This document shows, one piece after another, positions 1 through 27,326 of a stretch of DNA of 27,326 nucleotides. Positions within the stretch are counted from its first letter, which is position 1. Each line of letters starts with the position of its first letter. A program made the position numbers and the translations under genes. The notes beneath the pieces are model-generated. The model was given only the letters and a program-made list of their open reading frames with translations, searched no databases and was not told the origin of the DNA. The stretch spans positions 1 to 27,326 of the forward strand of contig CAZVRN010000001.1 of NCBI GenBank assembly GCA_964629485.1, written 5' to 3'. Source of the DNA: an uncultured Thermodesulfobacteriota bacterium (GTDB taxonomy: Bacteria > Desulfobacterota > Desulfarculia > Adiutricales > JAFDHD01).

Positions 1-150
1 ACCGCCGACCCTGCTCTATAACTCCGTTAACATCAACCCATGAAGAAGTTTCATGAAAAATGAAAAAAACGGCTTGACCCTGAGCGGGCTGGGGAACCAG
101 GCCGTGAGAATGCTGTAACTCCGAAGGCTTCAATACCAGGCAGGCTGCTG

Positions 151-1041
151 TTAAACCCTCTCTATGCGGGCAGTCCCGAAAAGCCCGTAAGGACGTATGA
201 AAAGCACTATTAACATCAGAATATAGGTGGCAACATCCTTGAAGCCGATCAGCCCCATGGGTTCTATGTAGGCGGCTACAAGGGTTTCAAATATTCCGAT
301 TATGATTCCGGCGACTAAAGCCCCGGCAACACTATTGATCCCCCCGATGATAACCACGGGGATGGCCCTGAATCCCACCAGTGCTGATGAAGGAGAGAGA
401 ATCCCGAAGTTAGATATCATGACCCCGGCAACGGCTATGCAGCTTGAGCTAACCCCCCAGCTTATCAGTAGAATAAAGCGGGCATTGATGCCAAAGGCCG
501 TGGCTTTGGCCTGGTTCTCTGAGACAGCTCGAATGGCTAAACCCCAACGGGTTCGAAAGAGAGCAGCCATAACTAAAGCAAATGTTAATAAAGATAAAAT
601 CCCGGCCCAGATTTGTTCCGACAGGTAGAACAAACCTCTTGCCTCCAGCTTGATATCCGGCAAACCTAAAGGCTGCCAGCCTGGAGAGCCGGCATAGTTA
701 AGAGTGAAATTAATCAATGCGCTCAAAAAGAAATATAACCCGAGGGTTACCTTGGTCATTAATATTGGATCCAGGCCAAGGAGAGGCTTGATGGTCAGTC
801 GTTCAATGATCGCCCCCATGGCTCCGGCAGCCAGTAATCCTAAGGGCAGGGCCAGAAGCAAGGGGAGGTTAAAAGCGACAAACATTGTATAAAAAAGATA
901 TGAACCAATGACGAGAAATTGTCCGACGGCGAAATTAAATGCTTCTGAAGCCTTGTATATTATAACAATGGAAAGACCTAAAAGGGCGTAAATGAAGCCC
1001 ACTAACGTTCCGGAGCCGATGGCCTGAATAAAATCGATCAT
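151..1041 (-). CDS. Branched-chain amino acid ABC transporter permease (LivH-like)
   Basis: 296 aa, hydrophobic throughout. N-terminal 'G..YALLGLSIVIIYKASEAFNFAVG', the EAA-like loop 'TRWGLAIRAVSENQAKATAFGIN', and the C-terminal 'VLFIRPYGLFG' are typical of LivH-family permeases. Confidence 0.9.
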   Translation of the reverse strand: MIDFIQAIGSGTLVGFIYALLGLSIVIIYKASEAFNFAVGQFLVIGSYLFYTMFVAFNLPLLLALPLGLLAAGAMGAIIERLTIKPLLGLDPILMTKVTLGLYFFLSALINFTLNYAGSPGWQPLGLPDIKLEARGLFYLSEQIWAGILSLLTFALVMAALFRTRWGLAIRAVSENQAKATAFGINARFILLISWGVSSSCIAVAGVMISNFGILSPSSALVGFRAIPVVIIGGINSVAGALVAGIIIGIFETLVAAYIEPMGLIGFKDVATYILMLIVLFIRPYGLFGTARIERV

Positions 1042-1105
1042 AAAGACCTGATTAACCCAAAGTAAGTTTGCTGAGAATGACCGCTGAGACCTCTGCTGGA
1101 TTCGT

Positions 1106-2830
1106 TTAATCTCTCTCCCGTGTCAATTCGGAGATGGTCGAAATTTGAGAACGGATATCCTGCCTGAGCCGGTTTATGTCGCTTAGTACGGCGTCTATTT
1201 TTTCTTCCCAGATTTTTGTCAGTTCCCCTTTGAGAGATTTTAATATTTTTTTGGCCGCCGCTTCGGAACGTTTTTTGCCGCGGCGGTAGAAACGAAAGGC
1301 GAAAAAAAGATTGAGCAGGGCGAAGCTGCTCAGGGCGGCCAGCCCCCTGGAACTGAAAATAGTCTCCACGCTTGCCGCGATCAAACCGATAAGGCTGGAA
1401 ATTCCGGGATTGTCGAGAAGTCTTTGCCATGCCTCCTGCCCGCCGATGGCAAATAAAAAGAAAACCAGGATGAGCAGATATGTGACGGTTTGCAGAATCT
1501 TGTGACCCCAGAACCGGGGTTGACCGCCTTCCGCGAGCCACATGGCGCTAAACCGGGTGAAATGGTCCTTCAATTCTTCCATTATTTTTGAAATATCAAA
1601 AGCCTCTTCTAACTGCTCCCTGGCTGCTGAGGGTAAATTATGGTGAAGCATGAGGCGGCTGAGCCTGTCCTGAAGCCACTGAAGCCGCCTTTGAAAGAAG
1701 ACTGCAATTTCATCCGGAATTGAAATAGCGGCAACCCCTGATTGGGGTCTTTCCCCCTGCGACCGTTTTGACCACCCCTGAAAGAGAAGGCCGACCAGAT
1801 AGCCGGGGCCGATAAGCTGGGCCGGCTCCCATTGTTCCAACAGAATATGCGGTTTGATGTAATTATTTAACCATAAGTCAAACGCTTCCTCCCCGGACTT
1901 AACCCAGGCCGGACGCTGTTCATTTACCTCGGCGAGGGTGCTTTCAAGAATTTTTTCAAATGTCTCCAAATTCGATATTTCCCGCTGAAATACGGAGAGA
2001 AGCCGCTTAACCTCAACGTCCAGGTTGGCCGTCTTGATGGCCGCGATTTGTTTCATGTCCCTTTGCTGAAAAATCTGGTTTCTGAACGCGGGGAACTGGT
2101 TCCATGGTTCCGGAGGCTCGGAATCCAGGATTTTTTTGGCCGAAATCACAAAGAGAAGCGGTTCCTCAATTCCGTTGTCACGGATAAGGTCCTGATAGCT
2201 TTTTGCAACCCGCCCTAGCTCCTCATAACCATTGCCGCCGGTCTCGTGCGAGAAAAAGATGTCTGCCTTGTTCAGGACAAAATAAAAATTCTGCCTGGCC
2301 TTGGGCACCATCCGCATAAATTCGTATGTGATTTTATCCGCGTATTTCTCCGGGGAAGTGACCCAGACCAATACATCCAGGTACTCCAGAAAATTAAGAA
2401 CACGCTCCCTGTGCGCGGCCATGAGGCTGTCGAAATCCGGGAGGTCGCACAGCAGGATGTGCCGGATGGCGTCGGCTTCATGCGTAATCTCTGACCAGGG
2501 AACGTCCTTTAACGCTGGACCCGGGATTTGATTCATGGCCGCGTGCCTGTAAATAAGAACCTGGTCGGTATGGGGCCGCCGGTCACTGGTGGAGGCTATC
2601 TCAGAACCGGCCAGGGCGTTCATCAGAGATGATTTGCCCACGCCGGTTCCGCCGAGCAGGCCGATTGTGAGTCTGCTGCCTTCAAGATCGGCCAGGTTCT
2701 GTGAAAGCTTGTTCGCCTTGGCCTTGAATTCTTCCTGTTCCTCAGGCGACAGGGAAAACAGGGCGGGCTGATCTAAAAGATCACGCGCCTGGTCAAGCTT
2801 ATGCGCAAGCTGCTGAATGGGATGTTTCAT
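1106..2830 (-). CDS. Dynamin-like / Era-like GTPase with two C-terminal transmembrane helices
   Basis: G1 GGTGVGKS, G2 RPHT, G3 DLPDFDS, VTSPEKYAD and G4 NKAD, followed by a long helical region. Two hydrophobic segments (VTYLLILVFFLFAIGG; GLAALSSFALLNLFFAF) are followed by basic RFYRRGKKR. Start overlaps the upstream gene's stop by 4 bp (ATGA). Confidence 0.8.
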   Translation of the reverse strand: MKHPIQQLAHKLDQARDLLDQPALFSLSPEEQEEFKAKANKLSQNLADLEGSRLTIGLLGGTGVGKSSLMNALAGSEIASTSDRRPHTDQVLIYRHAAMNQIPGPALKDVPWSEITHEADAIRHILLCDLPDFDSLMAAHRERVLNFLEYLDVLVWVTSPEKYADKITYEFMRMVPKARQNFYFVLNKADIFFSHETGGNGYEELGRVAKSYQDLIRDNGIEEPLLFVISAKKILDSEPPEPWNQFPAFRNQIFQQRDMKQIAAIKTANLDVEVKRLLSVFQREISNLETFEKILESTLAEVNEQRPAWVKSGEEAFDLWLNNYIKPHILLEQWEPAQLIGPGYLVGLLFQGWSKRSQGERPQSGVAAISIPDEIAVFFQRRLQWLQDRLSRLMLHHNLPSAAREQLEEAFDISKIMEELKDHFTRFSAMWLAEGGQPRFWGHKILQTVTYLLILVFFLFAIGGQEAWQRLLDNPGISSLIGLIAASVETIFSSRGLAALSSFALLNLFFAFRFYRRGKKRSEAAAKKILKSLKGELTKIWEEKIDAVLSDINRLRQDIRSQISTISELTRERD

Positions 2831-4596
2831 GCTTTAACTTCCTTCTCCAGCTTTTCTATTTCACGGCGGACCTCTTCTATGGATTTCAATGCCTCCGGGG
2901 TTGTCACCTGAGATTGAAGGCACTCTTCATACCGGTCTCGCTGGTGACGCACCACCGCCAGAAAACCTTCCTGGTAGCGTTCGGCCAGTTCATGAGCGAT
3001 TTTTCGAATTTCATTGTAAGCGAAAAGCTCCACCGCGCCCCGGGTTACAACGGGAGCCAGAGCGGAATCCAGGGCCGCGTCTATAATACTGAACCCACCG
3101 CCGAGAACGGTTTCAAGCGATAAAATAAGGACCCCCCAGAGAACAGAGGTGGAATAAATTCCCCATTCCTTGGTTTTAGGAATGCCTTTCGACAAGTCTT
3201 CAAATGTTTCTTCGAGCCAGACCACGACCTTTTCCTGCTCCTGGCCGATCCGCTCCTTAATTTCCTGATCCGTGAGGATGACGTCCGGCTGACGAAGTCT
3301 CTTGAAAAGCGGGGCTGCGTTATCGGCAGGCGATAATTCTTCAAGCACCAGGCGGTTGAATTTCTCCAGAACGGCCTGAACAGGAGAGAGGTTGATTTTT
3401 TCCTGAATTTTCAGAAGCGCCTCTTGAGAGGAACCGGGAATGCGTTCCCGGCCAAGGCTGAGAATTTTGAAAGGGGCCAGGATAATGTCTCTTAATATTC
3501 TGCGCGGTTTGGATAAAACATCGTATTTGGCAAAGAGCTTTCTGATTTCTTTTTGAAGATGCTCCCTGCTTTCCGCGGCAAAACGCGCTTTCTGCTCTTC
3601 CAGAAGATCCTGGCAAGCCTTTTGATAAAGCGCTTCAAGCCTCTTCTTCCAGGCTTCAGCCGCCTGGTTTTCTTCTTTAAGCAGACTAAGGAGCCTGCTT
3701 AGCCGATTCTTCAGATCCCCGGCCCGCCTGGAACATTCCGTCTCATGAAATTTTTTCAGGCCCTTTGTTGAAAGCAACCGGGTAAGTTGATCCTTGAAAT
3801 TGCGAAAGGACGGATCTTTTGAAATTGACGAAAACGGGTCTGAAGAAGCCCTGGGAATAAGCCACAGCCGGTCTTGATTGACAGAAATTCGATGGTTCGA
3901 TAAAGTCTGCGTCACTTCCCGGCTGGTGAGCCGCCCCTGGGCTTTATTAAGAAGAAGAAAATACGGCTTTCCTTCGGATACGATTTTTTGCAGGAACCGA
4001 TAAGGCACATCGTCTGCGTATTTTTCCTCGCTGGTGACAAAGACGACCAGATCGGACAAAAGATAGAGGTCTTCGGCGATTTGCCGGTTTTTTACTTCAA
4101 CGCTGTCCAAGTCCGGGGTGTCCGCCACGATAAGATGGGACCATTCCTCAAGGTCGTGTTCCAGGACGATCAGCCGTCCCGGGCTTCCGCTGACCGGGCC
4201 CGGGTCAAGATCCCCCAACGCACGCCGTTCAATCTTTACAGAAGGAATGGGGAAATCCCTTTCAACGGGCCAGTCTTTATAAGCGTAAATAATCGGGCCG
4301 AAAGTTTTAGGCCGCTCCATACCTGTTTCACTGAGCCGTTTCCCGCAAAAAGCATTAAACAGGGTGGATTTCCCCGTACCGGTCCCTCCGGTGAAGACAA
4401 TCCAAAGCGTCTCCATGGACAGCTTGTAATAGAAAACATCCAGCCGTTTCGGCAGGTCTTGGGCCAGCTTTTCAATTTCCCGGGCGCCCGGGGTGAGTCC
4501 GGGCCACCGGAAGCCGTCCATGAATGACCGGCCGTGGCGAGATAAATCCTGAGAATCCTGTCCTTCTTTAGGCAATGTTTTTTTCATAACACCCAT
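2827..4596 (-). CDS. Dynamin-like GTPase (paralog of the downstream gene)
   Basis: G1 GGTGTGKS, G2 RPKT, G3 DTPDLDS, VTSEEKYAD and G4 NKAQ, then a long charged helical stalk and a hydrophobic patch (VLWGVLILSLETVLGGGFSII) near the C-terminus. An alternative start is possible at 4587. Confidence 0.8.
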   Translation of the reverse strand: MGVMKKTLPKEGQDSQDLSRHGRSFMDGFRWPGLTPGAREIEKLAQDLPKRLDVFYYKLSMETLWIVFTGGTGTGKSTLFNAFCGKRLSETGMERPKTFGPIIYAYKDWPVERDFPIPSVKIERRALGDLDPGPVSGSPGRLIVLEHDLEEWSHLIVADTPDLDSVEVKNRQIAEDLYLLSDLVVFVTSEEKYADDVPYRFLQKIVSEGKPYFLLLNKAQGRLTSREVTQTLSNHRISVNQDRLWLIPRASSDPFSSISKDPSFRNFKDQLTRLLSTKGLKKFHETECSRRAGDLKNRLSRLLSLLKEENQAAEAWKKRLEALYQKACQDLLEEQKARFAAESREHLQKEIRKLFAKYDVLSKPRRILRDIILAPFKILSLGRERIPGSSQEALLKIQEKINLSPVQAVLEKFNRLVLEELSPADNAAPLFKRLRQPDVILTDQEIKERIGQEQEKVVVWLEETFEDLSKGIPKTKEWGIYSTSVLWGVLILSLETVLGGGFSIIDAALDSALAPVVTRGAVELFAYNEIRKIAHELAERYQEGFLAVVRHQRDRYEECLQSQVTTPEALKSIEEVRREIEKLEKEVKA

Positions 4597-4610
4597 GTTA
4601 AAACAAGTTT

Positions 4611-4619
4611 ACTATACCA
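4611..4619 (-). promoter_or_regulatory. Possible extended -10 promoter (TGGTATAGT) for the GTPase pair
   Basis: Minus strand reads TG-G-TATAGT, ending 14 nt before the ATG at 4596. There is no good -35. Confidence 0.3.
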
Positions 4620-4751
4620 GTAATGCCTGTGGCCGGGCCAAATAAATTTTCCAAACGTGAAAAGAAGTTCTTAAAAACCGGTTTCCCTCTTTCACTGCGG
4701 CGCCCAAGGACAGGAAAAAGCTTATGGGGGACCGGGCAGAAATGAAGATAA

Positions 4752-4825
4752 GAGACCTTTGCAAAATTTCGTCCTTTGACTGATTTGGGTCAGGCTTCCG
4801 AGTAGTCATTACAACATTATTGTCG
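4752..4825 (-). mobile_element. Miniature inverted-repeat element, copy A (diverged, one end eroded)
   Basis: GAGACCTTTGCAAAATTTCGTCCTTTGACTGA...GTCAGGCTTCCG...ACAACATTATTGTCG aligns by eye with the reverse complement of the copy at 18534-18620. Confidence 0.6.
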
Positions 4826-4840
4826 GATTATAAAATCAAT

Positions 4841-4856
4841 ATTACAAAAATGTAAT
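4841..4856. promoter_or_regulatory. Perfect palindrome ATTACA-N4-TGTAAT, candidate operator
   Basis: Read directly in the AT-rich spacer between the divergent GTPase operon and the amt remnant. Confidence 0.25.
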
Positions 4857-4928
4857 TTTAAATTCGCCGTTTCTGCTTTTATTTTTTACGGTATTATAAC
4901 TAATTGACTTTTATAATCAAATTATCGA

Positions 4929-5447
4929 ATGACAACGGGTCTTGCTCCGCACCCTTTTTATGCACCCACGGTGCCGCATCAGGCTTTCATGATTTTTCAA
5001 TGCATGTTCGCGGTAATCACCCCGGCCCTTATTACCGGGGCCTTTGCCGAAAGAATGCGTTTCGGGCCTTTATCCGCGGCCCTGATCGGCATCCTGGCCG
5101 GAGCCGGCTGTTACCTGGGTATCCTGATCAAGAACAAGTTCGGATATGACGACAGCTTCGACGTGGTCGGTATTCATGGTGTCGGGGAGGTGATCGGGTT
5201 GCTTTGCGTAGGGCTTTTAGCCAGCAGCCTGGTCAATCCCGGTGGGGCGAACGGGTTGTTTTTCGGGAATCCGGCACAACTGGTCCTTCAGCTCTTGGCC
5301 ATTTTGGTTACGATGGCTTATTCTTTTATTGGAACCTATATCTTGCTTAAACTGGTCGATCAAATTTTGGGACTGAGACTTACTGAAAGTGATGAGATTC
5401 AGGGATTGGATTTAAGCCAGCATAAAGAGGTGGCATATGAAATTTAA
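4929..5447 (+). pseudogene. amtB: Ammonium transporter (Amt) remnant: 5'-truncated, with an in-frame central deletion
   Basis: YAPTVPHQAFMIFQCMFAVITPALITGAFAERMRF (early Amt helix) is fused directly to GPLSAALIGILAG..CY..KNKFGYDDSFDVVGIHGVG...GLDLSQHKEVAY (C-terminal Amt helices). It is only 172 aa, versus about 400 aa for intact Amt. Confidence 0.85.
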
Positions 5448-5452
5448 CTGGA

Positions 5453-5503
5453 AAAACCCCTTAAGAACCAGTAATTTTTAGGACTAAGTTCTTAAGGGGT
5501 CTC
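5453..5503 (+). mobile_element. Miniature inverted-repeat element, copy E (51-bp short form)
   Basis: 13-bp perfect inverted repeat ACCCCTTAAGAAC / GTTCTTAAGGGGT. The interior GTAATTTTT-AGGACTAAG corresponds to the two ends of the longer copies. Confidence 0.65.
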
Positions 5504-5551
5504 AAAGTACCCGTTGATTTTGTTTTTAAATTACAATCACCGCAGAAGATA

Positions 5552-6307
5552 TTAACTTAAAAATCTTTTTTTCAAGCCGAGCAGCCCGACAGAACCCGAA
5601 AACAAGAGCCATATGGCGCCCGGAATGGGAACGGCTGGTATTTTTTCATAGATGACATCATTGGCGCAGTTTATGGTCCACCCGAGAATGATGGCATTAC
5701 CACCTGTGTCAATATTCAGCCCGGCCCAGTAAATATAATATAACCCGTCTCCTTCCAGCGTACCGGGCATGTCATCCGAAAAGGTTACTCCATGAAGTTC
5801 TTCCAGGTCTGTGTTGCCGGGTATGATATTTACGGGATGGTATTTTCTCGGCGTACCGCTCCAGACCCACGTGTCATTGGAATATTCGTAATAGTCAGGT
5901 TTTACAGGAGAATAGGTCCCGAGTGCTATGGGAGAACCACCCGATTTGATACCCCACAATGCCTGGCCCCCGGTAGCCGATTCATGAACCACGTAATCCC
6001 ATGTCTGGTCGGCATTAATATCGATAAAGAGGTCGCCTGCAGCTAAGTGCTGTAAAAGAGAGTTGGTATTGTCGTACCATTTCATACCGATCGCCACGTC
6101 GGTCAGTGTCGCGCCGGAAAAATCAACTCTCCCGCCTTTGAACTTAGGGACTCCGTTTTCATCTGTATTGTCTATTGAGGATGTTTGCCCGGGGTAGCCC
6201 GGCCAGTAAATGGTATTGTCACTAAATGAAACCGTGGATGCTTGCGCTTGAACAACTATAAATAATAATATAGTTAGAAAAATCGTCGCTATGGCCAATT
6301 TTTTCAT
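5552..6307 (-). CDS. PEP-CTERM / VPLPA-CTERM-type exosortase-target surface protein
   Basis: Signal peptide MKKLAIATIFLTILLFIVVQAQA, with a GGAG RBS before the ATG at 6307 (preferred over the 6349 start). C-terminal sorting signal VPIPGAIWLLFSGSVGLLGLKKRFLS (motif, TM helix, basic cluster). Confidence 0.85.
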   Translation of the reverse strand: MKKLAIATIFLTILLFIVVQAQASTVSFSDNTIYWPGYPGQTSSIDNTDENGVPKFKGGRVDFSGATLTDVAIGMKWYDNTNSLLQHLAAGDLFIDINADQTWDYVVHESATGGQALWGIKSGGSPIALGTYSPVKPDYYEYSNDTWVWSGTPRKYHPVNIIPGNTDLEELHGVTFSDDMPGTLEGDGLYYIYWAGLNIDTGGNAIILGWTINCANDVIYEKIPAVPIPGAIWLLFSGSVGLLGLKKRFLS

Positions 6308-6953
6308 CGCCAATCTCCCTTCGGTTGGCAGTAGATATTGGATAAACACTACTTTTTTAAAAATACATAATTACTAATACAGACTATATTAACGAGTTTT
6401 ATCAAGTCAATACGCCGAAAGTACTATTTTTATAAATATTTTCTCATACTTTTTTCCTAGTTTTAATCTTGCCTGGAACTTAAATTCCGCTGATTTCCCC
6501 AAATTCAGGATGTTTTTTCAGCACCAAACAGGAGGCAAAAAAGCCCGGGGTTTTGGCCTGTGCAGCCGTATTGCTTCTGCGGGAAGGGCTTCTTTTTAGC
6601 GGCCTATCCTGTGTCGAAAAAATCTGTGCTAATGACCTAACTAATTAATTTAATTAATTTTTGATAAAAGTTTCGTTCGGAGATGGCTTGATTTGTAACA
6701 GCGCCTTCATGGCCGGAAGCTGCATAATGATTGACCCCAAGCGGCTTGATGTATTACTATGCCGGGGAATCATCTGTCATGTGAGCGCAGGATCGCCATT
6801 GTCAGGCGGACAAATTTTTTGAGCGCCCTGATATAGAGCGACCAAGTGCATTAAACGGGGTGAGAGGAACTGAAAATCATTAAACCGTGCCTCTTTTCAG
6901 TGCATCCCCGCCATAGTCAAAACCATTAATTATTTTAAGGAGATGAAACGACC

Positions 6954-8471
6954 ATGGAAAATGATTATATCGTTGAAACGTCAAATGGCAAGGTGCGCGG
7001 TTACAGTAAAAAAGGCATTATAAAGTTTAAAGGCATCCCTTACGCCGCGCCTCCTGTTGGAGACCTCCGTTTCAGGCCCCCGGCCCCGGCGGAGCCGTGG
7101 ACCGGGGTGCGGGACGCGCTGGAGTACAGCCCGATAGTGCCTCAGCCGGCCGGCGCCGTGGAATCCCTGTTTGGCGAACAGAGGGAACAAAACGAGGCTG
7201 AATGTTTAACCTTGAACATCTGGACCCGGGCCGTTGACGACCAGAAGCGGCCTGTCATGTTTTTTATTCACGGGGGTGGTTTTGTAACCGGGACCGGCGC
7301 TTCGCTGGAAGGCTCGCGCCTCGTTTTGAGGGGCGATGTGGTCGTGGTGAGCATCAACTACAGGCTGGGGTCGCTCGGGTTTTTGTACATGCCCGATGTG
7401 CCCGAGGCTGCGTCAAATATCGGGCTGCTCGACATGGCCGCCGCGCTGGAATTCGTGAAAAGAAATATTTCCCGCTTTGGCGGAGACCCGGATAACGTCA
7501 CCATTTTCGGGGAATCGGCCGGCGGCTTTGCCGTGGCCGGCCTGCTTGCCATGCCTGCCGTCAAGGGGTTATTCCACCGCGCTATTTTGCAGTCAGGCGC
7601 GGCGCATCCCCTGGGGTTCAACGCCAGGGCCGGAATAAATGTTTATCATCGTCTCCTGGAAGAATTGGGCATTCAAAAAGGCGATATAGAAGCCCTGCGC
7701 AGGGTTCCGGCTGAAGACATTATTAAAGCCCAGACAGCTATTATGCCCGTGGCCAGCGGTGATTTCGCCACGGAACGGCCCCTTAGGTTGGGGCCCGTGG
7801 TGGATAAGGAAACCCTGCCCGAACACCCGCTGGAGGCTTTGCGAAACGGTTTTGCCAAAGAAATAAGCGTCTTTGTCGGCTCCAACCTCGACGAGACAAA
7901 ATTGTGGCATATCTGGAATCCCGACGCGTATAAAATTGATGAAGACGGGTTGCTCAAGGGAGTAAACGGCGTCGTGTCCCTTGTGGGAAAGGATGAAAGT
8001 AAAGCCCGGGAAATGATTGAAGTATACAGGCAGAAACGAAAAACTCCGCGAGATATCATGGATGCGGTTTCCACGGATTACATGTTCCGCATTCCGTCTA
8101 TCCGCCTGGCCGAAGCACAAAGCGCACATCAAAAAAATACTTACATGTACCTTTTTACGTGGCAAAGCCCGCTGGCAGGAGGCAAGTACGGGGCCATGCA
8201 CGCCCTGGAGCTCGGCTTTGTTTTCGGAGTCCTTCAGCAAAAGGCGGTCGGCATCTTCCCCGAGAGAAATGAAGAAACCGAGGCCCTCAGCGAGGCCATG
8301 ATGGATACCTGGATATCGTTCGCCAGGAATGGAAACCCGAATAACGCCGGCATCCCGCCGTTTCCGCCGTATGATACTGAAAAAAGGGCGACCATTATCT
8401 TTGATAAAGAAATAAAAATCGTCGAAGACCCGTATGGCCACGAACGAGCTGTCTGGAGTGATCTGCTGTGA
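6954..8471 (+). CDS. Type-B carboxylesterase/lipase (PnbA-like)
   Basis: FKGIPYAAPPVGDLRFRPP, ECLTLNIW, oxyanion HGGGF, nucleophile GESAG, acid GSNLDET and GAMHALE His. AAGGAG RBS present. Confidence 0.95.
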   Translation: MENDYIVETSNGKVRGYSKKGIIKFKGIPYAAPPVGDLRFRPPAPAEPWTGVRDALEYSPIVPQPAGAVESLFGEQREQNEAECLTLNIWTRAVDDQKRPVMFFIHGGGFVTGTGASLEGSRLVLRGDVVVVSINYRLGSLGFLYMPDVPEAASNIGLLDMAAALEFVKRNISRFGGDPDNVTIFGESAGGFAVAGLLAMPAVKGLFHRAILQSGAAHPLGFNARAGINVYHRLLEELGIQKGDIEALRRVPAEDIIKAQTAIMPVASGDFATERPLRLGPVVDKETLPEHPLEALRNGFAKEISVFVGSNLDETKLWHIWNPDAYKIDEDGLLKGVNGVVSLVGKDESKAREMIEVYRQKRKTPRDIMDAVSTDYMFRIPSIRLAEAQSAHQKNTYMYLFTWQSPLAGGKYGAMHALELGFVFGVLQQKAVGIFPERNEETEALSEAMMDTWISFARNGNPNNAGIPPFPPYDTEKRATIIFDKEIKIVEDPYGHERAVWSDLL

Positions 8472-8538
8472 TCATGCTGAAATAAAGCCCGTACGGCTTG
8501 GTTAAAAATCCCTTTTTCAGGATCACCTGGATTTGACT

Positions 8539-9825
8539 ATGATGCAGGTTATGATGCGCTACGGCCGAAAGGGACTCACCCTGTCCTTTCCCGATGACTG
8601 GCAGGTGGACGTGGTCAATAAAAAAGCCATGCCCGTGCTTGATGATCCCCAAGGAGCCGTGGCTGAAGCACTGAAAAGTCCATTAGGCAGCCGCCCCCTC
8701 AGGGAGGAAGCCAAAGGCAAGAAAAACGCCTGCATTTTGATTTGCGACATCACCCGGCCGGTGCCCAACGGGCTTCTTTTGCCTCTCATTATCAGGGAGC
8801 TCATGGCCGGGGGCCTGGAGCCCGCTCAAATCAAGGTCCTGGTGGCCACCGGCCTGCACCGGCCCAATGAAGGTGATGAATTGAGGGAGGTGGTTGGGGA
8901 TGACCGGGTCCTGCAAACCGTGAGCGTGGCCAATCATTTCGCCCGGAACGATGAAGACCACCTGGACCTGGGCTTGACCCGGCGAGGTACACGGGTAAAG
9001 ATTGACAAGCGATTCGTCCGGGCCGACCTGCGCATTGTCACCGGGCTGGTGGAACCTCACTTTATGGCGGGCTATTCAGGCGGCCGCAAGGTCATCATCC
9101 CGGGAATCGCTCATCAGGACACCATCCGCCGTATCCACACCGCTTCCTTTCTGGAGCATCCAAAGGCGGCTAACTGCGTGCTGGAAGGCAACCCCCTGAA
9201 CGAGGAACAGCTTGAGATCGTGGACATGCTGGGCGGCGCGCTCAGCCTAAACACGGTCATCACTGAACAGCGCGAATTGAGCTACGTGAACTTCGGGGAA
9301 ATCAAGGAAAGCTATATGAAAGCCGTGGATTACGTGCGGCCCTACACCGAGGCCGCGCTGCCTCGCGCCTATCAGACCGTGATCACCTCGAGCGCTGGTT
9401 ACCCCCTGGACAAGACTTATTACCAGACCGTGAAAGGCATGGTCGGAGCCATGGAGATCCTCAAGCCCGGCGGTGACCTGTTTATTGTCAGCGAAATCAG
9501 CGAGGGCTTCGGGTCGCCTGAATTCCTTGCGGCTCAAAAACGGCTCGCAGAGCTTAACCCCCATGGTTTTCTAAAGAGCATTGAAAACAAAGATCAGGCC
9601 GAAATAGACGAGTGGGAAACCGAAGAACTGGTCAAAGCCGCGCGCAAAGGCAGGGTGCGGCTTTTTACCCGGGGACTTAGGCCCGAGGAGGCAAGGCTGA
9701 CCGGCCTGGAAGTCATCAGCAGCCTTGAGAAGCTGAACCAGGCCATTCTCAAAAGCGGGGGCAGGGAAAAAAGGGCCGCAGTCATCCCCGAAGGCCCCTA
9801 CATCATCCCTTTTATTCGTGGTTAA
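8539..9825 (+). CDS. Nickel-pincer-dependent lactate racemase family (LarA homolog)
   Basis: CDITRP, ATGLHRP, EPHFMAGYSGGRK, IRRIH and YQTVKG match the LarA Asp/Arg, His, His/Lys, Ni-His and Lys positions. The start is uncertain (8533 TTG, 8539 or 8542 ATG). Confidence 0.9.
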   Translation: MMQVMMRYGRKGLTLSFPDDWQVDVVNKKAMPVLDDPQGAVAEALKSPLGSRPLREEAKGKKNACILICDITRPVPNGLLLPLIIRELMAGGLEPAQIKVLVATGLHRPNEGDELREVVGDDRVLQTVSVANHFARNDEDHLDLGLTRRGTRVKIDKRFVRADLRIVTGLVEPHFMAGYSGGRKVIIPGIAHQDTIRRIHTASFLEHPKAANCVLEGNPLNEEQLEIVDMLGGALSLNTVITEQRELSYVNFGEIKESYMKAVDYVRPYTEAALPRAYQTVITSSAGYPLDKTYYQTVKGMVGAMEILKPGGDLFIVSEISEGFGSPEFLAAQKRLAELNPHGFLKSIENKDQAEIDEWETEELVKAARKGRVRLFTRGLRPEEARLTGLEVISSLEKLNQAILKSGGREKRAAVIPEGPYIIPFIRG

Positions 9826-10066
9826 GGTTGCCAGGGAGAGGTTGTCCTTGTCAATATTGGCGGCGGCTAAAAGCAGACACTCCATGTGCTGGTTGAATCG
9901 AACAGATTATGTCTCCGGGTACATAGCAGCGATTTATCCCTTTGACAAAGACGGCTGTTTCTATCTATACTCCTGCCTGTCAGAGGATGATTCAATATTT
10001 TTGCACCCTTTTCTGAAACGAAGCTCGTTGAATCAGGGTTATAATAAATAAGGGAGGTACTGCACC

Positions 10067-10861
10067 ATGCACGAACTCATAAACAGGAATATGGTGGATA
10101 CCATCCGCACCACGGGCAAGACCAATGAAAACCTGCCCGACCGAGTGGATATTTTGAAAAAATATGACCTCTCTTACGACCGCGAGGCTGAAAATGTTAT
10201 TATAACCGGCTGCCAGATTCTGGCGGCGCTTCCTCATGTTCTTAAATCTTTGGCTTCCCTTTTTGACCGAAAAAGTTTTTCATACACTTTTCTTTCCGAG
10301 GAATACTGCTGCGGGAATTACCTTTACCGTCCGGCCATAAAAGCCCGTGACGAAGATGCCATGAACGAGTGCCGCGAACTGTCAAAGGAATTTGTCACTA
10401 AAAATATGGAGCAGGCCAGACGACTCGGCGCAAAACGTCTGGTGATTTTTTGCTCGCCCTGTTATCCGATTTACAGACATGCTTTTCCGGATGAGGATAT
10501 TATTTTTTATCCTGCGGCCATTGATGAAGTCATGGAACCGCTTCAGTTTAAGGGGCAGATTGATTACTATGCCGGGTGTTATAAACTGCATCGAAAATTT
10601 TCACCCGTACCCATGGATTTAAAGTTTGTTGACGCGGTTTTTGCGAAGATGCAGGGTCTGGATGTTCACAGGATAAGCGCGCCCAAATGCTGCTTCACTC
10701 CGGAAGGCTTGAAACATATGACCGGAAACGTCACAACCAAAACCATGGTTCATGTCTGCACGGGATGTTACGGCCAGGCGGCGGGGAGCATTCCCGGTGA
10801 AAGGGGCGTTGAAATTTTGATGCTCCCGGAGTTCGTGGAGAAGGCATTAGAAGCGCATTGA
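10067..10861 (+). CDS. Stand-alone two-CCG-domain (Fe-S)-binding protein (HdrB/GlcF/LutA-related)
   Basis: Two Cys modules, TGC...EYCCG...CSPC and YAGC...KCC...CTGC. GGGAGG RBS and a TATAAT at 10040-10045 upstream. Confidence 0.75.
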   Translation: MHELINRNMVDTIRTTGKTNENLPDRVDILKKYDLSYDREAENVIITGCQILAALPHVLKSLASLFDRKSFSYTFLSEEYCCGNYLYRPAIKARDEDAMNECRELSKEFVTKNMEQARRLGAKRLVIFCSPCYPIYRHAFPDEDIIFYPAAIDEVMEPLQFKGQIDYYAGCYKLHRKFSPVPMDLKFVDAVFAKMQGLDVHRISAPKCCFTPEGLKHMTGNVTTKTMVHVCTGCYGQAAGSIPGERGVEILMLPEFVEKALEAH

Positions 10862-10973
10862 TAAACCATTGTGCATCGCGGCAGACAGGGCTCGGCGTGC
10901 CGGCCGCTGCCTTCAGCCGGGGGAGATAAAATAAGATAACTAAAGGCTTCATTTCCTGGAAGGACGTAATGTC

Positions 10974-11408
10974 ATGAAATTCCCACCTGATCGGCCATCA
11001 GAAGAATCCCGAGAAAAGACCTCAGAGGACTTAATGGCTATGGCCAGAGTCATCGGTTCCCTTATAGATAAGACGGTCAATAAAATCTTCGTTGCGCACA
11101 GAACGGAATTGCTTTCCGAATCAATCACTTATATTGTGCCCGGCGTCTGGGGCGCCAGGCTGGATGGCGAGCTGACCGAGACTCAAGAAAAAATTAATCA
11201 AGAAATTCTACCGGTTATAAAGGAAATTTTTACGGCGCTCGATCTAAAAGGCTTGAACCCGGGTCAGGAATTTACCATCGCATACCTCATACGCAGTTTG
11301 TTTGTCGCCAAGATTACTTATATGATCGAAGCCCTTAAAAACCAGATAAACCTGAAAGAGGAAGCCGCCAGGAAGCTTGAAAACGTCAAGCCGGTGGGGA
11401 ACGCTTAG
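10974..11408 (+). CDS. Hypothetical protein (144 aa, predicted helical)
   Basis: Natural-looking ORF with an AAGGA RBS, co-oriented between two real genes. No family recognised. Confidence 0.65.
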   Translation: MKFPPDRPSEESREKTSEDLMAMARVIGSLIDKTVNKIFVAHRTELLSESITYIVPGVWGARLDGELTETQEKINQEILPVIKEIFTALDLKGLNPGQEFTIAYLIRSLFVAKITYMIEALKNQINLKEEAARKLENVKPVGNA

Positions 11409-11477
11409 AGATGAAAGTCAGCAAGCTTTTCAAATGCAGATCAGTGACTGGTCATCTGCGGGCCTGTGCTCGATAGA

Positions 11478-11502
11478 CCTGTCAATGACAGGCTGTCATG
11501 AC
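11478..11502. promoter_or_regulatory. Overlapping palindromes of alternating TGTCA/TGACA half-sites
   Basis: CCTGTCA-A-TGACAGG-CTGTCATGAC, ending 46 bp before the response regulator start. Confidence 0.3.
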
Positions 11503-11548
11503 CGGCTTGAACCAGGGCGAGATAATAAAACCAGGGTAAGAACGGATC

Positions 11549-12199
11549 GTGTCTGGAAAAAACAAAATCGTCATTGCAGAAGATCACACCATACTTCGAG
11601 AAGGATTGCGCGCCATTCTGACGCTTGACAACGATTTGGATGTGGTCGGGGAGGCCAGTGATGGTCTTGAAGCCATCAAATTAGTTGCGGATTATTCGCC
11701 GGATCTTATCCTGATTGATCTTTCCATGCCCAAAATGAGCGGTTTGGCGGCTATAGTGGAGATAAAAAAACGGTATCCCGAGACAAAGGTCCTGACCCTG
11801 ACAGTTCATAAAGATGAGGATTATATCCTGTCCGCTTTGCAGGCCGGGGCGGATGGATATCTGTTGAAAGATGATTCGCGTGATGAACTGTCCGTGGCTA
11901 TCAAAAGCGTACTTTCCGGCAAACCTTACCTGAGTCCCAGCATTTCTGGCAAGGTAATCGAAGGATACCTGGCCGGAAGGCGAAACGTGAAATCGGCCCT
12001 GGATATTCTCTCGCCGCGGGAGCGGGAAGTCTTAAAAATGATTGCCGAGGGATACAAAAACAGGGAGATCGCCGATTATCTTTTTATCAGTCCCAAAACA
12101 GTTGAAAAACACCGGTCCAACCTGATGAAAAAACTGCACCTTCACTCTGCTTCCGCTTTAATATCTTTTGTCGTCAAAAACGGGTTGTTGAGCCCCTGA
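11549..12199 (+). CDS. NarL/LuxR-family response regulator
   Basis: REC domain (AEDH, ILIDLSMP phospho-Asp, GYLLKD) plus a LuxR HTH (LSPREREVLKMIAEGYKNREIADYLFISPKTVEKHRSNLMKKL). GTG start. Confidence 0.95.
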   Translation: MSGKNKIVIAEDHTILREGLRAILTLDNDLDVVGEASDGLEAIKLVADYSPDLILIDLSMPKMSGLAAIVEIKKRYPETKVLTLTVHKDEDYILSALQAGADGYLLKDDSRDELSVAIKSVLSGKPYLSPSISGKVIEGYLAGRRNVKSALDILSPREREVLKMIAEGYKNREIADYLFISPKTVEKHRSNLMKKLHLHSASALISFVVKNGLLSP

Positions 12200-12223
12200 G
12201 CTTGGTGCAATTCATTTTTTAAT

Positions 12224-12255
12224 TGCAATAAAATTATTTGTTCTTAAGAAGCCTT
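12224..12255 (-). mobile_element. Miniature inverted-repeat element, copy F (one terminus only)
   Basis: Reverse complement AAGGCTTCTTAAGAACAAATAATTTTATTGCA matches the left end of copies C and H. AATAATTTTATTG is shared with H. Confidence 0.5.
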
Positions 12256-12309
12256 TGCCTGCCTTTCAGCCGGTAAAAAATCCAACCGGGTCCGGGCCAG
12301 GTCGTTATG

Positions 12310-13989
12310 TCAGACAGTAATAATCTGAGGCAGGATAAGCGGGCGCCGGTCAATGACCTGATTAAAGAAGCGTTTCAGTTCTCGGCTTATATCCGCTTTG
12401 ATCTCATCCAAATCATAAATCGGGCCAACCTTGATTCTTCTTTCTTCAGCCAGTCTGTCAAAAATTTCCAGGATCAGGCACTTGGCGTCTTCCAGCACAT
12501 GAGCACTGGTTTCTTCAAAGATAAATCCTTTGGAGATGAAATCCGGGCCGCTGAGAATTTCACATGTTTGCTCGTCGATGACGAGTAACGGGATAACCAT
12601 GCCATGCTCGGCCAGATGCCTGCGGTCGCGAAGCACGACCCGCCCCACATCCCCGACTCCTTTGCCGTCCACCAGGACCCGGCCCGTTGGTATGCGTCCT
12701 GCTTTTTGAAAGCCGCTTTGATCGAAGCGAATCAAATCCCCATTTTCAGCCCGCACTAAATTTTCTTCAGGAATGCCCACCTCCCGGGCCAGCTCATTGT
12801 GCTTGATCAGGTGCCGGTATTCACCATGAATCGGAAGAAAATATTTTGGACGAACAAGATTGATCATGAGCTTGAGTTCTTCCTGGTAGGCGTGTCCGGA
12901 TACATGAATTTCCGATACTGTTTCGTAAATCACCTCGGCTCCCAGCCGATACAGGTTGTTAATCAGGTTGGTGATTGCTCGTTCATTTCCCGGGATGAAA
13001 CGGGAGGAGAGGATTACGGTGTCTCCTTTTTTGATTTTGATTTGCTTATGTTCATTCGAGGCCATGCGTGTCAGGGCGCTCATGGGCTCACCCTGGGAGC
13101 CCGTTGTTATCAAAACTAGCTTGTCATCCGGTAGGTCGTTGATTTCCTTTAGCATTACTTCCTGATCTGCGTTCAATTTTAGAAAATCAAGTTCCCTGGC
13201 AATCCGAACGTTCGAAATCATGTTCTTGCCGTCAAAAGCTACTTTTCGGCCGAACTCGGCCGCTACGCGGATAACCTGCTGGATACGGATGATACTCGAC
13301 GCGAACAGCGCTACGATAATACGTCCCTGGCAGGACTGGAAGATATCGCGAAATGTTTCTCCGATCTTTTTTTCAGACATGGTGTAACCAGCACGTTCGA
13401 CGTTGGTGGAGTCTGAAAGCAGGGCCAGTACGCCTTTGGCCCCGTATTCGGCAAACTTGTTCAGATCAATTTCTCCGCCAGCCATGGGGCTCTGCTCAAT
13501 CTTAAAGTCGCCGGAGTGGACCAGGCAGCCTACCGGGGTCATAATGGCCAAGGCAACTCCGTCAACAATGCTGTGGCTGACCTTGATAAAATCAAAGGTA
13601 AAAGGCCCTATATGCAGTTTTTCTCCGGGAGATATTACGTTGAGTGAGATTTCCGGGAGGGCTCGGTGTTCCTTGAGCCGGTCTTTTACCAGTTCGAGGG
13701 TAAAACGGGTGCCATAAACCGGGACATTGATCCGTCCGAGGAGGAAGGGCAGGGCCCCGATATGATCTTCGTGGCCATGTGTCAGTATGATGGCCCGGAC
13801 CTCCGGTGCATGCTCCAGGATATAGCTGAAATCCGGGATGACCACGTCCACGCCGTACATATATTGATCCGGGAACATGAGACCGGCGTCAATAATCACC
13901 ACGTCCTGGCCGCACTTGAGGGCCATGGTGTTTAATCCTATCTCACCCAGCCCCCCCAAAATTGCTAATTCGATAAAAGGTTCACTCAT
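12310..13989 (-). CDS. rnj: Ribonuclease J
   Basis: LGGLGEIGLN, THGHEDHIG metallo-beta-lactamase motif, TGSQGEP, HVSGH, PIHGE and the C-terminal RRPLILP. Confidence 0.97.
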   Translation of the reverse strand: MSEPFIELAILGGLGEIGLNTMALKCGQDVVIIDAGLMFPDQYMYGVDVVIPDFSYILEHAPEVRAIILTHGHEDHIGALPFLLGRINVPVYGTRFTLELVKDRLKEHRALPEISLNVISPGEKLHIGPFTFDFIKVSHSIVDGVALAIMTPVGCLVHSGDFKIEQSPMAGGEIDLNKFAEYGAKGVLALLSDSTNVERAGYTMSEKKIGETFRDIFQSCQGRIIVALFASSIIRIQQVIRVAAEFGRKVAFDGKNMISNVRIARELDFLKLNADQEVMLKEINDLPDDKLVLITTGSQGEPMSALTRMASNEHKQIKIKKGDTVILSSRFIPGNERAITNLINNLYRLGAEVIYETVSEIHVSGHAYQEELKLMINLVRPKYFLPIHGEYRHLIKHNELAREVGIPEENLVRAENGDLIRFDQSGFQKAGRIPTGRVLVDGKGVGDVGRVVLRDRRHLAEHGMVIPLLVIDEQTCEILSGPDFISKGFIFEETSAHVLEDAKCLILEIFDRLAEERRIKVGPIYDLDEIKADISRELKRFFNQVIDRRPLILPQIITV

Positions 13990-13999
13990 AAGACCCGTC

Positions 14000-14797
14000 T
14001 TATACTGCTTTTTTTAGGCCATAATCAGGATCATAGTTGTCCAGAATCGCCTTGCGCACCTCAGCCATCAACTGGTTTTGTTCCGAACGTTTTATACCTC
14101 TGGTGGGAATAGGTTTTCCAAAAACAATCTTTATGCGGCCGGGAGTGACTTTGAAGGTTCTGGCTGGCATGACTCGGTGCGCCCCGCTGATACTGACCGG
14201 GACGATAGGATGTCCCGCCTTCACAGCTAGGATAAACCCGCCCCGCTTAAATTCCTGTATTTGTCCGTCCTGGCTACGGGTTCCTTCCGGGAAAATAACC
14301 ACGCTTTTCCCTTTTCGTATCTCTTCCGCCGCTTTTTCGAGACTCTTGACCCCTTTTCTCGGGTTGGACCGGTCAATGGGGATATATCCGGCCAGCCTCA
14401 TTGAGTGTCCGTAAAGCGGTAAAGAGAAAAGACTTTTTTTGGCCAGCCAGCGGAACTGAATCGGCAGGTAGGCCAGAAGGACCAGAATATCGAAAATGCT
14501 GCTGTGGTTGGCAGCGAAAACGTAATTTTCCCCCGGCTGAAGGTTTTCTTTTCCTTCGACGCGAACCCGGACAAAAGCACACCAGATTAAAATACGCGCG
14601 TAGACCCGGGCCATGACATGAACCCCATTGCCCTTCCGGTCCCAGAGGGTCGTGAGCAAGGCAAGAAGGTATGCCGGCGGCGTGATAAGGACAAGAATCA
14701 CAAAGCCATAGACCATGAATAAATTTATTGAAGACAAAGTCGCAAATATTTTTTTCCACATAATGCTAATATAATAGCTGAAATCGGCTTCTGTCAA
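14000..14797 (-). CDS. plsC: 1-acyl-sn-glycerol-3-phosphate acyltransferase
   Basis: NHSSIFD (HX4D), FRWLAKKSLF and FPEGTRS motifs with an N-terminal TM segment. The start may instead be the ATG at 14761. Confidence 0.9.
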   Translation of the reverse strand: MTEADFSYYISIMWKKIFATLSSINLFMVYGFVILVLITPPAYLLALLTTLWDRKGNGVHVMARVYARILIWCAFVRVRVEGKENLQPGENYVFAANHSSIFDILVLLAYLPIQFRWLAKKSLFSLPLYGHSMRLAGYIPIDRSNPRKGVKSLEKAAEEIRKGKSVVIFPEGTRSQDGQIQEFKRGGFILAVKAGHPIVPVSISGAHRVMPARTFKVTPGRIKIVFGKPIPTRGIKRSEQNQLMAEVRKAILDNYDPDYGLKKAV

Positions 14798-15133
14798 ACC
14801 AAATTAATGAACCGGCCGATCAAGCCGCGGGTGCCCATTTCCCTTGAAACCGGCTGTGCTTTGCCTGGAAAATCTGGGTTCAATTTTAAAAACTTGCATC
14901 TTGATTATGAGTTTAGTAAACTTATCATTAATAATGAGATAAATTTGGTTGCGGCGGTGATTTTGTATTCCAAAGACTGGTTTAAAAAGAAATCACCCAT
15001 GTTTAAATGTTGGTTGCGGTATAATCAATACACTAAAATAAAAAAGACTGTTGCGAAAGACGTTTTTGGATAAGAGCTATTGAAAAAAAATTGTGGCTGG
15101 CGCTGAACTTGCGTGCGCGGGAAGGAGATTAAA

Positions 15134-15529
15134 ATGAAAATTTTAGTGGGATATGATGGATCAAAGCCGGCAAAGGAGGCTTTAAGGCTGGCCAAGGAGC
15201 ATGCCAATGCCTTTAACGCCGAAACAGTTTACGTGCTGAACGCCCTCGAAGCGGACGCGACAGGGCGGCCGGGAACACTGGAAAAAGCTGAACAGGATTT
15301 GGCTTATGCTGAAGTTTTCCTAAAAGACGGTAATTTTACCACTGAAACAAAATTGCTGACCCAGGGTTTGAGCCCGGGAGAGGGTCTGGTGGAGTTTGCC
15401 AAGGAAAACGGGATAGACGAAATCCTCATCGGAATCGTAAGGACTTCCAAAGTGGGTAAACTGGTTTTTGGGTCCACTGCTCAGTACGTTATATTAAAGG
15501 CGCCCTGCCCGGTTGTTACGGTGAAATAA
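15134..15529 (+). CDS. Universal stress protein (UspA family)
   Basis: MKILVGYDGS start after an AAGGAG RBS, GKLVFGSTAQYVIL and the C-terminal APCPVVTVK. Confidence 0.95.
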   Translation: MKILVGYDGSKPAKEALRLAKEHANAFNAETVYVLNALEADATGRPGTLEKAEQDLAYAEVFLKDGNFTTETKLLTQGLSPGEGLVEFAKENGIDEILIGIVRTSKVGKLVFGSTAQYVILKAPCPVVTVK

Positions 15530-15538
15530 AACCAAACA

Positions 15539-15571
15539 GTAAAGCCCGGGAATAAATTCCCGCGGCTTTAC
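15539..15571 (+). terminator. Hairpin after usp (putative terminator)
   Basis: GTAAAGCC-CGGGAA-TAAA-TTCCCG-C-GGCTTTAC, 9 bp after the stop codon. The U-tail is weak. Confidence 0.55.
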
Positions 15572-15577
15572 TAACCC

Positions 15578-15716
15578 GGGACCCGGCAAAATTAAACCTT
15601 TAACCGAATTTATTACCAGGCTCAAAGTTACTTCCCCGAAATATTGGTAATATTCTCGTGGGTTAGATTTCCACCGCTTGCAAGCCCAATAAAATTATTG
15701 GTTTTTAGAGGGCCTC
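15578..15716 (-). mobile_element. Miniature inverted-repeat element, copy H (139-bp long form, diverged)
   Basis: Ends GGGACCCGGCAAAATT..CCTTTAACCGAA and AAAATTATTGGTTTTTAGAGGGCCTC match the family termini. The interior matches copy G. Confidence 0.55.
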
Positions 15717-15840
15717 TCATCAGTCTTATCTTTGAGGCTGATACTTTTGGAAAAGAGTTTTCGCCGTTTTATTGCTTGTATTTTGCCGGCTGGTGAATAA
15801 TACTGTTTAATATGTTATTTTTAGCATATAGACCGGGATT

Positions 15841-16464
15841 ATGAAACCCTTCCAGGAATTGTTGGCGCGATCCGCACAGGCTCATGGGCATCTCTGCCCG
15901 GGCCAGGTACTGGGGGTGCGCATGGCCATGCTCGGGCTTGCGCTCCTGGGCTACAAGGCGCCCCTGAATAACAGCAATATAAAAAAAGTAATCGTTTTTG
16001 TGGAAATAGACCGATGCGCCGCTGACGCCATCGCCATAACAACAGGCGTAAAGCTGGGCCGCCGTTCTCTCAAATTCAAAGATTACGGGCTCATGGCCGC
16101 CACTTTTGTTAATCTGCCGGATGGCCGCGCCTTCCGGGTTGCTGTGCGGGAGGACTGCCGCGACAAAGCCTTGCAATATGTCTCCGGCATCTCAAACCAG
16201 CATCAGCGCGAGATCGAAGCTTACCAGCGTATGACACTCTCAGAGCTTTTTACCGTGACAGCGGTGAAAGTCAATATTCCGCCCGAGGATCTGCCCGGAG
16301 CATCCTTGCCCAAGGTGCGCTGCGCGGTTTGCGGAACCACCATAAGGCACAAGCGGGAAGTCGAGGTCAAGGGCCGCCTTCTCTGCCGGGTTTGTGCCGG
16401 AGGTGCCTATTTTGAACCCGTTAAATTGATCGAAGACAAGGACATTTTGGAAATAAAAGCCTGA
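15841..16464 (+). CDS. FmdE-family protein with C-terminal C4 zinc finger
   Basis: HGHLCPG, EIDRCAADAI and GVKLGRRSLKFKDYG, with CAVCG...CRVC at the C-terminus. Confidence 0.9.
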   Translation: MKPFQELLARSAQAHGHLCPGQVLGVRMAMLGLALLGYKAPLNNSNIKKVIVFVEIDRCAADAIAITTGVKLGRRSLKFKDYGLMAATFVNLPDGRAFRVAVREDCRDKALQYVSGISNQHQREIEAYQRMTLSELFTVTAVKVNIPPEDLPGASLPKVRCAVCGTTIRHKREVEVKGRLLCRVCAGGAYFEPVKLIEDKDILEIKA

Positions 16465-16609
16465 CCGCATGACACCTGAAACGGCTATCTTCTTTGTTGA
16501 CCTGCCGTCGCCAAGACGATATAATTTTAATTATCAAGAAAATTTTTTCTTCAATGAAGCCCTGTTCCCACGGAAAATAATAACCGGGGCATGGCTGGAA
16601 TTGCATATT

Positions 16610-16692
16610 GAGACTCCTTAAGAACCGCTGATTTTGTTGAAATCGCGGAAAGCGACAATGAGTTCAGCTAAAGGACGAAGTTCTTAAGTCTC
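16610..16692 (+). mobile_element. Miniature inverted-repeat element, copy B (83 bp) with 5-bp TSD ATATT
   Basis: GAGACTCCTTAAGAAC...GTTCTTAAGTCTC, flanked by ATATT at 16605-16609 and 16693-16697. Confidence 0.8.
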
Positions 16693-16793
16693 ATATTGCT
16701 TTCCCAAAAACGGGCTGGCATCAAGCGCGGCAAAGGTCCGCCATGGCCTTGGTCTTAAAATATCGCGTTTCACTTGACCAGGGGAGGTAAACC

Positions 16794-18365
16794 ATGAACT
16801 TGGCTGAATTGGCCGAACAGTCGGCCGAACGTCTGGGTGAACGGATGAATTTGGTTTTTGAGGGCGAGCAGTTCACGAATTTTCAGTTTCTCGATTGGGC
16901 GCGGCGTCTGCACCGTGGTTTCGCCGGCCTCGGTCTTGCCAGGGGAGACATAGCCGTACTCTGCATGGCCAATCATCCCCTGGCTTTTGCTGTTTTTCAA
17001 GGCATTTTCCGAACCGGAGGCACCGCCATACCGGTCATGTTTATGATGTCTGCGGCTGAATTGCGATACGTGCTCAGCGATTCCAAGGCCAGGGGCGTAA
17101 TTACTGACGAGGCCAATGTGTCCAAGGTCAGGGAAGCTGTCCAGGGCCTTGATCACATCAGGTGGATGGTTGTCCTCGGGGGCGAAGACAATCCTGGATC
17201 ATCCCCGCCCGAATACCGGCTCGAAACGTTTTTAGACAATGAACCGGAAACAAATTTGCCGCAGATCAGCGAAGATGACCCGGCTTTGATGCTTTACACC
17301 GCGGGGACTACCGGAAAACCCAAGGGTGTTATGCTGACCCACGCCAATCTCATTGCTTCGGCCGAGGCGGCCAACGAGGCTTCGGAACTGGATCGGTGGG
17401 AGGGGCCGTATATAGGCATGAGCGCCATGCCCATGGCTCACATTTTCGGCGTTGGCGTTATGAACAGCGGCTATCTGGCCCCGGAGCATATAGCCGATGG
17501 TTACAGCGTTCAAATGAGCTGGTTCGAGCCTGAGCGGTTTATGCAGCTTATAGAACAGCATCGCTGTACGGTTATGGTGGCCGTGCCGACCATGCTCGCT
17601 CTGATACTAAACCATCCCAGGGTTGAACAATATAACCTTTCTTCTCTTAAAATGGTGGTTTGCGGAGCTTCTCCGCTGCCGGTCGAGATGGCCCGGGCTT
17701 TTTCCGAGCGCTATGGTTGCCGCATTCGGGAAATTTACGGCCTGACGGAAAATACCGGGCTTGGTTCGGCCAACCGCCTTTCTGAACCTTACCGTCCCGG
17801 TTCCGCGGGTCGGGCCTATTTCAATACCGAATTGAAAATTTTTGACCAGGATGACAAACCCCTGCCCGCGAATGAAATCGGCGAGGTGGTCATGCGCGGA
17901 CCAGCGGTCATGAAAGGCTATTATAACCGCCCGGAAGAAACGGCTGAAGCCTTACGTCACGGCTGGCTTCATACCGGGGACATGGGTTATCTGGATGAAG
18001 ACGGTTATCTCTTCATTGTTGATCGGAAAAAGGATATGATTATTCGGGGTGGAGAGAATATATATCCCGGGGAACTGGAAGAAATTATTTACGCGGTTAA
18101 AGGGGTGGCCGAGGCGGCGGTGGTCGGAGTGCCTGACCCGATTTACGGCGAGAGTGTGATTGCTTTTGTAGTCCCTGGTCCCGGGGCGAACCTTTCTGAA
18201 CAGGAAATAACTGATTTCATGCGGACCAGGACGGCGTCGTTTAAGGTGCCAGCGAAAATTCACTTCACGGATAGCCTTCCCAAGAGTCCGGTGGGCAAGG
18301 TCCTGAAGCGAGAGTTAAGAAAAAAAGCCTTAGTCGAGGAGGAGGGAAAGGAACTCCGGGTATAG
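16794..18365 (+). CDS. Long-chain fatty acid--CoA ligase (class I adenylate-forming enzyme)
   Basis: YTAGTTGKPKG, YGLTE, GWLHTGDMG, DRKKDMIIRGGENIYP and PKSPVGKVLK. GGAGG RBS present. Confidence 0.93.
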   Translation: MNLAELAEQSAERLGERMNLVFEGEQFTNFQFLDWARRLHRGFAGLGLARGDIAVLCMANHPLAFAVFQGIFRTGGTAIPVMFMMSAAELRYVLSDSKARGVITDEANVSKVREAVQGLDHIRWMVVLGGEDNPGSSPPEYRLETFLDNEPETNLPQISEDDPALMLYTAGTTGKPKGVMLTHANLIASAEAANEASELDRWEGPYIGMSAMPMAHIFGVGVMNSGYLAPEHIADGYSVQMSWFEPERFMQLIEQHRCTVMVAVPTMLALILNHPRVEQYNLSSLKMVVCGASPLPVEMARAFSERYGCRIREIYGLTENTGLGSANRLSEPYRPGSAGRAYFNTELKIFDQDDKPLPANEIGEVVMRGPAVMKGYYNRPEETAEALRHGWLHTGDMGYLDEDGYLFIVDRKKDMIIRGGENIYPGELEEIIYAVKGVAEAAVVGVPDPIYGESVIAFVVPGPGANLSEQEITDFMRTRTASFKVPAKIHFTDSLPKSPVGKVLKRELRKKALVEEEGKELRV

Positions 18366-18533
18366 CGTTGCCCCCGTATAAATTTTTCCTACAGCCAAGC
18401 TGCGGAGCCATGGCGGCGAACCCACTGGACCCGCTCAATAATAATGACCGGGGCAGTTTAGGTGTTCATTGCCTTCGGGAGTTAAGGAAAAGTCAAAGAT
18501 AAAAAATTCTCCCGCCGCGTGAATTTCAGAGAA

Positions 18534-18620
18534 AAGGCCTCTTAAGAACGACTAATTTTGTTGAAATCCCGGAAGGCTGACAATGACTTCGGCTAAAGGA
18601 CAAAGTTTTTAAGAGGTCTT
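18534..18620 (+). mobile_element. Miniature inverted-repeat element, copy C (87 bp) with 5-bp TSD GAGAA
   Basis: AAGGCCTCTTAAGAAC...GTTTTTAAGAGGTCTT (14/16 inverted match), flanked by GAGAA at 18529-18533 and 18621-18625. Confidence 0.82.
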
Positions 18621-18651
18621 GAGAAAAAGTTTTACAGATAAAAGGCTCTCC

Positions 18652-18680
18652 TTGACACGCGCTTAAATAGCACGTATATT
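18652..18680 (+). promoter_or_regulatory. Near-consensus sigma70 promoter
   Basis: TTGACA (18652-57), 17-bp spacer, TATATT (18675-80). Confidence 0.7.
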
Positions 18681-18732
18681 CCCGGCATTCAGTTCTGATT
18701 CATTAATAATAATGCTTAGTTGTCAGGAGGAA

Positions 18733-18921
18733 ATGTACAAAATGACCGCAGCCGCCGCACACACCGGAAAAGACGAAACGGGAGCGCCGATATCAGGCCT
18801 GTTTTACAAGAATCCCTCCATCGGAAAGCCATTTCCCTGGACACTGGGTCGTCCTGTTGCCGCCGAAATTGAACCCTCCTTCAAGGATGAAGATTTTATA
18901 TTCATCCTTGAGGTTATTTAG
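18733..18921 (+). CDS. Possible small leader ORF (62 aa, unknown)
   Basis: AGGAGG at 18725-30 precedes ATGs at 18733 and 18742. It ends 15 bp before the biotin carboxylase start. No homology recognised. Confidence 0.3.
   Translation: MYKMTAAAAHTGKDETGAPISGLFYKNPSIGKPFPWTLGRPVAAEIEPSFKDEDFIFILEVI
18881..18911. repeat. 11-bp perfect inverted repeat
   Basis: TCAAGGATGAA-N9-TTCATCCTTGA, ending 25 bp before the biotin carboxylase ATG. Confidence 0.7.
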
Positions 18922-18936
18922 GCCCGGTTTTAAAAA

Positions 18937-20301
18937 ATGTTTTCAAAAATACTGATCGCCAACAGAGGGGAAATCGCGCTCAGGGTTATTCGCGCCTGTA
19001 AAGAGCTGGGAATTAAAAGCGTGGCCGTGTATTCAGAAGCGGACGCCGGTTGCCTGCACACCATGCTGGCGGATGAAAAAATATGTATCGGTCCGCCGGT
19101 CAGCGCCAAAAGTTATCTGAACATAGGCAATATCATTGATGCCGCGAAACAAACAGGCGTGCAGGCCATCCACCCGGGTTACGGATACCTGGCCGAAAAT
19201 AGTGAATTTGCCCGGGCCTGTGAAGATGAAGGATTTGTTTTTATCGGTCCGACCCCGCAAAATCTGCAGTTGGCCGGAGATAAATTAACGGCTAAAAAAG
19301 TCATGAAAGACGCTGGTGTGCCGGTCATCCCCAGCAGCCCCCATGGCGTGGGCAGCCTTGAGGAGGCGGCGGACTTAAGCCGCGGAATGGGCTATCCCGT
19401 TATGATTAAAGCCTCAGGCGGCGGCGGCGGCCGGGGCATCAGGATCTGCCAAAACGAAGCCGCCCTGGCCGAAGAACTACCAGTGGCTAAAATGGAAGCG
19501 CGCGCCGCCTTTGGTAACGAAGAGCTGTATCTGGAAAAGTGCATCATTCAGCCGCGGCATATTGACTTCCAGATACTGGCGGATAAATTCGGAAATGTCG
19601 CTCACCTGGGTGAACGGGAGTGCACCATCCAGAGACGGTACCAGAAGTTGATTGAAGAGTCACCTTCGCCCAAAGTGACCGCGGAGTTGAGAGAATCCAT
19701 GGGAAAGGCGGCCATCGCCGCGGCTAAAGCCGCTAAGTATTTTAACGCGGGCACGGTCGAGTTTCTCGTGGATAAAAACAGCAACTATTATTTTATGGAA
19801 ATCAACGCCCGTATTCAGGTCGAGCATCCGGTGACAGAACTGGTAACCGGCAAGGACCTGGTCAAGGAACAGATAAGGCTCGCCGCAGGCGAGGAACTGG
19901 CATACTCCTTTGAGGATCTGAATCTCAAGGGCTGGGCCGTGGAATGCCGCATCAACGCCGAAGACCCCGAGAGAAACTTTCTGCCATCTCCCGGTGTCAT
20001 AGAAGAATACCGTCCCCCGGGCGGCTTTGGTGTCCGCCTGGACACACACCTCTACCAGGGCTACGAACTTCCTATCTATTATGATTCCCTGATCGCCAAA
20101 CTCATCTCATATGACCTGACCAGGGAAGGCGCCATTCGCATCATGAAAAGGGCCCTTGGAGAATTTATTGTTAAACCGATCAAGACAACCATCCCCCTCC
20201 ATCTCAGGATTATGGATGACGCATTGTTTAAACAGGGCGATTTTGATACCGGCTTTATTGGCAGGATTTTACCGGACCAGGATGAAGATGAGGATGACTA
20301 G
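18937..20301 (+). CDS. accC: Biotin carboxylase (AccC / PycA-type subunit)
   Basis: KILIANRGEIALR, HPGYGYLAEN, KASGGGGGRG, ERECTIQRR, FMEINARIQVEHPVTE, CRINAED and YDSLIAKLI. No fused biotin-carrier domain. Confidence 0.93.
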   Translation: MFSKILIANRGEIALRVIRACKELGIKSVAVYSEADAGCLHTMLADEKICIGPPVSAKSYLNIGNIIDAAKQTGVQAIHPGYGYLAENSEFARACEDEGFVFIGPTPQNLQLAGDKLTAKKVMKDAGVPVIPSSPHGVGSLEEAADLSRGMGYPVMIKASGGGGGRGIRICQNEAALAEELPVAKMEARAAFGNEELYLEKCIIQPRHIDFQILADKFGNVAHLGERECTIQRRYQKLIEESPSPKVTAELRESMGKAAIAAAKAAKYFNAGTVEFLVDKNSNYYFMEINARIQVEHPVTELVTGKDLVKEQIRLAAGEELAYSFEDLNLKGWAVECRINAEDPERNFLPSPGVIEEYRPPGGFGVRLDTHLYQGYELPIYYDSLIAKLISYDLTREGAIRIMKRALGEFIVKPIKTTIPLHLRIMDDALFKQGDFDTGFIGRILPDQDEDEDD

Positions 20302-20417
20302 GGGCTATCTCAAAATTACTGTTTTAGCCTAACCTGCGGTAATATATTAAATATTTCAAGGAATTGAATTTGGACCTAACAATGAGGCCGGTTTGAAGGC
20401 CAAATTATTAAGAGGTT
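20302..20417 (+). mobile_element. Miniature inverted-repeat element, copy G (long form, degenerate)
   Basis: Fills the gap between the convergent accC and rex stops. The right part ACAATGAG..CGG...AAGG.CAAA.T.TTAAGAGGT matches copies B and C. About 47/71 nt match the reverse complement of copy H in a nearly ungapped hand alignment. Confidence 0.5.
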
Positions 20418-20419
20418 GT

Positions 20420-21058
20420 CTATCCGGCTTTTTCGGTGGTTAAATAGTAGGCTAGATTATCGAGCTTGACCGTGAAATCAACGTTTTCAACCCGGAAGCC
20501 GGGCGGAACTTTGATCTGAACCGGAGCAAAATTCAAGATAGCCCGGACATTTACCTCTATCAGGCGGTTGGCGATATTCTGCGCTGTTCCGGCTGATGTG
20601 GATATCACGCCGATTTCAATGTTTTCCCTCGCTTTGACCTCGGCCAGGTTGTCAATGGATTCGACCTTGATGCCATTGGGAAGCTTCTTCCCGATCTTGA
20701 TGGGGTCATTATCAAAAGCGGCCACAAAATGGTAACCCTGGCGGAGAAAATTTTCGTGGGCGATAAGCGCTGACCCGAGATTGCCGATTCCAATCAGGCC
20801 AAGATTCCAGTCCTTGTTTAAACCCAGAATCCTCTTTATTTCAAAAAGCAGATCCTGGACATAATAACCAACGCCCCGTACCCCGAATTCACCGAAATAA
20901 GCCAAGTCCTTTCGTATCTGGGCCGAATTTACCCCGCAGCGCGCAGCCAGCTTTTCGCTGGAAATAACATTGACACCGTCACCCCACAACTCCTCGAGGT
21001 TACGGGAGTAATTCGACAGCCTGGTGATGGTAGCTTCTGGAATCCGGGAAAATTTCAT
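20420..21058 (-). CDS. rex: Redox-sensing transcriptional repressor Rex
   Basis: IPEATITRLSNY, SAQIRKDLAYFGEFGVRGVGY, GIGNLG and AILNFAP. Confidence 0.97.
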   Translation of the reverse strand: MKFSRIPEATITRLSNYSRNLEELWGDGVNVISSEKLAARCGVNSAQIRKDLAYFGEFGVRGVGYYVQDLLFEIKRILGLNKDWNLGLIGIGNLGSALIAHENFLRQGYHFVAAFDNDPIKIGKKLPNGIKVESIDNLAEVKARENIEIGVISTSAGTAQNIANRLIEVNVRAILNFAPVQIKVPPGFRVENVDFTVKLDNLAYYLTTEKAG

Positions 21059-21101
21059 AGAACTCTGTCAAAAAATCGCTGAACCCGTTCGGTTTAAAGC
21101 T

Positions 21102-21140
21102 CTGAAGCCGCTGTCAGGACAGGCCTGACTGCGGCTTCAG
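21102..21140. terminator. Long GC-rich hairpin between atpE and rex
   Basis: CTGAAGCCGC-T-GTCAGG-ACAGG-CCTGAC-T-GCGGCTTCAG, 15 bp after the atpE stop. Confidence 0.6.
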
Positions 21141-21155
21141 GAGTCTTTCTCTTTT

Positions 21156-21527
21156 TTACATTCCAATTAAGCTCTTGATCGGTCCTGACATGGGATAGGC
21201 GAAGAGCAGGATCAATGCCACGACCAAAGCGTAAATACAAAGTGATTCAATCATGGCCAGACCGATAAGCATGGTCACGGTAATTTTACCTGAAGCCTCA
21301 GGATTGCGGGCCGTCCCCTCGACAGCGCCCTTGACAGAGATTCCCTGAGCTATACCGGTGCCTATGGCGGCAAAAGTGATTCCAAAACCAGCGGCCAGGA
21401 CAATGCCCAGGAAAACCTTGAGGCCGGCGACTTTAACAGCGGTTTCAGTGTCAGATGCCATAGCCATACTCGCGAGTCCCAGAATGAACAGGATGGCTAT
21501 AATGGTAGTCAACGATAACTTCTTCAT
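21156..21527 (-). CDS. atpE: F0 ATP synthase subunit c with N-terminal signal-peptide-like extension (123 aa)
   Basis: GTGIAQG, ARNPEA and MIESLCIY. The ATG at 21527 is preceded by AAGGAGGAAAGT. The ORF track's 21845 start is an upstream read-through. Confidence 0.95.
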
Positions 21528-21589
21528 ACTTTCCTCCTTCAATTTTTTGCCTTCTTTATTATCCCTGAAAATCAGGGCGGTAACCAAAA

Positions 21590-22279
21590 TTAATGAGCGT
21601 GCTCGATAGCCGCACTGATGTACATCATGGCCAGAAGCATGAAAATAAAGGCCTGTATAGCGCTGGTAAAAATGGCCATGAACATCATCGGCAGGGGTGC
21701 GAAGAATTTGCCGGCCAGGAGCAGTAAGATGGCCAGCACCAAATCTTCTCCCATAATATTGCCGAAAAGACGCAAGGTCAGCGAAAGCACTCGGGAAATA
21801 TGGCCGATGATTTCCACGGGCAGCATCAGAGGCGCCAGGGGCCACATTGATCCGGTAAAATGTTTGATATATTTAAAGCCATGGTTCTTAATCCCGGCGT
21901 AATGCGTCATGACAAAGACCACCAAGGCGCATGAAAGGGGAGTATTGATGTTCGAAGTCGGCGATAGAAAACCGGGAATCAGTCCCAACAGGTTTGATAC
22001 CAGGATATACAGAAAAAGAGTGGCGACGAGCGGAAAGTAACTTCGACCCTCTTCGCCCATGACTTCCACCTGGAAATTTTCGATAGTATCGATAATGACC
22101 TCGAGCACATTTTGAGCCGGGCCCGGAACGAGCTTGATGCTGAGAGTGGCCAGTCGTCCGAAAATGATGAACACAATAATAATCAGCCACGAATAAAGTA
22201 CATGGGGATAATGGTGAGCAAAATCACCCAAGCCAATCGCGTCGAAAAGGAGTGTTAAAAAAAGAATCGGATGTTCCAT
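21590..22279 (-). CDS. atpB: F0 ATP synthase subunit a
   Basis: [25 protein letters not shown] (essential Arg) and QAFIFMLL. Confidence 0.97.
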
Positions 22280-22282
22280 AGA

Positions 22283-22681
22283 TTAACCCGCCTCCTTGAT
22301 AATTTTTCTAAAAAGAACTAGGCCCATCTCCTGCAAGAGTACGGCCATGATTGTTATGATAAATGTAGAGAGGCCCAGTAAGAGGCCCAATCCGTTCAGC
22401 ATATGCTGAGAGATCACGATGAAGATGATCAGAACCGTGCCCAGAAAGAGCAGGTAGTACTTCGGGAGAACACTTTTCGGCGTAACCTTCGAGCCGGGTT
22501 CTAACGCCCGGACCAGCGCTAGGTGTAAAAAGTAAAGGTTCACCACGACCAGTAGTCCACCCGCTGCCACGCCAAGAGTTATTTCCCAGGGAAAAAAGAT
22601 TAAGGAAAATATGGTAAGCGCTCCCATGACGACCCGGCTCATAGGTTTTATCCTGAACAAGGGCCGGTAACTATCGGTCAT
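22283..22681 (-). CDS. atpI: ATP synthase protein I (4 TM)
   Basis: Four hydrophobic helices, including GVAAGGLLVVVNL, located directly before atpB. Confidence 0.8.
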   Translation of the reverse strand: MTDSYRPLFRIKPMSRVVMGALTIFSLIFFPWEITLGVAAGGLLVVVNLYFLHLALVRALEPGSKVTPKSVLPKYYLLFLGTVLIIFIVISQHMLNGLGLLLGLSTFIITIMAVLLQEMGLVLFRKIIKEAG

Positions 22682-22916
22682 TTTGTTTCTCCGACATGAT
22701 ACGGTCAGCCATTTTGGCGATAATATACAAATTCCTGAATCCGGCGATAATGCCGATTACTAAAAAGATTAAGGTAAACCAGGGCTCGGTGTGGAAGACG
22801 TAATGGTCCAGAAAATATCCAAAGCCCAGACCGAGAAACGTGGCCAGCACAAGGGAGATTCCCATGGTGCTGACCAGGGCCAAAAGCTTCATAGACTGCT
22901 TGGTCCCGCTCCGCAT
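22671..22916 (-). CDS. atpZ: AtpZ/AtpI-family (ATPase gene 1) protein
   Basis: GISLVLATFLGLGFGYFLD....PWFTLIFLVIGIIAGFRN, located first in the atp cluster. Confidence 0.88.
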   Translation of the reverse strand: MRSGTKQSMKLLALVSTMGISLVLATFLGLGFGYFLDHYVFHTEPWFTLIFLVIGIIAGFRNLYIIAKMADRIMSEKQNDR

Positions 22917-23126
22917 TCCTGCCCTCCGGTGGGACCATGAAGGCCCGGGTTTCCTCCATAGTGATTTTTTTCTTTTTAGACGCGATCAAGAGAATAAAAA
23001 AAAGAAAAATTTTATAAATTCTCTTATCGTTCAATTCTCTTACCTGGTGCCTCTATGCCTTCTTTACTGATGAATAAACATCAAATTTAAGGTATTTATA
23101 ATTTACGAAGCACTCCCTTCATCCAC

Positions 23127-23144
23127 TCGTGCAATCTATCACAT
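23127..23144. promoter_or_regulatory. Candidate Rex-like operator upstream of atpZ
   Basis: TCGTGCA-ATCT-ATCACAT matches the general Rex consensus TTGTGAA-N4-TTCACAA at 10/14 positions. Confidence 0.3.
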
Positions 23145-23215
23145 AGCCCTAACATATAGCCCCGGTTGAAGTCAACTCCTTTATGCAAATCAACCCCAAG
23201 TTCACACCCTGAATT

Positions 23216-24505
23216 TCAAACAAGATTTTGAAAAACACCCGCCGCCGCGGCCAGGGTCTGTTCAATATCGGTTTCAGTATGAGCGGCTGAAATAAAAGTC
23301 GTCTCAAACTGGGACGGGGCCAGGTAGATTCCATGTTCACGTAAGCCCCGGTAAAAACGGGCGAATAGATCCAAGTCAGACTTTGCGGCCGAGGCGTAAT
23401 CAGTCACCGGACCCGGGTTGAAAAAAAGACAGGACATGGATCCTATCTGGTGGCCGGTCACTGGCAGTCCGACCTTGGCCGCTTCTTCAAGCAGCCCGTC
23501 TGACAGGGTCCTGGAAAGTCTCTCGATCCGGGTGTAAATTTCAGGGTCGGATTTCAGGGTCCTGATAACAGCTAGACCGGCGGATACGGCCAGCGGGTTT
23601 CCGGATAAGGTGCCAGCCTGGTAGATATCGCCTTCCGGGGCAAGGTGAGACATAATGTCTTTTTTGCCGCCGAGAGCCCCGACCGGCAACCCGCCGCCTA
23701 TAATTTTTCCCAGGCAGGTCAGATCCGGGTCCAGGTTATAGAGTTCTTGAGCCCCGCCCAGCCCGATTCTGAAACCGGTGATGACTTCGTCCAGGATAAA
23801 AAGGGCCCCGTTTTCCCGGGCCAGCTCAGCGCATCCAGGCAGAAAATCCTCCCGGGGCGGGACCAGCCCCATGTTGCCGGCCACCGGTTCGACTATGACA
23901 GCGGCGATTTGCCCTTCAAAATTCTGGAAGGCCTCCTTAAGCGGCATAAGATCGTTATAAGGCAAAGAGATAGTCAACCGGGCCAGGTCTTCTGGCACAC
24001 CGGGGCTGCCGGGAATACCCAGTGTTGCCACGCCTGACCCGGCCGCGACCAGCAGGCTGTCGGCATGGCCATGATAGCAGCCGTCAAACTTGACAATATA
24101 GGGCCTGCCTGTAACGCCCCGCGCCAGCCGCACGGCGGTCATGGCCGCCTCGGTGCCTGAATTGACCAGCCTCGCCATTTCCACGGAAGGAAGGCAATCC
24201 ACCAATAACTCGGCCAGCTTCACTTCGGCCTCGGTCGGCGCCCCGAAACTGGTTCCCTTGGAAGCAGCCTCTTGGAGGGCCTCGGTCACGGCCGGGTAGG
24301 CATGCCCCAAAATCAAGGGCCCCCAGGAGCAGACATAGTCTATATAACTCTGTCCATCCGCGTCCCAGATCCTGCTCCCTTGCCCCCTGGTGATGAAAAT
24401 GGGATCGGTTCCGACCGAACGACAGGCTCGCACCGGACTGTTAACACCGCCGGGGATGACGCGCCGGGCCTCGTTAAGTAGATTTTGAGAATTTACGTAC
24501 TTCAT
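23216..24505 (-). CDS. hemL: Glutamate-1-semialdehyde 2,1-aminomutase
   Basis: IPGGVNSPVRA, GTSFGAPT, SGTEA, GCYHGH, DEVITGFR, LGKIIGGGLPVGA (PLP Lys) and QAGTLSGNP. Confidence 0.97.
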   Translation of the reverse strand: MKYVNSQNLLNEARRVIPGGVNSPVRACRSVGTDPIFITRGQGSRIWDADGQSYIDYVCSWGPLILGHAYPAVTEALQEAASKGTSFGAPTEAEVKLAELLVDCLPSVEMARLVNSGTEAAMTAVRLARGVTGRPYIVKFDGCYHGHADSLLVAAGSGVATLGIPGSPGVPEDLARLTISLPYNDLMPLKEAFQNFEGQIAAVIVEPVAGNMGLVPPREDFLPGCAELARENGALFILDEVITGFRIGLGGAQELYNLDPDLTCLGKIIGGGLPVGALGGKKDIMSHLAPEGDIYQAGTLSGNPLAVSAGLAVIRTLKSDPEIYTRIERLSRTLSDGLLEEAAKVGLPVTGHQIGSMSCLFFNPGPVTDYASAAKSDLDLFARFYRGLREHGIYLAPSQFETTFISAAHTETDIEQTLAAAAGVFQNLV

Positions 24506-24990
24506 TCAAAATACCTCATCGAAGTTTTTTTGTGTTCCTCGTGGCTGAAAAGCAATTCATACTCGGCTAATCCGGCGGCTTGAGACATGCGTTCCGCCAG
24601 GGCGCGGCATTCTTCCTCCGATCTGCCGTGGATCATGGCATACAGGTTGTACGGCCAGTCTGGCACGCCGGGGCGGTGGTAACAGTGAGTGACTTCCTGA
24701 AAAGAGGCCAGGATTTTGCCTGCCTCGTCTACGCGGGACTCCTCAACCTTCCAGGCCACCATGGCGTTGGCCGTGAAACCGGAAAGCTGGTGCCTGAGCG
24801 TGGCCCCGAATCTGCGAAGATAACCTTTGTCCTTGAGGGTTCGAATTGTTTCCAAAACCTCTTCTTCCGGCAGGCCGAGTTTTAAGCCCAGTTCCTTAAA
24901 CGGTCTGGCGCTGCAGCCCAGATCCCCGGACAATTCGTAAATAATGCGCTTCTCCGTGAGGCTGAGGGCCCTGCCTTTTCCTTTTTCCAC
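24502..24990 (-). CDS. ahbB: Siroheme decarboxylase beta subunit (AhbB/NirH-like, Lrp/AsnC fold)
   Basis: RRFGATLRHQ..GF.ANAMVAW, VTHCYHR and WPYNLYAMIHG. GTG start with a GAGGAG RBS; overlaps hemL by 4 bp. Confidence 0.88.
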   Translation of the reverse strand: MEKGKGRALSLTEKRIIYELSGDLGCSARPFKELGLKLGLPEEEVLETIRTLKDKGYLRRFGATLRHQLSGFTANAMVAWKVEESRVDEAGKILASFQEVTHCYHRPGVPDWPYNLYAMIHGRSEEECRALAERMSQAAGLAEYELLFSHEEHKKTSMRYFE

Positions 24991-25092
24991 CGCTCTCTCC
25001 TCTCTTCTGTTCAGATTACCAAAAATAGCTTAGCCTCCCCGGCCTGTCAAGATTCCGATGGGCTGTTAGGCCAGCAAGATAAAAATGTCCCC

Positions 25093-25240
25093 ATGCGAGA
25101 GGGTGGAATTTTACTGACCAAGGAAGAACGGACAAGGTATCATCATCATACGTATGGTGAAAAATGGTGGGCTGACCTTGAAAGAGGCAAGCGCTAAAAT
25201 GGGCCTTGGCTGCCGCCAGAGCAAGAGGGTAAAAAAAAGA
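25093..25240 (+). pseudogene. Frameshifted N-terminal HTH fragment of an ISNCY/IS1202-like transposase
   Basis: MREGGILLTKEERTRYH, +1 shift at 25144, then IIRMVKNGGLTLKEASAKMGLGCRQSKRVKKR. This resembles the 'E..RY.II..V..G.LT.KEA...MG...RQ..R.K.R' N-termini of these transposases. Confidence 0.6.
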
Positions 25241-25273
25241 GGTTCAGGCCAATGCTGCTTTAAGGATAACTTG

Positions 25274-25295
25274 AAAGGGGGCCGAAGCCCCCTTT
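25274..25295 (-). terminator. Rho-independent terminator of the crotonase gene
   Basis: Minus strand reads AAAGGGGG-C(TTCG)G-CCCCCTTT, a UUCG tetraloop, 7 bp after the stop. Confidence 0.75.
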
Positions 25296-25302
25296 AGAGT
25301 CT

Positions 25303-26097
25303 TTAACGGCCCTTCCACTGAGGCGGGCGTTTTTGGACAAAAGCGAGCGGGCCTTCTTTGACGTCTTCGGAATTATACATCTTCTGAACACCCGGCCACT
25401 GTGTCTTCATGGCCTCTTCCAATGACATATGAAGACCCATGGTCGTACATTCCTTGCTGGCCCGCAGTGAAAGCGGCGCACCGAGCAGAATTTCATCAAT
25501 CCACTTATCAACGGTCGCCATCAAGTCAGCCGCGGGAACAACCTCATTCACAATACCGTACCCTGCGGCTTCCTGGGCCGTGATACGCTTGGATGTCATG
25601 ATCATGCCCATGGCCAGATGATAAGGCATTTGCCGCGGAAGACGATGGACTCCGCCGGCGCCGGGCATTAAGCCGACCCGGTGTTCCGGCAGACCGAAGG
25701 TGGCGTTTTCAGCCGCAATGATGATGTCGCAGGCCAGGGCGATCTCGAAACCGCCGCCCAGGGCCAGGCCGTTGACCGCGGCGATAAAGGGCTTGAAGCA
25801 GTCAAACCGGGCGGTAATGCCGCCGAATCCGCCCTTGACTCCCTGCATGGCAGCCATCATTTCTTCTCGGGTATGGGTAGATTGATATTTAAGATCATTG
25901 CCCGCGGAAAAAGCGCGATCTCCGGCCCCGGTTATAACGCAGATCCACTGGTCATCATCCTCGTGGAATTCATTAAACGCCGTATCCAGTTCCTTGGTGG
26001 TTTCCGGGCTGATAGCATTCATAACCTCTGGACGATTAATTGTAACGGTTGTTACGTGTTCCCTTTTCTTCTCTACAAGGATTTGTTCAAAAGCCAT
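25303..26097 (-). CDS. Enoyl-CoA hydratase/isomerase (crotonase family)
   Basis: NRPEVMNAI, AFSAGNDLK, ALGGGFEIALACD, FGLPEHRVGL and KEGPLAFVQKRPPQWKGR. AAGGAGG RBS present. Confidence 0.95.
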   Translation of the reverse strand: MAFEQILVEKKREHVTTVTINRPEVMNAISPETTKELDTAFNEFHEDDDQWICVITGAGDRAFSAGNDLKYQSTHTREEMMAAMQGVKGGFGGITARFDCFKPFIAAVNGLALGGGFEIALACDIIIAAENATFGLPEHRVGLMPGAGGVHRLPRQMPYHLAMGMIMTSKRITAQEAAGYGIVNEVVPAADLMATVDKWIDEILLGAPLSLRASKECTTMGLHMSLEEAMKTQWPGVQKMYNSEDVKEGPLAFVQKRPPQWKGR

Positions 26098-26290
26098 AAC
26101 CTACCTCCTTTATTTTTTGCTGAATGGCATTTGTTTTGCCCGATTTAGAAGGGCGGTCACCCCGTCCCGTAAACCTGATTTCCAACGAGAATATAAGTGA
26201 AATTCACCTAGACCTCGCGCTTAGGGCCTTCCTGGCCCGATCGGCTTCCTATTTCTCGGTTCCATTACGATTCCCTCTTAATCGGCTAGC

Positions 26291-26319
26291 ATATTAAGCC
26301 TAATAAGGTGGTTTTGTAA
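26291..26319 (-). promoter_or_regulatory. Candidate sigma70 promoter for the crotonase gene
   Basis: Minus strand TTACAA-17 bp-TAATAT, which would give a leader of about 185 nt. Confidence 0.35.
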
Positions 26320-26356
26320 ACCTTTTATTGTTTTTTTATGAATTGATTTTAGTAAC

Positions 26357-26442
26357 AGGACCTCTGAAAAATAAGTAATTTTGTTAAATTCGCGAAATCT
26401 GGCCATGAGTTTGGCTAAAGGACAAAGTTCTTAAGAGGCCTC
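26357..26442 (+). mobile_element. Miniature inverted-repeat element, copy D (86 bp)
   Basis: AGGACCTCTGAAAAAT...TAATTTTGTT...GGCTAAAGGACAAAGTTCTTAAGAGGCCTC, closely colinear with copy C. Flanks GTAAC/GCAGC match at only 3/5. Confidence 0.75.
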
Positions 26443-26451
26443 GCAGCATTG

Positions 26452-27326
26452 TTAAAGAAGCATTTCGCCTCTGGCCGCCATCCGGGCGGCCAGACGCAAA
26501 GCCGCGAGCATGCTCGACGGGTCGGCCCGCCCCTGGCCGGCGATATCATAGGCTGTCCCGTGATCCACGGACGTCCTGATAAAAGGCAGCCCCAGGGTGA
26601 CGTTGACGCCGTCTCTGAAATGCAGCAGCTTAAGCGGAATCAGGGCCTGGTCGTGGTACATGCAGACCACCGCGTCAAATTCTCCCTGAACAGCCCGGTA
26701 AAAAAGGCTGTCAGCCGGAAAAGGTCCCCGGATGTCCAGGTCCTCTTTCCTGGCCAGGCTGACGGCCGGTTCGATAATCTCCTTCTCCTCGTGGCCGAAT
26801 AAACCTTCTTCGGAAGCGTGAGGGTTCAAGGCCGCCACGGCCAGGCGCGGGCGGGCCAGCCCGAAGTAGCGTTTAAGAGATTCATTGGTTATCCGCGCCG
26901 TGGTTACGATCCGTTCGACACTCAGGAGTTGAGGCACATCACGAAAGGCATGATGCGTTGTCACCAGGACTACGCGAAGGCTTTTCCCGGCCAGCATCAT
27001 AACCACCTCAACGCCTCCGGCCAGGTCGGCCAGCATTTCCGTATGACCCTGGTAATGATGCCCGGCCCTGTTTAAGGACAGCTTGCTGATTGGGGCCGTG
27101 ACCAGGGCCTGGATCTGCCCTGCCAGGGCCAGTTCGGCTCCTGTTTTTATATATTGCGCCGCGGCAAGCCCGGACTCGCGGCTGGGTCGGCCCGGAACGA
27201 GATTCTGAGGTTCGAGGTTCGAAAGCGGCAGCAGGTCAATTGTCCCGAATTCTCCGCAAGGCGCCTGGCCGGGTTCGAGGATATTAATTTTTGTTTTCAG
27301 GCCCAGGAGATGGAAAGACCGCTCGA
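26452..27326 (-). CDS. pdxA: 4-hydroxythreonine-4-phosphate dehydrogenase, 5'-partial (runs off the window end)
   Basis: The frame is open beyond the track's 27036 start and contains VTAPISK..NRAGHHYQGHTEMLA, then LNPHASEEG, GPFPADS, MYHDQALIPLK and TSVDHGTAYDIAG. Confidence 0.93.
   Translation of the reverse strand, partial: ERSFHLLGLKTKINILEPGQAPCGEFGTIDLLPLSNLEPQNLVPGRPSRESGLAAAQYIKTGAELALAGQIQALVTAPISKLSLNRAGHHYQGHTEMLADLAGGVEVVMMLAGKSLRVVLVTTHHAFRDVPQLLSVERIVTTARITNESLKRYFGLARPRLAVAALNPHASEEGLFGHEEKEIIEPAVSLARKEDLDIRGPFPADSLFYRAVQGEFDAVVCMYHDQALIPLKLLHFRDGVNVTLGLPFIRTSVDHGTAYDIAGQGRADPSSMLAALRLAARMAARGEMLL

Follow-up and report, generated by a model that had tools for sequence, protein, structure and literature searches.

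An uncharacterized tandem pair of dynamin-like GTPases conserved in relatives of sulfate reducers and in other phyla

Bacterial dynamin-like proteins (DLPs) are mostly encoded by side-by-side gene pairs and are thought to work as hetero-oligomers (PMC6104087, PMC4159319). DLP1 and DLP2 of Campylobacter jejuni (5owv/5oxf; PMC6104087) are paralogous but nonidentical products of neighboring genes in one operon, cytosolic proteins that bind lipid peripherally. The paddle of BDLP1 from Nostoc punctiforme (2j68/2j69) attaches to membrane transiently and in a nucleotide-dependent manner (PMC6104087). The dynamin-superfamily family represented by TbMfnL ("MfnL") comprises proteins of ~60 kDa with a G domain, a helical region, two consecutive C-proximal transmembrane (TM) helices, and termini on the same side; the family extends to bacteria, with homologues among PVC bacteria and Proteobacteria (10.1101/2023.06.28.546890).

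Gene layout and fold class of the pair

The whole stretch of DNA analyzed here, a window of 27,326 nt, encodes two such neighbors, which, like the Campylobacter pair, are paralogous but nonidentical and share one operon. Both genes, and the features given for them below, are on the minus strand. Gene A, the upstream dynamin-like GTPase (2827..4596), encodes 589 aa, or 586 aa from the second Met at codon 4, and gene B, the downstream one (1106..2830), encodes 574 aa; the first-pass annotation had placed two ~580-aa genes with an ATGA overlap at exactly these coordinates. The overlap joins the stop of A to the start of B (2827..2830), an arrangement consistent with translational coupling. Across 43 related loci, the overlap was likewise 4 nt in 9 and of any length in 11, and the median A-to-B distance was 15 nt. 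Upstream of A lies an AT-rich intergenic stretch (4597..4928) with two putative sigma-70-like promoters (4920-4893 and 4856-4827), matched by consensus scan only.

A and B are paralogs, with similarity well above chance: BLASTP aligned them at 26% identity over 275 aa (E 2e-20), and profile-profile comparison with hhalign (E 9e-26) took in the N-terminal helix and the G domain together with the first long stalk helix. Homology was undetectable in the distal trunk. A comprises an N-terminal helix, the G domain, a stalk helix of ~85 residues, a helical trunk, a hydrophobic hairpin, and two C-terminal helices; B comprises two N-terminal helices, the G domain, a stalk helix of ~75 residues, the trunk, a TM hairpin, a basic patch, and a long C-terminal helix, an order of elements that is mitofusin-like in topology. 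The AlphaFold2 (AF2) models (pLDDT 75.9 for A and 79.7 for B) contained the helical neck and trunk in both proteins, built from the N-terminal helix or helices, the 75- to 85-residue helix after the G domain, the trunk, and the C-terminal helices, and so bore out the long helical stalk ascribed to each protein beforehand.

Against Pfam, A matched Dynamin_N at 27.9 bits (cutoff 27) as well as MMR_HSR1, and B matched MMR_HSR1 and IIGP (25 bits; cutoff 24), with Dynamin_N under the cutoff at 25 bits. B was rejected as a full-length IIGP, the best stretch spanning only profile positions 131 to 205 of 375. In Foldseek searches of the PDB, BDLP was the first match for both proteins (2j69 at 3.5e-10 for A and 2j68 at 3.4e-8 for B), followed for A by Drp1, IniA, Cj-DLP1/2, and mitofusin and for B by Cj-DLP, LeoA (4aur), and IniA. 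Significant matches of both proteins were to the dynamin superfamily without exception and were aligned across >600 columns; TM-scores were low (0.2 to 0.4), which is expected of hinged multidomain proteins and is no proof of a common quaternary mechanism. Cj-DLP1/2, among the best matches of both, gave the top TM-scores for full-length matches (0.35 to 0.38). As modeled, then, A and B belong to the BDLP/mitofusin fold class, and the dynamin-like, paralogous, and coupled pair that the first-pass annotation had described held up in two of the checks it had named, HMM searches (Dynamin_N at or just under threshold, and MMR_HSR1) and Foldseek against BDLP and IniA, as well as in the conservation of the unit.

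Likeness to characterized DLPs at the level of primary sequence is remote. With BDLP1, A and B share the order of elements (N-terminal helix, G domain, neck and trunk helices, C-proximal hydrophobic paddle, and returning helices) at a sequence identity of only 12 to 14%; with Cj-DLP1/2, they share, as modeled, a BDLP-type G domain, the neck, the trunk, and a lipid-binding tip (predicted for A and B), yet no sequence similarity was detectable by HMM. Mitofusin/Fzo1, which accounts for many Foldseek matches, likewise has a G domain, a helical bundle, two adjacent hydrophobic helices, and a C-terminal helix, and Mfn2 was the best PDB profile match of A within the dynamin superfamily (E 0.015). 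Mitofusins act as heterotypic isoform pairs and are eukaryotic proteins of the outer mitochondrial membrane with a canonical DxxG G3, as opposed to the DxPD of A and B; nothing indicates orthology. The best PDB profile matches of B were the IRGs (Irga6/IIGP1, TGTP2, and IRGB10; E 6e-7 to 2e-5), but these were confined to the G domain and the preceding helix, and IRGs are eukaryotic proteins of ~415 aa without TM hairpins.

Source annotations use names such as "GTP-binding protein EngB," "GTPase Era," and "50S ribosome-binding GTPase." Together with the Pfam MMR_HSR1 match, these names would place A and B among the classical small housekeeping GTPases, ribosome-associated or otherwise (Era, EngA/Der, or EngB), an interpretation to which we give almost no credence. 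Scores against the NCBIfam equivalogs of Era, Der, YsxC, MnmE, and HydF reached 16 to 33 bits versus cutoffs of 116 to 380, with matches in the P-loop region only, ~300 additional residues form the helical stalk and membrane hairpins, and the structural neighbors are dynamins. Identity as Era, Der, EngB, MnmE, or HydF is effectively refuted, all scores lying beneath the equivalog cutoffs.

Nucleotide-binding motifs and membrane elements

The G1/P-loop reads GGTGTGKS in A (4366..4389; invariant in the family alignment) and, by translation and family alignment, GGTGVGKS in B (2630..2653). The putative G2/switch I is RPKT in A (4303..4314), with R, P, and T invariant across the family, and RRPHT in B (2567..2581; by translation and family alignment). 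G3 is DTPDLDS in A (4102..4122), where it lines up with DSPGID of Mfn2 and DTPGL of Der, and DLPDFDS in B (2426..2446), where it lines up with DLPGIGS of Irga6, the IRG G3 being DLPG; the glycine of DxxG is thus replaced by Asp, and this DxPD form is invariant family-wide in both paralogs. G4 is the canonical NKxD in B (NKAD within LNKAD; 2261..2272), with N, K, and D all invariant, whereas in A (NKAQ within LNKA; 3937..3948) the specificity Asp is missing and the position is variable across the family. A further common motif is VTSEEKYAD in A and VTSPEKYAD in B, and every motif of the common series quoted in the first-pass annotation was found in both translations. The DxPD G3 and the relaxed G4 of A set this family apart from Cj-DLP1/2.

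The change from Gly to Asp in G3 could mean that GTP hydrolysis is altered or absent. In that regard, A and B might be membrane-anchored nucleotide switches or scaffolds that bind nucleotide with little hydrolysis, organizing some other process at the membrane (division, secretion, or protein insertion, for example) instead of acting as mechanoenzymes, and both the invariant DxPD with the relaxed G4 of A and the proximity in sequence of the B head to IRG-type GTPases would fit such proteins. We regard this alternative as unlikely. The P-loop, the switch-I Thr, and the Mg-binding G3 Asp are invariant in the family alignments despite very deep divergence, which argues for a working nucleotide cycle. 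With a canonical G4 in B, an unconstrained G4 in A, and DxPD in both, that cycle is probably asymmetric and mechanistically unusual.

A membrane element is predicted at the trunk tip of both proteins, with the trunk helices before it and the C-terminal helix after it; its location there, like the whole-protein fold, is that of remodeling DLPs and speaks further against a mere switch or scaffold. In A, hydropathy and invariant columns delineate a hydrophobic hairpin at residues 478-517, WGIYSTSVLWGVLILSLETVLGGGFSIIDAALDSALAPVV (3046..3165), 38 to 40 residues long and in the position equivalent to the paddle; it is strongly conserved, including its GGG, and pLDDT in the AF2 model is low there. 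In B, hydropathy reveals two hydrophobic blocks (residues 439-472 and 476-515), which, with the AF2 model, are read as a two-helix TM hairpin. Predicted TM helix 1 covers residues 445-464 (1439..1498; Kyte-Doolittle 19-residue window mean of 2.3; helical in the AF2 model), and predicted TM helix 2, supported by hydropathy and the AF2 model, covers residues 497-515 (1286..1342), preceded by a moderately hydrophobic helix at residues 476-492. Directly after TM helix 2 comes a basic patch, RRGKKR (1268..1285), and by the positive-inside rule this patch and the C-terminal helix would be cytoplasmic. Hydropathy thus agrees with the earlier description of differing membrane ends, two TM helices and a basic stop in B and a single hydrophobic region in A. 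The integral two-helix anchor predicted for B distinguishes it from the peripherally binding Cj-DLP1/2, and, in contrast to the transient paddle of BDLP1, its hairpin is as hydrophobic as true TM helices are.

Distribution and genomic context

Both genes were found throughout entire orders, and their divergence rises in step with taxonomic distance. The order A then B was kept in all 32 Thermodesulfobacteriota loci in which both genes are full length and also in Planctomycetota, Gammaproteobacteria, and Fimbriimonadaceae; the more distant copies were found in Planctomycetota, Gammaproteobacteria (including the cultured Methylocaldum szegediense), and Armatimonadota. The genes lie side by side on one strand, are conserved as a unit, and co-diverge (r = 0.92; Mantel, 0 of 999). 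One Desulfomonilaceae-type sublineage has retained a B-like gene alone, so the A partner is not always required. The pair is ancient and mostly vertically inherited across several orders and phyla; the special islet-associated module that had been proposed is not supported. The family is uncharacterized; a literature search turned up no account of a dynamin-like protein from Desulfobacterota, in keeping with the earlier remark that no characterized example was known there. A search for RNA data likewise returned none.

By Pfam, the flanking genes are metabolic or housekeeping and vary between genomes, even between close relatives. Recurrent neighbors include a B12-radical SAM protein, acetyl-CoA synthetase, a PpiD-like protein, IMPDH, and FtsK. 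A role as a switch or scaffold would gain from two of these, the PpiD-like chaperone gene that recurs immediately downstream of the pair in Syntrophobacterales-type loci and the FtsK gene close by in Methylocaldum, but among the neighbors of the related loci no single partner gene was conserved across lineages. The remainder of the window is ordinary chromosome, and composition is unremarkable. As for the "plastic islet" to which the first-pass annotation had assigned the pair, the amt remnant is real and the surface protein starts with a signal peptide and bears a PEP-CTERM-like tail, while a search of 4400-7000 found no meaningful repeat element.

Two dynamin-like genes in tandem also recall LeoA and LeoBC of ETEC (Eleos), and B. 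subtilis DynA contributes to phage defense (PMC12998192). A and B might accordingly form an Eleos-like (LeoA plus LeoBC) or DynA-like antiphage system acting on the membrane during infection, as had been suggested at first. PADLOC returned weak Leo matches (LeoBC at 1.1e-7 for A; LeoBC at 1.7e-10 and LeoA at 1e-8 for B), LeoA 4aur is among the Foldseek matches of B, the closest sequence relatives of the B G domain are immunity-related GTPases (IRGs), and the neighboring genes change even among close relatives. We nevertheless judge a defense function improbable. The PADLOC matches are partial and score 19 to 39 bits (LeoBC, 29 and 39; LeoA, 19 and 33), whereas the family's own profiles score >900 bits, and the NCBIfam LeoA/HP0731 model gave 19.4 bits versus a cutoff of 325. 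Among 140 neighboring ORFs of 26 related loci, PADLOC found only sparse, generic matches, with neither defense enrichment nor a recurring defense partner, so the expected co-location with defense islands did not materialize. No homologues of the pair were present in the plasmid and phage collections searched, and the genes sit on ordinary chromosome instead of a pathogenicity or defense island. Defense systems typically show a patchy distribution, unlike the order-wide, taxonomy-graded presence of this pair. With metabolic and housekeeping flanks, no defense enrichment, no plasmid or phage copies, and weak Leo matches, both the defense and the plastic-islet readings are left unsupported.

Proposed role of the pair

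We favor, with moderate confidence, the view that A and B form a heterotypic, membrane-anchored bacterial dynamin-like pair of the BDLP/mitofusin class that serves membrane tethering, fusion, or repair. One operon would give rise to both proteins, whose translation would here be coupled. B would be anchored in the cytoplasmic membrane by its two-helix hairpin, with the GTPase head, stalk, and C-terminal helix in the cytoplasm; A, with a shorter conserved hydrophobic hairpin at the equivalent trunk-tip site, would probably insert monotopically or pack onto the B hairpin. If Campylobacter DLP1/2, B. subtilis DynA, IniA/IniC, and the mitofusins are a guide, the two would assemble into hetero-oligomers in which nucleotide-driven dimerization of the G domains and hinge movements would tether, bend, fuse, or reseal membrane, with catalysis probably residing in the head of B and regulation in that of A. 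The same analogies favor membrane maintenance or remodeling over dedicated immunity.

More tentatively, the family may be an ancient, cross-phylum clade of membrane-anchored heterodimeric DLPs marked by DxPDxDS, with B as the bacterial counterpart of the recently proposed eukaryotic and bacterial MfnL mitochondrial inner-membrane dynamin family. B matches the MfnL architecture (574 aa, a TM hairpin at residues 445-515, and a C-terminal helix), compared by description only, and the taxonomic range of MfnL overlaps with that of the distant relatives of B in Planctomycetota and Gammaproteobacteria; the paper describing MfnL (10.1101/2023.06.28.546890) makes no mention of a paired partner gene or of a DxPD G3. 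What is distinctive in the present family is the Asp for Gly in G3 of both paralogs and the relaxation of the G4 Asp in A alone. If this kinship holds, MfnL-type proteins would originally have made up half of an obligate two-gene machine, whose other half, A, has so far gone unnoticed and would combine a degenerate nucleotide-specificity motif with an unconventional catalytic cycle.

A coupled gene pair with a dynamin-like fold

Both genes of the pair are encoded on the minus strand. The upstream member, gene A (positions 2827-4596), is an open reading frame of 589 aa, or of 586 aa when counted from the Met at codon 4, and gene B, the downstream member (1106-2830), encodes 574 aa, with the end of A and the start of B sharing the sequence ATGA. 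The overlap reported in the first-pass annotation was confirmed, and so was its motif series, as GGTGTGKS, RPKT, DTPDLDS, VTSEEKYAD, and LNKA in A and as GGTGVGKS, RRPHT, DLPDFDS, VTSPEKYAD, and LNKAD in B. The proposed paralogy likewise stood far above chance, both between the two proteins (26% identity over 275 residues; BLASTP E value, 2e-20) and between their family profiles (hhalign E value, 9e-26), where the alignment spanned the pre-G-domain helix, the G domain, and the first long stalk helix. Since the trunks are past detectable similarity, the term "paralogous" is demonstrated for approximately the first 55% of the proteins.

No existing family model accounted for either protein. In Pfam, A and B matched Dynamin_N at 27.9 and 25 bits (cutoff, 27) as well as MMR_HSR1, and B also had a short match to IIGP. 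Scores against NCBIfam came near no cutoff: 16 to 33 bits for Era, Der, YsxC, MnmE, and HydF (cutoffs, 116 to 380), 19 bits for LeoA/HP0731 (cutoff, 325), and 38 bits for DynA (cutoff, 1600). At curated thresholds, membership in every named family failed (LeoA/HP0731, DynA, IIGP, Era, and others). Single-sequence and profile searches of the PDB returned IRG GTPases for B (6e-7), Mfn2 for A (0.015), and generic P-loop GTPases, and no characterized bacterial dynamin-like protein (DLP); the placement of the pair came from fold comparison. AlphaFold2 models built on 40-sequence alignments were judged usable, the mean pLDDT being 75.9 in the model of A and 79.7 in that of B. Each showed one or two N-terminal helices, a Ras-like G domain, and then a single helix of 75 to 85 residues; the fold was completed by more helices of the trunk, a hydrophobic element, and, at the C-terminal end, long helices. 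The dynamin-like stalk that had been anticipated was present in both models. The top Foldseek matches of A and of B in the PDB were to the dynamin superfamily only, with BDLP the best for each: for A, BDLP (2j69, 3.5e-10), Drp1, IniA, Campylobacter DLP1/2, mitofusins, OPA1, and dynamin; for B, BDLP (2j68, 3.4e-8), Cj-DLP1/2 (the Campylobacter pair), LeoA (4aur), IniA, mitofusin, IRGs, and SynDLP. TM-scores of these matches were low (0.2 to 0.4), as is usual for hinged multidomain proteins in differing open and closed states.

It is very probable that A and B are a membrane-anchored DLP pair. Database entries commonly name members of this family ribosome-binding or Era/EngB GTPases, and no curated family model covers them. 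These names favor an identity as Era/EngB-type ribosome GTPases, to which we give practically no credence: it is refuted by the sub-cutoff NCBIfam scores, the helical-stalk models, and the dynamin-superfamily Foldseek matches. Instead, A and B belong to an uncharacterized, misannotated, and widely conserved family of DLP pairs.

Nucleotide-binding motifs and hydrophobic elements

The glycine of the G3 motif (DxxG) normally contacts the gamma-phosphate. In alignments to Mfn2, Der, and Irga6, the family motif DxPDxDS fell on DxxG, and the G3 glycine is therefore an aspartate in the A/B family. In a motif census over all loci, 55 proteins of the A type and 77 of the B type carried D-x-P-D, distant phyla included, and it was invariant in the 40-sequence alignment of A as well as in that of B. 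We know of no characterized DLP with such an Asp-for-Gly G3 (DxPD). At G4, B had the canonical NKxD, which was invariant, whereas in A the N and K alone were invariant, the fourth position being D, E, Q, S, or G, and the A-types of Gemmataceae read TKMR; the two heads are hence not equivalent. A-type proteins from Planctomycetota (loci L053 and L058-L082, from Gemmataceae and others) were much more degenerate, with a P-loop of GGAGAGKS, no RPxT found, a G3 of DCPDMTT, and a G4 of TKMR, and the B-type proteins of the same loci were canonical (GGTGVGKS, RPTT, DTPDLDS, and NKWD). The planctomycete A-type sequences are consistent with a progressive decay of the nucleotide site of A.

Hydropathy profiles bore out the claim that the membrane ends differ: B had two hydrophobic blocks, A a single one. 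The blocks of B, at residues 439-472 (19-residue KD mean, 2.3) and 476-515 (mean, ~1.6), can be read as predicted transmembrane helices at 445-464 and 497-515, followed by a basic RRGKKR; by the positive-inside rule, both termini would lie in the cytoplasm and a short loop in the periplasm. The single hydrophobic region of A (478-517; 38 to 40 residues; KD mean, ~1.7) was broken by an invariant GGG and ranked among the best-conserved parts of the protein. The order of elements in both proteins (G domain, helical bundle, hydrophobic hairpin, and C-terminal helix) is the BDLP/mitofusin layout. In function and architecture, the nearest known systems are Cj-DLP1/2 and BDLP1, for fold and pairing, and mitofusin/Fzo1, for the two-helix anchor and heterotypic action. 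The integral anchor and the unusual G3 and G4 together set the A/B pair apart.

Bacterial DLP genes mostly stand side by side in operons as pairs, whose products have been proposed to work as hetero-oligomers (PMC6104087, PMC4159319). For A and B, we favor, with some reserve as to function, a heterotypic bacterial dynamin-like pair. B would be the permanently anchored, mitofusin-like subunit, and A its partner, whose shorter conserved hydrophobic hairpin might insert monotopically or pack onto the anchor of B. The two would hetero-oligomerize and run an asymmetric nucleotide cycle, with B as the guanine-specific catalytic head and A as a head that either regulates or is relaxed in its nucleotide specificity. 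Such an assembly would be expected to use nucleotide to tether, bend, fuse, or reseal the cytoplasmic membrane. The deviations at G3 and G4 could also be taken to indicate a membrane switch or scaffold that does no remodeling, but the P-loop, the switch-I Thr, and the G3 Asp are deeply invariant and the fold is that of a DLP, so that we consider this fairly unlikely.

Distribution and co-divergence of the pair

A and B each had hundreds of full-length homologs (~575 to 590 aa; 45 to 78% identity), the named ones being from Desulfobacteraceae, Thermodesulfobacteriota, or Deltaproteobacteria metagenome-assembled genomes (MAGs). The contigs bearing A homologs and those bearing B homologs matched in length. 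When 1.84 billion cluster representatives were searched by profile, 280 clusters were recovered at an E value of ≤1e-30 and ~2,100 at ≤1e-10. A scan of GTDB species representatives gave 80 loci, whose ORFs were scored with the A and B profiles. Every Thermodesulfobacteriota locus having both genes carried them as A then B on one strand; these pairs spanned Desulfobacterales, Desulfatiglandales, Syntrophobacterales, Syntrophales-type MAGs, and Desulfohalobiaceae, and the cultured Desulfoferrobacter suflitae (Syntrophobacterales) carried one. More distant A-then-B pairs were found in Planctomycetota (Gemmataceae and others), Fimbriimonadaceae, and Proteobacteria. A gammaproteobacterial branch of the family included a cultured methanotroph, Methylocaldum szegediense. 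In its complete chromosome (OX458333.1; locus L084, 5135-8677), an A-like protein of 620 aa and a B-like protein of 558 aa were encoded with a 3-nt gap, and this pair could serve as an experimental model. The Methylocaldum B-like protein occurred with identical sequence on at least 16 contigs.

Across 43 pairs, the median spacing from A to B was 15 nt; 11 pairs overlapped, 9 of them by 4 nt as in the window. Pairwise identities among A orthologs and among B orthologs were strongly correlated (r = 0.92; Mantel, 0/999), from which it follows that the two genes are inherited and diverge as a unit. Departures from the arrangement were also observed: a locus in which A and B lay ~1.1 kb apart with one 266-aa ORF between them (L022, 5151-9740); one in which A was split into two ORFs of 353 and 212 aa, through a frameshift or sequencing error (L035, 6278-9665); and a singleton B-like lineage in Desulfomonilaceae-type MAGs (loci L038, L039, L041-L043, L045, L047, L048, and L051), whose proteins of ~570 to 620 aa carried DLPDFDS and NKxD without an adjoining A-type gene.

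A mitochondrial inner-membrane dynamin family, MfnL, has been proposed from TbMfnL of Trypanosoma brucei and bacterial homologs in PVC bacteria and Proteobacteria (10.1101/2023.06.28.546890). Compared by description alone, MfnL and B agree in architecture and taxonomic range (10.1101/2023.06.28.546890). The best 120 matches of a gammaproteobacterial B-like query were bacterial only, with no eukaryotic homolog among them, and cluster accessions had no counterpart in the list given by that study. A link between B and MfnL is possible.

Genomic neighborhood, the defense question, and significance

Several hydrothermal-vent metagenomes contained the source organism at low coverage, and because contigs from them crossed the junctions on both sides of the pair, an assembly artifact does not explain the arrangement; no RNA run contained the locus. 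Contigs of three vent metagenomes spanned the junction of gene A with an ammonium-transporter (Amt) remnant (4929-5447, plus strand, 172 aa). The remnant, whose presence the first-pass annotation had noted, matched Pfam and NCBIfam models only over their C-terminal third (profile positions 274-399), and a short N-terminal stretch resembling an earlier Amt helix was fused directly to it, so that it appears both 5'-truncated and internally deleted. One low-coverage contig from vent metagenome X1 matched the window rightwards of ~4876 but ran leftwards into unrelated sequence, a hint that part of the population has another neighbor at that point. Farther along, a 265-aa ORF (5552-6349, minus strand) matched nothing in Pfam, NCBIfam, or PADLOC; its N-terminal signal peptide and C-terminal VPIPGAIWLLFSGSVGLLGLKKR tail, resembling a PEP-CTERM sorting signal, suggest that its product is probably exported or on the cell surface, in keeping with the surface protein proposed to lie there. 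The lowest GC of the window (0.417, at 6001-7000) adjoined this ORF. On the other side, a LivH-type ABC permease gene (151-1041, minus strand) followed gene B after a 64-nt spacer (1042-1105); as the spacer is short and held no terminator-like hairpin, read-through from B into the transporter operon is possible. None of the other loci examined had a LivH-type gene beside the pair.

The first-pass annotation had placed the pair next to a plastic islet with a repeat element and had raised an anti-phage, Eleos-type role; neither proposal was supported. Positions 4400-7000 contained short, chance-level repeats only, Rfam had no match in the window, and the remainder was normal chromosome of unremarkable composition, encoding a LivH-type permease, carboxylesterase, LarA, RNase J, acyltransferase, response regulator, acyl-CoA ligase, biotin carboxylase, Rex, aminotransferase, and enoyl-CoA hydratase. 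Conservation did not extend to the flanking genes, which already differed in the closest relative (74 to 78% identity), and all-versus-all clustering of neighbor ORFs revealed no third conserved component across lineages. Neighbors recurring within sublineages were ordinary genes, for a B12-binding radical SAM protein, ADP-forming acetyl-CoA synthetase, a PpiD-like chaperone, IMPDH, and a histidine kinase, and those in M. szegediense were rubredoxin, a thioredoxin-reductase-like gene, and FtsK. The radical SAM gene (~618 aa) lay upstream at eight loci from different orders (L003, L004, L015, L021, L027, L031, L037, and L051), radical SAM domains being present in 11 of the 140 neighbor ORFs scanned, and the PpiD-like gene lay directly downstream at seven Syntrophobacterales-type loci (L008, L012, L021, L026, L032, L034, and L035); either adjacency may reflect synteny by descent or a functional link.

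PADLOC, run on 140 neighbor ORFs from 26 loci, gave scattered generic matches and no recurring defense partner; tblastn found no homolog of the pair in plasmid and phage collections, and Foldseek against viral structures returned giant-virus dynamins only and no phage protein at an E value of ≤0.001. Phage defense of an Eleos-like or DynA-like kind draws on the weak LeoA/LeoBC profile matches obtained when PADLOC was run on the pair and its nearest neighbors, the fold match to LeoA, and the IRG-like head, and on nothing else; gene context, distribution, and absence from mobile elements speak against it, and we regard it as quite improbable and reject it as the main explanation. An attractive but unsupported reading of the locus as a defense system is thereby corrected in favor of the dynamin-like pair.

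Bacterial DLPs are widespread, yet few have been studied (BDLP1, DynA, IniA/C, LeoABC, Cj-DLP1/2, and SynDLP). Since paired bacterial DLPs are expected, the existence of the A/B pair will not greatly surprise a specialist. The family is conserved as a two-gene unit across Thermodesulfobacteriota, its range also taking in Planctomycetota, methanotrophic Gammaproteobacteria, and Armatimonadota, and the cultured carriers M. szegediense and D. suflitae put it within experimental reach. With a mitofusin-like anchor, a G3 Asp in both heads, and a relaxed G4 in one, it offers a natural system for the division of labor in heterotypic DLPs. Its breadth, built-in head asymmetry, and possible connection to MfnL make the family a worthwhile target, and if the MfnL link is true, it would bear on the origin of a mitochondrial inner-membrane dynamin.

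Follow-up and report, generated by a model that had tools for sequence, protein, structure and literature searches.

The window analyzed here, a stretch of 27,326 nucleotides, contains several short intergenic repeats of similar sequence, each with two halves that are partly complementary. This raises the question as to whether they are copies of a single mobile element, and if so of what kind, or hairpins that have been retained for a different reason. The evidence presented below favors, with a probability of roughly 0.85, a family of miniature inverted-repeat elements (MITEs) that would have been mobilized in trans by a DDE-type transposase and would later have decayed into variants. The family is genuine and previously undescribed, and the searchable literature, queried with the terminal motif as well, contained nothing similar. 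The type of element to which it belongs is well known, and its mechanism is not new.

Anatomy and copies of the element

The dominant form of the element is 86-87 bp in length and non-coding, with no open reading frame in either the 87-nt consensus or copies of 51-139 nt, and it is bounded by perfect 16-bp terminal inverted repeats, RAGRCCTCTTAAGAAC...GTTCTTAAGAGGYCTY. The start is usually GAGAC or AAGAC. The nine full-length copies that were aligned have a mean identity of 87%, and pairing is retained in 92.8% of their terminal-helix cells. The two halves are imperfectly complementary over the whole length, such that the element forms a single long hairpin, in which the inner arms share only about 55% similarity. 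On re-reading of the copies, the shared termini and the subterminal blocks, TAATTTTRTTG and GGCTAAAGGACAAAG, proved to have been correctly recognized in the preliminary description of this DNA.

A repeat finder, run unaided, linked the copies at 5453, 16610, 18534 and 26357 (repeats D1-D3) and joined 12224 to 18534 (I1). An nhmmer profile of the short form, built from eight full-length copies, of which three are from the window (16610, 18534 and 26357) and five from metagenome contigs, matched all eight places listed for the window and nothing else. The top scores of 18534, 26357 and 16610 follow by construction, since all three are in the profile. For the two weakest matches, 15578 and 20302, a long-form profile was constructed solely from copies found elsewhere and used as a second test. 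Together, the two profiles confirmed seven of the approximately eight copies that had been proposed, while the remaining one, 4752, is a weak, 5'-truncated remnant.

The three short-form, full-length copies all lie on the plus strand. The first, at 16610..16692 (83 nt; E=1e-23), carries a 3-nt deletion in its right arm, and is located between a promoter-like site (16497-16525) and the start codon of a ligase gene (16794). The second is found at 18534..18620 (87 nt; E=1e-25). The third, at 26357..26442 (86 nt; E=8e-24), has a mutated left arm, lies 10 nt 3' of the pdxA stop codon, and is also present in the ENA contigs L022 and L023. A truncation of pdxA, first suspected, was rejected, as the gene merely continues past the end of the window.

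In the long form, a palindromic central block of 35-55 nt is added to the short form. The copy at 15578..15716 on the minus strand (139 nt), in which this block is AT-rich, is diverged and has no recognizable target-site duplication; its E-value was 8e-2 with the short profile and 7e-12 with the long. The similarly diverged copy at 20302..20417 on the plus strand (116 nt; 0.13 and 3e-9, respectively) occupies the entire spacer between the convergent stop codons of accC and rex, a junction at which the related contig L028 possesses two genes in its place. The 51-nt copy at 5453..5503 on the plus strand is the short form without its center, with both termini joined (E=6e-3 for the right end and 0.11 for the left; repeats D2 and D3). 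It forms a perfect 13-bp stem in which a T-A pair of the consensus has become C-G, a compensatory change, and folds with a dG of -21.1 (z -4.4). This copy lies 6 nt past the stop codon of a remnant of the ammonium-transporter gene amt, and is at single-copy depth, with contigs reading through it.

These copies bear out the three size classes initially distinguished (51 nt, one copy; 83-87 nt, three copies; 116-139 nt, two copies). Two further members of the window fall outside them. A 32-nt solo left half on the minus strand, at 12222..12255 (listed as 12224; E=1e-2), consists of the terminus and the TAATTTTATTG block and ends after about 32 nt; its 35-nt arm is 86% complementary to 18533-18567 (I1), and contigs read through it. 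The weakest member is a probable degenerate copy of 74 nt at 4752..4825 on the minus strand (short-profile E=3e-3, long-profile E=0.2), which retains a recognizable right terminus and center, lacks the left terminus, and shows no significant fold (z +0.5). It adjoins the truncated amt gene. A third interior class is visible only as loose ends in Logan contigs, and was sought in all fetched loci and not found.

Target-site duplications and the empty site

Directly outside the termini, four of the ten full-length copies possess perfect 5-bp duplications: ATATT, GAGAA, GATTA and ACATT. In the window, ATATT borders copy 16610 at 16605-16609 and 16693-16697, and GAGAA borders copy 18534 at 18529-18533 and 18621-18625. 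The flanks of a fifth full-length copy match at four of five positions, or at all five with a 1-nt shift. The binomial probability of at least four perfect duplications in ten is approximately 5e-9, and at least as many arose in 28 of 200,000 permutations. The duplicated 5-mers are all different, with an A+T content of 76%. About half of the full-length copies have no recognizable duplication, which age or recombination between copies could explain; because the flanks of copy 26357 agree at only three of five positions, this copy is probably an older insertion.

An orthologous site without the element is provided by a related metagenome-assembled genome (GCA_019309185.1, contig L026), which preserves the synteny of FmdE and the ligase, with a ligase identity of 89%, and lacks the element at the position of copy 16610, the one site compared. 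When the element and one ATATT are removed, the window is colinear with this contig and outscores the filled version; the contig comes from a species-level relative in which the spacer is only about 70% identical, so the two do not constitute a clean allele pair. In four metagenomes, no insertion polymorphism within the population was seen for seven of the eight copies (all but 26357).

The terminal inverted repeats, the 5-bp duplications and the empty site thus back the earlier proposal of a non-autonomous MITE family, as do the many non-homologous sites, the approximately 100 copies described below and the failure to find a transposase nearby. The elements are also well below the size of about 600 bp that delimits MITEs, have no coding capacity, and duplicate a fixed length of target. 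As had been stated for the window, no cognate transposase was detected: no transposase domain was found in the scanned window ORFs of at least 130 amino acids, nor near any copy in the other loci. We infer that a transposase of the DDE type, whose gene would lie elsewhere in the genome, would bind both termini, excise or copy the element, and insert it into AT-rich intergenic sequence after a staggered cut of 5 bp, generating the 5-bp target-site duplication. Later decay would have given rise to long forms with the extra central block, the internally deleted 51-nt form, isolated halves and truncated remnants. The size classes had been viewed as a nested deletion series; this is broadly right, in that the forms are related through the central block, but a conversion from long to short may have proceeded by deletion just as the reverse may have proceeded by insertion.

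Copy number and lineage

Approximately 11 more copies were found in JGI vent metagenome contigs, each beside unrelated genes, among them HD-GYP, radical SAM, Smr, EthD, SDR, CobW, AFOR and FMN reductase. At copy 18534, the depth of Logan contigs is 3-5x in the flanks versus 94-739x on the element, stepping exactly at 18534 and 18620, and the coordinates originally given for the copies are right to within 1-3 nt. The near-consensus copy L010 reaches a depth of 650-1130x, and the ratio of element to flank depth is about 30-290. There are 166 to 186 contigs on the element per run, and dozens of unrelated, AT-rich loose flanks start exactly at its termini. The jump from about 4x to 90-1100x at the termini implies about 100 copies per genome-equivalent, a figure taken from metagenome contig depth to which several related populations may contribute. 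The hundreds of copies first suggested for the genome were of the right order of magnitude.

The element and its host were found together in vent and sediment runs. An exact-pattern scan of 185,579 species-representative genomes returned no matches, and no copy was present on the 11.3-kb syntenic contig of the nearest AccC relative (79% identity), such that the family can serve as a lineage-specific marker. In a ligase-guided scan of the species representatives, the best match was 61%, in an Acidobacteriota metagenome-assembled genome with neither synteny nor repeats, and two matches in a scan of viral contigs were both due to chance and within coding sequence. Extension of the window via its edge proteins yielded contigs of only 1.2-2.5 kb, with no new copies. 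The amplification, to some 100 copies, took place in a single uncultured lineage of deltaproteobacterial (Desulfobacterota-like) bacteria found in hydrothermal vent and marine sediments.

With a copy every 3.4 kb or so in the window, and roughly 100 in total, the MITE load is high by bacterial standards, and offers ample material for recombination, for the truncation of genes and for changes to UTRs. Candidate cases are the accC-rex junction and the shortened amt gene, which adjoins a truncated copy. The family furthermore explains why the organism assembles poorly, as public contigs break at the copies.

Alternative readings and known elements

A further reading, which we consider unlikely, is that the family is more than selfish DNA, either in possessing a modular central hairpin that is shared with a second family or, separately, through the exaptation of individual copies. 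The second family is found on plasmids of the cultured Deltaproteobacteria bacterium Smac51 (CP026659.1 and CP026658.1), where it is about 147 nt long and not annotated. Its central 50 nt or so are 82% identical to the center of the long-form copy L003 (BLAST E=6e-4; nhmmer E=4e-6), and it is likewise palindromic over its whole length, intergenic and multi-copy. However, its termini, GAAGTCATTTCATAAATA..., are wholly unlike those described here and are flanked by TA rather than by a 5-bp duplication, and its profile did not reach the long copies of the window. The relationship is only a lead. Should the sequence likeness reflect homology, the palindromic elements of Deltaproteobacteria would be modular, carrying a conserved central hairpin as cargo between swapped transposase-recognition ends, and such a center would imply a function of its own, for example that of a promoter, an RNA hairpin, or a site for a nuclease or host factor. 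A new mechanistic question would arise only if this lead holds or if the autonomous partner proves to be unusual.

All eight window copies are intergenic, as previously described, and the observation that most lie shortly past a stop codon is likewise correct (five of eight within 50 nt, with several metagenome copies similarly within about 50 nt). This location would suit repeats that are mainly functional RNA hairpins, acting as 3'-UTR stabilizers, terminators, processing sites or sRNAs and kept by selection on transcripts rather than by transposition. Such a reading could also draw on the folding of the short copies, which is far better than that of shuffles (z -2.6 to -4.4), and on a few compensatory changes in the arms. 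However, none of the 26 terminator-like sites in a scan overlaps a copy, and the stem is not followed by a T-tract. Nor is there an orientation bias relative to the upstream gene, with about six copies in the same and four in the opposite direction. Covariation does not rise above shuffled controls (80-161 of 500 shuffles were equally high) or beyond inherited palindromy, and since G-U and A-C mismatches in the arms are about equal in frequency, they provide no strand signal. Rfam scans of the whole window, of the element alone, and of the long form together with the Smac51 locus gave only generic miRNA-hairpin noise, at 15 bits versus gathering scores of 52-93, and a ribozyme or sRNA family was thereby ruled out. 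As the duplications and the empty site require mobility in any case, it is quite improbable that transcript selection is the main explanation, and the suggestion that the copies supply 3'-UTR hairpins shaping termination or stability found no support. Individual copies may have been exapted secondarily. The final codons of a hydrolase gene, stop codon included, are contributed by one copy, another lies within a probable 5'-UTR, and the minus strand of the element contains a weak, outward promoter-like motif.

Even less probable than an RNA function is an origin as REP- or REPIN-type elements, in which two inverted REP units form a hairpin that is moved as single-stranded DNA by RAYT, an IS200/IS605-like Y1 transposase, and not by a DDE enzyme. 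The REP, BIME and REPIN families are likewise high-copy, intergenic and hairpin-forming, and the element described here is a single long hairpin, strictly intergenic, for which the window and the copy loci yielded no DDE transposase. Yet RAYT and IS200/IS605 chemistry produces no target-site duplication, whereas the variable 5-bp duplications observed here are highly significant. Furthermore, there is neither a conserved target tetranucleotide nor a short REP unit with a GTAG-like head, and no RAYT gene is present in the 27-kb window or any copy-bearing locus.

The MITE family can also be compared with other short palindromic repeats. The Correia elements (CREE/NEMIS) of Neisseria are non-coding, about 100-150 bp long, and have terminal inverted repeats and a whole-length hairpin; their size classes are distinguished by an internal block, and they occur in about 100 or more copies, intergenic and often near gene ends, with no known cognate transposase. 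The present family is alike in its size, lack of coding sequence, inverted repeats, hairpin, internal-block classes, intergenic load and lack of an identified transposase. Correia elements differ, however, in having a TA duplication and 26-bp inverted repeats, as opposed to 5 bp and 16 bp, and in their unrelated sequence; RNase III is known to cleave their transcripts, and some copies provide promoters or IHF sites. The 5-bp duplications, which include GAGAA, a 5-mer without TA, and the unrelated termini led us to reject membership.

The ERIC/IRU and RUP/BOX repeats of enterobacteria and pneumococci are similarly imperfect intergenic palindromes of about 100-130 bp with internal indel variants, but they occur in unrelated hosts and have no sequence relationship to the present family; RUP generates a TA duplication and corresponds to the ends of IS630-Spn1, and ERIC has no clear 5-bp duplication. 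The Tn3-derived inverted-repeat miniature elements (TIMEs) share the 5-bp duplication and the preference for AT-rich targets. Tn3-family inverted repeats are about 38 bp long, start with GGGG and end with TAAG, unlike the perfect 16-bp repeats, which usually start with GAGAC or AAGAC and whose inner arms are only about 55% alike. As no similarity was found, membership is not claimed. Integron attC sites were rejected on the basis of termini unlike RYYYAAC/GTTRRRY, mixed gene orientations and the presence of duplications.

The last alternative, that palindromes in AT-rich intergenic DNA resemble one another by chance or that the assembly is at fault, has already been refuted as far as the core family is concerned. 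Copies 4752 and 12224 (the solo half) are weak individually, with E-values of about 1e-2 to 3e-3, but E-values of the short profile reach 1e-23 to 1e-28, the same copies are carried by independent ENA, JGI and Logan assemblies, and the five metagenome copies, having been found independently, establish that the family is real. The likeness also withstands comparison with shuffled AT-rich controls: CTTAAGAAC, with at most one mismatch, occurs 16 times in the window versus 5.45 +/- 2.2 times in shuffles, a count that exceeds every one of the 100 shuffles.

Anatomy and membership of the repeat family

The repeat family in the window is real. A repeat finder run on the window placed 16612-16688, 18537-18613 and 26359-26435 in a single family of 77 nt, linked both ends of the copy at 5453-5503 to it, and recovered 12222-12256 as a 35-nt inverted match to 18533-18567 with 86% complementarity. 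The core motif CTTAAGAAC, with at most one mismatch allowed, occurs 16 times in the window, as against 5.45 ± 2.2 times in shuffled sequences, none of which reaches 16. Direct reading of all eight places showed that the termini and subterminal blocks given for them in the preliminary description are correct.

Nine full-length copies align with a mean identity of 87% and yield the consensus GAGACCTCTTAAGAACGAGTAATTTTGTTGAAATCGCGGAAGnCTGACAATGAGTTCAGCTAAAGGACGAAGTTCTTAAGAGGTCTC, with the element boundaries RAGRCCTCTTAAGAAC...GTTCTTAAGAGGYCTY. The outermost 16 nt of the consensus form a perfect inverted repeat and the inner arms are still partly complementary, so that the whole element folds as a single hairpin of 31 pairs; the short copies fold far better than shuffles, with z from -2.6 to -4.4. 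In the long forms (116-139 nt), an additional AT-rich block of 35-55 nt, itself palindromic, lies between ...GCGGAAG and GCCTGAYAATGAG, and a comparable 35-nt insertion is found in Logan contigs at 18576/18577. The 51-nt copy that starts at 5453 consists of both ends joined, and the copy at 12224 of the left half alone. The minus strand of the element (window 18583..18555) also carries a weak outward sigma-70-like motif (TTGTCA, 17 nt, CAAAAT; 9/12) that is conserved in the consensus, and from which transcription could run outward through the left terminus.

A short-form nhmmer profile, constructed from eight full-length copies, of which three are in the window and five in metagenome contigs, matches all eight places previously claimed as copies and no other part of the window. 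The three window copies of full length give E=1e-23 to 1e-25, scores that arise partly by construction since these copies are in the profile, and the 51-nt copy, the solo half 12224 and copy 4752 give E=1e-2 to 3e-3. With this profile the two long copies, 15578 and 20302, are marginal; a long-form profile built exclusively from copies outside the window matches them at E=7e-12 and E=3e-9, respectively. Copy 4752 remains a weak member, in which the right terminus and centre are present and the left terminus is absent, and whose fold is no better than shuffles.

Target-site duplication, dispersal and age

The direct flanks of window copies 16610 (ATATT/ATATT) and 18534 (GAGAA/GAGAA) are identical, as are those of the copies on outside contigs L008 (GATTA/GATTA) and L010 (ACATT/ACATT). 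The L016 copy is flanked by CTTTT/CCTTT, which with a 1-nt shift becomes CCTTT on either side. Against a control in which left and right flanks are mismatched (per-position match rate 0.296), the probability of at least four perfect pairs among 10 is 5e-9, and 28 of 200,000 permutations reach four. The duplicated 5-mers are all different and 76% A+T, and thus represent true duplications of an AT-rich target rather than a fixed recognition site. Furthermore, contig L026 of the related genome GCA_019309185.1 has the same FmdE-ligase arrangement as the window, with no nhmmer match to the element between the two genes. The window sequence from which copy 16610 and one ATATT have been removed is colinear with L026 and scores above the filled version; L026 is the empty site for this copy. 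The proposal that the family consists of MITEs was upheld on every feature of such elements that could be tested, and the element behaves as a classic bacterial MITE.

Beyond the window, JGI metagenomes were scanned with a 20-nt pattern, which gave 16 loci, 11 of them genuine copies in vent metagenome contigs; two of these 11 contigs hold a second copy, and the neighbours of the JGI copies are unrelated genes, with no transposase beside them. In Logan contigs from four runs, depth over the flanks is 3-5x, rises sharply at 18534 and drops at 18620, the element itself reaching 94-739x. The near-consensus copy in L010 is covered by 166-186 contigs per run, at 650-1130x compared with 3.8-4.7x for its flanks, and dozens of unrelated, AT-rich loose flanks in the Logan contigs begin exactly at the element termini. 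The copy number is of the order of 100 per genome-equivalent, a figure to be read as an upper estimate should the element be shared by several related populations; the "hundreds of copies" first suggested agree with it to an order of magnitude. In the metagenome contigs the left half of the element is deeper than the right, by about 1.5-fold (L010 489-575) to 3-fold (window 18534-18620), which suggests an excess of solo left halves like 12224, or other elements with the same end.

Element and host co-occur in the same metagenome runs. Exact matches are absent from 185,579 species representatives, consistent with a host that has no close reference genome. The 11.3-kb contig L028, which belongs to the closest relative by AccC, runs accB-accC...rex-atp-hemL-ahb, retaining much of the window's synteny; it contains no copy of the element.

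Copies 16610 and 18534 are near the consensus with duplications intact, and metagenome assemblies therefore merge them with the other family members. At ≥90% identity, copies 4752, 5453 and 12224 show single-copy depth, with contigs running straight through them, and the long copies 15578 and 20302 are likewise diverged. Together, these observations imply that the window holds both recent and old insertions. Within-population presence/absence polymorphism was not seen in the seven copies compared with these contigs (4752, 5453, 12224, 15578, 16610, 18534 and 20302).

Alternative readings, relatives and a possible source of transposase

It had also been suggested that the copies supply 3'-UTR hairpins. 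At the sequence level this idea finds no support: none of the 26 terminator-like sites in the window overlaps a copy, no T-run follows the element stem, and Rfam gives no match, whether the query is the whole window, the element by itself or the long form. Among the window and metagenome copies, about six share the orientation of the nearest upstream gene and about four oppose it. Covariation in the hairpin is not above that of shuffled controls (80-161 of 500 shuffles are equally high), and G-U mismatches occur about as often as A-C mismatches, which argues that the hairpin reflects inherited palindromy and that selection on an RNA is not detectable for either strand. That copies often lie just past stop codons may reflect no more than AT-rich targets and a tolerance of insertions at such places. 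REP/REPIN-RAYT activity is an unlikely origin of the element, since this chemistry makes no duplication and the element has 5-bp duplications.

Correia elements are the closest analogue of this MITE in size, size classes, hairpin form and copy number. Membership in the Correia, ERIC, RUP, REP or TIME families was considered and rejected, and the element appears to be undescribed in Rfam and the searchable literature. Such a family is unsurprising to a specialist; it helps annotation and sheds light on how the host genome is fragmented and plastic.

BLAST of a long-form copy against plasmids matched a repeat that carries no annotation and is present on two plasmids of a cultured strain, Deltaproteobacteria bacterium Smac51. 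This repeat is about 147 nt long, palindromic over its full length and flanked by TA on either side, and has at least six copies across the two plasmids (CP026659.1 78963-79107, 80985-81095, 91285-91429, 93699-93843, 93848-93965 and 117266-117410; CP026658.1 28167-28276); in locus L030 the repeat spans 1461-1602. Its central ~50 nt are 82% identical to the centre of the long-form copy on outside contig L003 (BLAST E=6e-4, nhmmer E=4e-6), yet its termini are unrelated to those of the window element, and a Smac51 profile gives no match to the window's own long copies. From these alignments, a distant or modular relationship between the two is possible. The repeat-bearing plasmid also has an IS200/IS605-family transposase gene (19249-19725), adjacent to no copy.

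No transposase was found in the window or beside any copy, and the earlier statement that the window has none agrees with its gene list. Duplications of 5 bp are made by several IS and transposon families, among them Tn3, the IS2 group of IS3, IS21, IS1380, ISH3 and some IS701, IS481 and IS1634 members; the present termini do not resemble Tn3-type repeats. At loose ends at window 18574-18577, some contigs from metagenome runs X1 and X8 share the element's left ~40 nt and then run on into at least 255 nt of different interior (for example, ACTGAAAATTTGTTCCGTCAAAATACAAAA). These contigs may represent a longer relative or the autonomous element; their interior was not found in any of the retrieved loci.

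Host and neighbouring genes

The gene set of the window is ordinary housekeeping: a branched-chain permease, two dynamin-like GTPases, an ammonium-transporter remnant, carboxylesterase, LarA, a LuxR-type response regulator, RNase J, an acyltransferase, Usp, FmdE, an acyl-CoA ligase, AccC, Rex, ATP synthase subunit a, HemL, a siroheme-decarboxylase-like protein, enoyl-CoA hydratase and PdxA. The cluster of subunit a also has ATPase_gene1, ATP-synt_I and subunit c, as inferred from the syntenic contig L028. Window DNA occurs in hydrothermal-vent, marine and sediment metagenome runs, and in ENA assemblies only as 1-5-kb contigs that break near repeats. The nearest protein relatives come from metagenome-assembled genomes that bear the labels Deltaproteobacteria, Desulfobacteraceae or Desulfatiglandaceae; GCA_019309185.1 has a ligase with 89% identity to that of the window, and for AccC the identity to any other protein does not exceed 79-80%. 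On these grounds, the host is an uncultured member of the deltaproteobacteria (now Desulfobacterota) that lacks a close reference genome.

The ammonium-transporter ORF (4929-5447, plus strand, with 4597-4928 upstream) is a remnant of just 172 aa; it matches Pfam Ammonium_transp in two segments, of which the best spans profile positions 274-399 of 399. The degenerate copy 4752 has its truncated end towards this remnant, so the 5' part of the gene may have been lost through a deletion between copies of the element. On outside contig L015, an alpha/beta-hydrolase ORF (3-848) enters the element (821-907) by ~29 nt and stops at an internal TAA (849-851), so that the element provides the last codons and stop codon of the gene. 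The accC-rex junction of the window contains solely the long-form copy 20302-20417, and in L028 NMO-type oxidoreductase and MDMPI/DinB-like genes lie between accC and rex (3277-5549); copy 20302 may mark a point of rearrangement or deletion.

Two strong sigma-70-like sites, each with 11/12 matches, bracket copies on the plus strand (16497-16525 and 18652-18680). Given the first of these, copy 16610 would fall in the 5'-UTR of the ligase gene; copy 18534 lies immediately upstream of the second, the promoter-like site of the accB/accC unit. At 1106-4596 on the minus strand, two adjacent large GTPases of 574 and 589 aa match Dynamin_N and MMR_HSR1 weakly and resemble a pair of bacterial dynamin-like proteins.

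Follow-up and report, generated by a model that had tools for sequence, protein, structure and literature searches.

Two directly oriented copies of a repeat, here called B and C, lie 2 kb apart in the 27,326-nt window (the whole stretch of DNA analysed) with a single gene, for an acyl-CoA ligase, between them. Is that gene part of a mobile unit bounded by the repeats, or did two small elements insert independently on either side of a resident gene? The earlier note on this DNA described B and C as intact, independent insertions, each flanked by its own 5-bp target-site duplication (TSD), and suggested that the pair could nevertheless excise or co-mobilise the ligase gene. We found both TSDs at base level and at their exact positions, and the locus reads as follows.

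16497..16525, + strand: promoter-like site TTGACC-17-TATAAT (11/12 match), upstream of copy B
16605..16609: left TSD of MITE copy B, ATATT, read directly from the sequence and abutting the consensus element boundary
16610..16692, + strand: MITE copy B, 83 nt (nhmmer E=8.6e-24; aligned to consensus)
16693..16697: right TSD of copy B, ATATT, read directly
16794..18365, + strand: acyl-CoA ligase gene (AMP-binding, 523 aa; PF00501 + PF13193), between copies B and C
18529..18533: left TSD of MITE copy C, GAGAA, read directly
18534..18620, + strand: MITE copy C, 87 nt (nhmmer E=4.5e-23; aligned to consensus)
18621..18625: right TSD of copy C, GAGAA, read directly

The element ends marked by these TSDs agree with those of the genome-wide consensus, GAGACC...GGTCTC. 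"Intact" was slightly generous as a description, since the aligned copies are 87% (B) and 89% (C) identical to the family consensus, each carries 2-3 changes per arm relative to the consensus TIR, and a 3-nt deletion has shortened the 3' arm of B (5' arm GAGACTCCTTAAGAAC; 3' arm GTTCTTAAG, then the deletion, then TCTC; the arms of C are AAGGCCTCTTAAGAAC and GTTTTTAAGAGGTCTT). Their independence, on the other hand, was upheld: the TSDs differ, B and C belong to different subfamilies (G..C vs. A..T termini), and their mutual identity is only 79%, with a longest shared identical run of ~14 nt. These comparisons support reading B and C as two separate events in which a short, non-coding mobile element inserted. 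The reconstructed empty sites would read ...GGAATTGCATATTGCTTTCCC... and ...GAATTTCAGAGAAAAAGTTTTAC....

Copy B lies within what is predicted to be the 5' leader of the ligase transcript, where its RNA is computed to fold into a hairpin of -28.7 kcal/mol (z=-4.3), and copy C lies 168 nt past the ligase stop and 31 nt ahead of the next promoter-like -35. We read B as having entered the ligase leader, and C the gap that separates the 3' end of the ligase gene from the promoter after it.

The repeat family and its target-site duplications

We classified the repeats as a MITE family: the element is small (under ~500 bp) and non-coding, carries TIRs and a fixed-length TSD in excess of chance, and occurs in many dispersed copies with presence/absence polymorphism. 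An nhmmer search of the 3.18-Mb Adiutricales MAG returned 395 matches at E<1, of which 146 were full-length and 138 of these 146 intergenic; merged, the matches correspond to about 255 loci and 18.9 kb in total. Many copies are truncated solo halves, to which the unpaired half-matches resolve. The typical element is ~86 nt long, and its consensus has a perfect 16-nt TIR, for which the ancestral form is GAGACCTCTGCAAAAC and the form mostly seen in this genome is GAGACCTCTTAAGAAC. Scored copy by copy, 83 copies carry the derived arm CTTAAGAAC, typical of this genome, at both ends, 7 carry the ancestral arm CTGCAAAAC at both ends, and 26 are mixed; the terminal base pair is G..C in 44 copies, A..T in 35 and mixed in 36.

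Size classes of 51, 83-87 and ~141 nt were found, together with 173/205-nt forms in the congener G002, and none contains an ORF. The 86-nt consensus has a computed folding energy of -34 kcal/mol (z=-5.8). The 141-nt form, which occurs in related genomes as an almost fully palindromic foldback element, reaches -67.6 kcal/mol (z=-11.7), and from the comparison of the two forms we read the ~86-nt element as an internal-deletion derivative of the longer one. The window itself holds a further range of forms.

4752..4825, - strand: 5'-truncated copy that keeps an ancestral-type 3' arm (ATTTTGCAAAGGTCTC)
5453..5503, + strand: minimal 51-nt copy, two arms and a short loop
12224..12255, - strand: solo 5' fragment of a copy
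15578..15716, - strand: long-form copy, 139 nt, between a usp-like gene and fmdE, with an extra central palindrome absent from the 86-nt form (compared with 141-nt copies)
20302..20417, + strand: degenerate long-form copy, directly after the accC stop
26357..26442, + strand: copy D, 86 nt; its 5' arm is degenerate and no TSD can be recognised

The MITE family accounts for the dense repeats in the window, and reading them as MITE insertions keeps the ligase, fmdE and accC from being mistaken for mobile cargo. Many copies also sit at contig ends of the MAG, so MITE copies probably explain much of its fragmentation.

Tabulating flanks over the genomic copies, a check that the earlier note had proposed, revealed the expected excess of 5-bp duplications. 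Among 106 well-anchored full-length copies, anchored on their arms and compared with a flank permutation null (300 permutations), perfect 5-bp flank matches were found in 20 (20/106 vs. 0.55 expected, permutation maximum 4), and matches with at most one mismatch in 38 (38/106 vs. 4.5 expected, permutation maximum 13). Other lengths were not enriched (k=4, 5 vs. 1.1; k=6, 1 vs. 0.08), and a first pass gave perfect 5-bp TSDs in 19/139 vs. 0.56 expected. A perfect TSD is kept in only about 19% of copies; the TSDs have a GC content of 26%. Three further genomes of the order also have family copies bordered by duplications of this length (AAACC, GATTC, AGATT, ATCTT, ATTTA, AGTTT and AAGAC).

A precise empty site was recovered for another copy of the family, between rpoN and hpf in this genome (contig C26, TSD GATAA), which is missing from the congeners G001 and G002: the rpoN-hpf spacer minus the MITE and one TSD is 47 nt, equal to the G001 spacer (counted by eye from the alignment). 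The family as a whole is patchily distributed, with hundreds of candidate matches in this genome and in G002, none in the congener G001 and six in G012, a genome of the same order. This patchiness within one genus, combined with the nested deletion series (141, 86 and 51 nt), makes the family useful for strain typing and for tracing recent lineage history.

IS5-type ends and a candidate parent

A candidate parent-type insertion sequence (IS) with matching ends was found in an unrelated metagenome assembly, ENA ERZ21869602 (loci L148-L151), the source of the full-length IS. It is 1252-1256 bp (~1.25 kb) long, encodes a 342-aa transposase and has the IRL GAGACCTCTGCA. One representative transposase (P0130) scored 250.5 bits against NF033581 (cut-off 140) and carries PF05598 + PF01609 (DUF772 + DDE_Tnp_1). 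The MITE terminus matches the IRL of L148-L150 at 12/12 nt, the two share the TTTTGCAGA motif at the right end of the IS, and all four IS copies are flanked by 5-bp TSDs (AAACC, TTTTT, AAAAT and AATAG), the same length as those of the MITE and likewise in A/T-rich targets. The IS differs from the MITE in being autonomous, in its imperfect IRR (AAGTCTTCTGCAAAAGG) and in its subterminal sequence, which is weakly similar: over positions 17-34 we counted 13/18 matches vs. a shuffle mean of 9.1, and 17/1000 shuffles did as well, so that the MITE-IS similarity is convincing over the terminal 12-15 nt only. The typical TSD of the IS5 subgroup in the ISfinder summary is 4 bp, and the 5-bp behaviour is therefore drawn from the four IS copies examined.

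Within the order, the related genome G012 holds two remnants: an IS5 transposase relic on contig C10 that ends in CTTTTGCAGAGGTCTC, whose right end matches the MITE terminus at 15/16 positions, and, on contig C2, an IS with GAGACC/GAGGCC ends that an internal deletion has reduced to 846 bp. The ERZ21869602 transposases (P0130/P0127) are 78-82% identical to the internally deleted G012 copy over the aligned ~70% of the query, and a 42-aa transposase fragment in the present MAG (contig C346:3243-3368) is 67% identical to the G012 copy. Two "extra" arms in G012 both belonged to normal copies of the 141-nt form. In the present genome, arm pairs spaced 0.8-4 kb apart, considered as a possible autonomous element, enclosed ordinary genes (hydroxylamine reductase, esterase, sigma factor and response regulators). 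An intact autonomous element with these ends was not found in this MAG or in three other MITE-bearing genomes, which yielded relics only, and a self-megablast of the genome returned no repeat of at least 200 bp above 98% identity and nothing like a multi-copy IS, its matches being pairs or local tandem repeats at 73-98%. The MITE family appears now to be largely inactive in this genome.

The genome-wide TSD excess, the precise empty site in two congeners and the same-ended IS5-family IS with 5-bp TSDs in 4/4 copies all support the proposal of transposase-type insertion with a 5-bp stagger. We propose that an IS5-family DDE transposase of 342 aa (DUF772 + DDE_Tnp_1; NF033581 type in NCBIfam) would mobilise the MITE in trans, recognising GAGACCTCTGCA-type ends and cutting A/T-rich intergenic DNA with a 5-bp stagger, the repair of which would leave the 5-bp TSD; the ends of the parent element would be expected to read GAGACCTCT(T/G)..., and the IS lineage described here would be the mobiliser. 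We consider it very likely that the repeats are a MITE derived by deletion from the 141-nt form and mobilised in trans by an IS5-family transposase, and that the ligase gene is ancestral and flanked by separate insertions.

The B/C pair is in this respect an ordinary mobile-DNA finding, and the kind of element is already known. ATR of Neisseria meningitidis is an IS5-family-derived MITE with GAGACC-type ends and ISNme1 as its proposed parent (TIR GAGACCTTTGCAAAA; PMC4596501, Table 2), and BrickBuilt/MITEPgRS of Porphyromonas gingivalis, likewise with ends of this type, has the IS5-family parents ISPg1/ISPg4/ISPg9 (PMC4596501). Like both, the present family is non-coding, intergenic and multi-copy, has TIRs matching IS5-family insertion sequences (PMC4596501), and shows nested/deleted size variants and extra internal modules; its ancestral arm GAGACCTCTGCAAAAC matches the published ISNme1 TIR at 14/15 positions. 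Unlike them, it resides in an uncultivated host (Adiutricales, Desulfobacterota) in whose genome the intact parent IS was not found, its sequence relationship to them ends at the termini, it occupies about 255 loci whereas ATR and BrickBuilt are each reported at 19, and its TSD is a clean 5 bp whereas BrickBuilt flanks vary (2, 4 and a run written AAAAA; PMC4596501).

Correia/NEMIS (Neisseria) and ERIC (enterobacteria) are abundant foldback MITEs of 100-200 nt, intergenic and often co-transcribed with their neighbours, for which hairpin RNAs and orientation-dependent mRNA-processing effects are documented (PMC10969869). The present family is likewise an abundant intergenic foldback MITE, with an orientation bias reminiscent of those orientation-dependent effects, but it has different termini. 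The TSDs of Correia and ERIC also differ from those of the present family, the Correia TSD being TA. For the uncultivated marine-sediment lineage Adiutricales, the family provides a defined MITE of high copy number whose IS5-type source can be traced.

The ligase gene, rival readings and the orientation bias

The promoter-like site upstream of copy B recurs as TTGACC-17-TATACT in two relatives without the MITE, and ligase orthologues stand in the same FmdE-ligase context, without copy B, in GCA_019309185.1 (89% aa) and in G001 (78% aa). The first of these is the closest public orthologue, its intergenic DNA being too diverged for a base-level comparison at a single ATATT. An exact-protein look-up of the ligase gave no match, a degenerate search for orthologues of the ligase among JGI metagenome contigs led to a single G001-like 1.2-kb contig, and self-megablast found no second copy of the B-ligase-C segment in the genome. 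Judged by its conserved setting, we read the ligase as an ancestral, ordinary chromosomal gene and not as cargo. Its position between two copies is explained by the density of the family, which is present in ~18% of intergenic regions of at least 100 nt.

That B, the ligase and C might instead form a composite, MITE-bounded mobile unit or excisable segment, one that brought the ligase here or can move it, is suggested by the direct orientation of two copies 2 kb apart around one gene, and in principle a transposase may use the outer ends of two TIR elements together. The would-be flanks of such a unit are unlike, however (ATATT on the left and GAGAA on the right), each copy having its own TSD, and the FmdE-ligase adjacency and the promoter are kept in both orthologous loci that lack B. 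Genome-wide, 13 genes are flanked by two copies vs. 12.6 expected, with no orientation preference (7 direct, 6 inverted), and this chance rate therefore supports independent insertion and not joint movement or excision of the ligase; the remaining arm pairs spaced like IS ends likewise enclose ordinary genes. The MAG yielded no intact transposase, the MITEs being non-coding and only the 42-aa fragment having been seen, and the identical runs shared by B and C, at most ~14 nt in copies of 79% identity, fall short of the minimum for RecA recombination, which in E. coli is roughly 25 bp. The composite reading is largely refuted already, and we regard it as very improbable; the earlier note's idea of excision or co-mobilisation of the ligase by the pair is not supported. 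An origin as a Tn3-family-derived miniature element (TIME-like) is likewise very improbable. Tn3-family transposons do make 5-bp TSDs and prefer A/T-rich targets, which agrees with the length and the low GC of the TSDs here, but their hallmark IR is about 38 nt and starts GGGG whereas the present TIR is 16 nt and begins GAGACC, DDE_Tnp_Tn3 (PF01526) was not found in this genome or in four related genomes in a search whose positive controls responded, and the repeat shares its termini with an IS5-family IS whose own TSDs are 5 bp long.

The repeat could also owe its spread and retention mainly to function and not to selfish transposition, having been selected by the host as a structured RNA or DNA element (a hairpin in mRNA, a signal for processing or stability, or a binding site for a protein), with TSD-like flanks incidental. 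The strong hairpins of both the 86-nt and the 141-nt form, the nearly exclusive intergenic placement of copies, the position of copy B within a 5' leader and the orientation of copies relative to their neighbours are consistent with this: in tandem gene pairs, co-oriented copies outnumber opposite ones 53:18 in this genome (p=4e-5), and the same count over loci of two related genomes gave 24:5 (p=5e-4). Yet the specificity and high enrichment of the 5-bp TSDs, the precise empty site that distinguishes one species from another, a distribution that leaves one congener without any candidate match, and the many truncated solo halves argue against it, as do the lack of any Rfam match to the repeats at the gathering threshold or at E<=1 and a covariation of the two arms which, considered as compensatory evolution, is only partial; no structural claim is drawn from it. 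We therefore hold a host-selected origin to be unlikely. Some copies of what we read as an IS5-mobilised MITE may have been exapted after insertion, which would not replace transposition as their origin.

The reproducible 3-5:1 co-orientation bias with neighbouring genes is the one unexplained extra, and the only aspect of the family that could lead to new biology. That part of the family has been exapted as an orientation-dependent RNA-level element is in our view possible but doubtful; if it were true, hundreds of copies would form a genome-wide layer of leader and intercistronic hairpins tuning transcript stability or polarity. The sense strand of the MITE is G-rich and C-poor, and antisense copies would therefore put a C-rich, G-poor (Rho-utilisation-like) tract into transcripts.

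The repeat family and its target-site duplications

Re-reading the sequence showed that the earlier note had placed MITE copies B and C, and the 5-bp repeats at their ends, exactly:

16610-16692, + strand: MITE copy B, 83 nt; flanking repeat ATATT (16605-16609, 16693-16697)
16794-18365: acyl-CoA ligase ORF (AMP-binding, 523 aa), between copies B and C
18534-18620, + strand: MITE copy C, 87 nt; flanking repeat GAGAA (18529-18533, 18621-18625)

We built a profile from three obvious window copies and searched the 3.18-Mb, 510-contig assembly, which returned 395 matches (276 with E≤1e-3; 146 full-length) that merged into 255 loci, 18.9 kb in all. Alignment of 139 full-length copies with 40-nt flanks, in which conservation begins and ends sharply at the element edges, gave an 86-nt consensus, GAGACCTCTTAAGAACCAGTAATTTTGTTGAAATCGCGGAAGCTGACAATGAGTTCGGCTAAAGGACGAAGTTCTTAAGAGGTCTC, whose 16-nt terminal inverted repeats (the arms) are perfect and whose flanks are A/T-rich; the ATATT and GAGAA repeats place the edges of B and C exactly where the consensus does. 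The family is new, of a kind of element already well known. Full-length copies are intergenic in 138 of 146 cases, and the genome also holds ~15 copies of a ~141-nt size class with an extra central palindrome, a 51-nt minimal copy and numerous truncated solo halves. Eight copies or fragments lie within the window, where most consecutive intergenic regions between 15.5 and 20.5 kb hold one; the 51-nt copy, at 5453-5503 between convergent genes, is barely more than two arms. Contig ends often have a copy within ~100 nt (e.g. C37:43-116, C190:6570-6651, C101:9090-9165), which suggests that the family contributes to fragmentation of this assembly.

The earlier note had proposed tabulating the flanks of all genomic copies, and the tabulation revealed a clear excess of 5-bp duplications. 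Among copies anchored on their arms (n=106), identical 5-mers abutted both ends in 20, vs. 0.55 when right flanks were permuted among copies, and 38 matched with at most one mismatch (vs. 4.5); this enrichment is specific to 5-mers (k=4, 5 vs. 1.1; k=6, 1 vs. 0.08). A first pass gave 19/139 perfect 5-bp flanks vs. 0.56. These target-site duplications (TSDs) are diverse and A/T-rich (26% GC).

Empty sites and the history of the ligase locus

We reconstructed empty sites by joining the flanks of perfect-TSD copies and compared the first 13 (5205 nt) with two congeners, G001 and G002. This yielded a precise empty site in both relatives for a copy outside the window (C26, ~5266-5352; TSD GATAA) that lies after the rpoN stop and ahead of the hpf ribosome-binding site. 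The joined flanks align collinearly over the junction (82% identity; 400 nt in G001, 385 nt in G002); when all three are aligned, the MITE and a single TSD together stand out as a clean 92-nt insertion, and the spacer without it, counted from the alignment, is 47 nt in both our genome and G001. Together with the genome-wide TSD excess, this empty site bears out the reading of copies B and C as transposase-mediated insertions with a 5-bp stagger.

At site B, GCA_019309185.1 (ligase 89% identical) and G001 (78%) keep the FmdE-ligase order and the promoter TTGACC-17-TATAMT and carry no MITE there, in intergenic DNA so diverged that a single ATATT cannot be recognised. The gene order, kept in both relatives, is older than the MITE insertions. 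At site C, G001 shares the promoter and the genes beyond it and lacks a MITE; in G002 a 173-nt copy, inserted independently and flanked by the TSD AAGAC, precedes accC by 17 nt.

That B and C inserted independently, as first proposed, is upheld: each has its own TSD, and they belong to different subfamilies, 79% identical, with identical runs of at most ~14 nt. The accompanying suggestion that the pair might co-mobilise or excise the ligase gene finds no support, given that the outer flanks of the B-ligase-C segment differ, that the gene order is older and that double flanking occurs at the chance rate. MITEs occupy 197/2482 intergenic regions (186/1063 of those ≥100 nt), and 13 genes have one on both sides, vs. 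12.6 expected under independent occupancy (7 direct pairs, 6 inverted); at this density of the family, a ligase gene with a copy on each side is to be expected.

The small ORF ahead of accC (18712-18921) resembles a truncated biotin-carboxyl-carrier-like gene and is missing the ...ALLETMKVFQ... segment (biotinyl-lysine motif region) that its G001 orthologue keeps. The orthologous ligase gene of G001 is interrupted after about residue 212 (C133, ~2130-2640) by what looks, from the motif ...PPYSPELNPVEHIW..., like a putative IS630/Tc1-type transposase C-terminus.

Forms in relatives and the probable source transposase

The family is abundant in our genome and in G002 (Meg22_810_Bin_229, JAFDLS01), occurs in a second genus of the same family (Candidatus Adiutricales SCS5bin.9, JAZGHI01; G003) and numbers six copies in G012, from a different family of the order; G001 and 26 further genomes of the order lack it. 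Perfect 5-bp TSDs flank copies in G002 (ATTTA, AGTTT, AAGAC), G003 (AGATT, ATCTT) and G012 (AAACC, GATTC). Since arms elsewhere read GAGACCTCTGCAAAAC and the usual length there is 141 nt, a form predicted to fold into one long hairpin (-67.6 kcal/mol, z=-11.7), the 86-nt form of our genome is derived by deletion and carries a lineage-specific variant of the arms, CTTAAGAAC. G002 copies come in 141-, 173- and 205-nt forms that differ by one or two nested 32-nt GC-rich hairpin modules, e.g. GCCGCTTAAGCGTCAGTGATGCGGCGCTCA (G002/G003 loci L002, L006, L007); the modules look like another small palindromic repeat sitting inside the MITE.

A Tn3-type origin, which fits 5-bp TSDs and A/T-rich targets, was rejected, as none of five genomes has PF01526. 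Searching full texts for the arm sequence led to the TIR of the IS5-family ISNme1, GAGACCTTTGCAAAA, and related ISPg TIRs (Table 2, PMC4596501). Scanning for DDE_Tnp_1 and then searching for arms around the matches uncovered two relics, both in G012: the degraded C-terminus of an IS5 transposase (best NCBIfam match NF033581) followed 155 nt on by CTTTTGCAGAGGTCTC, and an internally deleted 846-bp element with GAGACC/GAGGCC ends and GAAAA/AAAAA flanks. The only trace of the putative mobilising enzyme in our genome is a 42-aa fragment of the N-terminal (DUF772) domain of the same IS5-type transposase, at a contig end (C346:3243-3368).

Full-length homologues (342 aa) are ~80% identical to the G012 copy, and the one representative scored against NCBIfam (P0130) reached 250 bits for NF033581 (cut-off 140). 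Four genomic copies in a long-read metagenome assembly define an IS of 1252-1256 bp (IRL, GAGACCTCTGCACGG; IRR ending ...CCTTTTGCAGAAGACTT) with perfect 5-bp TSDs in 4/4 copies (AAACC, TTTTT, AAAAT, AATAG); it therefore agrees with the MITE in termini, TSD length and target composition. Beyond the terminal 12-15 nt the resemblance is weak, and no intact IS copy turned up in any MITE-bearing genome; the assignment of this IS as the specific parent is an inference.

Transcriptional setting and orientation

Copy B sits 85 nt downstream of a strong and conserved promoter-like site (16497-16525), with the ligase ATG 101 nt beyond it, and transcription probably makes it a hairpin within the ligase 5' leader. 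Copy C follows the ligase stop by 168 nt and precedes the next promoter-like site (18652-18680) by 31 nt; lacking a U-tract, it does not qualify as a canonical terminator.

Where a copy lies between co-directional genes, its sense strand runs with them rather than against them 53:18 in our genome (p=4e-5) and 24:5 in the G002 and G003 loci that were retrieved (p=5e-4). As the arms are symmetric, the two orientations differ solely in the 54-nt interior, and its sense strand is G-rich and C-poor (G15:C8). Selection against C-rich antisense transcripts, or a role at the RNA level, might possibly, if speculatively, account for the bias. Within the window, copies B, C and the one at 26357-26442 are all on the + strand.
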